The notes beneath the pieces are model-generated. The model was not told where the DNA came from. It did not search any database and worked only from the letters and a program-made list of their open reading frames with translations. DNA of 64,000 bases from Raillietiella orientalis. Taxonomy: Eukaryota. How positions within the stretch are numbered: the first letter of the stretch is position 1; the number at the start of each line of letters is the position of its first letter. Location of the stretch: assembly GCA_036172245.1 (NCBI GenBank), contig JAYWIR010000062.1, forward strand, positions 1 to 64,000, given 5' to 3'. Below are positions 1 through 64,000 of this stretch, piece after piece. A program made the position numbers and the translations under genes.

Positions 1-156
1 ACGCTTTGCAGAGATCGACGGCGACCGCTAAGGCTCCCGGCGCTCCATCGTGCCTTGAACACCGCCGCTTAGCTTCGGCAGCGGGAATTTCGCCTGCCTG
101 GCTCTGCTGCGCCACGCGCTGCTGCAACTCGAACCATGCCTTCGGAGGCGGCGAAC
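1..156 (-). mobile_element. Tx1-like ORF2 RT fragment (host of the next element)
   Basis: Minus-strand translation gives FAAS..WFELQQR...GALAVAVDLCKA, matching the region before RT motif A in other copies. Confidence 0.75.
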
Positions 157-1197
157 GGCGGACGCAATTGTTGTGCGCTCCGTGGATAGGGAGTTTTTCT
201 TTTCTGGTGTTTCGTGTGTGTTTCGCGGCCGTTGACAGGCAGAAATGCCTGTGAACGCCGCAGTTTCAGGTGAGGGAGGCGGGAAGACCGCATCACCCAA
301 GCCAAAGGAGTACGGATCACGCCCCACCACTTCTTCTTTACCCGCCACTACGGCGAGGGCCTGGAGCGCGGTGGCAGCGGCGGAAACGCCCGATGTCGCC
401 GCCGAAATCCAATCCTACATCCAGGAGGGCTACAATCCGGCCCTCCTGTACAAGGTAGAATATTTATATTCCCCGTCTAGGGCGCGAAAGTTTGGCAGTT
501 CCATCAAAAAGATGGGCATTGCCGACGATGAAATTCTTTGTTTGTCAATACGGAGCAGAGAGCAGTTGGCGGAGCTCATCTGCAAGGATGCAGCTCTCAC
601 CCACAAGATGCTCTTCACGCCCGTACAATTTGAGGGCAGGAATTTACTCCCAGACACGGTGGACCACTCCTTTGTGTTCCACCTAACAGGGACAACAGTG
701 CGGATGGATGAGAACGCCAGCCGCGCTGAACCCGGAAAATTCGCTAGCGTTTTCGCGATGTGGAGAAAGCCCAACACCTTCGGAGTGAATGGTGCATTTA
801 GTGGGCGAGTAGGCGCGCGCGTGATGCTTCGCGAAAGCGTACAGCTTCCCCACAAGCTCCAAATTGGCGACGAGTTCGTCGACATTAGGTTTGTGGGGAA
901 ACCTAAATTCTGTGGCAATTGTAAAACGTTCGGACATTTGAAAAAGCGGTGCCCGGACGCAGTTTGCCCAACGTGCGGCGCGAAGGGCCACACCAAAGTG
1001 GTGTGCCCGATGAACGTCGCTGCAACGCCGGAAATTCCGCAAAAGAAGGAAGGGAAGGCAAAAATAGTAATAAACCCCACAAAAGGGGATCAGCCGTCGG
1101 CTCCGACAAAAGTCGCGCAGCAGGAAAGGGACTCGGTACAGGAGCTCCCGGAAAAGACTGCCGACGAGGAAGGCTGGCAGCTGGTCACCCGCAAAGT
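157..1197 (+). mobile_element. Tx1-like element 5' part: 5' UTR plus 3'-truncated ORF1 (ATG 245)
   Basis: GGACG 5' motif at 160. ORF1 has RAWSAVAA, GYNPALLYKV and two CCHC knuckles (CGNCKTFGHLKKRC, CPTCGAKGHTKVVC). Breaks at a foldback junction. Confidence 0.85.
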
Positions 1198-1210
1198 AAC
1201 TTTGCGGGTG

Positions 1211-1550
1211 AGAACAATGAGGGGTTATACCCCTCCTCTACATAGGCCCACAATTCCGCCGCGGCTGCAGGCGATGGCACCGACACAACGGCGCTCCACA
1301 CCCGCGCTGCAGCGGGGACCGATTCTGTAAGGGCGGATGCCCCCACCTCCATCGCCTCTGGGGGCGAAGTTGCCGCCGCCCCCTGGCTCTCCATCGCCTC
1401 TGAAGGCGGCGTTGCCGCTGCCTCCTGGCCATCCCTAGTGGTCGCGTCAGATATCGCCGCCTGATCGACCACCGAACCACACGACGCTTGCACTGGAGGA
1501 GACTTCCTGGCACGAGGAGCACCGAGAAAACACGTCCACCCTGGAGCACA
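1211..1550 (-). mobile_element. Subfamily K 5' end (5' UTR plus ORF1 N-terminus), inserted at the KAFD site
   Basis: Near-identical to 25977-26315 and 48930 onward. Abuts plus-strand KAVDCVNQDLLLEL. Confidence 0.9.
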
Positions 1551-3623
1551 CAAGGCGGTCGACTGCGTGAATCAGGATCTCCTCCTGGAGCTCCTGGAAC
1601 GCCTCAGTCTCCCGGTGTACCTCGTGGCCTATTTGCGCGCTTGCTGACGCCACGCGCTCATTTCCATCTCTTTTAGCGGCTGCCATGTGTACGGCTAGAC
1701 GGTGCGGCGGGGTATCAGGCAGGGCGACAGCTTAAGCCCGTTGCTCTTTAGCATCTTCTTTGAGTTCATGCTGAGGGCGTGCAGCTGATGCTGACCAACC
1801 TTCCGAGCTTTATTCCAGGAACGCCGTTTGTGTCGGCGTATGCTGACGACCTGTCTCTCCTTTTACCCATGACTATCCCAGCGTCCAGTCTCGAGTTTTT
1901 CTTCGAGTTGATTCGCCGGGGAGCGGGCATGGGTGTAAACAGGAGCAAGAGCGTGGTCGTTCCTATTGGTGCGGCGTGGGAGGGGAAGTCCGACTGGATC
2001 CGCCTGGGGATCCCCACCGCCTCGTCCACCCAATATCTGGGCGTTCCGCTAGGGAAAATCAGCCCAGTAAAAGAGTGATCGGATTGCCTTCGGAAGGCTA
2101 CGAATGCCCTGAGCCCGTTCCACCAAGGCAGGTTCGTCCTGCCAGAGCGGGCCACGATATGGAACACCTTCGTTGCCCCCCTCCTGCGCCTCCTGCTTTT
2201 TGTTTGCCCGCCCCCCTACTCGGCCAAGCTCCAGGCGCACAGCCTGTTGAGGAACGCTCTGTGGGGACCTGCGAGGTCCAGGATACGCCTTGAAGACTTG
2301 GCGGCTCCGCGTCGGGATGCTGGCTTAAGCATCCTGACGCAGGAGAGAATCGAGCTGCTGGTGCAGCTTCGAATGTTTTCCCGGTTCGCCAACCTTTGGT
2401 CCACTCCGTGGTGCGCTCCCTCGCGCCTGCTTCTGCGGCGCTGCACAGGCAGCGATGGACTTCTGTCGCTGCGGCCGCACACGGAGCGCGCCACGAGAAG
2501 CTTCGGTTTCCCCTTGAAACCGCTGTACCGGCTCCTGGAAGCCCAGGAATGGATCTCCTGCAGCCCAACGAACTTTCAAGCCTGGCGGCAGGAACCGTTG
2601 CATGGCTGGGCAAAGCACCAGGATGTTTCCCTCCTGGAACTTCGTTGCGCTCACCTGTCCCCGTATCGCACGGTGGACGAGGTGTGCAACAGTCAGGAGA
2701 AGTGGACTCCCCTGGCCGTCACGCCCCTCGCCGACGCGCTGTGAGCTCTCAGGGCAAGAGATGACAGCTGCGAATTGGCGAGATGGGAGGTCTCCTGCAC
2801 CATCGCAGGAACAACACGACCCATTGGCGGCTGGTGGACTTGCGAACTGGTGGACGCCTCCACGCCTCGCCAAGTTCCGAAGGAACTCCTTCGGTGGAGT
2901 GAACACTTAAGTGTGGCCCCCGATGAACTTGTGGTCCCTCCCTCCTGTTTGAACACTTCTGTGTTTTCCCTTTTGTGGAAGCAGGACGTCATCATGCTGA
3001 TGCATTGTGGTTTTCACTCCAACCAGCGGACTAACCGTGTTTCCGGGTGAGTTTTCTTCCCAATCTGCAAGCGGTGCGGGGTAGTCGAAACGCTTTGCAC
3101 CTGCTCCTAGACTGCAGTGCCCTCCTAGGACTTTGGCGGAGTCTGGCCTCAGCTCTTCTGCACCAGGGAGACACCGCGAGAGACTTGATGCGCCACTTCT
3201 TTGCACCAGGCGGCCTGTCTTTGGGTGCTGTCGTTGCAACCGTGTGTTGCACCCGCGCCATCGACAAGGCCCACCGAGAGTTGGAGAAGCTGGCCATCCT
3301 TCGTCAGCCCACCTGATTAGCCAGCACAAGCGGCCAAGTGGACTCATCTACGAGATTGCGTGAGGAGAGAGATAGCCGGCATCCATCGCCGGTTCTGAAA
3401 GGAAGGAACGGCCGAACCAAAGACCCCTGTTTTTTTCCATCCATATCTTAATTTTTATTTTGGTACAAGTGTATTTGTGGTCCCCTTGCTTGCGTTCTGA
3501 ACTTTGCTTATACCGATCTGCTTTCCGGCGATCCCACCTCCTTCGTCTCTTGTTTTTGTTTTGTCAAGGAACTGTGTTCCCGGATAGTTTACTAATAAAC
3601 GCCTTGACGCACCCTGATGATAA
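1551..3623 (+). mobile_element. Tx1-like ORF2 3' half (RT, zinc finger) and 3' UTR, degenerate
   Basis: RRGIRQGDSLSP, SAYADDL, QYLGVPL and CKRCG..HLLLDC motifs. AATAAA at 3594 followed by a decayed terminal hairpin. Confidence 0.85.
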
Positions 3624-4105
3624 ACAGCCGACCCCAGCGGCAAAGATGAGTACAAGGTGCGCACCGTGTTGCTGGAAACCCTTAAGCGCTTCTGGCTGGC
3701 CGATATGAACTTGCGGAAGATACACCTGATAGTTGCCGATTTTAATCTCCGTCTTGTTTCAGGTGGGCCTCTGATACATTCCAGAGAATGTGCTCTCAAG
3801 ATGTCTATCCCATGAGACACCTGTGAACACGACTTCTGGAAATAATGATGCAGAACGCGGAGAAATTTTCAACCTTAGGCACGGCATCGGTCGTCATTGC
3901 GCTGCATGTTTTCAAGACAGGAGATGACAGTAGCCAATCGTCGAGTTGGAAAGTTTCCTGCATTCTCTCACGAGACACGATACATCTCAGTGTCAGATAG
4001 ACGCTTAAGTTGATGAATGCTTCCTCTGCGCGTTCTGTGGCAAAGGCATTCCAGTTGTGGGAAGAAATTTTCAGTGTTGCCCATGAAGAAGTAATGCTGG
4101 TCCCT
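3624..4105 (+). mobile_element. Highly decayed Tx1-like EN and C-terminal fragments
   Basis: PSGKDEYK..LETLKRFWLADMNLRKIHLIVADFNLRL near 3630-3760, then C-terminal-like LWEEIFSVAHEEV. Confidence 0.6.
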
Positions 4106-4109
4106 CATT

Positions 4110-6050
4110 TATTGGCCAGTTTGTTGTTGCCCCTTGCCTAGAAACAGCGCATAATGCTTTTCGTCACTGGAAATTCCAGAGCAACGAGCGGTGGCATCGA
4201 GTTTTCGGAGGGGATTCTTCACTTCTTTGAACTTCCAGACCGCATCGCTTTTGGGGTGCCAACTTCCCAGCGACTCAGTAACGAGTGTATCTACTTCGAC
4301 CGTTGAGCTCTGTGCCTCATAGTCAAGCATCGTGCATTGGTATTTGGTGATCGTACTATTCCTAGCAACACAGGGCGACTTCTTCCTGTTTTCAAATGTG
4401 ATCGCCACATCATCGTCACATCACACGCTGTCCATCGCAATCTAGTTGCTCTGGTCAGACGGCATTGTTGATGTCCGGATCCCAACGGTTGATTGCCAGC
4501 TGCTGGTCGATTGACAATTCATTACGAGCGTTCGCATTATGGATGCCTAACGCCGCATTGTGTTTGTCCGCTATCCTAGTACCCAGATGTTGGTTGCAAT
4601 AGCAAACTACATGGCCAATGTCTCCTCCGGATACACATAATGTCCGCATACCTCTCTAAGTCTCGGACCTTGATATTGCCATTCAGGGTCAATTCATACC
4701 GTCGGGAAATTTGTGTTAACCGCCAGTCGCTGAGGCGTAATAACTCACTGCGCTCCTGGAAAAACAGGGACGCAGAGTGGAGCACAACGCAATCGATCGT
4801 GGGCACTTGATCAGACTCCGCAACTACAGTCTAGCTTTTGTGGAGGCTACCAATTCCACTGTGGTTCATACCACAACATTGTGTTCACTCTCCTGAAGAC
4901 TCCGATTGGTAGGGTTATCTTCACTACCCTGCGGATGTAGTTCCACTTAATGCCAAGTCTCTTCTACGCTTGCTGGGCACGGGACCAAACGTTTGCAGCA
5001 TCCCATCTTGAGTGATGCAGTGGTGTAGCAAGATGTTCCGTCAGATATGCAGAGAAAAGTTATGCATCTGTCAGCTGTTTCACTTTTTGTCAGATGGTTT
5101 TATTCAGAGAGTATTTGGAAAGCTGACGAATATCCGGATCAGGGAACGCAAAGAGTTAAACGTGGAGTCAGTGGACATCATATCAAACTGCTCCGCTAAG
5201 ATAAGCATCCCCAGGAATCCTTGTTTCATAAAACCGTACAGATGTTTTTCTACTGAGCACTTTGTTTCTTTGTATTGGTTCTGTGTCTTCGAGGAAATTT
5301 AATCATTTTTATTAGCGCTGAGACTGCTATGCAGCCATCACTCCTCTTGAAAAAGTGCATCGGTTTCTTGAATGCTTAGTTTAATGGACAGCATCGACTG
5401 ATATTCGGTTCTTAGTGAAGCTGTGATGGGTGTGTTGCCCACATATGCAATGGCAAACATGCTCCCCAGCTCTCTTTAAGACTGAACAAACATTTCCTTA
5501 AACCTTTGCTTGTCGGCTGCGTAGCTGATCCAGATTTTCCCCTTTTATGGCCTGCATTCAACTGGATCCAGCATTTCTCGTAAGTTGAATGCCAATTGCG
5601 CTTTCTGCAACGCTTGCTGCAGTCGAAAGCAAACAAATCTTATCACATCCCTTGTATTCATCTCTAGCATACTTCGCTTTCCTGACCTGCTGTTGCTGCG
5701 TTGCAGGTTCGGTGTGCATCAGAAAACAATCTGAGAAGAACTGTAGAGGAATCATGATGCTCAAGATGCACATGGTGAGAATATTTTCCGATTGATAGAG
5801 TTCGAATCAGTCGAATTGCTACAACCTGCTCTATATTTATTTGTTTGGAGGATGGAGTAGGCTTGCACTCTCGAATTTGAACACTTGCTTTTCAAATGAT
5901 GTTTAAGCGCTTCAGGTCTTCCCTGTTTCCTTGCACTTTGTAAGCAGTTTGCATTCCTGGCTGCCCATCTTGCTTGCCTACAGATGGCAAGTCGTTCCTG
6001 AAAAGAGCGATGTTTCTTTCTGCATTTGAACGCGAAACTGCTTTTCTGGG
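4110..6050 (-). mobile_element. Decayed NeSL/Utopia-type non-LTR retrotransposon (RT plus restriction-like endonuclease)
   Basis: Collinear minus-strand remnants: NVWSRAQQA.KRLGIKW; ASLFF..LLRLSDWRL....LTLNG; ETL/GHVVCYC..H....KHNA; PD; DVAITFEN....ARN.TITKY...VEVDTLVTESLGSWHPKSD. These are RLE-clade signatures. The RT end (boundary near 6050) is approximate. Confidence 0.75.
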
Positions 6051-6109
6051 ATTCCTATGCTGCGACTTCGCTGCTACTGTCCTCAGTTTATCTTGTTGTA
6101 ACTTAACCG

Positions 6110-6200
6110 AAGCTACCTTGCCTAACCTTACCTTACCTAACACATACCTTCTTACCTAACCTAACCTAAGCTGAAATAACTTTACTTGACTTAACCTACC
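6110..6200 (-). repeat. Degenerate (TTAGG)n/(CCTAA)n microsatellite
   Basis: cctaaccttaccttacctaa ... acctaacctaacctaa. Confidence 0.7.
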
Positions 6201-6354
6201 CAAATAAACCCAGTTTCCTTTTGCGTATTGTAAGTGTGTCACTTGAAACTTCTTAATAAGATTTCTTCATTTCTTTTGTTTGCATTTTATTGTTTCATTT
6301 TAGTAATAAGCAGTAGAGTGTTAACGCGAGAAACTTCACTTTTTCCCTGCTTAC

Positions 6355-6757
6355 TTGTCGGTGGTCGCCCAGGATGTCTAGCAGTGTTCTTATAAACTCA
6401 TGGCTGCTGTAATTATTATCTCTAAGAAGTCTCAGTAGATGTATGATTTTCGAGATTCCATTGTATCGAAGAAACATTCTCATATTTGCATCTAGGAACG
6501 GTATTGTATTGATGTCGGCATCCTGCACTGTTTCATAGATAAACGCCTTATATTCGTCGCTGATGAATATGTGATAATATGAACTCCTAGACATCCACGC
6601 GTGCAGTAGTTCGAATTCATACAAGAGCGTCCTATAGTCATAACGTTGCTCATCTAGAACGTGAAGCATCCTGGCAGGAAAACCTAAAATTTGAGAAATG
6701 TTAAAGTTATATAATATTTAGTTGTATACCTTCTTGGAAGTGTGTCACTGGAGATTT
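6355..6757 (-). CDS. Possible host gene exons (6355-6683 plus a small upstream exon ~6730-6757), unknown product
   Basis: AT-rich open exon bounded by ttttag acceptor (6684-85) and gtaagc donor (6354). A 46-nt GT..AG intron (6684-6729) is phase-compatible with the upstream exon. Confidence 0.4.
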
Positions 6758-7164
6758 CTATAAGATGGAGCTTAGTAGTGTAAGTGAAACTGAGAACTAA
6801 AGTTTGAAAAGTTGAATTGGTTTCCTAGGTTATGCTGCAATTCTGTTCCTTGTTTTGTTGATATGGTACATTCTCGCATGCACTCAGTGTTGCAAGTCTC
6901 ACCGATTTCTTCATTTTCTCATGCCGAATGTGATTTTGTTTTTTTTTTTTCAATATAGTTTTGCAGAAAAGCAGTTCAGTTGGTATTCGTTGACAACAGA
7001 TCTGAATTTTTGTTGACTTCTTCAAAGTTGCACTCCTAGAAATAGTTCTAGAATATAATTTTCTTGAAGTGAGAAATCCTTTATGAAACTTAACGACATT
7101 ATTCACCTAAAGTTGAACAAGAAGTTTGTGCAGCTCCTCAACAGTCTCACTCCAGGTTTTGGCG

Positions 7165-7770
7165 ATGTCACTCCGATACACCGAAACGTTTATTTAAAAA
7201 CTCTTGTATGGTCAACACAAAAAACGTGTTACAAGGTCTCAAAACCGACCATGCAACACAGGATCTGCCGGGACGCCGACACGCAGCCCGGTGTGACTCT
7301 CCTTGGCAGTGGAAAGGGATGGGTGAGAAAACGAAAATAAAAATAAAACTGAGAGAAAAAAAAAAAGTTTAGGGTGCTGGAAAGGGATAAGGGTCCATCC
7401 TTCGCAGGATGCACTCGAGGTCCATTCGCATCTGTCTCAGTTGGGACAATCCAGCAGCTCTCTGCATAAAGCGAAGAACATACGGGATAACTTCCTTCTC
7501 GTTGGATTCAACACCTTCGTCCTCGGCATCACTCTATGCCGCCTCCATGCCCCGGATGCATCGAAGCACTGCAAGGGCAGAGGCGGACTGCAGGACTTCC
7601 CACACGAACAGGAGTCGTTGAACGTTTCTAGGTACGCTGCCCACTTGGAGCCCGATTGTCCAGTCAAAATGTTACCAAAGGGGCGGGATGGCAACACAAT
7701 CAACAAGGAGTTGGGAGAAGGATTCACGCTCCCTGCACCTGGCACACTTAGGCTTAACTCTCCCCAGTCC
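7165..7770 (-). mobile_element. Old Tx1-like 3' fragment ending at a GFG site
   Basis: CARCRERESFSQLLVDC zinc finger, 3' UTR, AATAAA and decayed hairpin. Flank 7125-7164 reads QLLNSLTPGFG on plus. Confidence 0.8.
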
Positions 7771-10470
7771 TTGCCCGTGTCCTTCTAGAGAGCGGAGGTA
7801 GTTTGGCATTGCTCAGCGGTCTAGTTAGTGCGAAGGTTTTCGGTGGTTTTGTCTGGTGTGTAGGAGCACTGGTGTCCCATGGCAGAAATGCCTGAGGACA
7901 CCGCAATGGAAATTGAGGGAGGAGAGGCGACTTGCTCTCTACTTCCCATGAAAGTGGGGCGTCCGCCCCCACGGAATCCGGGGCACTTGCCCCATTGGAA
8001 TCGGGGGCAACCGCCCCTTCGCGACTCTCTTCGCCAGGGGCGAGGAGTTGGAGTGCCGTCGTTGCTGCACCATCCCCGGCTGCAGTAGCGGAGTAGACTG
8101 CCTACAAGGACAGTGGCTACAAACCGTTGCTGGATCTACAAGGTAGGAAGTGTGTTCGACGAGAAAACTGCACGCTCCTTTGAAATGGAGCGTCAAAGAC
8201 TGAATGTGAGGGTGGAAGACCTCGAGGGCCTATGCGTCCTTAGTGGGGGACAGCAAGTTGAGCTGACATGCAGAGAGACAAGTTTGGCGCAGCGCCTGCT
8301 GAACACCCCGACTACGGTGAACGGCCGAAGGATCTTCCCTGTGACGGAGGACCTCTCCGTCTTGGTCCACCTTACGGGCGTAACACTCCGGATGGACAAA
8401 ACCAGCGTCCATGAGGAGTTGTCAAAACACAGTAGTGTGCACGCGTATTGGGCCAAACCCAATGTCTTCCAAACGAAAGGAAGGCTATTCAGTGGGATGG
8501 CCGCTACCCGCGTCACACTACCGGAGAATGGTGGGTTTCCCAACAAACTAAATTTCGGCGAAGAAAAAGTCGATGTTTGGTACGTGGAAAAGCCCAAGTA
8601 TTGTGGCCATTGCGATGCTACAGGGCACTTGAAAAAACGGAGCCCTAACATCGAATGTCACTTATGTGGAAATAAGGGCCACATACGAAAGCTGTGTCCA
8701 ATATGAGAAATTTCGGTCCCACCCGCAGCCAAAAAGACAAAGGGGAAACGGGTGGGAGAGACGAATACCATTTAGCAGGCTGTAAGGAGCCAGATGCCAG
8801 TCCCTAAGCCATCCCAGCAAACGTCGGTTGAGAGCATTCCCGACGACGCTGGCGACGGCGAAGGCTGGCAGATGGTACAGCCCAGAAGAAAGCCCGGGAG
8901 TCCCGAACGAAGCGCGGGGAAAACAAAAACGCAGCGCGAAAAACCGTGCCGCGAAAAACTCCGCACTTGTTCGGTAAAATTAGAGCGTGTGGAGGCATTC
9001 GATACCACCACCGGGGAAGCAATGCCCCTCCTCGCGTCCGCCGAAGCCGCGACGGTCGATGGGGAACCCTCTGGTGAAACAGAGGGGGAACGGCGCCCCG
9101 CGCTCGACGCGATCAAGGAGGCCGCCTTCCAGTAGGCGGTGGAAGAACTCGCGGCTGAACTGCAAGGCCGTGAGAAGAACTCGCAGAAAGGCTTACGAAG
9201 ACCGGCCAAGAGGAAGGCTCCGGATGCAGGTGAGGCCGAACCGGATGCCGGAAGTGCGTCCTTCTCAACGGAGGCGCCACCAAAGAAGACGGGACGCAAG
9301 TCCCAGAATCCCAGGCGGCGCATACGGATCAAGAAGGAGGAGGATGAACTGACACCCAAGGTTGAAGCCAGCAGCGTGGGAGGCGAGGGTGGGAATCTCT
9401 CATTTCTCGACACCGTGCAGCTGGCGACCCCAATAGAAGAGGAAGTGCAGGTGGGTGGAACCCCCCCTCCCTCTGCACGGCCCTGACGAAGATTCGGCCC
9501 CCATGGAGGAGGGAGAAGCGGTGCGCGACGCACCCCCTCTTCCTAGCGTCCCGCCCGACAAGGTGGCGGGAGCCTCATTGCCACTTTCCCAAAATTAACA
9601 GCTGGGCTCTCCTGTCGCCATAGGATCCGCTTAGCCTGCTGGAACGTCAACCGGCTGCGCGACGACGGCAACAGGCAGGATACAGCCGACACCCTGCGCG
9701 ACTTCGACCTGGCGCTCCTGCAGGAGATCCACGTGATCACCGCGGAGAACGCCCAGGAGATCGAGAGAATCGCAGGAGGTTTTGGCAATGCGGCGCTCGC
9801 AACACCTGTGGCGTCGCCTTTTTTATGAAGTCAGCAGTCGCCGCCTCCGTCAAGGACGTACGCTTCGATAACGACAGTCGTGTTGGCCAGCTTATCATCA
9901 GGTGGTTCGACTCGATCGACCTTGTCGTGACCAATGTGTACGCTCCGAGCGGAGGATGGGGATACGGGGAACGTTCCCGGTTCCTCGAAACCCTGAAGCG
10001 CGACTGGCTGGCGGATACAAACGTACGCAAGGCACATCTGATCGGCGGGGATTTCAATATCCGCCTACTCTCAAGTGAGCCTTGCGGGCAAAAACACGCA
10101 GCCAACGAGCTGTGCGCTGCTATGCGCACGCGCAACATGTTGAGAGACATACCGGAAATGGTCCAAAGCGTAGACCACGTCTTACTTGACGCCGAGCTAT
10201 GCCCACGGGTCGGCAGACGAGGGAAACTTCCGTCGACGCTATCGGACCATTTGCCGTTGGTATTCGAGGTTATGCCTCGCGACAAAGGACCACCATCCAG
10301 GGCGTGGCATCTTCCCAGGGACTAAACGCGCATCTCAGGTGCGGCGGAACATCGCGAAGTACTAAGAGGCGTCATCCCCCGGAATCTCCAAGACTGGCAC
10401 TGCATGAAGGCCTCGGTCAGCGAGTTCTGCAAAGAGTTCCCTGTGCACCGCCTGCCAAGGAGATTTGGTG
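7771..10470 (+). mobile_element. A-like Tx1 element 5' half (ORF1 from 7879; EN to the GFG site), disrupted
   Basis: MAEMPEDTAME start, CGHCDATGHLKKR knuckles, EN motifs ACWNVN, LQE, NVYAP, GDFN, SDH. Ends at FPVHRLPRRFG. Confidence 0.9.
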
Positions 10471-11878
10471 TTGCCACCCGGGTACGCCCGGGGCGTTTAT
10501 TTTGAAACTATACAATGCGTGGTACAAGGCCTCACCACGGCCATGGAAAAGGGACCTACCGGGACGCCGGAAAGCAGCCCGGCGTGGCACTCCCCGGCAG
10601 CGAAAGGGGATGGAGGATAAAAACAAAAACAAACAAAAAATAAACAAACAAAAAGAGTTTGGAGGGCAGGGAAGGGAAAAGTGGACGCTGTGAGGAGGGC
10701 CCATCCGTCGAAGGAAGCCCTCGAGGTCTGTCCGCATACTTCCCAGATGGGGCCATCGGGCAGCTCTCCGCAAGAAGGTACTGCGTGCTGGATGACGTCC
10801 CTCTCGTTCCAATCTTCATCTTCGCTGCTGGCATCGCTCGAAGCCGCCACGATGCCTCGAACGCAGCACAGGGCTGCGAGGGCTGATGCTGGCTGCAGGG
10901 CGTCCCGCAAGAAGAGAAGGCAAAAAACGTCTCTGGGTGCACTGCCCGTAGGGAGCCCGAAGGTCGTCCCAAACCGTTTCCAAAAAGGTCGGAGGGCATC
11001 ACAATCCAATATAATGTAGGGGAGAGATTCCCGCTCCCCGCACATGGCACACGCAGAATCCACAGCTCCCCTCGTCCAGTGGAAGCGGCGCGCGTTGCAG
11101 GGTAGACCCCAATGCAACTGGAGCAACGCTGACTCTTGCTACTTAAGGGGCAGGATCCTAAATTCCTTCATTACTGGGGGCCACTTCAGCTCCTCCCTGA
11201 AGATGGCGAGCAGCTAGCCCAATCTCAAGTTTCCACGCGGCTGGACGCTCGGGGTGGTGGCGTCCGCCAGTTGACCCATGGTCCAGCCGCACATCTCCCG
11301 TCCCTCGATGCAGCAGGAGACTTGCCACCTTAGCGTCCCGCTACTGTGAAACGCGCTCCTCAGGAAGGCATCGCCGTAGCAAGGCAGGTTGTCTCGGTCC
11401 ACGTGCTTGTAGCGGGACTCTTAAAAAGATCCAGCAGCGTGCAGCGGGGATCAAGGCCGCATCGGAGACCATTCCACGTTTCGTGGCTTCTCCGGTTTAC
11501 CACAACCCAGATGCCGATGTTCTCCTCCAGCCAGACGGAGGAGTTGGGAGGGCTGCAAACCATCCAGCGGTTCTCCATGGCCAGAGTTGCCATGCGCCCG
11601 AACAGTAAGCCGCAACTTCGGATCTTCCGGCCGGGGCACAGAAGAAATGACGCAAGTCCATTGAACCGGGACACAAGGCTGGCCAGGAGGTGGGCCGGAA
11701 AGCACCAATGGGTGTTCCACATATTCGCAGCGATCGTGAAAGCATCCAGCATGCTGGCAGACCCGGATTGCCACGCTTGTCGCTCGGCTCCGGCGCGGTA
11801 TTCGGCCAGGCGACGGACATTGGGGTTCCTCTCGTGACGATGCGCGTGCAAATACGCGCGTTCGTTGCGAGCCCCATC
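10471..11878 (-). mobile_element. Internally deleted Tx1-like ORF2 (linker fused to C-terminus) with intact 3' end
   Basis: GDGARNERAYL..AWQSGSAS fused near 11745 to TIAANMW...LHWGLPCNARRFHW..CAMCG. AATAAA-hairpin at 10471-10501. Confidence 0.85.
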
Positions 11879-13130
11879 GCCGAATCCCCTGTCGAGTGGA
11901 CGTGTTTTTCCTTCGCTCTTCAGTGAGTCGAGAGGAAGCGGTTTTTTCTTCTGTTGTTTTTGGTGTGGAACATCGTTGGTGTCCGATGGCAGCGATGCCT
12001 GAGGACAACACGATGGAGGTAGGTGTGGGGGAGGCTTGCCCACCCCCACAGCCTACAGAATCAGGGGCGTCCACCCCGGAATCGCCCTCGCCGCCCAAGG
12101 CGAGGAGCTGGAGCGCCATGGTGGCCGCGCCGAGCGCGGAAACCGTGTTCGAGATGGCGGCCTACCGGGCAGCTGGGTACAAGCCCAGCTTGGTGTACCA
12201 GGTAGGCCCCTTATTTGACGGAAAAACGGCACGCGCGTTTTCGAAAGCGCTGCAAAACGCCGGAGTAAGAGAAGAAGATCTTGACGGTTTGTTCGTTCTC
12301 AGCGGAGGTCAGCGAGTCCAGGTGGTGTGCAAGGAGATCACCTTTGCTCAAAGTCTGATCACCAACCCGTTGAACGTCGACGGCCACAAGATCTTGCCGG
12401 TGATGATGGACCGCTCCGTGGTGGTCCATCTCACTGGAATCACGAGCCGTAAGACTCGCTCTGCGGTAGCACAAGAACTTCGAAAGTTCGGCGAGGTGCA
12501 CGCGCTGTCGCCTAAGCAAACAATCTTCGAAGGCTTTAATAGCCATTTTGGAGGACAGGCTGCAGCGCGGGTAACCGTGAATAAGGATTGTGGGCTTCCC
12601 CACAAGCTGGAGGTCGCGCAACAGAGCGTGGACCTCTGGTACGTGGGAAAGCCCCGGTATTGAGGCTACTGCGATACCGTAGGACACCTTCGCAAGAGGT
12701 GTCCTAACATCCAATGCCACATGTGCGGGGAGAAGGGCCACGTTCGACGTGTGTGCTCAAAACGCCCCACCTTGGTTACTCCTGCCGCGAAAAAGGCGCA
12801 GTTGAAACGCGCAGTGAAGGTTACAAGACCTGAGGCGGACGCTGGCCTGCAGAAGCTGCCAGATCCTCAACCTCCAAAAGATAAGACGGAGGATAAACCT
12901 TACCAAGAGGCGGAAGGTGAAGAGGGGTGGCAACTTGTAGCAGCCAGAAAAGAGAAAAAAGCTCCTTTAAAGGAGAAGAAAGAGAAGCCGGCCGGTAAGG
13001 CAAAAAAACCCGGGCCGCGTTCGAGAACCTTACGCGAGTGCACGGTGGCATTGGAACGTATCGTCGTTCCTGAAGATGCCACCCGGGGCGATGAGCCCCC
13101 CTCGCCGTTTCCGTCGCGCCCGAAGTTCGC
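11879..13130 (+). mobile_element. Subfamily G 5' part (5' UTR, ORF1), inserted at the GFG site
   Basis: GGACGTG at 11898, MAAMPEDNTMEV start, CCHC knuckles. Closely similar to 32375 onward. Confidence 0.9.
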
Positions 13131-14669
13131 CACGGAAACGGCGTCCCCTTACTCGTCCCTCCCACCCGTCCGTTGACAGGTGCTGCAACACCACGTTCCC
13201 AGCCTCAATGCCGGGAATCGCCTCTTGACGCCGTCTGCGAATTGCCTGTTGGAACGTCAAAGGGCTAAGCGACGACGGCAAGAGACGAGACGTGGCCTCC
13301 ATCCTAGCATCGTTCGACCTGGTGCTGCTGCAAGAGATCCACGTGATCTCCGCAGATCAAGCAACGGAGATCGAGCGTATCTCGGGTGGACGGCTGCTGT
13401 GGCGTGCCGGCACCGTTAAATCTTGCGGTGTCGCGTTCCTGCTTCGTCCAGCTGTCGAGGCTGCGGCAAAAGGCGTACGGTTCGATAGTGCCGGTCGCGT
13501 CGGGCAGTTGACCATCAGGTAGTCCGACTCCATCGATCTGGTCATTACCAACGTGTACGCCCCAAGCGGCAGCGACGCGCTAAGGGAAAAGGCAAGGAGA
13601 GATTTCTTCCTTACCGTGAGGCGCGAATATCTGGACCAAGCGGGAGTGCGCAAATCGCACCTAATTGCAGCTGACTTTAACCTGCGCCTGCTGTCAGGTG
13701 CGTCCGACACACTTCGGGACCGCGTGAACGAGCTGTGCGCAGAGATGCACACGCGCAACTTGTACGCGGGAGATCCGGAAATGGTTGACAGCATAGATCA
13801 CGTGTTTCTTGACCAGCACCTATGCTCACGCGTGGGCAGGCGCGGGAAGTTACCGTCGGAACTGTCGGACCATGACCGGATCGTACTCGAGGTGCGCCCA
13901 CGCGATAGGGGTCCGCCGTCATCTGCGTGGCGCTTACCGGGAGACTATCTGGAACTTCCGGAAGCCGCAGAGCATCTCCGCGGATTCATACGAGGTTTCA
14001 GCTTGCAGACGCTTCAGGACTGGGACCGCTTCAAGCGCTCGGTCCGGAATTTTTGCGACGAGTTCCCTATGAACCTCCAGCCTGCCGGGTTTGGTGAAAG
14101 CGTGCGTGACGAGAGATGGTATTTACCATCTCGATGTTACGCGCGAACACCAGACGTACGCAGGCTAGCCGAATACCATGCGGGAGCCGAGAGGCAGGCG
14201 TGGCAATCCGGGTCGGCCAGCTTACTGGACGACCAGGGTTCGGAGCACTCGGCCCCCGCCCAGGTAAAGGGCTTATTAAAAAAGTTCTACTCCTCCCTGT
14301 ACGCGCGCGCTTTACCGGAACGGGATGTCTCGCGACTTCTTCTTCCGGAAGGCGCTCCGGCGATCGGAAAGGAAGATAGAAAGACCCTCGACGAGGCTTT
14401 CACGATGGGCGAGATCATCTCGGCCATCGGAAAGCTCAAGAGGCGGAAGGCTCCAGGGGAGGATGGCCTGCCAGCGGAATTTTTTCAATGTTTCGCGGCA
14501 GAACTCACTCCTCTGGTGAAGAAACTCACCTTGCTGATTTGCGAAACGGGCGACGTCCCCGCCTCGTTTCGTCCGGCAAAGGTGCGTCTCCTCCCTAAGG
14601 AAGGAGACCTTCGGAGCATGAGCAACTGGCGGCCGATTACCGTGATAAATGCGGACGCCAAGTTGCTGG

Positions 14670-17600
14670 TTGCCACCCGGTCACGCAGGGCGTTTATTAC
14701 AAATTCTCTATGAATCGTGGCACGAGGCCCCACTACGGTCAACTCAGCTGGACCTGCCGGGACAACGGTACACAGACCGGCGCGACTCTCCTCGGCAGCC
14801 GAAGGGGATGGGGGAAAAAACAAAAAGAAAAATAAAACATAAAAAACAAAAAGATTTGGGAGGGTTGGGGAGGGATAACTCACCACTCGGAGGAAGATCC
14901 ATCCTTTGCAGGATGCCCTCGAGGTCCGTCCGTATAATTCCCAGGTGGGGCCATCTGGTCGCAATCCGCAGGTAGCGGACTGCCAGTACGACGGCATCCC
15001 TGTCGTGGCTCGGTCTTCTGACGTTGCTCCAGCACGTCACAATTTCGCGTACGCAGAAAAGTGCAGCCAGGGTAGCGGCTGGACGCAGGGCATCCTGCAC
15101 GAACAGAATCCGAAAAACGTCTCTGGGCTGGCTGCCCTCCTCGATCCGTAGAGAGGCACGAAGACGTTCCCACAGGGGTCGGAGGGCAGCACAATCAACA
15201 AGGAGGTGGGGGAGGGTTTCCCGTTCCCCACACCTGATGCAGGTAGGATCTACTCGACCCCTGGTCCAGTGGTGGCGGCGTGCGTTGCAGGGTAGACCCC
15301 AATGCAACAACAGAAGCGCCAACTCCTGCCACTTTAGGGGGAGGATCCTAGAACCAATTCATACCGGGGGCCACTTCAGGTCATCCGGCTGGATGCTAAG
15401 TAGCTCGCCCATCTCTGAAGTCCTCTCGGCTGGACACTAGGGGTAGTAACGTCCGCCAGTTCTTCCGTGTACCAGCCGCTTATCAACTTCTCCTTGCCTG
15501 CGATGCGGCAGGAGACTTGCCACCTAGGCTTGCGGCTGCTGGAGAGCGCCCTCCTCAGGAAGGGCATCGCCGTAGCTAGGGGGGTTGTCTCTGCCCACGT
15601 GCTTCTCGCGGTACACTGGAGTATCTTCCGCAGAGTGCAGCGGGAATAAGCGCCGCGTCGCAGGCAGTTCCACATTTCTTCATTCTTTTCATTAGTCTTC
15701 GCCCACGTGCCAGCTGTCTCTTTCAGCCATGCGGAGGAGTTGGCGGGGCTGCATACCATCCAGCCGTTTTCCTTAGCCAGGGTTGCCATGCGCCCCAGGA
15801 GAAGTCCGCATCTCTTGATCTTCCTGCCACGGCACAGAAGATAAGACGCAAGACCCTACGTCCCGGATACACGGCTGGCAAGGAGTAGAGCCGGAACGCA
15901 CCAAGGGGTGATCCATAACTTCGCTGCGATGGCGAGTGTTCGCCACCGCAGCTGACTCTCTACTCGCTCCATCGTCAAGATGCCGAGCCCGCCATCCCGA
16001 CGTGGAGCACACAAGTCCTTCAACGGGACTCGGGGCCTCCCTCTTCCCCAAAGGGCAATTCTCAGGAGGTTCTTCGTTCGTTTTTTCAACTCTCTGGGGA
16101 CAAGGCAAACAAAAAGCAGGGTGCTGAGGATAGGAGCCGCGAACGCGTTTCATACCGCGCCCCGTTCCGGAAGGAGAAACTTGTCTTCCAGGAACGGGCC
16201 GATCGCCGTTTCCACTTTTTGGAGGCAACCGGACCACGCTTCTGCAAGGGAGTAGTCCCCCAACGGCACACCAAGGTACTTCAAGCACCTAGCCGTGGGG
16301 ATCCTCAAGCGGACCCAGTCCTGCTGCTCAGCCCACGCCGCACCGACTGGAACCACCGTCGACTTCGCCCTGTTCACCGTAAGTCCGGTCCCGCGGCTAA
16401 GCAGATCGAAGAAATCCACGATCGCCTTCGCCGGGGTGGACATCGGCAACAGAAGCAAAAGATCGTCGGCGTACGCTGCTACGGCGGGCGTGCCGGGGCA
16501 CGAGCTCGGCAAGGGGGCCAAAGTCACCCTGTACGCTCTCAGCACCAACTCAAAGTAAATGCTAAAGAGCAGGGGCCTGAGGCTGTCGCCCTGCCGTATG
16601 CCCCGCCGTACCTGCACGCCGTACGCCATTTGACCTCTGAAAGAGATATTGATCAGCGCGCTGCGCCAGCAAGGGCGCAGGTAAGTCAGTAGGGAGGGAG
16701 GGAAGCCCATGCGTCCCAGGAGCTCCAGCAGAAGATCCTGGTCCACGCATTCAAACGCTTTATCCAGATCGATTGCTATCGTTAGGGCCCCCTTCCCCAC
16801 CTGGAAGTCCTCTCCCTGCCCGGCTGACGCTTCCAAAGCGGGGCTGCCAATCGTTCCGTCCTTAATTTCTCGACTACTCTGCACATGAAACCATTTGCTC
16901 GCGAAGAAGAGGTTGGCCTCCATACTTCGCCCGGGAACAGCGTAAGTCTGCTCCGGGCTAATTATGGAATTGGCCACCTGCCCCAGACGCGAAGCCCACA
17001 GTCCGGCGAACAGCTTGGCGTTCGTATTCACAATTGAGATCGGACGCCAGTTGCTGAGTTTCCTGAGGTCTCCTCCTTTCGGAAGGAGCCTCACTCTGGC
17101 TGACCGAAACGAGGCGGGTACATCGCCTTCATCTCGGATCAGCCTTGTCAACTCAAGCACCAGGGGTGCCAACTCTGCCGCGAACCATTGAAAAAACTCC
17201 GCGGGCAGGCCGTCCTCCCCTGGTACTTTCCGTTTCTTGAGCCTTTTGATACCGGCGAGAAATTCGCCGGTGGTAAAAGGCTCGTCGAGGCTTTCCTTCT
17301 TCTCCTCTCCTATTGCCGGGGCACCGTCCGCAAGCAAGCGCCGAGAGGCATCTTGGTCCGGGGGCGCCCTGGCGTAAAGGGAGGAATAATAACGCCGCAC
17401 GAGGTGTGTATTCTAGCCGGAGCCGAGTGCTCCCGGCCCTGGTCGTCCAGCAAGCTGACCGATCCGGATTTCCAGGCTTGACGTTCGGCCCCGGCTCGGT
17501 ACTCTGCCAGGCGACGGACATTTGGGGTCCTCTTGTAACGGCGGGCATACAAGTACGCTCGTTCGTAACGGATACTCTCCCCGAATCCACGGGGCACGAG

Positions 17601-20516
17601 GTGCAAGGGGAACTCCTCGCAAAACTCGCGGACAGAAGCCTTTAAAAGGTCCCAATCAGCGAGATTGCGAAGGGTGACGCCTCTCAAGAATTCGCGAAGG
17701 TGTTCCTTCGCAACTGAGAGTCGCGTCCAGTCCCCAGGCAGACGCCACGCCCTGGATGGGGGGCCCTTGTCGCGCGGGCACACCTCGAATATCAACCGAA
17801 AATGGTCAGACAGCTCCGACGCAACTTTCCTCCGTTTGCCGAGCCGAGAACACAGGTCGACATCCAGGAAGACGTGGTCGATGCTCCTGACCATTTCCGA
17901 AAGATCCCCTAACAAGTTGCGCGTGCGCATGACGGCGCACAACTCGTTAGCCATCCGTTCCTGTGCGTGTGGCTCACCTGATAGCAGGCGGAGATTAAAG
18001 TCTTCCGCTATCAGGTGAGCCACGCGCACGTTCGCTTCCACCAGCCAGTCGCGCTTCAGGGTTTACAGGACCGCCTCACGTTCCTGGTACCTGGTAGGAC
18101 CGCTCGGAGTGTACACATTTGTTTCGACGAGGTCGATCGTGTCGGACCACTTCAGAATCAGCTGGCCGACACTTCCTGCTTCGTCGAAGCTCACACCCTT
18201 CACGGCTGCGTCGACTGCCGGCTTCATAAAAAACGCGACGCCGCAGGTGTATCGCGTGCGCATTGCCACATTAGACGCCCCCCTGCGATCTTTTCGATCT
18301 CCTGGGCGTTCTCCGCGGTGATCACGTGGATCTCCTGCAGGAGCGCCAGGTCGAAGTCACGCAGGGTGGCGGCCGTGTCCCGTCTGTTGCCGTCGTCGCG
18401 CAGCCCGTAAACGTTCCAGCAGGCCACGCGTAATGGACGGCGACACGCGAGCCCAGATGTTACTCCTGGGAAAGTGACAATGGGGCGCCGCCAACTGGTC
18501 GGGCGGGACGGAGGGAGGAATGGGATCACTGTTCACCGGTACTCCCTCCTCAATGGGGGCTGATTCCTCGGCGGACCGCAACGTTGAAGGAGGCGGGTTT
18601 CACGCACGTGCTCCCCCTCTTCCATGGGGGCCGATTCGTCGACTGCGCTGGACGGCAGGGGGGAGCAGTTGTCAGCTGTCTGCTCCCTCTCCTCCTTGGC
18701 TATCTCCTGAACAGGTTCCACCGTTGGGAGGGGGCGGCAATCACTCACCTTATCCCCCTCCTCCATGGGGGTCGCCAGCTGCTCGGTAGCGGAGGGTGGG
18801 AAAATCCCTCCCTCCGTTCCCACGCTGCTGGCTTCCCCCTCGGTTGCCGGTGCGTCCCCCTCCTTCTTTGTCGGGATGCGCCTCTTGGGATTTTTGGACT
18901 TCCGTCCAGTCTTCTTCGGAGGCGCCTCCCCGGAAGACGCACTTCCGGCATCCGGTTCGTGGTCACCTGTCGGAGGGGCCTTGCTCGCGGCCGGCCTTCG
19001 CAAGGCCTTTCGCGCTCCGTTCTCACGCTCCGCGAGTTGGGCCGCGAGCTCTTCCGCCGCCTGCTGGAAGGCGGCGTCCTCGATTACGGCGAGCGCGTCG
19101 CTCGGTTCCCCCTCTGTTTGCACAGAGGGTTCGCCTTTCTCGATCGCGGCTTCGGCGTCAACGAGGCGGGAGATATCTCCCCCGGTGGAGGTCTCGGGGA
19201 TCTCCACGCGCTCCAAAGCGACCGAACATTCGCGGAGCAAAGCGCGGCGTTGCCTTCTATTTAGAGAAGTTGTCGCAAGTTGCGCTGTCGGTTCTTCGGT
19301 TTTTCGGCTTTTTTTACTTTTCGGGTTCGCTGTCCGCCAGTCCTCGTTGTCACCAGCGTCGTCGGGAGTTTTCTCGACCGCCGTTTGCTGGGAGCTTTCG
19401 GACTCTGGCTTTTTGCTTGGCCTTTCCTCGGCTTCAGTGGTCTTGCTTGTTTTCTCCAAGCGTTTTCTCTTACCTTTTTTCAAGGCACAGGGCGCTGGAG
19501 GTTCCCGCTTTGAGCACACTTTTCGGAGGTGGCCCTTCTCCTCGCAGTGAAAACACTGGATGTGAGGGCACCGTTTTTTCAGGTGCCCTGTTGCATCACA
19601 GTGCCTACAGTACTTGGGCTTGCCCACGTACCAGACGTCGACGACCTCGTTGCCGACGTCGAGTTTGTGGGGCAGCCCACCGTTTTCATGGACGGTCACA
19701 CGCGCTGCAGTCATGCCACTGAACAGTCTTCCGTAAGTTTGGAAGAAGTTGGGCTTGGTCCAGAGCGCGTGCACCGTACCATGTTTCTGCAACTCTTCCT
19801 GCACGCCAGCTTTTGTCATGCGCAGAGTTACACCGGTAAGGTGGGCAACAATGGAGCGGTCCTCCGTTACAGGGAAGACCTTCCGGCCTTCAAGAGTGAT
19901 GGGAGTGTTCAGCAGGCGTTGATTCAGACTTGCATTTTCGCAAGTCAGCTCCACCCGCTGGCCCTTACTCATCACGGAGAGACCTTCCAGATCTTCCTCA
20001 TTGACCTCCAACCGCTGTAACTCTCTTTCAAAGTAACCAGCGGTGTTCCCCACAAACAGGTTTCCTACCTTGTAAATCAAGGACGGCTTGTATCCTTGTT
20101 CCAGGTAGGCCCGTTGTTCTGCTAAGGCAGCAGGAGATGGCGCTGCAGCCACGGAGCTTCAGGACTTCGTGAATGGAGCAGGTGGATCCAAGGACGCGGT
20201 TGCTCCCTTTTTCAAGGACGCGGTTGCGCCCTTTTGCACGAGGACGGTTGCTCCCTTTTTCAAGGTGGCGGTAGCCCTCGTTTCCATAGAGGCGGTTGCC
20301 CCCTTTTTCAAGGAAGTGGTTGCCCTCTCCTCCGTGGGGGCGGTTGCCCCCACCTCAATAGGTTGGGGAGAGGAACAATCCTCTCCCCCGCCGACTTCCA
20401 TCGCGGTGTCCTCAGGCATTTCTGCCATTGGACACCGCAGATGCTCCACACACAAACACTAACGAAAAGGAACGCTTTACAAAAGGCGCAGAGAAGCGCG
20501 GAAAAAAAACGTCCGC
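14670..20516 (-). mobile_element. Full-length subfamily A Tx1-like element (5.85 kb), frameshifted
   Basis: Perfect 15-bp TSD acgccaagttgctgg (14655-14669 and 20517-20531). ORF1 ~20428-18460, ORF2 with EN, RT (AYADDL) and zinc finger, 3' AATAAA-hairpin. Confidence 0.95.
20189..20350 (-). repeat. 24-bp tandem repeat (~6 degenerate units) in A ORF1 N-terminus
   Basis: Unit approximately aaggacgcggttgctccctttttc, encoding KKGATASL-like octapeptides. Confidence 0.8.
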
Positions 20517-22853
20517 ACGCCAAGTTGCTGGCGAAATTGTGGGCTGAACGCCTGGGGCGGTTAGCGGAAAGCTTCATTAGCCCGGAGCAGACATATGCTG
20601 TTCCCGGGCGGAGCATGGATACTAACCTGTTCCTCGCCTGCACCTTTTCCCGGCTCCAACAGGAAAGGGTCAGGATGGGCAACCTGACTTCCGGAATGTC
20701 CACCGCTAGGAAACGGGATGGTTGGGGAGGGGAGGGAGCCCTCGCAGTCGCAGTCGATTTGCATAAAGCATTCGACTGTGTCGACCAGAGGCTCCTCCTG
20801 GAGCTCCTGGAACGCTTGGGCTTCCCTGTCTCTTTGCTGACCTACCTGCGATCCTGCTGGCGCCACGCGCTCATCCAGATTCTTTTTCAGTGGACACACC
20901 GTGCACGGCGTACCGGTGCGACGCGGCATACGGCAGGGAGACAGCCTGAGTCCCTTGCTCTTCAGTACCTACTTGCAGTTTGTACTGAGAGCGTACACGG
21001 AAACTCTAGCGCACCTGCCGCGCGACTATCCCGGTACGCCCGCGGTGTCAGCATATGCGGACGACCTACTGCTGCTGCTCCCTATGTCCACCCCGGCATC
21101 GGCGGTCGAGGAGTTCTTCGACCTGCTAAGTCGGGGAATCGGGCTTGAGGTGAACAGCGCGAAGTCGTCCGTCATGCCAATCGGTGCGGCGTGGGCAGGG
21201 CAGCCGGACTGGGTCCGTTTAAGGATCCCCACGCTACGGTACTTCAAGTACCTCGGTGTACCGATGGGTGATTATCTCCCTTCGGATGCGTGGTCCAGCT
21301 GCCTTCAAAAGGTAGAGACGGCGATCTACCCGTTCCAAGGCCGCAGGTGTTTCCTGCCGGAACGGGCCGCGGTGTGGAACGCATTCGCGGCGCCCCTCCT
21401 CCGTTCCCTGCTTTTTGTTTGTCCTCCCACCACAGAGACTAAAAAGCGGACGAAGGACCTCCTAAGGATTGCCCTGTGGGGTAATGGGAGGGCCCGAGTC
21501 CGGCTGGATGACTTGAGCGCTCTGCATCGGGAAGGCGGTCTCGGCTTCCTGACGCTAGAGCGGCTGGAACCCCAGCTTTAGTTTCGGTTAGTCGCCCTAG
21601 TGGCGAAATATTGGAGTAGCAGTTGGTGCGAGCCCGCACGTCTCCTCGTCGAGCAGGCCACAGGCAAGGTGGGACTGTCATCCTTTCTAGCGCTCCGTCG
21701 GCGCCGCCAAGTCGGTCACTGTGGGTTGCAGCTACGGAGAGTGGCTGACCTGATGAGGAAGAACGCAGGATGGCTCTGCTGTCGCCCCGTTAACGGACCT
21801 GCATAGCTGCAGGAAACGGTTCAGACGTGGGCGAGGAGCAACCAGCAACGCATCCAAGAAGGGCAGAGACAATTCTTCGCTCGTAATGACCGCCTGACGC
21901 TCCGGGAGGTCCTTGAGAACCCCCAAAAACGAGCGTGGGCAAGAAAAACTCCCCTCGCTGCAATGCTGTTTCCGTTCGCGGAACATTTAAACGGCAACAC
22001 TGCTGCGAAATGGGATGTTTTCGTCAAAATCTCCGGTACAGAGAAAAAGATCGGGGAATGTAAAATGGGAATTCTCTGCGATACCGCGGCCCGGACTACC
22101 ACCCCTATTGGACTTTTGCGCTGGGACGAGCTGCTAAATGTTCCGCGGGAACACTTCAAGTGGCCTTCGTTGCTGATGAACACCTCCACCCTCCCCTTGA
22201 AATAACAGGAGTCGGCGCTATTGTTGCTGCATTGGGGACTCCCCTGCAACGCCTGCCGGCACCATTGGACCTGGGGAGCGGTAAGCTCTAATTGTGCGAG
22301 GTGTGAAGAACGGGACTCCCTCACTCACCTCCTTTTTGATTGTGTGGCACTTCGGCCCCTTTGGAACCGTTTTGCCGCGGCAATCGGTAACCCTTGTGGC
22401 AACCCCAGAGACGCAATCAGATCCCTCTTCGTTTGCGAAGCCCTTCGGCCCTCGGCCGCGTTAGCAGCTCTGTGCTGCTTTCGCGGGATCGTCGCTGCAT
22501 GGAGCAAAGCAACGGGAGGACCTCGCGATAAGGGTGCCGTCCAGTGCGCAGCCGAATTTATGCGGACGGCGACAGGATGGAACCCTGTGGATTCAAACAT
22601 CCAAAAACAGCTTGCCGTCATGCTGCAAAGGATGTAACGGCCACACAGCAGACTGTGATCCCTTCCCGTGCCCCCCAGATCTTGATTTTATATATTTCTT
22701 TTCTTTGTTTTATTTTTTGTTTTGTCCTTGGCCCCTCTGCTGTCGTGGTGGACCGTGCCGCAATACGAACCGGTGACCAGGCAAGCTTAATTGTGTATAC
22801 CAGTGCGTGGTCGGACCACCTGGTCAGCCACCAACGTTTGTTTTATTCCAAAG

Positions 22854-22881
22854 AATAAACGCCCCGGCGCAACCGGGTGAA
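22854..22881 (+). terminator. Conserved 3' terminus: AATAAA plus CCCGG-loop-CCGGG hairpin (example of ~12 copies)
   Basis: aataaacgccccggcgcaaccgggtgaa. Same architecture at 3594, 7165, 10471, 14670, 23865, 31517, 35532, 46989, 53645, 56991 and 62087. Confidence 0.8.
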
Positions 22882-23864
22882 AATCGAGCTCACTTATGGC
22901 AAAGCCGAGGAGGTACTGGAGAAGATGCTCAGCCGCCTCCGGGTGGCTTAGCCAGTCTGCCGGCATCCTCCAAAAACAGTTTGGAGGCCCCTTGCCTGGC
23001 GGGAGCAACTCGAACTCGAGCCTGTTGTGGTCTGAAAGCACGGACGGCACGGGACCTCTCCGACCCACTCGACAGAGCAAGTGTTCATCAAGGTATACGT
23101 GGTCCGGCGTTGCTGCCATAACAGGGTAGCTAGCAAACAAGTTGTACGCGTGCACGGACGCGCACATTTCTTCCGCTAGCAACTTTTCCCTTTTGTGGGA
23201 TCTATTCTCGGAAAGCAGGTGGACGTTGAAGACCCCCGCAATGAGATGGGCCACAGTAGGGTGAGATCGAGTGAGCCACTGGCTTTGAAGGTTACCGAAG
23301 AACTCAATCCTTTCGGCCCATCGTCCAGCACCGCTCGGCGCGCACACGTTGGTTACGACAAGGTCGATCGAGTCGGACCACTTGAGTACAAGGTGTCCCA
23401 CTCGGACTTCCGTGTCGAAACGAACGCTGCGCACCGCTCCCGCCAAAGTTCCTCGCACGAGGAAAGCGACGCCGCACGTACGTGCAACGCCGCATCTATA
23501 AAGTAGCGTTCCGCCCGCGCGCCGTTCGATTTCGGCAGCCTGCTCTCCGGAGATGCTGTGAATATCCTGCAGGAGCGTCAAGTCGAAGGCGCGCAGAGCG
23601 CGAGCCACTAGTCGCCTCTTCTCCTCGTGTTGGAGCCCGTTGACGTTCCAAGACGTCACGGCAACACGACGAGAAGACGCGATTGCCCTCATCACGGCTG
23701 GGAAAGTGAGGCGAGCATCACGAGGCCGTGGTGCTCGCCTCACCCGGCGAGCGGGCAGAAAGCAGCACGTCGGGCTGGAGGGCGCGGTCGCCACCGGCCT
23801 CAACTGTGCTGCACGTAATCGAGTGCTCCTCCCCGGGTGCAGAACCTGTGGGTTCCGGGGTCAG
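22882..23864 (-). mobile_element. Outer element O, part 3: ORF1 tail and EN up to the DW site
   Basis: TGATG stop/start at 23694-23690, then MRAIASSRRVAVTSWNVNG...SDH...LLGFAISELD. Confidence 0.85.
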
Positions 23865-25962
23865 TTTTCACCCGGATATGCCGGGGCATTTATTTAAAAT
23901 AAACAGAAGCGCAATACATTATCGAGTGGAGAACCCGAGGGTTCACCACACCAAAACAGCTTGCTGGCTGCCGGCACTATGCCGGCGAGGTCTTTCCAAT
24001 GCGCGGGGGTTGGGAAAGAAAAAAACAAAAGCAAACAAACAGTTGAAATGTGGGAGGGAACAAATGTTTCAGGGGTGGGAGGGCAGGGAAGGGATCACTG
24101 TGCGCGGGGATAGGTCCTCTGGATCCTATTCAGGATCCGGACAAGCTGAGTCCTCTCTGCGCCTAAGTGGCGCTACTTGCAAACAGCTCGCACGAATAGG
24201 CGAGTGAAACGTAAGGCGTTGCCAGTTGGCTGACGTCTCCTCCTGGTGGCGCTACAAGCCGCCACGATCCCTCGAATGCAGCAGAGGACTGCTACAGAAG
24301 CTGGTGGGGACAAGGCGTCACGACAGAAGAGGCGCCTGAGAACGTCCTTAGGGCCACATCCGCGCAAATCCAGGATCGCCGCAACGCGATCCCATAAAGG
24401 GCGGATGGCACCACACTCCAGAAGAAGGTAAGAAAAGGTCTCTTTTTCCCCGCATGGTCGCACTGGGGATCCACAGCTTCCCGGGTTGAGTGATACAGGC
24501 GTGCTTTACAGGTAAGCCCCAATGTATTACAAGCAACGCCACCTCCTGCCATTTAAAGGGGAGGGATCCACTGTTCCAGGACGCAGGGGGCCACTTCATA
24601 TCCTCCGGAGATACTCCGAGTAGCTCGCCCCAGCGTCGAATTCCGTTGGGCGGGACACTCGGCGTCGCAGCGTCCGCTAGCTGCCGAGATGTCCACGCCT
24701 TTATCGGTTGTGTCCTGCCGCCAATGGTGCAGGACACGGTCCTTTCCCCAGCTTCCTACTGTCCCTGGCGTTTATTAGGAAGGGCAGCTCTGGGGCAAGG
24801 GGGGTCATCAGGGCCTACATAAGTTTATCGTGGGACTGCACGATCTCCTGCAGTTTCCAGCGGGCGTGCCTTTTTAGGCAAGTGTTTCTTGTGCCCGCCG
24901 GAACGTGGATCTTTATCCAGGTGGACACTGACTCGTCCAGCCATGCAGAGTAGTTCCCTGGGAGGCAGGAGATTCAGGCGTTCTCCCGTACCACAACGCA
25001 CATGCGACGCAGGAGAAAGCCGTTTTGTGCTTCTCTGCAATCGCGCTCCAGCAGAAACGACAACAGTCCATCGAATCCGCAGGCTCGTTGGGCCAGGAGG
25101 CGTGCTGGAACGCACTAAGGCGTGTCCTACAATTCTGCCGCGAGGCCGAGAGTCCTAAAGCGGAGTTGTAATTCCATGCGCTCCAGCGTAAGTACGCCAA
25201 GTCCTCCGTCCTTACGTGGAGCGCACAAGTCTTTGAGCCTCACACGGAACCTCCCTTTGCCCCAAAGGGCTGTCCTCAGGAGGACCGTTGCCCTTTTTCG
25301 GATAAAATAGGGGGCGAGGCACACAAAAAGTAGGGGGCGAAGAAGATGAGCCGCAAACGTGTTCCACACCGCGGCTTGTTCCTGCAAGTAGAACTTGCTT
25401 TCTTGGAACGGAACGATCGCCAACGCTACCTTTTGGAGTCCATCGGACCAGACTTCTGCTGCGCAGAAGTTACTCAACGGAACACCAAGGTACTTGAAGC
25501 ACCTGCCCGTGGGGATCCCCAAGCGGATCCAGTCCGACCGTCCATCCCACCCCGAGCCAACATACACCATAGACGACTTCGCCCTGTTCACCTCCAGGCC
25601 AGTCCCACGGCGCAACAACTCGAAGAATTCCTCGAGCGCACTCGCCAGGGTGGACCCGGAAAGCAGCAGCAGAAGATCGTCTGCATAGGCCGACACAGCA
25701 GGTGTGCCGGCACACGAGCTCGGCAGCGTTGCCAGAGTTACCCTGTATGCCCTTAGCATTAACTCGAAGTAGATGCTGAAGAGCAAGGGGCTCAGGCTGT
25801 CACCCTACCGGATGCCGCGGCGCACGGGCACGCCGTACACGTGCCGGCCGCTGAAACAAATATTAATAGACGCGTTGCGACAGCAAGAGCGCAGGTGAGA
25901 CTGGAGCACGGCCAGGAAACTCATGCGTTCCAGGTGCTCCAGAAGGAGATCCTGGTCGACAC

Positions 25963-25996
25963 AGTCGAATGCCTTGCGTGCTCCAGGGTGGACGTG
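25963..25996 (+). promoter_or_regulatory. Putative Inr plus DPE core promoter (example; equivalents at 48916-48949, 1564-1531 on minus, 57097-57130)
   Basis: CA(+1)GTC with GGACGTG starting exactly 27 nt downstream. Confidence 0.55.
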
Positions 25997-28945
25997 TTTT
26001 CTCGGTGCTCCTCGTGCCAGGAAGTATCCCCCAGTGCAAGCGTCGTGTGGTTCGGTGGTCGATCAGGCAGCGATGCCTAACGCGACCACCAGGGATGGCC
26101 AGGGGGCAGCGGCATCGCCGCCCCCAGAGGCGATATAGAGCCAGGGGGCGGCGGCAACGTCGCCCCCAGAGGAGAAAGAGGTGGGGGCATCCGCTCGCAC
26201 AGAATCGGTCCCCGCTGCAGCGCGGGCGTGGAGCGCCGTTGTGTCGGCGCCATCGCCTGCAGCCGCGGCGGAATTGTCGGCCTATGTAGAGGAGGGGTAC
26301 AACCCCTCATTGTTCTACAAGGTAGGCAATTTATATTCTTTAAAGAGCACGCGCGCCTTCTCGAAGGGCATGCGCGCTCTCGATGTGAAAGAGGAGGAGC
26401 TCAGAGCTATGACCATCCGCAGCGGGGGTCAGTACGTTAAGGTCATCTGCAAACAAGCAGAGCTGGCCCAACGACTGCTTAAAACCCCCGTGGTGATGGG
26501 GACGCGCAGGCTCCTCCCTATTACGACGGACCGCAGCATGGTGGTCCACCTGTTAGGTGTTACCCCGCGGATGCGCAAGGAACAGGTTCGCGCTGCGTTG
26601 GAGGAATATGGAACGGTCCACGCGCAGTGGACGAAAGTTAGTCCTTTCGAGGACTACACGGAGCAGCAACACGGCCTCACTGCTGCGCGCGTGACCGTTC
26701 GGGAGGGCTGCACTCTTCCCCTCAAACTGGTGGTCGAAGGCGGAACCGTCGACCTCTGGTATGTGGGGAAACCGAAATACTGTGGCTTCTGCAATACGTC
26801 GGGCCACCTCAAAAAGAGGTGTCCCAATGTGCAGTGTTAAGTATGCGGCACAATGGGCCACACGAGCGAGGTGTGCCCAAAAGCAGCAGTGCGGGTGGTT
26901 TCCGAGAGAAACCTTAAAAAACGCGCTCGGCTTCTGCAGAAAAGGCTGGCGGCGAAAGCTGCCGCGAAGGCTGTGCCACCCGCGCCCAAGACCCAGGCCG
27001 CACCCGAAACCCCGACGACCAACGCCGAAAAAGTTGAGGGAGCCGGCCAGGAGACTGGGTGGCAAGTGGCAACGGCCAAAAAATCAAAGAAGGAGAGGAG
27101 GATGGAAAAGAAAATCGCCTACCAACAGAAGAAGAAAGAGCAGGGTAGCGCGATAATTAAAGAGTGCAGCGTCGTTGTCGAACGCGTTCTCGATGTTGCC
27201 GAACGCTGTCGGAAAGAACTCGCCGCTACCGACGACCTCCCCTCTGTTGACACTGTCAACAGCGAGGGCAGCGAGCCGGCGGCGGCGTCCGTCATCGACA
27301 CCACCATCGATGACGTAGCCTTCGCGCGAGCCGCGGAGGAGCTGGCAGCTTTGTTGCAGCCAGAACCCCCCAAGGCTGGCAAGAAGGCCGTAAGGCGTCC
27401 GGCCTCCCCACAGGAGTTTCCCACTTCCGACACCGAGGAGAAGGCGGGAAGCGCAGCCTCCGTTTCCACGGCACCGCGCAAGAAGCCTGGACGTAAGACC
27501 ACAAAGCCAAGGAAGCTCGTCTCCCCCGTCGAATGGGAAGAGATGGCTTCCGCAAGCGAGGGTGCCATGAGCGTGGGAAACTCTCGAGACCCGTCGCCCG
27601 AGAGAATCCCACGCTCGGACACGGAGGGGATGGAGGGGGTGGAGGCCGAACAGGTGCCTCAGGTGCCTCAGAAGGCCGAAACCCCCATGGACATCCCGCC
27701 CGCCTCGCAAGAGGAGAGCTCCCCAACACCTCAATCTTCCCAGCAGTAATGCCGGGAATGTCCACCCGCCGTCGTCTGCGCATCGCCGTTTGCAACGTGA
27801 ACGGCATGACAGACGCCGGCAGGAGACGAGACATGGCCGCCCTTCTCGAGTCCTACGACCTTGCGCTGCTGCAGGAGATCCACGTGATCTCTGCAGAACC
27901 AGCGCAAGAGATCGCACGGATCTCCGGAGGGCGGCTATGGTACAGGTGTGGGAGAGCGAAAAGTTGCAGTGTCGTCTACCTGCTTCGGCCAGCCATCGAG
28001 GCCGCGGCTCGGGGCGTACGGTTCGACAATCACGGTCGTGTCGGCCAGCTGACTCTCAGGAGGACCGACTCGATCCTTCTGATCGTCACGACCGTGTACG
28101 CACCGAGCGGCAAGGACCTGATGAACAGGAGGGCGAGGAAAGTGTTTTTCCTTGCCCTCCGGCGAGACTGGCTGACCGAAGCATGCGTGCGGAATGCCCA
28201 TCTGGTTGCAGGCGATTTCAACGTTCGCCTGAAACCAGATGAGCAGAATGCCGAGCGTGACCTGGTCAACGAGGCGTGCATGGCGGTGCACACCTGTAAT
28301 TTGTTGGCCAGTGCACCGGCGATGGAAGACAGCATTGACCACGTGTTTCTTGACAAGCACCTGTGCCCTCGCGTGGGCAGGCGCGGCAAGTTACCGTGCG
28401 AGCTGTCCGACCATCGCCCGCTAGTCGTCTAGATCCATCCGCGCGACAGGGGCCCCACCTCGTCAGCGTGGCGTTTCCCAGGGGACTGGCTCAAGCTCCC
28501 GGACGCGGCGGAACATCTCCGCACGTTCATACGGAGCTTCAGGCTGCGGACATTCCAGAATTGAGACCGCTTCAAGCGGTCGGTCCAGGAGTTCTGCGAC
28601 CAGTTCCCTCTGAACCGCCTACCTACGGGTTTTGGGACCTGGGTCCGTAACGAACGAGCCTATTTGCAGGCCCGTCGTAACGCCAGAACCCCCGACATCC
28701 GCAGGCTGGCGGAATACAAAGCGGGAGCCGAGAGGCAAGCCTGGTAGTCCGGATCGGCCACCTTACTAGAAGATCAGGGCCAGGAGCACTCGGCACCTGC
28801 CCAAATCCGCGGCCTGCTGCGGAGTTACTACTCCTCCCTGTATGCCAGGGCACCTCCGGAGAGGAACGTCTCACAACTCCTGCTTCTGGAAGGCGCTCCA
28901 GCGATCGGGGAGGAGCAGAGAAAGACCATCGACGAGCCTTTCACG

Positions 28946-30940
28946 ATGGACGAGATCCTTTCCGCCATCGGAAAGCTCAAGAGGCGAAAGGCTCCAGGGG
29001 AGGACGGCCTGCCCGCGGAAGTTTATCAAACTTTCGCGGCTGAGCTTACTTCCCTGGTACAGCAACTCACCTTGCTGATACGCGAAACAGGTGACGTTCC
29101 CGCCTCGTTTCGTTTGGCAAAGGTGCGGCTCCTACCTAAGGGAGGAGATTTGAGGAGCATGAACAACTGGCGTCCCATCAGAATAGTGAATGCGGACGCC
29201 AAGTTGATAGCCAAGATGTACGCAGAACGTCTGGGACGAATTGCCAACATCTTCATCAGCCCGGAACAGACATATGCTGTTCCCGGGCGAAGCATGGAGG
29301 CGAACCTGTTCCACGCTTCCACCTGGCTAGAGCTCCAACATGAAAGGAGCTGGGTGCGCAGCCGGAATTCCGGTGCGTGCGCCGGCAGGGGGTTGGATGG
29401 TCGGGTGGGAAAGGGAGCCCTTGCGGTCGCAATCGACTTGCGAAAAGCATTCGATTGCGTCAACCAGAATCTCCTTCTGCAGCTTCTGGAACGCTTGGGC
29501 TTCCCGGCCTCATTAGTGGCCTATCTGCGCTCCTGCTGGCGTGACGCGCTCATCAATGTTACTTTCAGCAGGCAGACCTTGCACGGCGTGCCGGTGCGGC
29601 GTGGGATCCGGCAGGGAGACAGCCTCAGCCCCTTGCTCTTCAGTACCTACTTTGAGTTGGTACTGAGAGCGTACAGGGGAACTCTGGCGCACCTGCCGCA
29701 CGACTGTGCCGGTACGCAGGCCGTTTCAGCGTACGCGGACGACCTTCAGCTGCTGCTCCCTATATCCACCCCGGCTGCGGCGGTCGAGGAGTTCTTCGAC
29801 CTGCTGCATCGGGGAACCGGACTTACGGTGAACAGGACGAAGTCGTCCGTGATGCCAGTTGGTGCGGCGTGGGCAGGGCAGCAGGACTGGGTCCGTTTGG
29901 GGATCCTCACGGTGAGGTACTTCAAGTACCTTGGTGTGCCGTTGGGGGACTACTCCCCTGCGGAAGCGTGGTCCGGCTGCCTTCAAAAAGTAGAGACGGC
30001 GATCGGCCCGTTCCGAGGCGGCAGGTTTTTCCTGCCTGAACGGGCCGCGGTTTGGAACACGTTCGCGGCTCCTCTCCTCCGCCCCCTGCTTTTTGTTTGC
30101 TTCCCCACAGAGAGGATTAAAAAGCGGACAAAGGACCTCCTCCGTATCGCCCTTTGGGGCAACGGGAGGGCCCGAGTCCGCTTAAAGGACTTGTGCGCTC
30201 CTCGTCGGGATGGTGGTCTGGGCCTCCTGACGCTGGAGCGGCTGGAGCTTCAGCTCCAGTTCCGCTTGTCGGCACTCGTTCCAGAGTTGTGGTGCACCTG
30301 TTGGTGCGTCCCTGCACGTCTCCTTCTCCAGCAAGCCACCGGCAAGACGGGACTGACGTCGTTTCTTGCACTCCGTCGCCGCGTCAACCGATGCGGACTC
30401 CAGCTACGGAGGGTGGCTGCGCTGTATCGGAAAAACCCAGGATTGCTCACCTGTCGCCCGTTTAACGGTAGTGCCTGGTTGCAGGAAACCGTTCGAACGT
30501 GGGGACAGTTCGGCATGCAACGCTCCCAACAGGAACGAAGGTTCCTGTTTGGGGGTTACAGAAGTTGCACGCTCCGCGAGATCCTGGAGGATCCAAAGAA
30601 GAGAGCGTGGGCAGGAAGAACCTCTCTCGCTGCTGCGCTGCCGTCTCTGATGGAAGATCTGGACAGCGATGTTGCGGCGAAGTGGGTGGTTACAGTAACA
30701 ATCTCCGGAAAGGAGAAGAAGAAAGGAGAGTGGAAGACGGGACAGTTAACAGACGCTGCCACCCCGAGTACGCCTCCCAATGGACTTCTGCGCTGGGGCG
30801 CGCTGCTCGATGTTCCCATTGAACATCTGAAGTGGCCCCCGGTGCTCATGAACACTTTCTCCCTCCCCTTAAAATGGCAGGAGTCGGCTCTCCTGTTGCA
30901 GCACTGGGGACTCCGCTGCAACGCCCGCCGACACCACTGA
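28946..30940 (+). pseudogene. Longest open RT segment of K ORF2 (664 aa)
   Basis: KAPGEDGLP, WRPI, DLRKAFD, GIRQGDSLSP, YADD, KYLG motifs. Bounded by premature stops. Confidence 0.9.
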
Positions 30941-32374
30941 ACCTGGGGAGCGGTAGACCCCAATTGCGTCAGGTGTGGGGAACGGGAGTCCCTCTTCCAC
31001 TTGCTAGTGGATTGTGTTGCCCTTCGGCCCCTTTGGTTTCGCTTTGCCGCGGCCATCGGAATCCCCTGCGGCAACCCCAGGGAGGCACTGAAAGCCGTAT
31101 TCGTTGCCGACGCCCTTCGGCCAGCGCCCTCGTTAGCAGCTTTGTGCTGCCTACGCGGGATCGTCACCGCTTGGAGCAAGGCTACGTGAGGACAACGCTA
31201 CCAGGGTGCCATCCAACCAGCCTCCCAGTTTCTGATGAGGGCGTCCCGATGGCTCCACCTGGATCCAGGAATACAGAAGGAGCTTTCCGGCATCCTGCAA
31301 AGAATGCAACGGCCCCACCAGCAACTGTGATCCCTTCCCTTACCCTACCAACTTTTCTTTTTCTTTTTTGTTTTGTTTTTGGTTTTTTCCCCTTCCCCCT
31401 TCTGCCGTGGTGGACCGTACCGTTCTGCGAACCGGTGACCCGGCAGGCTGTGTTTCTTCTTGCGTGGCTGGAGCAATGGTTCAGCCACCGCACGTCTTTG
31501 TAAAAGTTTATTTTACAATAAACGCCCTGGCGAAATCCGGGTGAAAATCAAATGCTTTGTGCGAATCGACCGCGGAGGCAAAGGCTCCCGCCGAGTCCAT
31601 CCCACCCTCTGCTTGATCTTCTTGGTCAGTGAGGAGTGCGAGGCTCCCTTGACTATCCTGTGCAACGCGTTGTCGCAACTGCCACCATGAGCTGGCGAGG
31701 AGCAGGTTGGCCTCCATGGTTCGTCCGGGAACAGCATAGGTCTGCTCGGGACTCACCACGGAAGCGGCCACCCGCCTCAAACGCTCAGCCCACAACTTGG
31801 CATACAACTTTGCGTCCGCATTCACTACTGTGATGGGACGCCAGTTGCCAATGTTGCGTAAGTCTCCTGACTTCGGCAGGAGACGTACTTTAGCTGACCG
31901 GGACGAGGCGTGAACTTCGCCGTGTTCGCGGATCAGCGTACATAGTCTGAGCATCAGGGAGGCCAGCTCTGGCACGAAGTGTTTGTAAAACTCCGCGGGC
32001 AGGCCGTCCTCTCCTGGCGCCTTCCTCATCTTTAGCTTGCTGATGGCGCAGATGATCTCCGTCAGAGTAAACGGTTCCGCAAACCTGAAACGATCCTCCA
32101 CCATGAGCGCGGGAGCACCATCCGGCAACAGGCGCTGCACGAAATGGCGCTCAGGTGTTAGGGGCCCGTACAAGGAGGAATAGAACTTCCGCACGATGCA
32201 GCTTACCTGAGCTGGGCTGGAGCGTTCTTGGCCCTGATGGTCCAGCAAACAGGCTGAGCCTGACTGCCAGGCCTGCCTCTCCGCCTCAGCTTTGAATTCT
32301 GCCAGGCGACGGACGTCGGGACGCCTGGAATAACGGCGGGCCTGAAGGTTTGCCCGCTAGTTCCTGACTCCCCT

Positions 32375-35300
32375 GCCGAATCCCTTGGCGAGTGGACGTG
32401 TGTTTCCTTCGCTCCCGAGTGAGTCGACAGGAAGCGGTTTTTCCTTGTGTTGTTTGGTGTGGAACATCGTTGGTGTCCGTTGGCAGCGATACCTGAAGAC
32501 ACCACGATGGAGGTAGGTGTGCAGGAGGCTTGCCCACCCCACAGCCTACAGAATCAGGGGCGTCCGCCCGGGAATCGATCTCGCCGCCCAAGGCGAGGAG
32601 CTGGAGCGCCATGGTGGCCGCGCCGAGCGCGGAAACCGTGGCCGAGATAGCGGCTTCCCGGGCAGCTGGCTACAAGCCCAGCTTGGTGTACCAGGTAGAC
32701 CCCTTATTTGATGGAAAAACAGCACGCGCGTTTTCGAAAGCGCTGCAAAACGCCGGAGTAAGAGAACAAGATCTTGGCGGTTTGTCCGTTCTCAGCGGAG
32801 GTCAGCGAGTCGAGGTGGTGTGCAAGGAGATCACCTTGGCTCAGACTCTGATCACCAACCCGCTGAACGTCGACGGCCGCAAGATCTTGCTAGTGACGAT
32901 GGACCGCTCCGTGGTGCTCCATCTCACTGGAATAACGAGCCGTATGACTCGCTCTGCGGTAGCACAAGAACTTCGGAAGTTCGGCGAGGTGCACGCGCTG
33001 TGGCCTAAGCCGTGTGTGCCCAAAACGCCCCACCCCGGTTCCTCCTGCCGCGAAAAAGGCGCAGGGGAAACGCGCACTAAAGGTCGCAAGACCTAAGGCG
33101 GACGCTGGCCGGCTGAAGCTGCCAAATCCTCAACCTCCAAAAGAAAAGACGGAGGATAAACCTTCCCAAGAGGCGGAAGGTGAAGAGAACTGGCAACTTG
33201 TAGCAGCCAGAGAAAAGAGGAAAGCTCCTTTAAAGGAGAAGAAAGAGAAGCCGGCCGGTAAGGCAAAAAAACCCGGGCCGCGTTCGAAAACCGTACGCGA
33301 GTGCACGGTGGCACTGGAACGTATCGTCGTTCCGGAAGATGCCACCCGGGGCGACGAGCCTCCCCTAGCCGTTTCCGTTGCGCCCGAAGTTCGCGACGGC
33401 GAACCCTCTGTGCAAAGAGAGGGTGAGCCGCGCGACGCGCCGGTAGAAACCGAGGACGCCGCGTTCGCAAAGGCGGCGGAGGAGCTCGCGGCCACGCTGG
33501 CGGAGCGTGAGAACCCCTCACGCAAGGCCGTGCGAAGGCCGGCTCCCGCGAAAAAGGCCCCAAAAGGTGAGTCAGACCTGGGGGCCGGAAGCACATCCTC
33601 CTCCTCTTAGGCACCCCCCAGGAAGTCGGGACGCAAGTCCCAGAAACCCAGGAGGCGCCTCCCCTCCACCAGCGAGGAGGAGAAGCAGGAAGCTAGCGGT
33701 AACGTGGGAATCCCGGAGGGGGAACTCCCACGCTCGGAAGCCGTCGAGCCGTCCACCCCCATGGAGGAGGGTGAGCAGGGGGGCGAATTCCTCCCTGCAG
33801 TCGCCGAGCCTGAACAGCGCGCCATCATGGAGGAGGGCCAACAGGTAGGCGCGACCCCACCTGAGGGTGACCCGCTCGACGCGCTGTTACCCATGGAGGA
33901 GGGGGACCAGATGCACGCAGCGCCTGACCCTCCTCCTTCACATAGCGTACCGCACCAACAGGTGGCGGACGCCGCATCGCCATCTTTTCAGGAATAACAC
34001 CTGGCCTCGCCAGTCGCCGTCGGATTCGCGCCGCCTCTTGGAACGACAACGGGCTGCGTCACGACGGTAACAGGCGAGATACGACCGACACCCTGCGTGA
34101 GCTCGACCTGGCCCTGCTGCAGGAGATCCACATGATCACCGCAGCAGACGCCCAGGAGATCGAGACGATCGCGAGGGGTCGGTTGTATTGGCGGTGCGGC
34201 CTCCGCAACACCTGCTGGGTCGCGTTCTTCGTGAAGCCGGCCATCGACGCTGCCGTGAAGGGCGTGCGCTTCGATGACGACGGTCGGGTCGGTCAGCAGA
34301 TTCTCAGCTGGTCCGACTCGATCGAATTGATCGTCACGAATGTGTACGCCCCCAGCGGTAAACAGGGATACAGCGACCGTACCAGGCTGCTGGATTCCCT
34401 GAAGCGCGACTTGCTGGGGGACACAAACATGCGGAAGGCTCACCTGATAGCGGGAGATTTCAATCTCCGACTGCTAACAGGTGAGCTAGAAACACAAGAG
34501 AACGCGATGAACAAGTTGTGCGCCGCCATGCGTGCGCGCAACTTGTTCGCGGGTGAGAGTGGAATGGTCCGCAGCATCGACCACGTCTTCCTCGGCGCTG
34601 ACCTGTGTTCACGGGTCGGCAAACGGGGGACGGTTGCGACCTGCCTTGCTACGGCGCTGCCCTTCCTGAGAAGGGCACTTCACTGCAGCCGGACGCCAAG
34701 GTGGCAAGTCTCCTGCTTCATCGAGGGACTCGAGAAGTTGACAGCGGCTGGACAACAGGAGAACTGTCCGACGCCACGACCCCGAGCGTCCAGCCGCGAG
34801 GATTATTAAGATGGGGCGAGCTGCTCGCCATCCCCAGGGATGAGCTGAAGTGGCCCCCGGTGATGACGGAATTCAGGATCCTGCCCCTCAAGTGGCAAGA
34901 GTCGGCGTTGCTTTTGCTGCACTGGGGTCTACTCTGCAACGCGCGCCCCTTCCACTGGACTAGGGGAGCTGTGGATCCTGCGTGTGCCACGTGCGGGGAG
35001 CAGGAGTCGCTTCCCCACCTTATTGCGGATTGTGCTGCCCTCCGACTCCTTTCGGAACGGTTCGGGACGACCCTCGGGCTCCTTACGGGCAGCAATCCCA
35101 GAGACGTTCTTCGGCCCCTCTTCGTGAAGGACGCACTGCACCCAGCCGCAGCCATCGCAGCCTTGTGCTGCGTCCGTGGCATCGTGGCGGCATGGAGCGA
35201 CGCCAACAACGAAGGAGTGGGTCCACAGGTGAGGGAAGTCATCCCGTATGCCCAACGCTTCTTGCGAAGAGCTGCCGGATGGTCCCAACTGGGGAATATG

Positions 35301-35562
35301 CAGACTGACCTCGAGGGCTTCGTTCGACTGATGGGCCCTCCCCACAGCGACCACTGATCCCTTCCCTGCCCTCCATCTTATTTTTGTTTGTTTCTTTTTA
35401 TTTTTCTTTTTGTCTTATCCCCATCCCCCTTCGCTGTCGGGGAGTGCCACGCCGGGCTGCGTCCCGGTGTCCCGACAGGTCGCGTGTTTACGGCCGTGGT
35501 GGGGCTTCGTACCACGCATGTAGAGTTTACAAATAAACGCCCCGAGCGTACCCGGGAGACAA
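32375..35562 (+). mobile_element. Subfamily G element with both termini, internally deleted (ORF1 knuckles and RT lost), at the GFG site
   Basis: Deletions near 33011 and near 34638. 5' GGACGTG at 32394, AATAAA at 35532 plus hairpin. Both flanks are antisense GFG codons. Confidence 0.9.
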
Positions 35563-38196
35563 CGCCGAAGCCCGGCAGAAGACGTTCCAGGGGAAACTGG
35601 TCGCAAAACTCGCGGACTGAGCACTTCATTTCGTCCCAGTCCGCGAGCGTCTCAAGATGGAATCCTCGCAGGAAGGCGCGTAGATGTTACGCCGCTCCTG
35701 CGAGGCGCAACCAGTCCCCTGGCAGGCGCCACGTTTTCAGGGGAGGGCCCTTGTCGCGTGGATGTATCTCGAGCACGAGCCGTGGATGGTCGGACAGCTG
35801 TGCCGGGAGCGTTCCTCGATTTCCCACCCGCGTGCATAGGTGGTTGTCGAGGAACATGTGGTCGATGTTTTGATCTCTCCCGGCATCACCGGCCAACAAC
35901 TTGAGCGCATTCATGGCTGCGCACAACTCGTTGACCAGTCGTGCTCGACTGCTAAGCGCACCTGCCAGCAGGCGGAGATTGAAGTCGCCCGCGATGAGGT
36001 GCTCCCGCCGTACGCTTGCTTCAGCCAACCAGTCTCGCCGCAGGGATGAAAGCAGTGCGTTACTCGGCCCTGTGGCTGCTCACCGGAGCGTACAGGTTCG
36101 TCACCACGAAATCGATCGAGTCGGATCATTAGAACACAAGCTGTCCAACTCGACGATCCTCGTCGAACCTGACGCTGCGCAGTGCGTTGTCGACGGCTGG
36201 CTTTAGCATGAAGGCCACTCCGCAGGAGCGGTCGTTTCCGTTCCTCCACAGTAGCCGCCCTCCTGCGATGCTTTCGATTTCCTGGATATCTCCTGCTCTG
36301 AGAACGTGCGTCTCTTGCAGGAGCACCAGGTCGAAGTGTCGCAGTATGGCGGCTACGTCTCGCCTCTTACCGTCGTCGCGCAACCCGTTGACGTTCCAAC
36401 AGGTGATGCGCAAGCGGCGGCAGGAGGCGAGCCCACGCATTGGTGTATTTATGGTGGGGTGGAGGCGGCGTCCTGCCTTTCGGGAGGCGGCTCGTTGGCG
36501 GCCGTGACGACGGTCGGCTGCTCACACGGGAGCACGTCGTCTCCAGCGACTTCCATTGGGCTGGCTTCCGTGACACGGACGGGAGAAGGGTCGCGTGGCG
36601 CGACGCACATTGCCTCCTCCTCAGTGCCCGAAGACATGGGCTCCTCTACTTGGGAGGAGGCGACACGTCTCAGGCATCAGGCCTTCTTGCCAGCCTTCCT
36701 CTTCGGCACGGCTGTGGAAGTAGAGCAACCGGCTTCAGCGTCCGACCCGGAAGATTCCGGGCCCTTCGCCGTCGCCGGTCGTCTCAAGGCCTTCTTTTCG
36801 GCCTTGGCAGGCTGCCGGAATATGGCTGCCAGCTCTTCCGCGGACTGCGCGAAAGTCGCTTCTGTGATACGCGCCGCCTCATCGCTTTCCGCACCGACGA
36901 TCGGCGCAGGCGCGACGGGGACGGCTTCATAGACCGCCGCGCAGACGTCCTTCGCTGGCAATGCCGGAGCGGCATTCTCTTCAGCTGATGGTGACATCAC
37001 TGCGGGCACGATCGGCTCCAATACGACGGTATCAATCGCGTTCACCGTTACTTTCTTCACGGCTCTTGCGATTTTCACTGAACAAGCGCGGACTGCCGGC
37101 TTCTGCTCCTTCGAAGCCGCCTTGTTAATTCTTTTTACCTCCTTGACGGGGGCCTTCTTCTTCTTCACCACCTTCTGCCAACCTTCCTCGTTCTCGGCGC
37201 TTTCTCCAGCTGGTTGTTCGCTGGAGGATGGCTGAGCAGCGGGTTGGTCGGCAGGGCGGGATCCTGCCAGTTGTTGGCTTCGGTCCTTTTCCTTCGGCGT
37301 CTCTTCCTTCCTCGCGCCTGACGGAACGGACCTTTTTCGGTTTAGGCACATCCGCCTGATGTGCCCCTTCTCCCCACAGCCCAAGCACACGATGTTGAGG
37401 CATTTCTTTTTTAAATGTTCGGACACCTGGCAAAAGCCGCAGTAAACGGGTTTCCCCACATACCACAGGTCGATCTACTCCTCCCCGACCTGCAGTCTGT
37501 GGGGTAGCCCACCCTCGGCACGGACTCTCACGCGCGCAGCGACGTACCCACTAAAAGCCCTGGTGTAACCCAGGACATTGGGTTTCGCCCACAACGCGTT
37601 GACGGTTCCGTATTGCTCTAAAGATTCGCGAACGGCGGTCTTTGCCATTCGCACTGTGATGCCGGTGAGGTGGACAACGATGGAGTTGTCCGCCGTGAAC
37701 GGGTAGATTCTTCGACCGTTCGCGGTCACCGGCAGGCGCAGCAGCTGCTGAGCCATCCCTGCAGACTTGCAGTTCAGCTCAACCAGCTGCCCGCCAATTC
37801 GCACTGAAAGCCCGAGGACTTCGTCCTCCGGGACTTTCAATTTCTTAAATTCGTCCGCGAACGACCGCAATACCGCGGGGGAGTACAAGCCACCTACCTT
37901 GTACAGGAGGGCCGGGTTGTATCCGTCGGCCATGTACGCCCGCTGTTCCACTGCGGGGGGCGGCGTAGGCGCCGCCACCACCGCGCTCCAAGCCCTCGCC
38001 GGGGCGGGGGACGAATCCGGGGGGGTGTTGGCCCCAACATCCATGGGTTGAGGGGACGAGGCTCGCTGGCCCCCCTCCGCCGTGTTGGCGGTGTCCTCGG
38101 ACATTGCTGCCCAGGAACAACCGCTCCACAAAATACCGCAAACACTCGCAAAAAAAGATTTTCGGCAGCACCAAAAAAACACGTCCTCTCACTGCA

Positions 38197-38727
38197 GGTC
38201 CGGGGTGAGCACTCGCCGTTCCGCGGCGAGTGTGTCACGCCTCAAGGCTTCAGCCCTGCGGGCGCTCGCTCCCGCGCGAATAACGCGTCGTTCAGCGGCG
38301 CTATCGGACTCCTTTGCAGAGTCTGATGCTCGCACGATCGAGTGCGCTTGCATCCGTCCGATTGCACCGGAATGCACTTCTCGGCGGTCACAGAAGCGGA
38401 CTTGCACGCGTTGAAGGCGCTGGCTTTTTCCTGGAAAGAGGCACAAGCCGCGCGTGTCTTCGTGTTCGCGCGACTGCTTTTTCCTTTGAAAGAGCTCAGG
38501 GATGGATGTTGCGAAGCTTTTTTCGGAGATTTTTCTTTCCTCCTCTCCACAACCTTCCGTTCGCCTTCGCGATTTTCGGAGGCTTCCGCGACAGTAGTTG
38601 CGGAAACCTCCGGGATTTTCGCGGCGTTCTCTGGGAGCGTTGCTTTCGCCACGCCTTTAAAAGGCGGCAACGGAGTCAACTTCTTGACATCCGGGAGATT
38701 GCTCCTCTCCTGCCGAGTCGGCGACGA
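38197..38727 (-). mobile_element. Outer element O, part 2: ORF1 disordered tail
   Basis: Lies between two TSD copies linking it to 44316 onward and to 23864. LNDALFARE resembles IDDVAFARA of other ORF1 tails. Confidence 0.7.
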
Positions 38728-41700
38728 TTAATCAGTTAATTGTGCTCGTGTGTGCCCGGAGAGGGGAAGTTTCCAGACGAAACTACAAAAGAAGCGCCGA
38801 GGGAATCACGGCGGAAGACCTGCAGTCGTCCCGTGCAGCAAGACCAGCTGCTAGGATGCAGGCACCTGGAGGAGGAGTGGAGAGACCGTCGTCCCCCATG
38901 GAAGCCATGGAGGTAACGTGCGGCAAAGGCGAGGCGGTGGCAGGCATGCCGAGGATCGCGCCCGCGGCGGGCTTTGCTGCGGCGGAGGCGGCGATGCCAA
39001 GGGTCGTGCCCGCGGCGACGACGGCGGAGGTCGTGCCCGCGGCGGCGACGCCGAGGATCGTGCCCGCGGCGGGGAAGGTCGCGATTGCGGCAGCGATGCC
39101 GAGTGTGCCGCCCGCGGCGGCAACGGTGGCGACGTCGAGGGTTGCGCTCGCGGCGGCGGCGTCCCAGGCAGGACCCGCGGGCGTCCACGCGGTGCAGGGC
39201 GAGACGCCATCTTGCTAGGCTGCGGCGGCGCAGCCCTTTTCCTTTGCGTCGGTGGCGGCTGGAGAAGCGAGTGTCCACGCACCAAGAAAATTCGGGAAAC
39301 CGCTATGCGGCAAAGTCCAAAAGGTGGATCGGCCAATCGTGGAGTTAGGGCCGAATGTGAAGCCCATCATTTTCAAGAATAAGCTGATCAAATTCAATAA
39401 TATCTGGTAGGTGTATCTGTCCCTCGATAAAACGGACATGAATTTTGATCGCATACAGGCGATCATACCAGCAAACAACGGGTTCAAAGTCTTCACAGAC
39501 TGTGAAAATATTAGAGAGCGATTGATCCAGAAGGGGATCAATATACAAGGGAGGATGGTTTGTGGTATTGGCGAGATGCCATACACAACCGTCTTTCTGA
39601 ACGGCATCTCCATCCTCACACCGCAACTAACGGTGTGAAACTTTTTGGAGCAGTATGGGGAAGTTCTGGACCTTGAATTCCAGAAATTCTCTGGAAATAT
39701 GTTTTCTGGCGACATGATTGCCAAAATGAAGTTGAAAGAGGGAGCTGTGATCCCTGGATTAGCCGTTCTTGACGAACAATCCCAGGGAGTGAACGTGCGT
39801 TACCGCCAACAACCGGTATTCTGCACCGGGTGCAAGCAGTTCGGCCACAGGGCAGGCGCTTGCCCAACGTGTCGTCGTTTCCGCTGCGGCAAAGTAGGAC
39901 ATCAAGTCCGAAACTGCCCGCAGCCGGAGGTGTGCTCCTTCTGCAAGAAACACAGACATGCCAAATGGAGCTGTCCGGAGTTTGCAAACTGCAGAAGGAT
40001 TCGAGGTCTGTCTCCCGTGAGAAAGAGAAACACCAAGGAGGCGGAACAGCCTCAGAAGGCAGGAAGGCCGAAGAAGGGGAAACAAGCCGTCCCGGTATCG
40101 GAAGACAGCTTTATACAGGTAGGGAAGAAAGGAAAGAGGAGGATGCTCGTCAAGGAGCAAGAAACCCCTCTTATCCTGGAAGGTGAAGAGCAAGAAGGCG
40201 AGAAGATGGAGGTAGCGAAGGAACGCGCGGAAGAAGAAATATCCGAAGCCACTCCGGTGTCGCAGGAGGCCCTGCAATCTACGGAGGAGCTGGCATCACT
40301 GGCTAATGAAGTCATAGAGGTGCAGAGCGGTCCCCAGCAAGAGAAAAGCTTGCAGAAGATCTGCAATGCACAGGAGAAGGTCAACCAGTTTGTGGAGGTC
40401 ACCGAGCGCGAGAAGCTAGAGAAACAGCTTCTCGACGTAAAGGCGAACTTCTGCGACAAGGTCGAGATAGAGGCGCTATCTCGCAAATTGATCGCGCGGG
40501 CCGAACACTCGACGAAGGAGGCGGAAGTAACCGACCTCACCGGAACAGAGAGTGACGCCGGCAGCGAGAAGCCCGCTGCTTCTTCATTGTCTGGAAGAGC
40601 ACGCTCTCTCAGACAGAAGAAGCTCAGGAAGGCCAAGAAATAGGTCTTCCCCTTTTATGGCCTCTTCCCTATCGACCGCCAGGAGGCTGAACATCGCCTC
40701 CTGGAACGTAAACGGTGTGGTCGACCAGGGAAAAAGAAGAAGGATTGTGCGGACCATCGCACAACAAGACATCGTGTGCCTGCAGGAGACCCACAGGATG
40801 GGTCTCGAGATAAGCCAGCGAATAGAACGGCGATTCAACGGGCAGATGTTCGTCAACGAAGGAGAACGGAACACGGAGGGTGTGGCGGTGCTAATAAAGA
40901 ACCACTTAGCCCCCACTATTCTGGAAGTGTTCTGTCCCCAACCCGGACGAATCATCGGCGTGCGACTGGCCTGGTCCGCGACTGTTCACCTTATCCTGGT
41001 GAACGTGTACGGGCCGCACAGGCTAAAACATCGCTGTGCGGAGGCGCTGCATGCAACACTCCGGCAAAAGGTCGCCCCTAAGGACGTCGTGATAGTTGCT
41101 GGCGATCTCAACATCTTGGATGAGATCATTCATTCGGAAGACGCCAGAGGAAGGACGGCGTATCGACGGCTATCCGAGGAGTTCGGACTGGTCTGGCGAA
41201 CAGCAAGTCACAAGCCGATCGATCACGTCCTCCACAGCACCGAACTTGGGAATCGCATCCAGGGTTTTCGAGACATTATGACCACGGTGTCCGATCACCC
41301 CCTGGTGCGGTTTTCCCTAAGAACGGAGAATCCTCGGCGGAGGCAAGGCACCAGGGCGGCGTTCATCAGCATGCCCGCCTGGTTCGAGACACATCCTGGA
41401 CATCAGCAGTTCCTGGATACGATTCTGAAGACCACAGAAATCAGAAGAGTTGCCGACTGGGACAGCTTGAAACACAGGATACACCTATTTGCAAATATGC
41501 AATTCGGGGATAGGCGCTTGAGGCAAGAGGCGTACCGGGAGCTGAACATCCAAGATCGCTCCCTCTCAAAGTACTTCGATCAGTACGAGAGTCGGTACGT
41601 CCTCAATAACATAAAAGGGGAAGTCGGCGTGCTGGAGAAGAGAAATCTGGCAACAGATATCTTCTGCATCCAGTACGACGGTTAAAAGCGACAGTCGTCT

Positions 41701-44315
41701 GAGGACATCGTGGATGCCTTTCAAAGGCATTACACGAAACACTTTAGGCGACAACATCTCTGTCGCTTTAGTCAACAACTCTTTCTGAGCTATCTCGAGA
41801 AGAGCACCGACGATCTCCAGCGTAACAGATTGGAGGAGGAATTCTCCGAAGACGAGGTGAAGACTGCTTTTGGACAACTGCGCAAGGATGTGGCGGCGGG
41901 CGCTGACAGTGTACCCATCACGCACTATCAGCGGTACTTGCATGCCTACTTGCGCTTGTTCCACCAGCTGACCCTCTGCATCCGTGAACGAAGACTACCT
42001 GAGTCCTTCTACGAGAGTAGGATGAGATTGTTGCCGAAAGGAGGCGACCCAATCCAGATGGCTCAATGGAGGCCAATCTCAATCCTGAACTCCGATGCTA
42101 AGTGGTTGGCGAAGATCTGGTCCAACCGCTTAGGCAGGGTCATGTCGAAGCTCATCTCTCCGGTTCAAACGTGTGCAGTCCCTGGACGTCACATGTCGAA
42201 CAATGTCAAGTGTGCCCAGGCCACCGTCGGACTCACCCGATACGTCGGCGAGAACCTGGCGCTGCTGTTCACTGACATGGAGAAGGCTTTCGACTCCATC
42301 GACCATGGGATGCTGCTGAAAGTTCTGGAGAAGCTAGGCCTTCCGGAACACTTCAGCAACTTCGTGAGGGTGGTACTCCAGAACCAGTACTGCCGAATCA
42401 ATATTAACGGCCATGAGACGGCAGCAATCCGGATGGAACGGGGAGTCCGGCAGGGCGATTCGCTAAGTCCGATGCTGTTCGTCATCTACATGGAGGCGTT
42501 GTCGTCCTTAATCGAGAAGAGCGGACGACTGCAAGGCATAACAATCGATGGCCAGCGTCTTAGCCATCTGGCATGCGCTGATGATCTACTGTTCTTTCTC
42601 AAGGGAGAGAGAAATTAACGAGCGTTTCTGGATGTGGTAGACCTGATGGATCAATACCTGCGTCTAAAGATCAACGCCCAGAAAAGCCAGCTCTTGCCCG
42701 TTAGAATACCCGATCTCTCCGCTCTAGCGGGGAGAGGATTCCGAACGGTGGACAAGGCCAAGTACCTGGGTGTCTACATTGGCGACGTCTCCGCGTCGAA
42801 GCTATTGTGGACCGAGATCCTCGGGAAAACGGCCAAGGAAGCAGCCAAGTACACCCGAACGGACCTTGGAATGAAGCAAAAGGCCAACATATGGAACGGA
42901 GTACTCCTTCCAAAAGTGCTCTTCGGGGCGGCCTTCGCGAGGATCAACAAGGACACCACGAGGGAGTTTGACAAGCTGCAGAAGAAAACACTGTGGGGCC
43001 ACTGTCGCCCAAGAGTTCGACTAAAACCCCTGTGTCGTCCCAGGGAAGAAGGCGCTTCCGGGATGAAGTCGCTTGCAAACTCCATAGAAATCATGAATAC
43101 GCGACACATCCTGGACATTGCCACTCACTAGGATGACTGGCCGTATGCGGCGCACAGGGCCTACGCGTTGTTGTTGAACAACTCGAAAGTTCTGATGACT
43201 GCGCTGCTAGGCCGAACAGGCGAATGGAAAAAAATCGCCCCACCTGGAAGAGGAAGCAACGGCTTGTGCGAAAGCACAAATTCAAGATCGTGCCGAGAAG
43301 TAGGGAACTCTGGCAGGACGAGTCCATCCTGGTGATCACTTGGATGCTTCCTGTCCCGCCGGACACGAGAAGCTGGATGCACCAGCGGTCCAGAGTTACC
43401 GTACAACGAATCCAGGAGTGGAAACGAGGAGGGTACCTACATCACACTCGTATACTTCAGTATATAGAGATGATGTTAGGAAGGTTTACCCACATGACCC
43501 TCGAGGTGTGGATCAACCAAAACGACTTCGCGTGGTCCAGGGTATTCAAAACAAACCTCCGAAGATTAATTCGGGAAGAAGACCGTGACACCAATGCCCT
43601 CCAGGAAACCGCCGATCGCTACGGGAGTGACCGGATCAACCTGTTAGCGATTGGCACGACGCTCTGGAGGAGTGACCTTCCGCCGGGCACCCAGGATGAC
43701 CTCCTGATGTTTTATCATAAGGGAATCCAGAGTGGGTCCCGATTGCAGCACTACACCGGAAGAAGGAAAGATCGAGACTGCAGAGCATGTGGAGACATCG
43801 ACACGAGACTTCACGTCTTGACGTGTCCCACATTGCTGCATGACTGCCTGATCCTGAAAAGGTTCATCGGACTCACGAACAGATCCGTAATGGAGATCCT
43901 CGCCGGGATGTTTCAGGGGGATGGTAATGTTCCCTGTTACAATCCCATGGTGAGGATGACCATCGCCCTCTTCATCACCGCCATACTTGTGCGGTGGTGG
44001 AAAATGAGGAAAGCCAGAAGAGCCGCACCACCGATGGAGATCCTACAAGGGCTCCTGAAGAGGGAAATCGGCATTAGAAACTGTGGGAAAATCCAAGCCT
44101 GGACGTACCGATTCATCCTGAAGAGGATAGAAGACGACGCCCGGGACCAAACATCTGGAAACCCACCATTAGTGCAGAACTTGTGAGAACCCAAGGACTT
44201 CATAGTGGTAAAACAAAAGTGCTAATGGTATGGATGAGATTGTAGTGTGAATGTTTTTATAGAAAAATTTTTAAAAAAATAGATTTACCCCACCCCTCAT
44301 GGGACTTGGGGAAAA
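38728..44315 (+). mobile_element. Full-length element T of a divergent Tx1/L1-like family
   Basis: 18-bp TSD with 2 mismatches (38710-27 and 44316-33). TCAGTT initiator at 38732. ORF1 38856-40643 (3 in-frame stops, 3 knuckles). ORF2 40657-44186 (EN, RT with ACADD, CRAC..HVLTC). Confidence 0.9.
38945..39175 (+). repeat. Ala/Pro-rich degenerate tandem repeats in T ORF1
   Basis: Recurring gtgcccgcggcg units (VPAA, MPR). Confidence 0.65.
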
Positions 44316-45672
44316 CCGCCGAGTCGGCGATGAGGCGACTGCATGCAGCGTGCTTTTGCTCGTCGCGACGCTGCTTTTGACGGCTTTCGTACACTTTGCC
44401 GAGGGGGCTGCGCTGCAGTGGGGCTGTCCGGAACTCGGAAGGGACAACTGAACGGGGCAAGAAGTCTTCGCAATGATGCGATCTTCCTGTTTTCCTACCT
44501 TTTCTCTCCAGGGTGTTACGGAGATTTCCTGGTTCCTGGCTCGGAGAGGTGCCTGCGAGTTCGGCAGCGAGGGAGGGCACGGCACGCGTCAAACCCTCGC
44601 GCCCCTTTTTAATTGGCTTTCCCGCCCTGACTTTCCCCTTTCGGGGCGTTGCGGGCGGGGATGCTTTCTTTTCATCCGCGGATCGCTCGTTGGTTTTTCC
44701 GAGTTTTCGCGGACGACGTTTTTTATTTACCGCTGCGGCTTTTCGTGCAGTGGTCTCTTGAACTCGACGAATTTCCGCTGCGGCTCTTTTTCTTGCAGGT
44801 ACCGGGCACTTTTTGATTTCGTGCCTGGAATCTTTGCAATAGCGGCATCTTTGAGAGGGGCACTCTTTAATTCGGTGCCCAGCCTTTCCGCACTGCTCGC
44901 ACGCGCGAGTCTGGCCTATCAACCACAGGTGAACGACCGTGCCGTTCACCTGCAGCTGCTCAGGCACAACACGCCTGTTCGCGACGGTGATCCGCGCGGA
45001 GGCTTGTCCAGTGTGGACAGAGGAGAAATCCTTTAGAGGATTTGGCCTCCTCCACAGAGCGTGCACGGTCGCGAACTTCGCCAGCACACTTACGACATCG
45101 CGGTCGGAGATTTCCGGTTCGATGTCGCACAGTTGAACGACAAAAGAGTCGTCCATCGCGGTAGGTAGGACTTCCTTGCCATTGATGGTCAACGGCGTAC
45201 GGAGAAGGCGCTGCACAAGTGCTGCGTTCTTGCACCGAATCTTCGTATATTCCATCCTGCCAGCAGGCATTATGGCAAGGAGTTCCTCCTCGCAAACGCC
45301 GATTCGGACGAGCTCATAATTGACCTCACAACCGATTCTCCCGTTAAGGGGCCCACTGACCTTATAACGGAGTGCAGGCATGTATCCTGATAACACATTT
45401 GCATGGAACTCCGCATCGCAGGGTCCTGGTCTTTGGGAGGTAACGGCGGCATAACTCCTCAACGGGGGCCTGGAAACCATTACGGAGGATGCGGATGCAC
45501 TTCAAGTGCAGCTGAAGTGCATCCAGTGGCTTGCTCCTCCACAATATCCTGTGTACTGGCCATGTTGCACTATGCAACTTGGATGATTGCACAGGTACAC
45601 ACAAGTGCGAGCGAAAACGCAGGCACAAAGTTGCCCGATCGTTAGCGCGGATAGACGCGGAAACACGTCTGC
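44316..45672 (-). mobile_element. Outer element O, part 1: 5' UTR plus ORF1 (ATG 45480)
   Basis: AGACGTG 5' motif at 45670, RSYAAVTS, GYMPALRYKV, knuckles CEQCGKAGHRIKEC and CRYCKDSRHEIKKC. Confidence 0.85.
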
Positions 45673-46988
45673 ACTGTACGAGCGCAAGAGATCGAACGGA
45701 TCTCCGAAGGGCGGCTGTGGTACAGGTGTGCAAGACCGAAAAGTTGCGATGTCGTCTACCTGCTTCGGCCAGCCGTCGAGACCGCGGCTCGGGGCATACG
45801 GTTCGACGATCAAGGTCGTGTCGGCCAGCTCACTCTCAGGTGGTCCGACTCGATCGATCTGATCGTCACGAACGTGTACGCACCGAGCGGCAAGGACCTC
45901 ACGAACAGGAGGGCGAGGAAAGAGTTTTTCCTTGGCCTCCGGCGAGACTGGCTGACCGAAGCAGGCGTGCGGAATGCCCATCTGGTTGCAGGCGATTTCA
46001 ACGTTCCCCTGAAACCAGATGGGCAGACTCCAGAGCGTGACCTGGTCAACGAGGTGTGCATGGCTTTGCACACCTGTAATTTGTTGGCCAGTGAACCGGG
46101 GATGGAAGACAGCATCGACCACGTGTTTCTCGACTAGTATCTGTGCCCTCGCGTGGGTAGGCGCAGCAAGTTACCGTGCGAGCTGTCCGACCATAGCCCG
46201 ATAGCCCTCGAGATCCATCCGCGCGACAGGGGCCCCTCCTCGTCAGCGTGTCGTCTCCCAGGAAACTGCTTGAAGCTCCCGGACGCGGCGACACATCTCC
46301 GCACGTTCATACGGAGCTTCAGGCTGCGGACACTCCAGGATTGGGACCGCTTCAAGCGGTCGGTCCAGGAGTTCTACGACCAGTTCCCTCTGCACCGCCT
46401 ACCTACGGGATTTGGGACCGGGGTCCGTAACGAACGAGCCTATCTGCAGGCCCGTCGTTACGCCAGAACCCCCGACATCCGCAGGCTGCGGAATACAAAG
46501 CGGATGCCCAAAGGCAAGCCTGGCAGCCCGGATCGCACAGCTTACTGGACGATCAGGGCCAGGAGCACTCGGCACCCGCGCAAATCCGCGGCCTGCTGCG
46601 GAGATACTACTCCTCCCTGTATGCCAGGGCTCCTCCGGAGAGGAACGTCTCACGACTCCTGCTTCCGGAAGGCTCTTCAGCGATCGGGGAGGAGGAGAAA
46701 AATTCCCTCGACGAGCCTTTCACGGTGGCGAGATCATCTCGGACATCGGAAAGCTCAACAGGCGGAAGGCTCCAGGGGACGATAGCCTGCCTGCGGAATT
46801 TTTTCAATGTTTCGCGGAAGAACTCACTCCTCTGGTGAAGAAACTCATCTTGCTGATCCGCGAGACAGGTGACGTCCCCGCCTCGTTTCGTTCCGCAAAG
46901 GTGCGTCTCCTCCCTAACGCAAAAGACCTTCGGAGCATGAGCAACTGGCGGCCGATTACCGTGATAAACGCCGACGCCAAGTTGCTGG
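45673..46988 (+). mobile_element. K/D-like ORF2 fragment (EN to RT NADAKLL)
   Basis: Closely similar to 27900-28950, then to 14410-14669. Confidence 0.9.
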
Positions 46989-48915
46989 TTGCCACCCGGT
47001 CACGCCGGGCGTTTATTACAAATTCTCTATGAATCGTGGCACGAGGCCCCACTACGGTCAACTCAGCTGGACCTGCCGGGACAACGGTACGCAGACCGGC
47101 GCGACTCTCCTCGGCAGCGGAAAGGGGTGGAGGAAAAAAGAAAAAGAAAAATGGAACATAAAAACAAAAAGATTTGGGAGGGTTGGGGAGGGATCACTGA
47201 CCACTCGGAGGAGGGTCCATCCTTTGCAGCATGCCCTCGAGGTCCGTCCGTATAATTCCCAGGTGGGGCCATCTGGTCACAATCCGCAGGTAGCGGACTG
47301 CAAGTACGACGGCATCCCTGTCGTGGCTCGGTCTTCCGACGTTGCTCCAGCACGTCACAATCCCGCGTACGCAGCAAGGTGCAGCCAGGGTAGCGGCTGG
47401 ACTCAGGGCATCCTGCACGAACAGAAGCCCTGGTCCAGTGGTGGCGGCGTGCGTTGCAAGGTAGACCCCAATGCAAAAACAGAAGCGCCGACTCCTGCCA
47501 CTTCAGGGGGAGGATCCTAGGACCACTTAATACCGGGGGCCACTTCAGGTCATCCGGCTGGTTGCCGAGTAGCTCGCCTTATCTCTGAATTCCCCTCGGC
47601 TGGACACTGGGGGTAGTGGCGTCCGCCAGCTCCCCCGTGGACCAGCCGCTTATCAACTTCTCCTTGCCTGCGGTGCGGGAAAAAAATTGCCACCTAGGCT
47701 TGCGGCTGCTGAAGCGCGCCCTCCTCAGGAAGGGCATCGCCGTAGCTGGGGGTTGTCTCTGTCCACGTGCTTCTCGCGGTACACTGGAGTATCTTCCGCA
47801 GAGTGCAGCGGGAGTAGGCGCCGCGTCGCAGGCAGTTCCACATTTCTTCATTCTTTTCATTAGTCTTCGCCCACGTGCCAGCTGTCTCCTCCAGCCATGC
47901 GGAGGAGTTGGCGGGGCTGCATACCATCCAGCCGTTTTACTTAGCCAGAGTTGCCATGCCTCCCAGGAGAAATCGGCATCTCTTGATCTTCCTGCCACGG
48001 CACAGAAGATAAGACGCGAGAGCCTCCGTCCCGGATGCACGGCTGGCAAGGAGTCGGGCCGGAACGCACCAAGGGGTGCTCCATAACTTCGCTGCGATGG
48101 CGAGGGTTCGCCACCGCAGCTGAATCTCTACTCGCTCCATCGTCAAGATGCCGAGCCCGCCATCCCGACGTGGACCACACAAGTTCTTCAACGGGACTCG
48201 TGGTCTCCCTCTTCCCCAAAGGGCAATTCTCAGGAGGTCCTTCGTTCGTTTTTTCAACTCTCTGGGGACGGGGCAAACAAAAAGCAGGGTGCTGAGGATA
48301 GGAGCCGCGAACGCGTTCCACACCGCGGCCCGTTCCGGAAGGAGAAACTTGTCTTTCAGGAACGGGCCGAACGCCGTTTCCACTTTGTGGAGGCAGCCGG
48401 ACCACGCTTCCGCAGGGAAGTAGTCCCTCAGCGGCACACCAAGGTACTTCAAGCACCTCGCCGTGGGGATCCCCAGACGGACCCAGTCCTGCTGCCCTGC
48501 CCACGCCGCACCTATTGGCAGTACCGACGACTTCGCCCTGTTCACCGTAAGTCCGTTCCCACGGCTAAGCAGATCGAAGAAATTCCCAACTGCCTTCGCC
48601 GGGGTGGACATCGGCAACAGAAGCAAAAGATCCTCGGCGTAGGCTGCTACGGCGGGCGTGCCGGGGCACGAGCTCGGCAAGGTTGCCAAAGTCACCCTGT
48701 ACGCTCAGGCACCAACTCAAAGTAGGTGCTAAAGAGCAGGGGACTGAGGCTTTCGCCCTGCCGTATGCCCCGCCATACCGGCACGCCGTATGCCAATTGA
48801 CCTCTGAAAGAGATATTGATCAGCGCGCTGCGCCAGCAAGAGCGCAGGTAGGTCAGTAGGGAGGGAGGGAAGCCCATGCGTCCCAAAAGCTTTAGCAAGA
48901 GATCCTGGTGAACGC
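46989..48915 (-). mobile_element. Second subfamily A copy, 3' half, at the AKLL site and interrupted at its KAFD site
   Basis: Closely similar to 14670-16750, with a deletion near 47425. Confidence 0.9.
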
Positions 48916-50266
48916 AGTCAAACGCTTTGTGCGCTCTAGGGCGGACGTGTTATCTCGGTGCTCCTCGTGCCAGGAAGTCTCCCCCAGTGCAAGCGTCGTG
49001 TGGTTCGGTGGTCGATCAGGCAGCGATGCCTGAGGCGACCACCAGCGATGGCCAGGGGGCGGCGGCAACGTCGCTCCCAGAGGCGATGGAGGTGAGGACA
49101 TCCGCCCCCACAGAATCGGTCCCCGCTGCAGCACGGGCGTGGAGCGCCGTTGTGTCGGCGCCATCGCCTGCAGCCGCTGCGGAATTGTCGGCTTATGTAG
49201 AGGAGGGGTACAACCCCTGATTGTTCTACAAGGTAGGCAATTTATATTCTTTAAAGAGCACGCGCGCCTTCTCGAAGGGCGTGCGCGCTCTCGATGTGAA
49301 AGAGGAGGAGCTCAGAGCTATGACCATCCGCAGCGGGGGTCAGTACGTTGAGGTCATCTGCAAACAAGCAGAGCTGGCCCAACGACTGCTTAAAACCCCC
49401 GTGGTGATGGGGACGCGCAGGCTCCTCCCTATTACGGCGGACCGCAGCATGGAGGTCCACCTGTTAGGTGTTACCGCGCGCATGCGCAAGGAACAGGTTC
49501 GCGCTGCGTTGGAGGAATACGGAACGGTCCACGCGCAGTGGACGAAAGTTTGTCGTTTCGAGGACTACACGGGGCTGCAACACGGCCTCACTGCTGCGCG
49601 CGTGACCGTTCGGAAGGGCTGCACTCTTCCCCTCAAACTGGTGGTCGAAGGCGAAACCGTCGACCTCTGGTATGTGGGGAAGCAGAAATACTGTGGCTTC
49701 TGCAATACGTCGGGCCACCTCAAAAAGAGGTGTCCCAACGTGCAGTGCCAAGTATGCGAAACCATGGGACACACGAGGGAGGTGTGCCCTAAAGCAGCAG
49801 TGCGGGTGGTTTCCAAAAACGCGCTCGGCTTCTGCAGAAAAGGCTGGCGGCGAAAGCTGCCGCGAAGGCTGTGCCACCCGCGCCCAAGAACCAGGCCGCA
49901 CCCGAGACCCCGGCGACCAACGCAGAAAAAGTTGAGGGAGCCGGCCTGGAGACTGGATGGCAAGTGGCAACGGCCAAAAAATCAAAGAAGGAGAGGAGGA
50001 TGGAAAAGAAAATCGCCTACCAACAGAAGAAGAAAGAGCAGGGTAGCGCGATAATTAAAGAGTGCAGCGTCGTTGTCGAACGCGTTCTCGATGTTGCCGA
50101 ACGCTGCCGGAAAGAACTCGCCGCTACCGACGACCTCCCCTCTGTTGACACTGTCAACAGCGAGGGGAGCGAGCCGGCGGCGGCGTCCGTCATCGACACC
50201 ACCATCGATGACGTAGCCTTCGCGCGAGCCGCGGAGGAGCTGGCAGCCTCGTTGCAGCCAGAACCC
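48916..50266 (+). mobile_element. Subfamily K 5' part (ORF1 truncated)
   Basis: Near-identical to 25963-27368. GGACGTG at 48943. Confidence 0.9.
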
Positions 50267-50366
50267 TCCGCGGCCAGTTGGAGGACGTGTTTTTCCTTCA
50301 CTCCTCAAAGGGTAGTAGGAAAGCGCTTTCTTGTGTGTGGTGTTTAGTGTACATCGTCGGTGTCCA

Positions 50367-52115
50367 ATGGCCACGACGCCAGAGGACACCGCGATGGAGG
50401 TGGGAGTGGGGGAGGCTAGTTCGCCCCCACAGCCTACTGGAGCAGGGGCAGCCGCCCCGGAATCATCCCCGGCCACGCCGAGGACATGGAGCGCCATGGT
50501 GGCCGCGCCCAGCGCAGAAGCCATGGCGGAGATGGCCGCATACAAGGCCTCCGGGTACAAGCCATCGCTTGTCTACCAGGTAGGCAACTTGTTCGACGGC
50601 CGGACAGCGCGCGCCTTCAGCAAAGCGTTGAAGGACGCGAATGTTACTGAGAAGGATCTGGACGGCCTCTCCGTCCTCAGCGGCGGGCAGCGGGTCGAGG
50701 TGGTCTGCAAAGATGTCACCTTGGCTCACCGCCTAATCCATGCGCCGCTGAACGTAGACGGCCGCAAGATCCTGCCAGTATCAATGGACCGCTCCGTGGT
50801 GGTCCACATGACTGGCATCACCAGCCGCATGACGCGGTCAGCGGTTGGTGAGGAATTGCGGAAATACGGTGAGGTGCACGCACTGTGGCCGAAACCCTCC
50901 ATTTTCGACGGCTTCGATAGCCTTTTTGGTGGGCAGGCTGCAGCGCGGGTCACCGTACGGGAGAATTGTGGGCTTCCACACAAACTACAGGTGGCGCAAG
51001 AAAACGTCGACCTGTGGTATGTAGGGAAGCCCCGGTATTGCGGGCATTGTGATACCGTGGGACACCTACGTAAAAGGTGTCCCAATATACAATGCCATTT
51101 GTGCGGGGAGCGGGGCCACGTTCGGCGCGTGTGTCCCAAACGCCCCACCCCGGTTCCCCCTGCCGCGAAAAAAGCGCAGGGGAAACGTGCTTCAAAGGTC
51201 TCTAGACCTAAAGTAGAAAAGGGCCAGCACAAGCTGCCAACACCTCAACCTCCGGCGCGTAAGCCGGAGGATAAACCTTCTGAAACGGTGGAAGGCGAAG
51301 AGGGATGGCAGCTTGTAGAGGCCAGAAAGCCGAGGAAACTCCCACCCGCGGAGAGCAAAGAGCGCAAGACGGCCGGTAAGCCGAAAAAACCCGGTCCGCG
51401 CTCGAAAACTCTGCGCGAGTGCACGGTGGCACTGGAACGAATCGTCGTTCCCGAGATTGCCACCCGGAGCGTCGATCCTCCCCTTGCCGTTTCCGCTGCG
51501 CCCGAGGCTCGCGACGGCGAACCCTCTGTTTACACAGAGGGTGAGCCGCGCGACATAGCGGCGGTCGAAGCCGCGGACGCCGCGTTCGCGCAGGCGGCGG
51601 AGGAGCTCGCGGTCACGCTGGCCGAGCGTGAGAACCCCTCGCGCAAGGCCGTGCGAAGGCCGGCTCCGGCGAAGGCCCCCACAGGTGAGTTAGACCTGGG
51701 GGCCGGAAGCACATCCTCCTCCTCGGAGGCACCCCCCAGGAAGTCGGGACGCAAGTCCCAGAAGCCCAGGAGGCGCCTCCCCTCCACCAGCGAGGAGGAG
51801 AAGACGGAAGCCGTCGCCAGCGTGGGAAATTCGGAGGAGGAATTCCCACGCTCGGAAGCCGTCGATCCGGCCACCCCCATGGAGGAGGGTGAACAGGGGG
51901 GTGAAGTCCCCCCTGCAGGCGCCGACCCTGAACAGCCCGCCCCCATGGAGGAGGGCGAACAGGTAGGCGCGACTCCACCTGCGGGTGATCCGGCCGACGC
52001 GCCGGCACCGATGGAAGAGGGGGACCAGGTGCCTTCAGCACCTGACCCCCCTCCTCCACCTAGCGTCCCGCCCCAGCAGGTGGCGGACGCCGCACTGCCA
52101 TCTTCCCAGGAGTAA
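50367..52115 (+). CDS. Intact Tx1-like ORF1 (582 aa; putative RRM-like region, 2 CCHC knuckles, acidic PMEEG-repeat tail)
   Basis: Uninterrupted ATG-to-TAA frame. CGHCDTVGHLRKRC and CHLCGERGHVRRVC. Confidence 0.85.
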   Translation: MATTPEDTAMEVGVGEASSPPQPTGAGAAAPESSPATPRTWSAMVAAPSAEAMAEMAAYKASGYKPSLVYQVGNLFDGRTARAFSKALKDANVTEKDLDGLSVLSGGQRVEVVCKDVTLAHRLIHAPLNVDGRKILPVSMDRSVVVHMTGITSRMTRSAVGEELRKYGEVHALWPKPSIFDGFDSLFGGQAAARVTVRENCGLPHKLQVAQENVDLWYVGKPRYCGHCDTVGHLRKRCPNIQCHLCGERGHVRRVCPKRPTPVPPAAKKAQGKRASKVSRPKVEKGQHKLPTPQPPARKPEDKPSETVEGEEGWQLVEARKPRKLPPAESKERKTAGKPKKPGPRSKTLRECTVALERIVVPEIATRSVDPPLAVSAAPEARDGEPSVYTEGEPRDIAAVEAADAAFAQAAEELAVTLAERENPSRKAVRRPAPAKAPTGELDLGAGSTSSSSEAPPRKSGRKSQKPRRRLPSTSEEEKTEAVASVGNSEEEFPRSEAVDPATPMEEGEQGGEVPPAGADPEQPAPMEEGEQVGATPPAGDPADAPAPMEEGDQVPSAPDPPPPPSVPPQQVADAALPSSQE

Positions 52116-52588
52116 CACCTGGGCTCGCCAGTCGCCGTCGGATTCGCGCGGCCTGTTGGAATGTCAACGGGCTGCGCGACGACGGTAACAGGCGAGATAC
52201 AGCCGACACCCTGCGGGAGTTCGACCTGACCCTGTTGCAGGAGATCCACGTGATCACCGCGGCAGACGTCCAGGAGATCGAGACGATCGCGGGGGGTCGG
52301 CTGTACTGGCAGTGCGGCATCCGCAACACCTGCGGGGTCGCGTTCTTCGTGAAGCCGGCCATCGACGCTGCCGTGAAGGGCGTGCGCTTCGATGACCACG
52401 GTCGGGTCGGTCAGCTGACTCTCGGCTGGTCCGACTCGATCGATCTGATCGTCACGAATGTGTACGCCCCAACCGGTCAAAAGGGATACAGCAACCGTAC
52501 CAGGCTGCTGGAATCCCTGAAGCGCGACTGGCTGGCGAACACGAGCGTGCGGAAGGCTCACCTGATAGCGGGAGATTTCAGTCTCCGC

Positions 52589-53674
52589 TATCAGGACGAG
52601 GACGAGTACTGCAGGACGAGGTGAAGTTTTCTACCCTGGCTGCCACGCCTCTTGCCGCAGCGCTGTCTGCCCTCAGGGCAAGAAACGACAGTTACCAACC
52701 GGCGAGGTGGGAGGTTTCCTGCACGATAGCGGGAAGAACCAAACTCCTTGGCACCTGGAAGACAAGTGAGTTGGCGGACGCCGCCACTCCTCGTGTTACT
52801 GCAAAGGGACTCCTCCGGTGGGCAGAAGAACTTGCTGTCACCCCCGAAGAACTTGTAGTCCCTCCACAGTGTATGGACAGTTCGCTGCTCCCCCTTGCTT
52901 GGAAATAAGCCGTGCTGCTTTTCGTTCACTGGGGTTTTCAGTGCAACGAGCGTTGGCATCGTGACTCCGGGGGACTTGCGTCTGCGAACTGCGTTCGGTG
53001 CGGATCGACGGAGTCGATTCCGCACCTACTTCTGGACTGCGGTGTCCTACAAGGACTGTGGCGTAGGCTGGCAACAGCACTATTGCATCCCGTGGACACC
53101 GCAAGAGACTTGCTGCGACGATTCTTCACGCCGAGCGGGCTTTCACTAAGCGCAAGGATTGCAACCATCGGTTGCATACGCGCGATAGTTTCCGTCCGCC
53201 AGGCGTTGGTAATCAACGGACAGCACCAAGAGGTAATCAGCAAAGCATCCTTCTACATGGGAGCATCCGCTAGATGGCCTCATTTGACAGAGGAGACAAA
53301 GAGGAATCTCGCCGCAATACACCGCCGGTTTACACACCCTCATCAGCGGCCAACCCGGTGATCATTGCCCTACCCTCCATAAACTAAATTTGTATTTTCT
53401 TTTTACACCCGCGTCCCCATAGGCTCCGGAACATTTTAGGTGCTCATCGTATAAATCCCCGTGAGTACGGAGCCTAACCAAAAACCCGTTACCCTTCCCT
53501 CCAGTTTTTGATTTTTGTTTGTTTCCCCTCATTCCCCCCACGCTGCGAGCGGTTTGTTTACCAGGCCTGCGTGCCGGTAATTTTTCTATGTTCTCTGTCG
53601 TTCTGTTGGTTAAGGACATTGTCCCTGACCAGTTTATTATTATTAATAAACGCCCCAGCGTGACCGGGTGATAA
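52589..53674 (+). mobile_element. 5'-truncated Tx1-like copy inserted in sense orientation into the EN GDFNLR motif
   Basis: 14-bp TSD atttcaRtctccgc (52575-88 and 53675-88). CVRCG..HLLLDC. AATAAA at 53645 plus hairpin. Confidence 0.9.
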
Positions 53675-56600
53675 ATTTCAATCTCCGCCTGCTAACAGGT
53701 GAGCCGGAAACACAAGTGAACGCGATGAACGAGTTGTGCGCCGCCATGCGTGCGCGCAACTTGTTCGCGGGTGAGAGGGGAATGGTCCGCAGCATCGACC
53801 ACGTCTTCCTCGACGCTGACCTGTGTTCACGGGTCGGCAAACGGGGGAGGGTTGCGTCGACGTTGTCGGACCATTCCCGGTTAATTTTCGAGATGCGGCC
53901 TCGCGACAAAGGACCGCCATCCAGGGACTGGCGTCTGCCAGGGGACTGGACGCGCCTCTCAGGTGCGAAGGTACACCTTCGCGAATACCTGAGAGGCGTC
54001 ACGCTCCGGAATCTCCAAGACTGGGACCTTTTTAAGGAATCGGTCCGGGAGTTCTGCGAGCAGTTCCCCCTGGACCGCCTGCCCTCCGGATTCGGCGAGG
54101 GTCCTCGCAACCATCGGGCCTATTTACAGGCCCGAAGGTACGAGCGAACCCCTAATGTCCGTCGCCTGGCCGAGTACCGCGCCGGGGCCGAACGCCAAGC
54201 CTGGCAATCCGGGTCGGCCAGCTTGCTGGACGACCAGGGCCGGGAATGTTCGTCCCCGGCGTCGGTACGGCATCTCGTGCGGAGTTATTATTCCTCCCTT
54301 TACGCCAGGGCGCCCCCGGATCAAGATGCCTCTCGGCTCTTGCTTCCGGATGGTGCCCCGGCAATAGGGGAGGAGGAGTCGTTAAGCCTCGATGAGCCTT
54401 TTACCACCGGCGAAATTCTCGCCGGTATCAAAAGGCTCAAGAGGCGGAAAGCTCCAGGGGAAGACGGCTTGCCCGCGGAGTTCTATCAGAGCTTCGCGGA
54501 AGAGCTGGCACCCCTGCTGCTTCAGCTGACAAGGCTGATCCGAGACGAAGGCGATGTTCCCGCCTTGTTTCGGTCAGGCAGAGTGAGGCTCCTTCCAAAA
54601 GGGGGAGACATTAGGAATTTGAACAACTGGCGTCCGATCACGATTGTGAATACGGACGCCAAGCTGTTCGCCGGACTGTGGGCTTCGCGTCTGGGGCAGG
54701 TGGCCAATTCCATTATTAGCCCGGAGCAGACATATGCTGTTCCCGGGCGAAGTATGGATGCCAACCTGTTCTTCGCGAGCACATGGTTCCATGTGCAGCG
54801 CTGCCTAAATGAAACTGGCGGAAAGGTTGGCAACCCCACTTTGGGGCCGCCAGCTGGGCTGGGAATGGGCACCCAGACTGGGAAGGGGGCCCTAGCGATC
54901 GCGGTCGATCTACATAAGGCGTTTGACTGCGTTGACCAGGAGCTACTGTTGGAGCTCCTGGGTCGCATGGGCTTCCCACCCTCCCTTCTCTTATTCCTGC
55001 GCTCTTGCTGGCGCAACGCCATCCTTAACATCTGCTTTTCCAGCCAACAGGTGTACGGCGTGCCGGTGCGGCGGTGCATACGGCAGGGCGATAACCTCAG
55101 TCCCCTGCTGATTAGCGCCTACTTTGAGTTGGTGCTGAGAGCGTACAGGGTGACTTTGGCTGCCCTGCCCAGCTCGTGCCCCGGCACGCCCGCCGTAGCA
55201 GCATACGCCGACGACCTTCTGCTCATGTTGCCCATGTCCGCCCCGGCAGCCGCAGTCGAGGATTTCTTCTACCTGCTAAGTCGTAAGACTGGACTTCGGG
55301 TAAACAAGGCGAAGTCGTCGGTCGTACCGGTGGGTGCGACGTGGGTCGGACGGCCTGACTGGATCCGCTTAGGGACCCCCGCGGACAGGTACCTGAAGTA
55401 CCTGGGTGTCCCGTTGGGGGACTTCTGCCTCGCAGAAGCCTGGTCGGGTCGTCTCCAAAAGGTAGAGTTGGCAATCGGCCCGTTCCTGGAAGGCAAGTTC
55501 CTTCTGCCGGAACGGGCTGCGGTGTGGAACGCGTTCGCGGCTCCCATCCTCCGCCCCCTGCTTTTTGTGTGCCCCGTCCCCCGTGACATTAAAAAGAGGA
55601 CCAAGGACCTACTCCGCATCGCCCTCTGGGGCACGGGAGGCCACGTGTGCCTCTAGATGACTTATGCGCTCCTCGTCGCGACGGCGGTCTCGGCCTCCTG
55701 ACGCTGGAGCGCCTGGACATACAGCTGCGATGGCGCACCCTCGCCATCGCAGCAAAGTCATGGAGCACCCCTTGGTGCGTTCCGGCCCTACTCCTCGCCA
55801 TCCGTGTGTCCAGGACGCAAGGACTCGCGTCGTACCTTCTGTGCTCTGGCAGGAAGGTCAGAAGATGCGGCCTTCTCCTTGGGCGCATGGAAGCCCTGGT
55901 GAGAGACAACGGCTGGACGGTATGCAGCCCCGCCAACTCCTCCGCCTGGCTGGAGAAATCCGTTGCGACGTGGGCCAAGCTGAACCTCCAGACTTCCCCG
56001 GACTGGAACCGCCTGCGATTCGGCCCCAACGCCTGCTGCACACTGCGGACTACTCTGGAGTGTCCCGCCAGGAGCACGTGGGCGGAGACTACCCCCCTAG
56101 CTTCGACCATGCCCTTCCTACGAAGGGCTTTAACCAGCGGCCGCAAGCCAAAGTGGCAAGTCTCCTGCCGAATAGCAGGCAAGGATAAGATGAGCGGTTG
56201 GACCATGGGATAATTAGCAGATGCCACAACCCCGAGTGCCCTCCCGCGTGGACTTCGTAGATGGGGCGAGCTGCTCGGCATCCCGACGGATGACCTGAAG
56301 TGGCCCCCAATATTAATCGGATCCAGGCTTCACCCCCTTAAGTGGCAAGAGTCGGTGCTGCTACCGTTGCACTGGGGTCTACCCTGCAACGCGCGCCGCT
56401 TCCACTGGACGCGGGGAAGTGTAAGGCCTGAGTGTGCCAGGTGTGGGGAGCGGGAATTGCTCCCCCACTTACTTGTTGACTGTGCTACCCTCCGACCCCT
56501 GTGGGAACGGTTCGGGACGACCCTCGGGCTCCCAATTGGCAGCGCGCCCAGAGACGTTCTTCGGCCCCTCTTCGCGCGGGACGCCTTGCAGCCCGCCGCA

Positions 56601-57021
56601 GCCCTCGCAGCCCTCTGCTGCATCCGCGGCATCGTGGCGGCCTGGAGCGACATTCGCGACGGAGTGGACGCCAACGCGAGGGATGTCATCCCGTATGCGG
56701 ACTGCTTCATGCGGAGAGCTGCGAGATGGCCCCATCTGGGAAGCATGAAGATGGACCTGGAGGGCATCCTTAGAAGGATGGGCCCTCCTCCCAGTGGATT
56801 GTGATCCCTTCCCCTCCCTCCAAACTCTTTTTGTTTTTCTTTTCATATCTTTATTTTTCTTTTTGTTTTGATCCCTATCCCCCTCCACTGCCGAGGAGCG
56901 TCACGCCCGGCTGCATCCCGGCGTCCCGGCAGGTCCGGTGTTGTGTGGCCGTTAGTGGGGCCTCGTACCACGTTTATGTAGAGTTTTTTCAATTCACGCC
57001 CCAGGATTCCCCGGGTAACAA

Positions 57022-57117
57022 CCCCAAATCCCCGGGGCAGGAGGTGCAAGGGGAACTCCTCGCAAAACTCGCGGACCGAGGCCTTAAAAAGGTCCCAATC
57101 AGCGAGATTGCGGAGCG
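57022..57117 (-). mobile_element. 96-bp subfamily A remnant between the DW and GFG sites
   Basis: TLRNLADWDLFKASVREFCEEFPLHLLPRGFG. Near-identical to 17580-17675. Confidence 0.85.
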
Positions 57118-60100
57118 TCGAGCGGACGTGTGTTTTCGCTGCTCCTGAATTTCGATTTCCGGTGGTGCTTGTGCGTGGTGTGGGTGGAGGATTAGGCAGC
57201 AATGCCTGATACCACCACCGGTGAGGATCCGGGGGCGATGACCTCATTGCCCCCGGAGGAGATATTGGTGGGGGCTCCCGCATCAGTGGAGGCTCCCGCC
57301 AGCACGGATGCGCCCCCGGCCCTACCCAGGGCTTGGAACGCCGTGGCTGCGGCACCTACGCCAGCGGCTATGGCGGAAATGCGCGCTTACCTGGAGGAGG
57401 GGTATAACCCACCCCTTCTATACAAGGTAAGCGGTTTATATTCTCCCGAGAACGCGCGCGCCTTTTCGCAGGCGATGCGCGTTCTCGGTGTACACAAAGA
57501 GGAGCTAATGGCTATGTCCGTCAGAAGCAGGGGTCAATTTGTGGAAGTTATCTGCAAGGAGGCAACTCTTGCGCAGAGACTTCTGCGAACCCCCGTAATT
57601 ATGGGCAGCCGGAGGCTTCTCCCAATTACTGAAGACCGGTCGGTGATCATTCACCTGACCGGTATCACGTTCCGGATGACGAAGGAGGCCGTCCGGAACG
57701 AATTAGAAAAATTTGCAACTGTCCACGCGCTGTGGGGAAAGCCTACTCCTTTTGTCGATTACGACGGGGTGCTTGGCGGCCTGGGTGCAGCGCGAGTGAC
57801 CGTTCGCGAAGGGTGTGAGTTTCCCCACAAATTCACCGTCAACGGTGAATCCGCGGACGTGTGGTACGTGGGGAAACCCAAGTTCTGCGGCTGCTGCAGC
57901 AGCTTTGGACACCTCAAAATGAGGTGCCCGAGCGTACAGTGCCAGCAATGCAAACAAGCGGGGCACACCCGTGTGGTGTGCCCCCAAAACACAGTCCGCG
58001 TCGTGTCCGCAAAAAACGCAAGAAAGCGCGCGGCTAAAAAAAGAAAGCTGGCAGCTCGTGCTTCTGCTAAGGAGGTCACCTCCGCCACCAAGGCGAAGGC
58101 CAGCCCCGAGACCCTGGCGAAAAACGCCGAAAAGGTCGAGGGCGAGGGTCAAGAGCCAGGGTGGCAGAAGGTCTACCCCAAGAAAAACTCCCCTAAGAAG
58201 GGAAACGGAGCGAAACCGCTCCCCGCCGCGAAAAAATTAAAAGCTGCTGCGACGTCGTTGAGCGGATTCCCACCATCGACGAATGCGGCGCTAAAGAACT
58301 CGCTGCTGCCCCTGCTCAACCCTCCGTTGACAAAGTCAACAAGGAGGGGAGCGAGGCGGCGGCATCCGTCATCGAGCCCACGCTCCATGACGTCGCCTTC
58401 GAGCGCGCCGCGGAGGAGCTGGCTGCCTCGTTGCAGCCGGCCGCCCCCAAGGCTGGCAAGAAGGCCGTCAGGCGTCCGGCTTCCTCTCAGGAGTCGGCCA
58501 CTTCCGACCCCGAGGTGAAGGCCGGAAACAGCATCCATCTCCGCGGCACCCCGCAAAACGGCAGGACGAAAGTCCACAATGCCCCGGAAGATCGTCTCCC
58601 CCGACGAAGGTGAAGAGATGGCTTCCGGTAGCGAGGGTGCCATGAGCGTGGGAAACTCCCGGGACCCGTCGCCCGAGAGAATTCCACGCTCGGACACGGA
58701 GGGGATGGTGAGGATGGAGGCCGAACAGGTACCCCAGGCGTCTGAAGAGGCCTCCGTCCTCGTACCGATGGACCTTTCCTACACCTGCCCCGTGGCAGGT
58801 GCCGCGACGCCACTTTCCCAGCCCTAATGCCGGCAATCGCCTCTCGCCGTCGTCTGCTGATCGCCTGTTGGAACGTGAACGTGCTAAGCGACGACGGCAA
58901 GAGGCGTGACGTGGCCGCCACCCTGGCATCCTTCGACCTGGCGCTGCTGCAGGAGATCTACGTGATCTCCGCAGATCAAACCCGGGAGATCGAACGGATC
59001 TCGGGAGGGTGGCTGTTGTGGCGTTGCGGCACCGCGAAATCAAGCGGTGTCGCCTTCCTGATTCGGCCAGCCATCGAGACCGCAATAAAGGACGTTCGGT
59101 TCGATGACGCAGGTCGCGTCGGTCAGCTGACTCTCAGCTGGTCCGACTCTATCGACCTGGTCGTCACCAACCTATACGCTCCTAGCGGAAGCTCCGCGTT
59201 GAGGGCGAAGGCAAGAAGGGATTTCTACGTTGCCCTGAGACGCGAATGGCTGACCGATGCAGGAGTTCGCAAAGCGCACCTGATCGCAAGGAGAGGCAAG
59301 CCTGGCAATCCGGGTCGGCCAGCTTGCTGGACGACCAGGGCCGGGAGCACTCGGTTCCTGTTCAGAAACGCGGGATAGTGAGGAAATTTTACTCCTCCCT
59401 GTACGCCAGCGCGCCTCCGGAGCAGGCTGTCTCACGACTCCTGCTTCCGGAAGGTGCTCCAGCGATCGGGGAGGAGGAGAAAAGGAACCTCGACGAGCCT
59501 TTCACGATGGGCGAGATCATCTCGCCCATCAGAAAGCTCAAGAGGTGAAAGGCTCTAGGGAAGCACGGCCTGTCCGCGGAGTTTTATCAAACTTTCGCGG
59601 CAGAGCTTACTCCCCTGGTACATCAGCTCACCTTGCTGATCCGCGAAACAGGTGACGTTCCCACCTCGTTTCGTTCAGCAAAGGTGCGGCTCCTCCCAAG
59701 GGAGGAGACCTTAGGAGCATCAACAACTGGCGTCCCATCACAATAGTGAATGCGGATGCCAAGTTGATAGCTAAGGTTTGGGCTAAGCGCTTGGGACGGG
59801 TTGCAAACGCCTTCATCAGCCCGGAACAGGCGTATGCTGTTCCGGGGCGAAGCATGGAGGCGAATCTGTTCCACGCTTCCACCTGGCTAGAGCTCCAACA
59901 CGAAAGGGGCTTGATGCGCACCGGGAATTCCGGTGAGTCCGTCAGTCATGCGAAGGATGGTCGGATGGGGGAGGGAGCACTTGCGGTCGCTGTCGACTTG
60001 CGTAAAGCATTCGACAGCGTCGACCAGAATCTCCTGCTGGAGCTTTTGGAACGCTTGGGCTTCCCGGCCTCATTATTGGCCTATCTGCGCTCTAGCTGGC

Positions 60101-62116
60101 GCGATTCGCAAATCAATGTAACTTTCAGCGGGCATACTGTTCACGGCGTGCCGGTGCGACGAGGGATACGGCAGGGAGACAGCCTGAGCCCCTTGCTCTT
60201 CAGCGCCTAATTCGAATTGGTGCTGATAGCGTACATGGAGACTGGCGCACCTGCCGCGCTATTGTCCAGGTACGCCTGCGGTTTCGGCATACACGGACGA
60301 CCTGCTCCAGCTTGCCGGGTCCACCCGGCTTCGGCGGTCGACGATTTCTTCGAGTTGCTGCGCCGTGGGACATGTAAACGGTGAACAGGGCGAATTCGTA
60401 GATTCCTGTATTGGACTGGTCACGGGCAGGACGGTCCGCTTGGGGATCCCCACGGGCGGGTACATCAAGTACCTTCGCGTTCCGCAAGGGAATTCTGCGC
60501 TGCAGCAAACTGGTCCGACCGTCTCCAAAAGGTGAAGTTGGCGATCGGCCCGTTCCGGGACGGCAAGCGTTACTTGCAGGAACGGGCCGCGGTGTGTTGA
60601 ACGCTTTTGCGGCCCCACTCCTTCGCTCCCTTCTTTTTGTGCCCCACACCTCCACAAATTAGGACACGGACAAGGGGTCTCATACGGAAAGCCCTCTGGA
60701 GCAATCAGAGGCCCCACTTCCGGCTTAAAGCCATGTGCGCTCCACGCAGGGACGGTGGACTTGGTGACTTGGTCTCCTGAAGTTGGAGCGCATAGAGCGC
60801 CAGCTTCAATTTAGAAAACTTGCCCTTGTGGCAAAGTATTGGACAGCAACTTGATGCGCACCGACAAGACTCCTCGCTCACAGGGAAACCGGCTGCTAGG
60901 GATTGACTCCAATCCTAGTAGCCAACGACCACAGCCTGAACCACTGTGGGTTTCAGCTGCGGGACTTGGTTACTTTGTTGAGAGACAATCCGTGGATCTC
61001 CTGCAGCCCTGCGGAGTGTACTACCTGGCTCCAGGATCCCGTTTCCGCATGGGCGAAAATCAACGGCTTCAGCGATGAGGACTTCTCCTGCCTCCGTTGA
61101 GGCAGGCACGCTGGTCAGCCACTGTAGATCGTTTGCAACCCACCGAAACTACTGTGGGCTTCCTTCACTCCCCTTGCCCCCGTGCTGTCCTCCCTCAGGG
61201 AAGTTAGGAACAGCCAACAGGAGGCATCGTGGGAAGTGTCCTGCCTCATCGGAGGAAGGAAGAATCCATTGAAGGCGTGGACGTCCCGGTAACTATCGCA
61301 CGCTAGCACCCCGAGTGTCCCGCCGAACGGACATTTACGCTGGGGCACGCTGCTCGACGTACCCCCGGAGGAGGTGAAGTGGCCCCCAGCGTCATGGGAC
61401 AACGGCACCCTTCCCCTGCAGTAGCAGGAGACGGTGTTGCTTCTGCTCCATTAGGGACTGTTAAGCAGAGCGCGCTTGTCTCACTGGAAATCGGGGAGTG
61501 TGGATGCCAATTGTGCAGAGTGCGGGAAAAGGACCTCCGTGAGATGTGGGACCGACTCTCTTCGATCCTCAACATTCCGGTCGGCGACCCCAAAAACTTA
61601 TTTAGACGCCTCTTGATGCGCTACGCCTTGCCAATCTCCAAGTGTGTAGAAGTGCTCTGTTGCATACGCGGAATCCTGGACAAGTGGATCACGTCAAGGA
61701 GAGGAAGGGCCAGTCGGAATGCCATTCACTGGGCAGCCATCTCCTTGGAAAAGGTCTGCCGTTGGCGCCGACTCAAAAAACATTTGCCGGCACTTGTTCG
61801 CATCGGAAACAGGATGCCGAGGCCTCCTAACGGCGTACCGTGATCCCCTCCTTTTCTCCTCCGCCCAAGAAACATTGCCCCTCCCAGGCGTTGTATTTTT
61901 TTTTGTTTGTTTTTTTGCCCGCCCCTGCTCAAGTGTGGACGACCTCACGTGCCTACGGGACGGTGAGGACAAGTGCCACAAGACATTCAAAACTTGTGCT
62001 GACCAGAAAAAAAACGTGTTGTTAAAGAAAAAAAAAAAGGAAACAAAACTTTATCATAGAATTTTTCTTACTGTACGCACTTTAATAATAAAAGCCCCGG
62101 CTCACCCGAGTGAAAA
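57118..62116 (+). mobile_element. Subfamily D element (5' end at the DW site), internally deleted, with a more decayed and probably chimeric 3' part
   Basis: GGACGTG at 57124, ORF1 from 57202, TAATG at 58825, deletion near 59288, RT motifs, AATAAA at 62087 plus hairpin. Confidence 0.85.
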
Positions 62117-62251
62117 ACCTGAGTCTGCTGGCAGACCCGACTGTCGTCATCAAACCGCACGCCCTTCCCGGCAGCGTTGATGCTTGCTTTCACGAAAACC
62201 GTGACCCCGCAGGTGTTGCGTGCGCCGTATTGCCAATACAACCAACCCCCG
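62117..62251 (-). mobile_element. Tx1-like EN fragment
   Basis: GGWLYWQYGARNTCGVTVFVKASINAAGKGVRFDDDSRV. Confidence 0.8.
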
Positions 62252-62265
62252 TGTATTTACAGTTG

Positions 62266-63508
62266 ATGGTAGTGTATCAGAAAAAGTAATATCGCAGCAG
62301 CACGTGAAGATGAACTAGCCGCGGCATTTAAGGAGTACAGTAATAGCTTGCCAGATATCGATGGGGATATTGAAATTGGACTCACTACAGGAACTCATGT
62401 GGATCTACCCGAAGACAAACGGCTACCTATATATCAACCAACCAATACCTGCGTAACCGTCAAAAACTTGGCAGCAGTGGCCAACGGTTGGCTTTACAGT
62501 TCCAAACAGTATAAAGACGCACATTTAACCCTTATGATCAACGGGATATACGCTCTGCTAACATATGACATGATCAGATTCCGATCTGTGAACGGTGTGC
62601 TATTGCCCGATGGTGATTGGCGGCCGACACCTCAAAGATATGACTTAACCCCTGCCCATAGAGCGTCTAGCCAATCGGCTCTCCACCAACAATTGGCAAC
62701 TAACTGTATGGTGTCAGTCATAGCTACCAAGGTTTCCTGGTGGTTAACTAATCACCACACTGGTGTGCGGAAGGACAATACTCGAGGAGCTGGATATCCG
62801 CTCAAAGTTTGGCGCTCATTATTCGCACGTTCACCCTTGTCTGAACAGAAGGGTATGGCTGTAGCGCATACACTTGCACATTTCTGTAGCACGCTTCAAG
62901 TGCTCGAGTTGGCTGGCTTTAATCACACGATAGAGTCGGTGCCTCTTACTGTACATGGACCCACCTTCAAACCAGTCATAATATCTCAAGATGCACTGCT
63001 AAGATTCTTATCCCCGCCTGCTGGAACCCACAGGCATGCAGTCGCCTATCAAGCATTCAAACGCTTAGTTGACTGGGCCCAGGCGGCTCATTGCCCTGAC
63101 ATCGAAAACATGTTGTTTCTGGGAGAGGCGTATATAGGCATTATGCTCAATGAAAAATTCTACCACATAGGTGCAAGATACTTGACCGGCCAAGCTCGCA
63201 CAAATTTCAATGATTCAGACGCCAATTCAACTTTAGGGCGACTTGGATCTTTTATGTTAAACGTGCACCCGAAATCGACCTTCTGTCTTTCACGCCATAT
63301 GACTCAGCAAGCCATCGAGTCAAAAGAAGACTTTTGACCCGAGTGGGAAGCCTTTTGCTCAAAAGTTCCGAAAGAACTTTCGCTTAGACCTATAGAAATG
63401 ATAATCCCAACTCTAGGAACTGATCGTGTGGCGGACATTAGATCGAAGCTATACGCGGCTATCCGGACTTTTGAGCATAGGCTTCCCCGGGCTGACAGCC
63501 CAGGCTGA
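62266..63508 (+). pseudogene. Endogenous viral element: probable qinvirus-like (Qinviridae) nucleoprotein
   Basis: Intronless, lower GC than the flanks. Motifs ATKVSWWLTNHHTG, PAGT, YHIGARYLTG, LGRLGSF..HPKST..SRH recalled from qinvirus second-segment proteins. Open 62273-63337 and continues 56 codons after a TGA. Probable frameshift after ATG 62266. Confidence 0.6.
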
Positions 63509-63660
63509 GACAGCACGAGGTGTTTCCCGCAGCTGAGCCTATGCATTAGAAGAACGACCAACTCTCCCCAGTTGTGTTGCCTTCCCATATTTGTGACTTC
63601 ATACATAATGACTAATTGAATAAAGTTTGCTTGAGTTTTTTTAAAAAAGAACAAAACAAA

Positions 63661-64000
63661 ACAGGCCGCGATATGGAACACCTTTGTTGCCCCCCTCTTG
63701 CGCCCTCTGCTTTTTGTTTTCCCGCCCCCCTACTCGGCCAAGCTCCAGGCGCACAGCCTGTTGAGGAACGCTCTGTGTGACCTGCGAGGTCCAGGATCCG
63801 CCTGAAAGACTTGGCGGATCCGCGTCGGGATGCTAGCTTAGGCATCCCGACGCTGGACAGAATCGAGCTGCAGGTGCAGCTTCGGATGTTGGCCCTGTGC
63901 GCCGACCTATGGTCCACTCCGTGGTGCGCTCCCGCGCGCCTGCTCCTGCGGCGCTGCACCGGCAGCGATGGACTTCTGTCGCTGCGGCCGCATACGGAGC
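63661..64000 (+). mobile_element. Tx1-like ORF2 post-RT fragment
   Basis: AAIWNTFVAPLLRPLLFV. Closely similar to 2145-2488. Confidence 0.9.

Follow-up and report, generated by a model that had tools for sequence, protein, structure and literature searches.

Sister LINE lineages insert antisense at lineage-specific sites in the ORF2 of their relatives within a 64-kb nest

Introduction

When related retrotransposons insert into one another, does each lineage keep to a place of its own within its relatives? This question is raised by the 64-kb window analysed here (by window we mean the whole stretch of DNA, at its full length), which is made up of a nest of related LINE copies with an APE endonuclease (EN) and a reverse transcriptase (RT). 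According to the original prediction, the lineages have divided among themselves a few fixed antisense sites in ORF2. The data set is this one window, and the numbers of events per site are small (5, 3, 2 and 2). Host positions are given in the coordinates of element K (window 25978–31545).

Family membership and element ends

The ORF2 of K combines an N-terminal APE-type endonuclease (PF03372, E = 1.5e-9, amino acids 15–222) with an RT domain (PF00078, E = 2.3e-22, amino acids 463–731; profile search), as is expected of the L1 group. The same is true of the CCHC zinc knuckles in ORF1 and the C-terminal CCHC motif in ORF2: the ORF1 frame of A1 gave a zf-CCHC match (E = 3.2e-4), the translated ORF1 of K has two CX2CX4HX4C patterns (in the second, residue 2 is an in-frame stop), and the translated ORF2 of K carries the C-terminal CCHC motif CVRCGERESLFHLLVDC. 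The top solved-structure match of the RT was human L1 ORF2p (E = 4.9e-41; R2 proteins, approx. 1e-12). Among characterised LINE proteins the RT appears nearest to L1 ORF2p, and affinity to the L1 group is the level to which these matches point. The sole lead towards the Tx1 clade was an Atlas cluster auto-named ‘Transposon TX1 ... 149 kDa protein’ (rank 6, score 0.92); the named sequence matches were distant fungal RTs.

The termini listed in the original prediction are real element ends. Indeed, the 5′ ends share a motif (4–12 nt, then GGACGTGTTTT), and the 3′ ends combine AATAAACGCCC with a short GC hairpin and a tail of the form TG(G/A)(C/A)AA(C/TC), an A run being absent from all 12 family 3′ ends (no poly(A)). 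Eleven of these 12 adjoin another family copy, i.e. the insertions are nested. Two types of tail were observed: ..GGCAAC is common to A-type and G-type elements, and K-type and D-type elements also share one.

Four sites in ORF2

Four sites in the ORF2 of the hosts, each precise to the nucleotide, account for 12 insertion events (GFG, 5; KAFD, 3; AKLL, 2; DW, 2), and all 12 are antisense to the host, as predicted for recurring ends at the same codons.

The KAFD site (K3464–3479), which a motif-by-motif RT alignment places at RT motif A, holds 5′ ends at 1549, 25978 and 48931 and a 3′ end at 31545. The full-length K-type element K (25978–31545, + strand; 5568 nt), with ORF1 at 26073–27758 and ORF2 at 27749–31327 (five in-frame stops), lies in the KAFD site of H_K, between the 3′ part (23864–25977, −; K5568–3464) and the middle part (31546–32386, −; K3479–2650, between the KAFD and GFG sites) of this host. 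K2 (48931–50282, +; K3–1399), a K-type 5′ part 95.8% identical to K over 1342 nt, has its 5′ junction at the KAFD site of A2, which it breaks. K3 (1211–1549, −; K1–339), a K-type 5′ fragment 92.9% identical to K over 339 nt, has its 5′ junction (1549) at the KAFD site of Hk3 (1550–3625, +), a host that runs from RT motif A to the 3′ end (tblastn, amino acids 565–1082; 3′ motif at 3594) and belongs to a divergent lineage with a long branch in the RT tree.

The GFG site (K2650–2658) holds 3′ ends at 7165, 10471, 35562 and 57021 and 5′ ends at 11890 and 32387. The 3′ end (7165) of E7 (7165–7790, −), the last 630 nt of a G-like element (K4966–5477), lies in Hlow (7070–7164, +), a short, low-GC, LINE-like fragment whose translation ends in ...TPGFG. 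G1 (10471–11889, −), a G-type element with an internal deletion, 82.6% identical to G3, has its 3′ end in the GFG site of E4 (7791–10470, +; 5′ end to GFG site, K1–2658), and is in turn hit at 11890, within its own GFG site, by Ga (11890–13140, +; G-type 5′UTR and ORF1, 92% identical to G3), whose 5′ junction falls at the same nucleotide position as that of G3. G3 (32387–35562, +), a G-type element with an internal deletion (K2428–4643), lies in the GFG site of H_K, next to the 5′ part of this host (35563–38190, −; K2658–1). Finally, the G-type G4 (50283–57021, +) has its 3′ end in the GFG site of X (57022–57118, −), a 97-nt A-type host fragment (91.8% identical to A1 at 17579–17675) flanked by this GFG hit and by a DW hit.

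At the AKLL site (approx. K3235; junctions 14670/20516 and 46989), the full-length A-type element A1 (14670–20516, −) divides G2b into a left part (13141–14669, +; D-type ORF2 up to AKLL) and a right part (20517–22883, +; AKLL to the 3′ end, tail GTGAAAATC). A2 (46989–48930, −), an A-type 3′ part 93.3% identical to A1, has its 3′ end in host2 (45681–46988, +; K-like, K1913–3229, 88.9% identical to K), which is broken at AKLL. At the DW site (approx. K2560–2577), the 3′ end of G2b (22881–22883) adjoins D1 (22884–23863, −), which belongs to a divergent lineage, comprises the ORF2 start and the EN (60–66% identical to the EN of every other copy) and is broken at DW, and the 5′ junction (57118) of the D 5′ part (57119–59288, +; D-type 5′ end, ORF1 and EN) lies in X.

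Eight of 12 family 3′ ends and seven of 11 family 5′ ends fall at the four sites, and the full 5′ end is kept in eight of the 12 events. When 17 family-hosted events were placed uniformly (100 000 runs), the mean clustering was 1.0 and the maximum nine events, the observed 12 being reached in none of the runs. The prediction of fixed sites holds for these 12 events but not for five more family-hosted junctions outside the four sites (H_K, S, N, M and E4), two of which are sense-oriented. Indeed, the whole of H_K sits in sense orientation in M/D1, M (44257–45680, −; a divergent element represented by its 5′ end and ORF1, with the 5′ junction in host2 at approx. K1913) and D1 probably being the same element. 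S (52588–53675, +), a 5′-truncated element of another lineage, lies in sense orientation in G4 at GDF(N/S) codons; G3 is collinear with G4 but without S.

Complete elements at the sites carry target-site duplications (TSDs) of approximately 10 bp for G-type (G3, 9/10 bp matching), 10–13 bp for K-type (copies differing by 2–3 transition mismatches) and 15 bp for A-type elements (A1, ACGCCAAGTTGCTGG, 15/15 bp matching). For D-type elements, a TSD of approximately 14–15 bp is suggested from two different events. A repeated target is thus hit, in copies that are independent, at the same position and in the same orientation, with a characteristic TSD. TSDs also flank the off-site inserts S (11/12) and H_K (ACCCCGGA, 8/8).

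The predicted ‘conserved coding motifs’ are conserved as amino acids (KAFD being RT motif A) but not as nucleotides: among 15-nt windows, the four sites rank at percentiles 29, 47, 85 and 65, which is not unusual. The exact 15-mer of the A-type target is confined to the two hosts that are occupied. In other copies, four GFG-like sites match GGNTTYGGNG; three of these are unoccupied, and we found no feature that tells them from the filled ones.

One lineage per site

In the EN tree, G3 and G4 group together (100% support) and correspond to GFG, A1 forms a separate branch (AKLL), K groups with host2 (EN 91.3% identical; KAFD), and G2b groups with D (89% support; DW). Sequence grouping and EN tree thus bear out, within the window, one lineage per site. 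If lineage and site were unrelated, a perfect 5/3/2/2 partition would arise with a probability of 5!3!2!2!/12!, or approximately 6e-6. Use of GFG is, however, wider than one tight subfamily, as E7 is only 72–74% identical to the G-type ends of G1, G3 and G4, as distant as A1. A comparison of the variable EN loops yielded no clear specificity determinant.

Targeting is reciprocal: A2 lies in the K-like host2, K2 in A2, A1 in a D-type ORF2 and D in the A-type X. The predicted guild that targets its relatives is nevertheless not purely cross-targeting, as a G-type element also hits a G-type element (G1).

Independence of the insertions and rival explanations

Could one ancestral nested junction per site have been copied by segmental duplication, the inserts being later homogenised by gene conversion? 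Self-alignments do cross some junctions (e.g. 13423–15108 versus 45744–47426, 80.9%), and other rearrangements are present in the nest. However, the K, K2 and K3 inserts are 92.5–95.8% alike and their hosts 67.2–72.8%; for A1 and A2, the inserts are 93.3% alike and the hosts 76.0%. Overall, inserts at 93–96% thus adjoin hosts at 67–76%, and the drop falls exactly at the junction. In addition, the hosts come from different lineages and different nests, and A1 has, as predicted, empty KAFD, GFG and DW sites, whereas KAFD is filled in its 93% relative A2. The DW site, too, is empty in a relative: a public-run contig 98% like D1 (seven differences in 362 nt) runs on into host sequence exactly where the 3′ end of G2b starts here (22884). 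With hosts far less alike than inserts and these sites empty, the junctions are, as had been proposed, not copies of one junction; this includes the AKLL pair, for which duplication had been thought plausible and which instead reflects independent events. Duplication is already contradicted by the window data, and we regard it as hardly credible.

Two other explanations were considered. The four positions might attract insertions from every lineage, be it through DNA structure, through chromatin or through a weak preference (e.g. YTCGR) common to the endonucleases; as general hot spots, they would show one lineage per site only as a small-sample effect. A ..TCG(A/G) core rich in T/C does recur in the nick contexts, GFG is used by E7 as well as by the tighter G group despite their distance, and events per site are few. 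We nonetheless judge hot spots very improbable, given that all 12 events obey the partition and that shared tails do not go with shared sites: K-type and D-type elements are sister EN clades with the same tail and yet use different sites, and the sites of A-type and G-type elements differ although both end in ..GGCAAC. Alternatively, nucleic-acid homology might guide the choice, read-through transcripts with downstream host flank annealing to the same site elsewhere. Each source copy lies in the same site, so that such RNA would have a matching flank; the downstream TSD copy of K differs from the upstream one at 2–3 positions, as if partly imported; and a co-transcribed target is said, in the part of the literature account consulted, to sharpen specificity in other site-specific LINEs (PMC4494074). 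Against this, 3′ ends are sharp with an identical tail in every copy, the flanks past the TSD match the new host rather than the previous one, the TSD of A1 is perfect, and some enzyme would still be needed to nick the DNA at a fixed position. We therefore hold guidance by homology to be very improbable.

Proposed mechanism

The explanation that we favour, and consider probable from the sequence data, is that sister lineages of one LINE family insert by target-primed reverse transcription, each at its own short site in the ORF2 of relatives. The recurrent junctions are precise, their orientation is fixed, TSDs are present, the events are independent and lineage matches site. The target would be read by the endonuclease and not by some other domain or an RNA. 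Its nick in the sense strand of the ORF2 of the host would follow GGN-TTY-GGN, i.e. the GFG codons, in the case of G-type elements, ..AAR-GCN-TTY-GA (RT motif A) in that of K-type and GCC-AAG-TTG-CTG(G) in that of A-type elements; for D-type elements it would follow CTCG(A/C), and this ‘DW’ nick lies a few nucleotides upstream of the DW codons. The freed 3′-OH would prime cDNA directly on the non-polyadenylated tail (..GGCAAC or ..GAAAATC), perhaps with 1–2 nt of primer–tail pairing, and a nick in the other strand 10–15 bp upstream would yield the TSD. Nicking of the host coding strand would place inserts antisense to the host and split its ORF2.

Part of this picture rests on assumed deletions or recombination, since three predicted structures had to be revised. 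‘G2’ is a chimera of a G-type 5′ third (Ga) and a D-type ORF2 (G2b). ‘D’ is also a chimera, joined at 59288/59291 to N (59291–62118, +; RT to 3′ end), whose RT groups with H_K and whose 3′ end (62118), rather than lying at DW, adjoins an antisense G-type EN fragment (62121–62250). The 5′ end of G4 (50283) adjoins an internal point of K2 (K1399), where there is no GFG site. Similarly, A2 had been described as hit at three sites; its KAFD site is filled by K2, but hits at all three need an assumed deletion of approximately 5 kb between K2 and G4.

Comparison with known site-specific LINEs

In the portions consulted of an account of the Tx1 clade (PMC4494074), which is described from animals, Tx1L targets the DNA transposon Tx1D, Tx1-Mar targets Mariner-N4_AMi and Tx1-9_AMi targets Harbinger, other families having targets in LTR elements, microsatellites or snRNA genes. 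As far as these portions go, Tx1-clade elements and those of the window are alike in being APE-type LINEs of the L1 group, in inserting at a single position of a target that is present in many copies and may be a transposon, and in comprising related families with different targets, a specificity ascribed to the endonuclease. Target-sequence-specific insertion, which marks the Tx1 clade, is also seen in the 12 events at four sites. Unlike the Tx1-clade examples given there, the target in the window is the ORF2 coding sequence of sister lineages within one LINE family, invariably hit in antisense orientation; at least four lineages, each with its own site, hit each other.

Two L1 LINEs associated with centromeres, Zepp in Coccomyxa/‘Chlorella’ C-169 and ZeppL in Chlamydomonas (PMC3446292, PMC8226300), are characterised by a single cluster on each chromosome at the putative centromere and, by description in the sections consulted, resemble the window family in nested insertion into copies of their own family. 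However, the 3′ end of Zepp and of L1-1_CR is given as (A)n (PMC3747384, table 3), whereas the window elements lack poly(A), and Zepp arrays are described in those sections as mostly 5′-truncated 3′ ends, in contrast to the full 5′ ends prevailing here. Fixed sites, fixed orientation and partition by lineage were not found in the consulted sections of the Zepp accounts (PMC3446292, PMC8226300).

Going by partial accounts, the rDNA- and repeat-specific LINEs of the R1 and R2 clades (R1Bm, R2, SART/TRAS) share with the window elements precise, orientation-fixed insertion in a conserved multicopy sequence, a characteristic TSD length, a precise 3′ end not reliant on poly(A) and, presumably, a safe-harbour logic. 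In these accounts, however, they target repeats or genes of the host, which host selection maintains, whereas the targets in the window arise and are replenished through the transposition of relatives, and each hit would destroy the ORF2 of a competitor. Sister R1-clade lineages have different targets. Our literature search found no published description of LINE lineages targeting each other's ORF2. The coding sequence of relatives is an unusual target for a site-specific element and would make these lineages a new variant among site-specific LINEs.

The disabling of relatives and the use of the nest as a safe harbour, both part of the original prediction, would fit a possible arms race. At its own motif A, K reads CGA-AAA..GAT and its targets CAC-AAR..GAC; at its own site, A reads AAG-CTG-TTC and its target AAG-TTG-CTG. 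Tentatively, each endonuclease might have been retargeted to a coding sequence of its rivals that was lost from its own ORF2 by synonymous or conservative changes, so that a jump would kill a competitor and land in dispensable DNA, the transposition of the victims would renew the targets, and the nest, growing by itself and with alternating orientations, could be the equivalent in this organism of a Zepp-type centromeric island. If so, the lineages would offer a natural series of related APE endonucleases with different 10–15 bp specificities; their EN domains are 65–80% identical.

Composition of the window

Fragments of a single LINE family make up nearly all of the 64-kb window, and GC content is approximately 0.58–0.62 throughout, except between 3.6 and 8 kb and in the last 2 kb. 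Long frames encode an APE endonuclease (EN) and a reverse transcriptase (RT), as detected with Pfam, and ORF1 carries CCHC knuckles. Of the proteins with solved structures, human L1 ORF2p matches ORF2 best (E 4.9e-41), the R2 proteins being far behind (approx. 1e-12). A cluster named for TX1 appeared at rank 6 in the Atlas search, the named sequence matches are distant fungal RTs, and the Tx1-like label remains a lead.

All fragments were placed by tblastn and blastn on one copy, K (25978–31545, 5568 nt; ORF1 at 26073–27758, ORF2 at 27749–31327 with five in-frame stops), which serves as ruler. In all lineages (among them K-, A-, G- and D-type), the 5' end consists of 4–12 nt followed by GGACGTGTTTT. 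At the 3' end, AATAAACGCCC precedes a short GC hairpin, after which comes a tail, for example GTGGCAAC or GTGAAAATC, without poly(A). Motif and alignment searches identified 12 3' ends and 11 5' ends of the family. In an RNAalifold analysis of 11 sequences, the 3' hairpin showed five pairs and only one compensatory change; it counts as a conserved motif, not as a demonstrated structure.

Recurrent insertion sites

The original prediction held that element termini recur at the same codons of divergent hosts. This is indeed the case: 12 insertion events fall at four sites in host ORF2, with breaks resolved to 1–2 nt in host-sense alignments, and these sites hold 8 of the 12 family 3' ends and 7 of the 11 family 5' ends. 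Five events lie at the GFG site (K2650–2658; 3' ends at 7165, 10471, 35562 and 57021, 5' ends at 11890 and 32387), three at KAFD (K3464–3479; 5' ends at 1549, 25978 and 48931, 3' end at 31545), two at AKLL (junctions 14670/20516 and 46989) and two at DW (3' end at 22881–22883, 5' end at 57118). All 12 inserts run antisense to their hosts. A perfect target-site duplication (TSD) of 15 bp, ACGCCAAGTTGCTGG, flanks A1, whereas that of G3 is 10 bp long (9/10 identical) and that of K approximately 10–13 bp, with two to three differences, all transitions (25965–25977 versus 31546–31560). At least two of the differences between the K copies are of CpG type, and their rate is above that expected from the divergence between K and its relative K2 (4–7%).

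Such clustering could reflect chance, or the copying of a junction by duplication of an insert together with its host. In 100,000 trials with random placement of 17 family-hosted events, a mean of 1.0 and a maximum of 9 were clustered, and no trial reached 12. As for copying, the inserts K, K2 and K3 are 92.5–93.6% alike over their common first 295–339 nt (95.8% over 1342 nt for K and K2), and the hosts of the K-type inserts are 67.2–72.8% alike over the adjoining 800 nt. Duplication had been considered plausible for the AKLL pair, and the inserts A1 and A2 are indeed 93.3% alike over 1787 nt; however, their hosts are only 76.0% alike over 1296 nt, and the proposal of one duplicated junction fails. 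The KAFD site is broken in A2 and intact in its 93% relative A1. The clustered junctions are thereby confirmed to be neither a chance pattern nor a copied junction.

The evidence base is this single 64-kb window and one public sequencing run, the sole run with related sequence, which contains 8% of the window's words as Logan contigs. From this run, 527 short contigs were placed on the window, 30 of them at 99% identity or more; no breakpoint census follows from it, the account being confined to six of the 270 loose ends and 15 of the 25 joints. Among the six loose ends listed, one contig is 98% like D1, the host at the 3' end of the D-type insert G2b (seven differences in 362 nt). Leftwards of 22884 it carries host coding sequence (antisense of ..EDWD..) in place of the G2b 3' end; the DW site of this relative is empty. 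Among the 15 joints listed, one links 25817 to 30103 with K-5'-like filler. In the protein collection, the sole close relative is a public metagenome protein (P0001), 69% identical to the K RT region. Its frame is open over 619 aa, a span that includes intact AKLL and KAFD motifs, and the family therefore has uninterrupted copies elsewhere.

Lineages and their sites

In a tree of the EN region, G3 and G4 (92.5% alike), which both use GFG, pair with full support, and A1, which uses AKLL, branches separately within the larger clade to which they belong. The other clade comprises K (with host2, the K-like host of A2), which uses KAFD, and the pair formed by G2b and D (80.2% alike, support 89), which use DW. 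The 3' ends of G1, G3 and G4 are 79–83% alike, and E7, also at GFG, is 72–74% like them. The tail ..GGCAAC is common to A- and G-type elements, and ..GAAAATC to K- and D-type elements; as lineages with the same tail use different sites, site choice is not made by the tail. Were there no relation between lineage and site, a perfect partition would have a probability of approximately 6e-6 (arithmetic, 5!3!2!2!/12!). Within this window, there is good support for the core of the original prediction, namely that the lineages home in antisense orientation, each in its own specific way, into the ORF2 of relatives.

The targeting was also proposed to be mutual. Between lineages it is reciprocal: host2 was struck by A2 at AKLL, and A2 by K2 at KAFD; A1 is located in the D-type ORF2 of G2b; a 97-nt host remnant (X) between D and G4 is 91.8% like A1; and the host of K, H_K, holds both K and G3. 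It is not strictly directed at non-self, however, as the G-type copy G1 is itself a target of a G-type element. Exact copies of the A-type 15-mer are confined to the two occupied hosts, the corresponding target differing at two positions in K itself and at more in A1 itself. The K-type targets read (c)ACAAR in three of three cases, and the five empty motif-A sites ATAAR, CGAAAA or CGTAAA. These target differences, though few in number, would fit escape or self-avoidance. Site comparison in the window revealed no feature separating filled GFG sites from three empty ones.

The idea that conserved coding motifs are the targets holds at the protein level, since in an alignment to L1 ORF2p KAFD is RT motif A and AKLL lies within the NxDAKI block. 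It does not extend to nucleotides, where the four sites rank at conservation percentiles 29, 47, 85 and 65 (15-nt windows, five aligned ORF2 copies). Safe harbour and the disabling of relatives, as purposes, are unproven.

Proposed insertion mechanism

The junctions have the anatomy of target-primed reverse transcription in which the endonuclease is sequence-specific, the individual steps being inferred from the junctions. The host-sense sequence before the insert 3' end is ..GGN-TTY-GGN for G-type, ..AAR-GCN-TTY-GA for K-type, ..AAG-TTG-CTG(G) for A-type and, in D1, ..CTCGA for D-type elements. Because the insert 3' end always follows the host-sense target, the first nick would be made on the coding strand of the host, which would in turn account for the antisense orientation. 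One to two junction bases are assignable to either partner (GA versus tail ..UC; G versus ..C) and may allow minimal primer–template pairing. The second nick would fall 10–15 bp upstream. By analogy with other site-specific LINEs (PMC4494074), the endonuclease probably reads the target; that work credits target choice in the Tx1 clade to the endonuclease (Kojima 2015, PMC4494074). The aligned EN proteins contain variable stretches and no clear specificity determinant.

Chimeras and exceptions

Several copies are composite. The first 1.25 kb of G2 (a G-type 5' third joined to G2b) is 92% like G3, and its ORF2 groups with D; its 5' junction is at the same nucleotide position as the GFG junction of G3, and its 3' junction at DW. 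The simplest account of this chimera would be recombination between G-type and D-type inserts in the same orientation, an arrangement found unrecombined, 97 nt apart, at 57021/57118. As the hosts of G2, G1 and D1, are different elements, a larger deletion would be needed. A single host was considered for D1 and G1 and rejected, the EN of D1 being 60–66% like every copy and G1 being G-type. D is also a chimera, with a D-type EN and an RT that groups with H_K (joint 59288/59291), and its 3' end adjoins an antisense G-type EN fragment. The fragment 62121–62250 was rejected as a remainder of A2, being 81% like the EN of G3/G4 and only 72% like A1. G4 lacks 4 nt at its 5' end and adjoins K2 at K1399. 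A2, predicted to have been hit three times, is indeed broken at KAFD, but the triple hit requires a deletion of approximately 5 kb at this G4/K2 join.

Other junctions depart from the four sites. H_K is inserted in sense orientation, with an 8-bp TSD, in M/D1 (M, minus strand, 44257–45680, is probably the same element as D1); the placement of region 38191–39400 in M/D1, for which this TSD is the sole basis, is accordingly tentative, and no CCHC motif or ORF1 similarity was detected in that region. S (52588–53675), a sense, 5'-truncated element of another lineage with tail GTGATAAAT, lies in G4 at the codons of the GDF(N/S) endonuclease motif, with a 12-bp TSD (11/12 identical), and is absent from G3, which is collinear with G4; this single occurrence may represent a fifth site class. 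Junctions at further positions involve N (the RT-to-3' part joined to D), M and E4 (the host of G1), and the 3' end of Hk3, the host of K3, lies in non-LINE DNA. At 1210/1211, a plus-strand ORF1 (227–1219) meets K3 at position K339, a join of two internal points and thus a rearrangement, not a retrotransposition junction. A2 lacks 150 nt found in A1 (47426/47428 versus 15109–15258), just upstream of the C-terminal CCHC motif. A link between this deletion and the 5' junction of E4 in E7 was rejected: the deletion starts within approximately 15 nt of that junction, and the boundaries differ.

Comparison with known systems

Known targets of site-specific LINEs are rDNA, telomeres, snRNA genes, microsatellites and a few DNA and LTR transposons. 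For the Tx1 clade, Kojima 2015 (PMC4494074) lists DNA transposons (piggyBac-type Tx1D, Mariner, Harbinger), LTR elements, microsatellites and snRNA genes. Zepp has an (A)n 3' end according to table 3 of PMC3747384; in contrast, the elements of the window lack poly(A). Unlike Zepp-type elements, they retain the full 5' end in 8 of 12 events, and their fixed sites, orientation and lineage partition are absent from the passages on Zepp that were consulted. No description of LINE lineages homing to one another's ORF2 turned up in full-text searches of open-access papers and preprints. If true, sister lineages homing antisense to different ORF2 positions of each other would be a new target class and a clear case of direct transposon–transposon conflict, of interest to transposon biologists. 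ORF2 homing would offer a simple growth route for LINE-only islands like those at green-algal centromeres. The elements would also supply a natural set of APE endonucleases that are close relatives and yet differ in their long recognition sites, useful for studying the determinants of APE target choice and for retroelement-based site-specific gene insertion.

Other sequences

A metagenome scan with a degenerate 3'-end pattern retrieved five loci, none similar to the window by blastn or tblastn, and thus chance matches. Apart from approximately 30 LINE-like codons just left of 7165, no coding similarity was detected in the 3.5-kb stretch 3626–7164 (43% GC). The idea that this stretch is a deaminated LINE copy was dropped, as a purine/pyrimidine-recoded alignment was flooded with spurious matches and only E7 stood out. 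E7 (7165–7790), next to this low-GC stretch, has a GC content of 0.51 versus 0.58–0.61, and its GC-to-AT differences from G1, G3 and G4 outnumber AT-to-GC ones by approximately 2:1. The Hk3 lineage has a second copy (2150–2487 versus 63664–64000, 91% alike), cut by the right edge of the window. Finally, a different LINE, L2 (39400–44250, plus strand, GC approx. 0.54), whose ORF2 is only 29% identical to that of K, sits in the ORF1 region of M; its long open frames are ORF1 (39639–40643), EN (40531–41685) and RT (41686–42618), and its motif-A site (EKAFD, 42281) is empty.

Follow-up and report, generated by a model that had tools for sequence, protein, structure and literature searches.

The window, that is the whole 64-kb stretch of DNA analysed here, proved by ORF, domain and alignment mapping to be a nest of related APE+RT LINEs throughout. 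Exo_endo_phos and RVT_1 domains were found in its long ORFs and CCHC knuckles in ORF1-like frames, and an Rfam scan of the full 64 kb returned no RNA gene. GC content is 0.58-0.62 within the elements and 0.43-0.49 in two short stretches of the window. Full-length K1 (25980-31545, +) was used as a ruler, each segment being placed by its K1 position and strand. Fifteen host-guest pairs were thus mapped, with the guest antisense in 13. The 3′ ends of the elements consist of AATAAACG, a short stem-loop and TG plus a few bases, without poly(A). The features considered below are as follows.

25980..31545, + strand: K1, a full-length LINE of ~5.57 kb with ORF1, then APE endonuclease and RT; its 3′ end carries AATAAACG, a stem-loop and GGGTGAAAA without poly(A), and is ambiguous to 31547
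48933..50274, + strand: K2, ~1.4 kb from the 5′ end of K, lying antisense in host E2 and sharing the K1 site; A48916, GGACGTG at 48943
1211..1547, - strand: K3, 337 nt from the 5′ end of K, lying antisense in host T3 and sharing the K1 site; A1564, GGACGTG at 1537-1531
57119..61532, + strand: D element, whose GGACGTG at 57124 is ~5 nt in from the boundary; host E2 forms the flank 57023-57118, with CCAATC and its A57097 at -27
23865..25979, - strand: 3′ part of host T1, further parts of which lie at 31546-32384 and 35563-38196; the GGACGTG of T1 itself occupies 38186-38180
14670..20516, - strand: E1, full-length, antisense in G1; its 15-nt duplication is perfect, GGACGTT lies 2 nt in from the boundary, -27 is C and -26 is A
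32385..35562, + strand: G2, antisense in T1 at P-R-G-F-G codons; GGACGTG at 32394, ~9 nt in from the boundary; the A of TGACTC stands at -27
7768..10462, + strand: element A, whose degenerate motif GGAGGTA at 7794 is 26 nt in from the boundary; 7767 is the last base of host CCAG, and a CAGTC straddles the junction at -28
25960..25966, + strand: CACAGTC in host T1, antisense of the Asp-Cys codons, initiator-like; A25963 is 27 nt before the motif
25963..25979, + strand: 5′ copy of the K1 target duplication, 15-17 nt, with 5/17 differences from the 3′ copy, all transitions
25990..25996, + strand: GGACGTG, start of the GGACGTG-T-rich-GCTCC block, 10 nt inside K1
31546..31562, + strand: 3′ copy of the K1 target duplication, where host T1 resumes

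K1 carries the APE endonuclease and RT of a site-specific APE-type LINE (Exo_endo_phos, E=1e-10; RVT_1, E=6e-23). A CCHC match was absent from K1 itself and sits in the sister element E1. We then examined the affinities of the RT. A protein search placed its closest relative at 69% identity (metagenome sequence P0024), and the other matches, from fish, plant and fungal LINEs, were at 29% identity or less, several of them with the zf-RVT domain of L1/Tx1-type elements. The nearest named relatives are L1/Tx1-like, at 25-30% identity, and not jockey/I/F, and a Tx1-named cluster was also returned by a feature search. No zf-RVT was detected in K by domain search. A metagenome scan with an RT alignment gave three loci at 25-30% identity, with no close relative and no junction.

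The three K copies lie antisense at one point of the RT gene, at the K-A-F/V-D-C codons, of three different host LINEs. The flanks, translated from the reverse complement, read ARKAFDCVD (K1), AHKAFDCVH (K2) and AHKAVDCVN (K3), so that the first-pass annotation, which took the flank of all three for antisense KAFDC, was right for the K1 and K2 hosts while the K3 host reads KAVDC. Alignment with four uninterrupted RT copies put the K 5′ boundary at 25980, 48933 and 1547, and in each case host homology stops 10 nt before the motif. Identity is 93-96% among the K bodies but only 69-72% among hosts T1, E2 and T3, which indicates three independent insertions at one site and in one orientation. The 5′ junctions are uniform in K (3/3) and in G (2/2). 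Sites were used recurrently, at the same position and in the same orientation, by all three K copies, at four junctions of the G family and at two each for E and D. The contigs of one DNA run, which has a 0.20 share of the words sampled, are short and show empty host sites. On its sequence, K is a site-specific endonuclease-bearing LINE that inserts antisense at one RT-gene position of LINEs of the same superfamily.

A short block, GGACGT(G/T)-T-rich-GCTC, is common to twelve 5′ ends (K1-3, D, G1-3, E1, T1, Z2, A and W1), a count that includes motif variants with 1-2 mismatches and W1 at the left end of the window. These ends belong to at least seven diverged families, the remaining 5′ UTR of which diverges. 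GGACGTG itself stands at 25990-25996(+), 48943-48949(+) and 1531-1537(-) in the K copies and at 57124-57130(+) in D. Exact RGACGTG occurs in 9 of the 12 ends, the others carrying GGACGTT, GGAGGTA and GGACGCA. Window-wide, RGACGTG is not enriched (22 observed against 16.8 +/- 4.4 expected; 14/100 shuffles reach 22), and 8 of the 10 GGACGTG copies in the window are at 5′ ends. About 12 ends with such a motif 2-20 nt inside the junction had been announced; the twelve were found, but the distances are 0-10 nt for 10 of the 11 ends whose boundary was mapped (W1 left out) and 26 nt in element A. By family, the boundary-to-block distance is ~0-2 nt in Z2 and E1, ~5 nt in D, 8-10 nt in G, K and T1, and 26 nt in A.

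In jockey, Doc, G, I, F, SART1 and TRAS1 this heptamer, with its CGTG core, is described as serving as downstream promoter element, in a fixed position of +28 to +32 relative to the start (PMC4748587; heptamer also in PMC1636488 and PMC1874656). The jockey-type layout, with the motif at +28 to +34 and the start at the first base of the element, was not what we observed: only A, at 26 nt, has an internal geometry. In this element the boundary abuts CAG, 26 nt before a degenerate block, an ordinary internal layout that fits a predicted start ~26-28 nt upstream of the block. Elsewhere only 0-10 nt separate motif and boundary, which leaves no room for an internal initiator, and a start 27 nt upstream would thus fall in the flank. 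If the heptamer works as in insects, it is plausible, though weakly supported, that the start is in host-derived DNA for every family but A.

We next looked at the base 27 nt upstream of GGACGTG. It is the A of ACAGTC in K1, of GCAGTC in K2 and K3, and of CCAATC in D. The coordinates and spacing proposed for K hold exactly (25963/25990, 48916/48943 and 1564/1537), as do those for D (57097/57124). CAGTC with its A at exactly -27 is found in 3/3 independent K insertions; they share one target site, and therefore count as one data point for the spacing. The predicted K geometry exactly matches the canonical Inr(+1)/DPE(+28).

A tally was made on ten 5′ ends of this window, each independent junction contributing one. 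Six of them have A at -27 (K1, D, G2, G3, T1 and W1; binomial p=0.009), against at most three of ten at any other offset from -45 to -11. CA at this position is seen in 3/10 (p=0.02), CANTY in 2/10 (p=0.0015) and CAKT in only 1/10. The enrichment is fragile, because K and D generated the hypothesis, the G3 junction is aberrant (it abuts K2 ORF1 after a loss of ~5 kb, within a microhomology zone) and W1 carries a variant motif. Without G3 and W1, A remains in 4/8 (p=0.07); when K and D are removed as well, A remains in 2/6 and CA in 0/6. G1 and Z2 have G at -27, E1 has its A at -26 and element A at -28; the spacing of 7766/7794 had indeed been reported as off by one, and we measured 28. G and A had likewise been described as fitting badly, which is correct for G1 and for A; G2, however, has A at -27, although G1 and G2 occupy the same host site. 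Judged on sequence against a TCAKTY-like initiator with A at +1, the predicted initiator fit is good in K, moderate in D (CAATC) and poor or off by one in the others. The case for host CAGTC as the putative initiator is a fragile one, built on one well-fitting family, one moderate family and a small positional excess.

We propose, with a probability of roughly 0.4, that transcription starts in the host flank ~27 nt upstream of the GGACGTG block. The extreme 5′ end of K would carry a putative downstream core-promoter element made of GGACGTG, the T-rich stretch and GCTCC. RNA polymerase II would start ~27 nt upstream of this element, in K at the A of CAGTC in the host flank, a candidate start that would be antisense of the host Asp-Cys codons and no more than 2 nt from where the duplication of 15-17 nt begins. 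Such a transcript would bear a short leader identical to the target; after reinsertion at the same site the leader would be indistinguishable from the duplication, and its annealing to the target could yield uniform 5′ junctions. We infer here three things, the action of the motif as a downstream element, the position of the start and the role of the leader. The reading is favoured by the heptamer, which equals the published insect-LINE element in 7/7 positions and is invariant or nearly so in the 12 5′ ends. The match is to an insect element, and Inr/DPE logic may not be that of the host. The first-pass annotation had named RGACGTG as the downstream element of jockey/I/F-type LINEs; the match to the literature bears this out (PMC4748587, PMC1636488, PMC1874656), but the RT here is L1/Tx1-like. 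It had also read the junction as a promoter split between element and target: the canonical geometry of K and a motif too near the boundary for an internal initiator agree with this, whereas a good initiator is found only in K, the -27 excess is fragile and CARTC also occurs at 3′ junctions.

A quite possible alternative is that the block is an ordinary 5′-terminal control element, with a start at or near the first base and a factor binding the GGACGTG block. CAGTC would then be a nick site, 27 nt away by chance, and the K endonuclease would nick CARTC inside conserved GAY-TGY codons. The ACGT core is a common transcription-factor site, and in human L1 a YY1 site just downstream is said to position the start. 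The 3′ junctions bear directly on this alternative. The CARTC pentamer taken for the putative initiator is also where K1 and the D-like 3′ half of G1 have theirs: the K1 junction reads GGGTGAAAA-TC... and the G1 3′ end reads GGGTGAAAA-TC... beside a host Asp codon, at a position homologous to the CCAATC of the D flank. The K and D sites are both antisense of GAY-TGN codons. CARTC may thus be what these related endonucleases cut, and if it is the nick site K and D are not independent hits at -27. Coincidence of CARTC with K-type and D-type 3′ junctions, CAKT at -27 in a single end of ten, loss of the signal in the six ends left without K, D, G3 and W1, and K 17-mers that are target-like rather than inherited with K all speak for a start at the boundary. 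Against it, the distance between boundary and motif varies (0-2, 5, 8-10 and 26 nt), which is unexpected for a fixed factor, and the heptamer agrees with the published element at all seven positions. Moreover, duplication length and offset add up to 27 in both K and D from different parts: the distance from CARTC to the block is split as 17+10 in K and ~22+5 in D, the 22 of D being deduced since its 3′ end lies outside the window. Such a sum from unequal parts is in favour of a candidate spacing constraint.

The exact end of K1 matters for these lengths. K1, G1b and T1 all terminate in GGGTGAAAA, and the T1 duplication begins only after the fourth A. As the tail ends in A's, the first host base past K1 is 31546, 31547 or 31548, and this ambiguity of 0-2 nt leaves a K1 duplication of 15-17 nt. 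The A at -27 had been equated with the first target base after the K and D 3′ ends, at 31546 and 22882: the former is subject to the ambiguity just described, and the latter marks the 3′ end of the G/D-like recombinant G1 rather than that of the D copy at 57124. The 5′ junction of G1 is of G type and occupies one host site, while its 3′ junction, ~70 nt away, is of D type, a combination best explained by a presumed recombination between tandem G and D insertions, as in the G3-(96 nt)-D arrangement at 57023-57118.

We then compared the two copies of the duplications. Those of K1 differ at 5/17 positions, all transitions, four of them synonymous in the RT frame, where ~0.7 would be expected for the age of K1 (p about 0.0007). 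Other duplications are perfect (E1, 15/15) or carry one mismatch in ~10 (G2) or a mismatch and an indel in 13 (T1). RIP-like or CpG decay behind the unequal K1 duplication was rejected: transitions roughly equal transversions between copies, without RIP-like or CpG bias. Unequal copies would follow from a 5′ copy taken from the parent's RNA, but conversion or ectopic recombination between elements would produce them as well; the G-type/D-type junction pair of G1 indicates that inter-element recombination does occur in the window. A strictly inherited 17-nt leader was rejected for the K copies of the window: the 17-mers flanking K1, K2 and K3 show 5, 3 and 4 differences over 17 positions, where about 0.7-1.2 would be expected. 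With the K bodies 93-96% alike, the leader is thus not simply inherited. A further K copy in the contigs of the DNA run has a flank identical to that of K1 from at least 25958, upstream of the proposed start, while the sequence farther upstream is of another RT lineage; this identity could reflect a carried leader, native host sequence or gene conversion. As a test of the leader the G3 5′ junction is weak, since it falls within the microhomology zone.

It is unlikely that the block is not a promoter at all and has a role at the RNA or cDNA level (5′ protein binding, second-strand priming or a read-through processing site), expression coming from outside promoters. Integration signals are expected at the outermost end of an element, and the block's position there would suit such a role; R2-type site-specific LINEs are described as using co-transcription and 5′ processing (PMC3774820). 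However, a search of 25940-26260 for a ribozyme or other Rfam family gave only chance-level rows (E up to 10), and the K 5′ region folds no better than shuffles (z = -1.57). A 5′ ribozyme of known type is therefore unsupported, while a novel one may exist. In addition, read-through from the hosts would produce the wrong strand, given the antisense orientation of the elements. A single origin of the three K junctions, by segmental duplication of host and insert together, is refuted by hosts from different families at 69-72% identity around K copies at 93-96%, the flanks being alignable across the junction because all hosts are RT genes.

Returning to a start in the host flank, we compared it with known target-dependent LINE promoters, of which it would be a variant with partial precedents in HeT-A, R2 and Zepp. 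Drosophila jockey, Doc, F, I and G, which have an internal Inr+DPE, carry the same heptamer, and K has the same A(+1) to +28 spacing as described for them (PMC4748587, PMC1636488). In these elements the start is the first base and the initiator is inside, whereas here the motif is 0-10 nt from the boundary and the initiator position is in host DNA; the window RT was also not close to the jockey or I clades in the searches run. Bombyx TRAS1 and SART1 are similarly site-specific APE LINEs, for which a CGTG/CGTT downstream motif is described as involved in transcription (PMC4748587, PMC1874656). Unlike the window LINEs, which target the coding sequence of another LINE, they target the telomeric repeat. 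The TRAS1 start reportedly lies at or in the upstream telomeric repeat; if so, this would be the nearest precedent for a target-supplied start.

HeT-A is described as ‘promoting in tandem’, transcription starting in the 3′ end of the upstream neighbour (PMC1636488). Promoter function likewise depends there on upstream sequence after insertion, but the whole promoter lies in the upstream element of a head-to-tail array, whereas here only the putative initiator would come from an antisense host gene. For R2 with a ribozyme cutting upstream in 28S, the RNA is reported to keep up to 36 nt of upstream target, which goes with uniform 5′ junctions (PMC3774820). Such uniformity matches the K and G junctions. 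The R2 leader, however, derives from co-transcription and self-cleavage and not from an own promoter, and no ribozyme was found at the K 5′ end.

A wider reading, which we consider doubtful as a whole, would make these elements a guild of at least six LINE families, each homing to its own ORF2 codon block of the others, nearly always antisense. Their core promoters would straddle the junction, a target-identical leader would guide 5′ joining, and only copies at the cognate site and in the cognate orientation would be transcribed and propagate. In this same doubtful picture, the downstream element would come with the LINE, and the initiator from the antisense of conserved host codons (GAY-TGY read as RCARTC). 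If host-derived DNA truly holds the start, correct integration and expression of a mobile element would be coupled. Off-target or wrongly oriented copies would be left without a complete core promoter, and selection might then, as a speculation, favour strict specificity for site and orientation. Promoter architecture would also be linked to the poorly understood 5′ joining step of LINE integration.

Apart from the promoter question, LINE families parasitise fixed codon positions of each other's reverse transcriptase. The Zepp/ZeppL elements of green algae, compared here by description, are LINEs rich in GC that insert into copies already present and build nested clusters (PMC8226300, PMC3446292). 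Nested insertion into existing copies is common to both, with the 15 host-guest pairs of the window. Zepp clusters are described as tandem arrays of mostly 5′-truncated 3′ ends, whereas the elements of the window are mostly full-length, inserted at fixed codon positions of their hosts and antisense in 13/15 pairs.

Insertions in the window between 1 and 61600 recur at particular places. At least four sites in LINE ORF2 were used repeatedly, each by a single family. On the scale of K1, the plus-strand element at 25980-31545 that serves as our ruler, these host sites lie at ~3462-3477, ~3214-3227, ~2648-2657 and ~2565-2581, and they are distinguished as follows.

Insertion sites in host ORF2
K site: K-A-F-D-C codons; 3 junctions
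E site: ~240 nt upstream of the K site; 2 junctions
G site: P-R-G-F-G codons; 4 junctions (G1, G2, G3 and B)
D-type site: A-D-W-D codons; 2 junctions

By hand tally over the window, 13 of the 15 host-guest pairs that could be oriented have an antisense guest (two-sided p ~0.007), the other two being T1, the host of K1, lying in M, and the 5′-truncated LINE Y lying in G3.

One of the G copies is composite.

G1: 11890-14669 plus 20517-22883; mosaic element

Over its initial 1.2 kb it is 92% like G2, and beyond that it is D/K-like. The G site holds its 5′ junction and the D site its 3′ junction; ~70 nt of host is absent between them. A tandem of G3 and D occupies those same two sites in the host element E2, 96 nt apart (57023-57118), and this arrangement suggests that the G1 mosaic arose by recombination between adjacent insertions.

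Rearrangements were also observed in the other two G copies. The 5′ end of G3 adjoins ORF1 of K2, another guest of E2, and not its cognate site (50262-50289); ~5 kb is absent at this junction, comprising the remainder of K2 and part of E2, and the junction itself falls within microhomology shared by K and the G3 5′ block (GGACGTG, a T-rich stretch and GCTC). G2 carries an internal deletion at 34638/34639, which takes K1 position ~2426 to ~4641. Near the corresponding region its relative G3 carries Y instead, inserted in sense (52586-53674).

All elements share a common terminus, in which AATAAACG is followed by the inverted repeat CCCGG...CCGGG, then by TG, and lastly by a tail of 4–6 nt, of GAAAA or GCAAC type. 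These 3′ ends are found at 22854, 31517, 35532 and 53645, and on the minus strand at 23894, 10501, 14698 and 47017. Among the ends examined, no element carried a poly(A) tail, and tail type correlated with target-site type.

Two further elements adjoin each other.

Z: 38700-44200, plus strand; a more divergent LINE with CCHC, APE and RT
Z2: 44257-45670, minus strand; 5′ part of another element

Z escaped detection by nucleotide comparison with K. Z2 lies antisense in a K-like copy and has AGACGTG at its extreme end. GC content is lower (0.43-0.49) in 3300-7250 and 61600-64000: an ORF search of the former gave no frame of at least 200 aa, and the latter holds a single 354-aa frame (62273-63337), which had no Pfam match.

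The two copies of the K1 target duplication, 25963-25979 and 31546-31562, show five mismatches over their 17 positions. Every mismatch is a transition, and four of them are silent in the reading frame of the host RT. The age of K1 does not account for this divergence. An additional K 5′ junction, corresponding to 25951-26065, was present in a contig of public DNA run X1. Its flank is identical to that of K1 from at least 25958, and farther upstream it resembles another RT lineage.

Follow-up and report, generated by a model that had tools for sequence, protein, structure and literature searches.

Odd left target duplications in a nest of mutually inserted LINEs probably reflect, for the most part, a conserved C-Y-T-G 5' end

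The window, the whole 64-kb stretch of DNA that was analysed, is a nest of related non-LTR retrotransposons carrying an apurinic-like endonuclease (APE) and a reverse transcriptase (RT). They have inserted into one another's ORF2 at a small number of conserved coding sites, in most cases antisense. Families G, K, Y, W and V are APE-type LINEs related to one another. In ORF2 of K1 the endonuclease domain (PF03372, E 1e-10, 42 bits against a cut-off of 24.5) lies N-terminal to the reverse transcriptase (PF00078, E 6e-23), and both domains are present likewise in G2, G3, Z and Q. Target-site duplications of 12-14 nt surround K1, G2, Y, W and a 1087-bp insert. Terminal repeats are absent, and element X and the 1087-bp insert are 5'-truncated. 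No poly(A) tail was found at the 3' ends, which read GGGTGAAAA or GGCAAC. Matches to zf-CCHC score 18.6-21.1 bits, straddling the 20.8-bit cut-off, and the ORF1 translation of K1 shows a C-x2-C-x4-H-x4-C string. The best solved relatives of ORF2 are the RNA-directed DNA polymerase 8c8j (E 7e-37) and human L1 ORF2p (E 2e-36). The protein search gave one close relative, P0001, at 69% identity, all others being at 30% or below; with this as the nearest database protein, the nest elements are new families. A protein-guided search of metagenomes gave 23 loci, none of them close (20-46% identity, partial matches), which were left out of the analysis. When the pattern GGACGTGTKWTYYCKKYRCTC...AGGAA was used to look for further 5' junctions, metagenome_contigs, viral_contigs and genome_contigs each yielded 0 matches. 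The dataset consists of nine 5' ends from this one window, read from DNA alone.

Three target sites recur, each at conserved codons that are mostly hit antisense: site A at K-A-F-D, site B at N-A-D-A-K-L and site C at G-F-G. Three K elements have their 5' junctions at site A, each in a different host; site B holds Y in X and Y' in X2, and site C has three 3' junctions (10470, 35563, 57022) and two 5' junctions (11887/8, 32383/4). Hosts that share a site are 59-90% alike across pairs, and independent insertions fell at the same nucleotide of the conserved target. G1 and G2 match at 89-92% identity by blastn. That their junctions are copies of a single event was rejected, because flank identity is just 63%, against a difference of no more than 7-8% between the elements; the two insertions are therefore independent.

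K1 (25973..31547, + strand) is a full-length K-family LINE with ORF1, APE and RT, running from CTTG-CGTGCTCCAGGGT-GGACGTGT to GGGTGAAAA. Its left duplication core, TCGAATGC (25965..25972, +), is antisense to the RT motif K-A-F-D of host W, and the right copy, TCAAATGC followed by TTTG, occupies 31548..31559 (+). The left flank of K2 is TCAAACGC plus TTTG (48918..48929, +) in host Y', and that of K3 is TCGACCGC plus CTTG (1551..1562, -) in a third host. W itself (23865..38198, -) hosts both K1 and G2 and lies within element Z; its left copy is CTCACCCCGGA (38199-38209) plus CCTG (38195-38198), and its right copy, from 23864 downwards, is CTGACCCCGGA plus ACCC.

G2 (32384..35563, +) is a G-family LINE with an internal deletion at 34638/34644, the 5' terminus CTTG-GCGAGT-GGACGTGT and the 3' terminus AATAAACGCCC...GGGAGACAAC. 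Its left core GCCGAATCC (32375..32383, +) is antisense to the G-F-G codons in the EN-RT linker of W; the right core GCCGAAGCC (35564..35572, +) differs by one T/G mismatch, and the host goes on CGGCAGAAG. G1 (11888..13140, +) is the 5' part of a G-family element, CCTG-TCGAGT-GGACGTGT..., with the left core GCCGAATCC (11879..11887, +) in the G3/Y-type host Y'' (10470-11891, minus), which is internally deleted. The odd 3' junction of G1 was considered as a sign of a leader and rejected, since G1 is cut at about 13140 by the 5'-truncated X, whose own 3' end lies in another element, Z. Y (14669..20524, -) is a full-length element with the 5' terminus CTTGGCGTGC-GGACG, inserted at site B (antisense N-A-D-A-K-L) of X between perfect copies of CAGCAACTTGGCGT (14655-14668 and 20517-20530). 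G3 (50277..57022, +), a full-length G/Y-type element with its 3' end at site C, holds the 1087-bp insert (52589..53675, +) in the G-D-F-N codons of its EN domain; the duplication of that insert is TTTCA[G/A]TCTCCGC (52576-88 and 53676-88). The 5' end of G3, TTGGAG-GGACG, is fused to K2 ORF1 and is without site-C-like sequence. V (57118..59288, +) starts TCGAGC-GGACGTGT with neither YTG nor a site-like leader, joined to a 95-nt host fragment (57023-57117).

The original prediction compared the flanks of these elements and took the left duplication copies to be derived from the insert. Its strings are right. The left flank of G2 (32375-87, GCCGAATCCCTTG) agrees with that of G1 (11879-91, GCCGAATCCCCTG) at 12/13 positions and with its own right flank (35564-76, GCCGAAGCCCGGC) at 9/13; the K1 flanks (25963-76 and 31546-59) differ at 3 positions; and the two G hosts are truly different, 134 nt upstream being only 63% identical. 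The duplication boundaries drawn on these strings, on the other hand, were mis-set at both the 5' and the 3' side.

At the 3' side, K-type elements (X, W, K1) end in GGGTGAAAA. This moves the start of the K1 duplication two bases on from the earlier boundary, to TC (31548), and removes the first of the three K mismatches. A 98%-identical contig of run X1 spans 22884-23245 with 7 differences, and in it an unoccupied site begins directly after the A-run, at 22884; the boundary after the A-run is fixed because the 38 preceding letters of the contig are host-like. Run X1 contained 536 related contigs, 32 of them at least 99% alike, of which this one record was used; most of the pieces listed are 300-450 nt, so that neither their length nor their number allowed a census of junctions. 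Runs X2 and X3 of the same study held almost no related sequence.

At the 5' side, YTG stands directly before the family-specific segment at 8/9 full-length 5' ends and at five different host positions. The tetranucleotides are CTTG in K1, K3, G2 and Y, TTTG in K2, CCTG in G1 and W, and GTTG in G3; V is the sole exception, with no YTG. The base before YTG is not constant (C, T or G). The right copies of the hosts of G2 and W lack YTG, reading CGGC and ACCC, so the last 3-4 nt of the left copies belong to the element. Siblings of the G1 host read GGAG and ACGG at the same place, and the chance of YTG at these three places (G2, W, G1) is about (1/32)^3. CTTG at 32384..32387 (+), read earlier as target duplication, is thus the 5' terminus of G2 in place of host CGGC, and in K1 an element C probably replaces a host T. 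What is odd in the left target duplications is mostly their last 3-4 bases, supplied by the retrotransposon's conserved C-Y-T-G 5' end. An insert origin stands for the 3' end of the left copy in G2, and probably in K1, and is not supported for the remainder of the proposed copy of about 15 nt of target; only the 4-nt terminus overwrites host bases. It is extremely improbable that the reverse transcriptase added these 3-4 nt without a template on reaching the template end. Such additions are reported for R2 and R1 junctions in the cited sections of PMC2718515, but there they can be any sequence, whereas here YTG recurs.

With the boundaries corrected, the G2 core is GCCGAA[T/G]CC (8/9) and the K1 core TC[G/A]AATGC (7/8), followed by CTTG versus TTTG. 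The 12/13 match between G1 and G2 resolves into a conserved target core (9/9) and a shared element terminus (3/4). The same 9-mer core is found in G3, an uninterrupted host, and the likeness is no more than expected for a conserved coding site selected by an endonuclease. The other cores match at 10/11 (W), 12/13 (5'-truncated insert) and 6/6 (Y; 14/14 counting the overlap), giving 0-1 mismatch each and 4 mismatches in 47 positions overall. Sibling copies differ by 4.3-8.8% (K), 7-8% (G1/G2) and 7.4% (Y/Y'), and at a rate of 7.5% the probability of at least 4 mismatches in 47 is 0.47. Reassignment of CYTG and the A-run thus removes the mismatch excess and leaves nothing to explain.

The copies are old and broken by stops and frameshifts, and rearrangements are frequent within the nest. 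This would suit duplications that are truly 13-14 nt long and purely host-derived, with differences due to decay, gene conversion or recombination between the copies, in line with the caveat attached to the original prediction. That account is hardly credible. Under the earlier boundaries K1 and G2 together mismatch at 7 of 27 positions (26%), against 4-9% between siblings; three of the four G2 mismatches cluster at the junction; and the recurrence of YTG at host positions unrelated to one another would go unexplained.

A second claim was that the mismatches fall at synonymous third codon positions. It holds for K and G, where each of the four mismatches with a readable codon position, the disputed first K base among them, is a synonymous third-position change. 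It does not hold overall, as the five mismatches with a readable codon position divide into three third and two second positions (P for at least 3/5 third = 0.21), one of the latter being a TCA/TGA nonsense change in a right copy. One left-copy mismatch sits in the 5'-truncated insert, which cannot carry an RNA 5' leader, so it counts against a leader.

Three details of the copies weigh against the explanation favoured below. The left core of G2 has the family-typical T and the right copy a unique G, and the left core of K1 agrees with K/U/X-type hosts at 8/8 and the right at 7/8; both suit a donor-derived left copy no less than decay. The copy that deviates in the 5'-truncated insert is the left one.

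The original prediction was that the RNA carries about 13-15 nt of its donor target and that the cDNA end anneals to the new target, so that the whole left copy is donor sequence. Such a leader would fit the 12/13 likeness of the G1 and G2 left 13-mers despite flanks 63% alike, the T of G2 against the G in its own right copy, the synonymous third-position mismatches of K and G, and the precedent in R2 and melanogaster-type R1 (cited sections of PMC3774820 and PMC2718515). Left-flank variants, however, do not follow the insert lineage, and the refuting condition set out with the original prediction goes against the leader. The three K elements differ by only 4-9% and have three different left cores (TCGAATGC, TCAAACGC and TCGACCGC); the K2 core is identical (8/8) to that of Y, the 92.6%-identical sibling of its host, and agrees with those of K1 and K3 at 6/8. 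The G1 core matches G3 at 9/9 within a G3-like flank (81% identical). The G2 core matches G3 at 9/9 as well, and hence the G 9-mer does not discriminate. Three 5' ends were joined away from the canonical sites: that of G3 within K2 ORF1, that of V 95 nt beyond the site and that of W in a different element. They have only YTG or nothing, and no site-like sequence was found beyond it. Host tracking largely refutes the donor-derived leader, which, with the mismatch excess also gone, we consider very unlikely.

No HDV-like or other ribozyme was matched in the window by Rfam at gathering score (0 matches), and no ribozyme family appeared at E<=5 in 25900-26400 (K1 5' end) or 32300-32800 (G2 5' end), although a novel ribozyme is possible. 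The consensus fold of the nine 5' UTRs showed conserved hairpins with 6 compensated pairs and nothing ribozyme-like. The further proposal, that the leader guides site choice, found no backing. The first nick determines the 3' junction, and this junction is at site C in three hosts with different duplication ends (CGGC, CCGG, CCTT).

The left-flank anomaly is best explained, at a probability of roughly 70%, as ordinary site-specific LINE integration in which the element contributes its own CYTG 5' terminus and the rest follows the host. The sequence itself shows that YTG is carried by the element, that the cores track the host, how often mismatches occur and that the sites recur. Integration would take place by target-primed reverse transcription at sites A, B and C. 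We infer that the element RNA begins with C-Y-T-G, continues with 6-13 family-specific nt and then enters the conserved GGACGTGT. At the 5' junction the cDNA end would join the cut top strand within the 12-14-nt overhang, so that the left copy would consist of its first 8-11 nt from the host and, at its end, the CYTG of the element. Where the host reads CTT(N) or CTTGGCGT (sites A and B), the overlap would act as microhomology and give a duplication that seems long and clean; at site C in W the host reads otherwise, and the final bases would look overwritten. Residual differences between left and right copies would be ordinary decay of old copies.

The terminus CTTG(GCGTGC) fits the ends of sites A and B better than chance expectation, and there may be some target mimicry. 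It is conceivable, though doubtful, that the shared 5' terminus is a heritable target relic, left by an ancestor at site B whose transcription started inside the upstream duplication copy. CTTGGCGTGC would then copy antisense N-A-D-A-K-L (CTTGGCGTCC) and still prime the second strand, with 8 nt at site B and 3 nt at site A. The 5' terminus of Y agrees with the site-B host at 9/10 in register, G2 at site C still begins CTTGGCG, K1 begins CTTG-CGTGC, and the site-C host Y3 reads CCTTGG at the duplication end. Tentatively, all nest families might share the ancestral terminus CTTGGCGTGC as a short target-derived tag that primes second-strand synthesis at the cut target, and lineages that moved to K-A-F-D and G-F-G might, with the same slight likelihood, keep it as a 4-7-nt relic. 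Against this, the 10-mer with at most one mismatch is not rare in the window (11 found, 6.9 expected), the first 8 nt of Y are assignable to neither host nor element, G1, W and V deviate (CCTGTCG, CCTGCAG and none), and there is just one 5' junction at site B.

Attachment of the 5' end is the least understood step of target-primed reverse transcription of LINEs, and a target-copying leader that also guided site choice would, if true, be a new principle. The evidence points instead to the known picture, in which the first nick is rigid and the 5' end is joined flexibly, by way of a few terminal bases of the element itself; the flank anomaly came from boundary setting. Of interest are the new families homing into conserved coding motifs of sister LINEs, with a terminus that resembles one such site. 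The tag, if real, would be a minimal, ribozyme-free version of the R2 and melanogaster-type R1 leader, belonging to LINEs whose homing targets are one another's reverse-transcriptase genes. A literature search found no case of LINEs targeting the ORF2 of other LINEs, which is not proof that none is in print.

Tx1L of Xenopus is a site-specific L1-group LINE that inserts into another transposon, a DNA transposon. The nest elements share its APE type and a specific target inside another mobile element, but their targets are the ORF2 of related LINEs. Transcripts of R2 and melanogaster-type R1 carry upstream 28S sequence that anneals to the cut target and yields uniform 5' junctions; these leaders are 6-36 nt long and in R2 are made by an HDV-like ribozyme (cited sections of PMC3774820 and PMC2718515). 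The nest elements, in contrast, have no ribozyme match and at most 4 (perhaps 7-10) nt, and their left cores follow the host. Ancestral-type arthropod R1, as described in the cited sections of Stage and Eickbush (2009, PMC2718515), is APE-type and sequence-specific, with a target duplication of about 14 bp and a rigid first nick; variation is limited to the duplication end at the 5' junction, and few if any upstream target bases are on the transcript. The same test is applied there, R1 insertions outside the normal site being without target sequence. R1 targets 28S rDNA, whereas the nest elements target conserved coding motifs of sister LINE families, mostly antisense; apart from (A)4 or GGCAAC, their 3' end lacks an A-rich tail, and their closest solved relative is human L1 ORF2p. 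In APE type, specificity, duplication size, rigid nick and 5'-junction variation they resemble the ancestral-type R1 described in those sections.

Related non-LTR retrotransposons, nested in one another and with a G+C content of 58-61%, fill almost all of the window (64 kb); self-comparison sorted them into several families that are 65-93% alike. K1 (25973-31547, + strand) serves as the full-length reference copy: its ORF1 includes a CCHC string, and it encodes an apurinic-type endonuclease (PF03372) as well as a reverse transcriptase (PF00078); a domain search found the endonuclease and RT in other elements of the nest as well. The nearest solved structures to the RT are 8c8j, an RNA-directed DNA polymerase (E 7e-37), and human L1 ORF2p (E 2e-36). 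A search of a 5.8-billion-protein collection showed one close relative with 69% identity, the next having 29%. Copies K1, K2 and K3 differ by 4-9% over their first 340-1390 nt, G1 and G2 by 7-8%, and Y', the host of K2, differs from Y by 7.4% over 1.5 kb (92.6% identical). G2 (at 34638/34644) and Y'' (at 11735-11745) are internally deleted and have lost most of the RT, the missing spans being roughly 53857-56095 and 54236-55761, respectively, in the coordinates of G3. Because both ends are complete, these two copies may be non-autonomous derivatives. A more divergent LINE at 38200-45600 carries CCHC, APE and RT in 39639-42618 (+), has a lower G+C content (0.54) and resembles none of the window's other families at the nucleotide level; an antisense CCHC ORF is present at 44257-45501. 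The segment 3626-7200, with 43-46% G+C, no long ORFs and no similarity to the elements, may be the sole non-LINE DNA of the window.

When aligned, the breakpoints, which recur at identical K1 coordinates, fall into three target sites, all antisense to ORF2. Site A, at the K-A-F-D codons, holds the 5' junctions of K1, K2 and K3 in three hosts (1550-1564, 25963-25976 and 48916-48929). Site B, at the N-A-D-A-K-L codons, holds Y in element X and Y' in element X2 (14655-14668, 20517-20530 and 46974-46987). Site C, placed by translation at the G-F-G codons of the EN-RT linker (10457-10469, 11879-11891, 32375-32387, 35564-35576 and 57023-57035), holds the 5' junctions of G1 and G2 and the 3' junctions of Y'', G2 and G3. 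The G-D-F-N codons of G3 hold a fourth insertion, this one in sense orientation. Repeated insertion at the same nucleotide positions of conserved ORF2 motifs of sister elements builds the nest, and these families are therefore sequence-specific LINEs homing into one another. The G hosts differ: the 134 nt upstream of the G1 and G2 junctions are 63% identical, whereas the flank of G1 shares 81% identity with G3 and 77% with Y. G1 and G2 are therefore two independent insertions into a single site.

The original prediction held that about 15 nt at the start of the RNA mimic the target, overwrite host sequence at the 5' junction and might help, as a primitive guide, in choosing the site. The flanking strings and match counts on which it rested, for G and K, are correct; the duplication boundaries were mis-set at both sides. 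On the 3' side, GGGTGAAAA is the 3' end of elements X, W and K1. In the sequencing run X1, one contig aligns with 22884-23245 apart from 7 differences, and its 38 preceding letters are homologous to the host, not to element X. The element/host boundary is therefore exactly after the A-run, the K1 duplication begins at TC (31548), and the first supposed K mismatch (AG vs AA) compares element with host. On the 5' side, YTG (Y, pyrimidine) stands directly upstream of the family-specific segment in eight of nine full-length 5' ends at five different host positions, V being the sole exception. The tetranucleotides are CTTG (K1, K3, G2, Y), TTTG (K2), CCTG (G1, W) and GTTG (G3). Where the left side has CTTG, the host right copy of G2 reads CGGC; where W has CCTG, its right copy reads ACCC, the W duplication being located at 38199-38209 and 23864-23854. 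At the CCTG position of G1 the nearest relatives of its host read GGAG and ACGG. The 5' end of G3, fused to the middle of K2 ORF1, still starts TTGG. YTG, present at five positions and absent from these host sequences, thus travels with the element.

With the boundaries corrected, the duplication cores (left/right) are TC[G/A]AATGC for K1 (7/8, element CTTG over host TTTG), GCCGAA[T/G]CC for G2 (8/9, CTTG over CGGC), CT[C/G]ACCCCGGA for W (10/11, CCTG over ACCC), TTTCA[G/A]TCTCCGC for a 5'-truncated insert (12/13, no junction bases) and CAGCAACTTGGCGT for Y (14/14, the last 8 nt fitting the element terminus as well). The mismatch excess at the earlier boundaries, 7 in 27 positions for K1 and G2, was the real anomaly, which the boundary shift removes. 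The corrected cores have 4 mismatches in 47 positions; sibling copies differ by 4.3-8.8%, and the probability of at least 4 core mismatches at 7.5% is 0.47. The K mismatches had been described as all at synonymous third positions. Third positions account for three of five (P = 0.21): the K1 core mismatch (a CpG transition), the K1 C/T at the junction, a base assigned to the element, and the G2 core mismatch. The other two are at second positions, in the W core (TCA left, TGA stop right) and in the 5'-truncated insert (AAT/AGT). The latter lies in the left copy, and such an insert cannot carry an RNA 5' end. A second W junction difference (C/A, second position) was assigned to CCTG and stands outside the count of five. 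In the W duplication (23861-23863 vs 38205-38207), the TGA turns one of the two copies of a duplicated host codon into a stop.

The left cores follow the host rather than clustering by insert, a result that the original prediction had named as counting against it. Those of K1 (TCGAATGC), K2 (TCAAACGC) and K3 (TCGACCGC) match each other at 6/8, and the K2 core matches the uninterrupted site of Y, TCAAACGC, at 8/8. The left core of G1, whose flank is of the G3 family, equals the uninterrupted G3 site, GCCGAATCC (9/9); the G2 core is likewise a 9/9 match to G3, so the 9-mer has no discriminating power. Stage and Eickbush examined insertions outside 28S to learn if target sequence is present on R1 transcripts (PMC2718515). 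The same logic was applied here to three 5' junctions at other places: that of G3 lies inside K2 ORF1, that of W in element Z and that of V 95 nt beyond site C. No GCCGAATCC-like or TCGAATGC-like sequence is found upstream of G3, V or W, only YTG or nothing. No ribozyme family match was found in the window or in the two 5' regions searched (K1, G2). A donor-derived, guide-like leader of about 15 nt is thus not supported. The sequence does support an element terminus of 3-4 nt that takes the place of host bases. By eye, the last ~45 nt of Y' before K2 (48885-48916 vs 16720-16760) look less Y-like than 7.4% over 1.5 kb predicts, several of the differences being G>A and C>T changes in a cluster (AGGAGCTCC vs AAAAGCTTT).

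G1 has a canonical 5' junction, but the element into which it appears to continue has its 3' end 79 nt away, in the much more divergent element Z, and G1 was considered as a case needing a long leader. G1-G2 similarity ends at ~13140, and at ~13150 another element begins, the 5'-truncated, V/K-like X; the host fragment of G1 joins Y'' without a break other than a simple internal deletion. G1 thus represents an ordinary insertion at site C that has lost its 3' part, and a long leader need not be invoked. At three 5' junctions the element abuts an unrelated place: G3 adjoins K2 ORF1 (50276/50277), V lies 95 nt past site C (57117/57118) and X runs into G1 (~13140-13150). The expected rest of each host is missing, which suggests frequent target deletion when the 5' end is attached, or ectopic recombination afterwards.

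The ends are shared across families. AATAAACGCCC occurs in most 3' ends (11 matches to the 11-mer vs 0.8 expected in the window), followed by a short GC palindrome (CCGG...CCGGG) and a GGGTGAAAA- or GGGTGGCAAC-type end (GGGTG(A)4 or GGCAAC), without poly(A). This motif and palindrome lie at 10470-10501, 14669-14698, 22854-22883, 23865-23894, 31517-31547, 35532-35563, 46988-47017 and 53645-53675; the G3 3' end has no AATAAACGCCC motif. The shared 3' end is probably the recognition structure of the RT. At the other end, GGACGTGT(K)TTT is common to all nine full-length 5' ends (15 matches vs 6.2 expected). The 5' UTRs of all families are alignable and share hairpins such as GGCAGCGATGCC (25973-26150 and eight other 5' UTRs). 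Compensatory changes occur in 6 of 22 predicted pairs among the nine 5' UTRs, and the predicted hairpins could serve as an internal promoter or bind a protein.

The common 5' terminus does not look random, and might be a short target-derived tag that aids second-strand priming. Y starts CTTGGCGTGC where the site B host reads CTTGGCGTCC, in register; at site C, G2 begins CTTGGCG and one host has CCTTGG at an equal distance; K1 begins CTTG-CGTGC and site A ends CTT(N). However, one-mismatch copies of the 10-mer are frequent in the window (11 vs 6.9 expected), site B provides a single 5' junction, and three families depart from the pattern, so that such a tag is judged improbable. It would be a miniature of what is proposed for R2 (PMC3774820) and melanogaster-type R1 (PMC2718515). 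A literature search turned up no report of LINEs that home into the RT genes of other LINEs. The families are new and their target, each other's ORF2, is unusual; the mechanism is that of the known sequence-specific APE LINEs.

Follow-up and report, generated by a model that had tools for sequence, protein, structure and literature searches.

In the window, by which we mean the whole 64,000-nucleotide stretch of Raillietiella orientalis DNA that was analysed, positions 62252 to 63642 hold a decayed insert derived from a Qinviridae S (nucleoprotein, N) segment. The insert lies among LINEs on a 633-kb contig, and its GC content is 46.4%, compared with 59 to 60% in the flanking LINEs. All of its features are on the plus strand. 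It begins with a 5'-truncated remnant of the viral 5' leader (62252 to 62290), in which positions 62269 to 62290 match the 22 nt that follow a predicted splice acceptor in the leaders of sister copies. The N coding region, assigned by homology and fold, occupies 62291 to 63337; the ATG at which sister copies start is absent from ~62291, and the open frame (62273 to 63337, 354 codons) ends in a premature TGA (63335 to 63337). A further 56 codons are open after this TGA, closed by a stop that is out of register. The C-terminal remainder of N (63338 to 63549) is frameshifted near 63494 to 63502, and the codons common to the focal and sister copies end at a TAG (63547 to 63549). Downstream follow an AATAAA (63619 to 63624), a T7 run read from the sequence (63636 to 63642) and a degenerate poly(A) tail (63643 to 63663), 17 of whose 21 nucleotides are A and which begins at the point where, in sister copies, a GT-rich tract leads on to the viral terminus. 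The first-pass annotation of this DNA had described a lower-GC block of ~1.4 kb with ~355 and 56 codons around a TGA, followed by AATAAA, a T7 run and an A-rich tail, and all of these elements were recovered. Measured against a complete S segment, the focal copy lacks sequence at its 5' and 3' ends. The lost start, premature stop and frameshift, together with the position among LINEs on a long contig, indicate chromosomal integration. As a gene the copy is dead, and if it has a role today it would be as a putative source of small RNA; taken alone, it is an ordinary viral fossil.

Protein searches placed the ORF with the qinvirid nucleoproteins. A word-index search returned three matches, namely a Formica fusca gene model (37% identity), Hubei qinvirus-like virus 1 (33%, 93% coverage) and one unnamed sequence, and a full HMMER scan recovered 284 relatives at E <= 0.001. 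The third-best HMMER relative was the small-segment protein of Wuhan insect virus 15 (38% identity, E 5.9e-46), and Hubei qinvirus-like virus 1 was 33 to 34% identical to the focal ORF (E 1.3e-32). Popillia japonica gene models sat in another cluster of relatives (10 of the 150 listed were looked up); these and the Formica fusca model are further qinvirus-derived endogenous viral elements (EVEs) of arthropods. The first-pass annotation had likened WWxTNHHTG, PAGT and YHIGAxYLTG to the segment-2 (putative N) proteins of Qinviridae, and when relatives were aligned in 140 rows, the columns of these motifs hardly varied. A Pfam scan of the ORF matched 0 families, a PDB sequence search gave two chance-level matches only (E 1.5), and the protein and structure searches yielded no cellular or transposable-element protein that would account for the ORF.

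A structure model of the focal ORF, built on the 140-row alignment, reached a pLDDT of 91.8. Among the predicted viral structures of BFVD, the six best matches were all named S proteins of qinvirids (E 2.9e-19 to 7.8e-14), followed by an unnamed protein at rank 7 and one from a yue-like virus at rank 8; fold similarity to qinvirid N was TM about 0.7 to 0.77. Together with the 33 to 38% identity to named qinvirids, these top matches upheld the assignment to Qinviridae. Among solved structures (PDB), N proteins of pneumoviruses and paramyxoviruses headed the list and aligned over most of the length, at weak scores (best E 0.055; Z 5.4, rmsd 5.1, 206 aligned). The relation to mononegavirus-like N folds, a comparison that the annotation had suggested, may hold, though no strong score supports it. 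These leading rows agree with the ICTV profile, according to which the Qinviridae S segment codes for a mononegaviral-like N (PMC10721934), and with a structure-prediction study that, in its available part, groups qinvirid with mononegaviral N (PMC10888975). The insert is almost certainly a real qinvirid N EVE. With the S segments of Wuhan insect virus 15 and Hubei qinvirus-like virus 1 (genus Yingvirus) it shares 33 to 38% identity over 93% of the query and the same predicted fold, and its complete sister copies also share segment length and a similar terminal motif; in contrast to them, the focal lineage is integrated, decayed and a separate lineage.

A search of the genome (210 Mb, 491 contigs) for the N protein gave 75 matches, corresponding to about 51 blocks on 33 contigs, several of which duplicate one another almost exactly. 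An HSP70 search of the genome gave 87 to 90% to HSC70 of arthropods, molluscs and other animals, which places the host no more narrowly than among the invertebrate animals. At the DNA level, the nearest relatives of the focal copy were 65 to 80% identical to it. The first-pass annotation had only the focal insert when it read the locus as a record of past infection, and dozens of related N inserts now strengthen that reading. An assembly artefact, or contaminating RNA of a current virus, is highly improbable in view of the lost start, premature stop and frameshift of the focal copy, the coincidence of its edge with a LINE target site (see below) and the dozens of differently decayed relatives spread over 33 contigs. 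Three sister copies with both ends preserved spanned 1701, 1713 and about 1784 nt, each with one ORF, and so fell within the 1.6 to 1.9 kb of a qinvirid S segment. A shared non-coding 3' terminal motif was exact at five places, all of them EVE 3' ends, and bore a weak resemblance to the 5' terminus of Wuhan insect virus 15, taken as its complement (p 0.01, 0.056 and 0.35 in three copies). Terminal complementarity of 7 to 13 nt was present in 4/7 exogenous segments, and a 5'/3' panhandle in the three complete copies was not above shuffles (p 0.35 to 0.46). The first 17 nt of Wuhan insect virus 15 segments 1 and 2 are identical. Three inserts, L002 (G000:C20), L017 (G000:C89) and L020 (G000:C63), retain long open frames of 390, 361 and 367 codons, respectively, from first Met to stop. 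A second qinvirid N insert, older and more decayed, lies 5.7 kb past the window (G000:C62:69681-70549; L016, L022), and it too has an acceptor-like signal ahead of its start.

Fragments of the L segment were rarer than those of N: a less sensitive search with a real qinvirid L query found 4 decayed matches (29 to 30% identity) in two duplicated loci, none of them linked to the focal virus. These decayed L (RdRP) fragments lie at G000:C93:120898-129263 and in its near-duplicate G000:C26:552107-560469 (L163-L166, L076, L077). There, one L fragment has an N fragment on its own strand 255 nt away, an arrangement that may reflect side-by-side segments or a serial template jump.

Among 11 close copies, the proportion of synonymous differences (pS) was at least 0.79 in 55/55 pairs, and pN relative to the focal copy was 0.08 to 0.27; dN/dS was not computable among these 11, as pS was saturated. 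Saturated pS combined with low pN indicates that purifying selection acted on the source sequences while they diverged, ahead of insertion, as expected of separate viruses, and the saturation among even the closest copies points to repeated captures. In a quick tree, all 22 EVE rows lay to the same side of a branch with SH-aLRT 98, a grouping that may be inflated since the focal query served as the reference for trimming these rows. That grouping, the three copies with long open frames and the canonical splice and poly(A) signals described below would also suit an N-gene family, host-domesticated or mobile, whose intron and poly(A) site arose in the host genome before LINEs made further copies of it. 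We regard such a family as improbable: the two-ended copies span 1.70 to 1.78 kb, inside the ICTV range for S segments, their shared non-coding terminal motif resembles qinvirus termini (at the p values given above), the synonymous saturation in all pairs far exceeds the ~10% divergence of neighbouring LINE copies, and L-segment fragments of the same virus family have been endogenised too. Endogenous qinvirus sequences are known from an RdRP EVE in an ant, as reported in the accessible part of one study (PMC6540820), and from basal hexapods, near whose EVEs the accessible part of another finds no retroposons (PMC6955108). The present inserts resemble these arthropod EVEs in being germline inserts of the same virus family, but differ in comprising about 51 blocks, mostly of N, several near full segment, at LINE-specific target sites.

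The upstream flank of the focal insert is a fragment of a Tx1-like LINE endonuclease (APE) on the minus strand (62118 to 62251), which carries the APE codons GGWLYWQYG...RFDDD, shares 81 to 85% identity with the 39 further LINE copies listed, and represents the insertion target. The downstream flank is a 5'-truncated Tx1-like LINE in the same sense as the virus, the inferred carrier. This sense ORF2 fragment starts at 63664, directly after the A-tail, and continues through position 64000 to G000:C62:65144 (plus strand, 1.48 kb); it is 90% identical to positions 2150 to 3623 of the window, with a blastx match in frame +3 that begins at the third base past the tail. The first-pass annotation had placed the block between two Tx1 fragments. 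Both flanks are indeed LINE, but they differ, one being reverse-strand endonuclease and the other sense ORF2. The name Tx1, taken from the first-pass annotation, is provisional for these LINEs, which have an RVT_1 match, APE motifs, a CCHC-type ORF1 and a site preference. The A-rich tail (63643 to 63663) had no match in the Tx1-like LINE copies compared, and its reading as an inverted LINE 3' UTR was rejected for this lack of a match. Target specificity of Tx-group LINEs is described in the available part of a published account (PMC3747384).

In the family of the downstream LINE, 3' ends lack poly(A) and abut CA[AG]C in 23/30 loci, about 10 of which are at antisense GG[RW]L codons of other LINEs' endonuclease; three have exact 13-nt target site duplications (TSDs), as judged by eye. 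The 5' edge of the focal insert lies 13 nt into this preferred GG[RW]L target. Seven other close copies start at the target of a second LINE family, the GDFN codons, and three such GDFN-site units have duplications at both ends that match at 10 to 11 of 13 positions (by eye). Two close copies, L011 and L014, start at neither hot spot. The window as a whole (e.g., 34453, 52571, 62118-62251 and 2150-3623) contains at least two LINE families that target the endonuclease codons of other LINEs (GDFN sense; GG[RW]L antisense) and have 3' ends without poly(A). Elsewhere, at G000:C22:3211659-3217306 (L048), three N-segment copies of different viruses alternate with LINE pieces in a head-to-tail array, each restarting at the GDFN target. 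At L049 8523-8555 (G000:C57), a LINE of the focal carrier's family ends inside an N insert at CAGC, indicating that inserts were later targeted or truncated there.

At the 3' side, sense LINE coding sequence lay within 60 nt in 8 of 13 viral 3' ends (the focal one included) and 634 nt on in 1, with no match in 4; no antisense LINE was found next to these 13 ends among the first matches listed. Three of the 9 sense cases lie in one tandem array, and 69% of RT-like bases in the window are on the plus strand of a dense LINE cluster, so a sense neighbour is not rare. The only TSD candidate at the focal locus was the 13 nt at the target-side end of the antisense GG[RW]L site (62239 to 62251, plus strand), whose partner at C62:65145, past the LINE 3' end, matches at 9/13 positions. 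It was rejected as a TSD for this imperfect match and because the flanks are about 370 to 380 bp apart in an uninterrupted target copy, so that a deletion or recombination must be added to any account of the locus. Nor does a TSD directly bound the viral copy, as LINE body rather than target follows the tail; the earlier statement that no TSD was to be found here holds.

How the viral sequence reached this site was judged from its junctions. The A-tail, which starts 18 nt after AATAAA, and the LINE target at the 5' edge support an origin from viral mRNA and copying by LINE machinery, as the first-pass annotation had proposed on the model of EBLNs. The comparison with EBLNs held only in part, since there is no TSD and the tail joins a LINE. 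EBLNs and other LINE-made mRNA retrocopies of negative-strand viruses are bounded by tail and TSD, as far as the accessible part of the source shows (PMC2987831). The focal insert shares with them an N gene, a 3' poly(A) tail that is not LINE-derived and LINE machinery; it differs in that its tail joins a truncated LINE body, with no clean TSD. A plain EBLN-type retrocopy, in which viral mRNA was primed at its own poly(A) and the downstream LINE came later or was brought near by deletion, would accommodate the tail position and the 5' edge at a LINE hot spot, and the 370- to 380-bp gap in the target shows that deletion or recombination did happen. We nevertheless consider it unlikely. Neither target continuation nor TSD follows the tail, the junction at the tail lacks the CA[AG]C that the downstream LINE's family targets, and sister copies without an A-tail, which end at the viral terminus, also directly precede sense LINE pieces.

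A tail followed by a same-sense 5'-truncated LINE instead of a TSD is better explained by a chimeric retrocopy. In U6/L1-type chimeric retrocopies and in R2 template jumping, a non-LINE RNA is copied 5' of a same-sense 5'-truncated LINE. The focal insert has the same layout of passenger and LINE, and passenger 3' ends joined in this way were found in the focal copy and in 7 more of the 13 3' ends; the difference is that the passenger here is a viral segment and that the LINE inserts specifically at codons of other LINEs. A single TSD around passenger plus LINE would match at 9/13 positions in the focal copy and at 10 to 11 of 13 in three sister units at a shared hot spot, where shared hot-spot motifs would look alike even without a single event. 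The insert is thus probably a virus-LINE chimeric retrocopy of a polyadenylated RNA from the S segment of a host-specific Qinviridae lineage. In the proposed sequence of events, the LINE enzyme would nick its own target site, begin reverse transcription on the LINE RNA 3' end, which has no poly(A), and copy 1.48 kb. The reverse transcriptase would then jump to the polyadenylated 3' end of the viral N mRNA and copy 1.4 kb of viral RNA, which would be joined to the target; about 370 to 380 bp of target would be lost through deletion, or through later recombination between neighbouring insertions. A literature search found no reports of viral-RNA/LINE template-switch chimeras, and subscription papers may bear on this novelty.

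Leaders of the sister copies contain an intron-like block. Eight close copies have a leader, and in these a GT-AG block about 163 nt long was first seen by eye and then measured. An AG|GTA donor lies 161 to 165 nt before the acceptor in 6/8, the other two donors being picked by eye at 143 and 186 nt; MAFFT placed the donors in one column for 5/8 only. A pyrimidine tract with at least 10/13 pyrimidines precedes 7/8 acceptors compared with 2/77 other AGs, and a branch-like motif is present at -22 to -24 in 6/8, within a block whose interior is only 43% identical. A fixed acceptor rule fired at -19 to -23 in 7/8 close copies and near the start codon in 13/29 copies overall (the focal copy not among them), compared with 158/1450 shuffles, 51/309 far-upstream windows, 18/261 coding windows, 6/29 reverse strands and 1/7 exogenous leaders. 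Adding the branch motif left 8/29 copies against 25/1450 shuffles. Conserved GT-AG, branch and pyrimidine signals of this kind are consistent with an intron-bearing negative-strand virus, and they set the sister copies apart from exogenous qinvirid leaders. The first-pass annotation had called the focal insert intronless, which is correct for the ORF but not for the sister leaders; ~17 nt of leader upstream of the corresponding junction are left in the focal copy. This stretch did not identify the focal leader as either form. As a spliced form it was tested twice against the exon end (p 0.27, then 0.07 to 0.18 with the three closest relatives), and as an unspliced form against the intron end (p 0.08, then 0.14 to 0.33); a positive control reached no better than p 0.03 to 0.09, and the upstream 17 to 18 nt fitted neither. 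Host introns in one HSP70 gene were about 45 to 55 nt by eye, shorter than the viral block. Among related viruses, the yue-like viruses of cyst nematodes, bisegmented, negative-strand and treated beside Qinviridae, have GU/AG introns with junction reads; in the accessible part of that report, these introns interrupt coding regions, and none is reported for the two qin-like viruses (PMC12770441). The block described here is likewise of GT/AG type in a bisegmented negative-strand virus, but is located in the 5' leader and predicted from sequence alone. A literature search that lacked most subscription papers found no reports of qinvirus splicing.

Signals for polyadenylation were similarly shared. 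All 7/7 complete sister 3' ends carry AATAAA (4) or a one-mismatch form (3) 94 to 112 nt ahead of the point where the terminal motif ends; in 6/7 a GT-richer tract comes next, with no A-run. Shuffling gave 5e-5 for at least 4 exact hexamers, for a window that was chosen after inspection and copies that share descent. In contrast, 5/7 exogenous segments show A7 at a comparable position, a run that we read, by analogy with Mononegavirales, as a probable stutter signal. In the exogenous qinvirus segments L063, L150, L160, L161 and L162, the distance from the A7 run to the 3' end is 61 to 101 nt, and the termini are complementary in most of them. The start of the focal tail coincides with that of the GT-rich tract in the sisters, as host cleavage would predict, although the tail may instead be a templated A-run of its own source virus.

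ICTV lists replication and translation of Qinviridae as unknown (PMC10721934), and a 2024 paper, in its available part, counts only trypanosomatids as confirmed hosts (PMC11108086). Against this background, the dozens of germline copies amount to long-term qinvirus infection of an invertebrate animal. The splice and poly(A) signals of the sister copies could reflect host nuclear RNA processing, a reading we put forward as a serious possibility rather than a probable one. The S segment would be transcribed in the nucleus, its ~163-nt leader intron would be removed by the host spliceosome, and AAUAAA-directed cleavage and polyadenylation would take the place of polymerase stuttering. The genome would then hold both fossil forms, unspliced full-length antigenome copies and a polyadenylated mRNA copy, written into LINE-specific targets by end-to-end template jumping. 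Alternatively, the signals could be there for the viral polymerase or for trans-splicing instead of cis-splicing. If the reading is true, the preserved untranslated ends predict a spliced, host-polyadenylated N mRNA and hence nuclear transcription. The junctions are, in addition, an unusually legible record of the capture of viral RNA by a LINE without a poly(A) end. Qinvirus EVEs and LINE-made N retrocopies with tail and TSD were known already; the part worth following is the family-wide occurrence of splice and poly(A) signals.

Several N sequences adjoin material of other kinds. In the near-duplicate inserts L007 and L008 (G000:C33, C72), the 3' part runs into a different RT sequence that, by eye, is not Tx1-like. 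The flank of another N insert (L023, about 1100-1400; G000:C231) presumably resembles 28S rRNA. A metagenome contig (L156, 1-373) carries a broken qinvirid N gene beside reverse-transcriptase-like sequence, with what we take to be a Penelope-like motif in the latter, and is probably an EVE of another organism.
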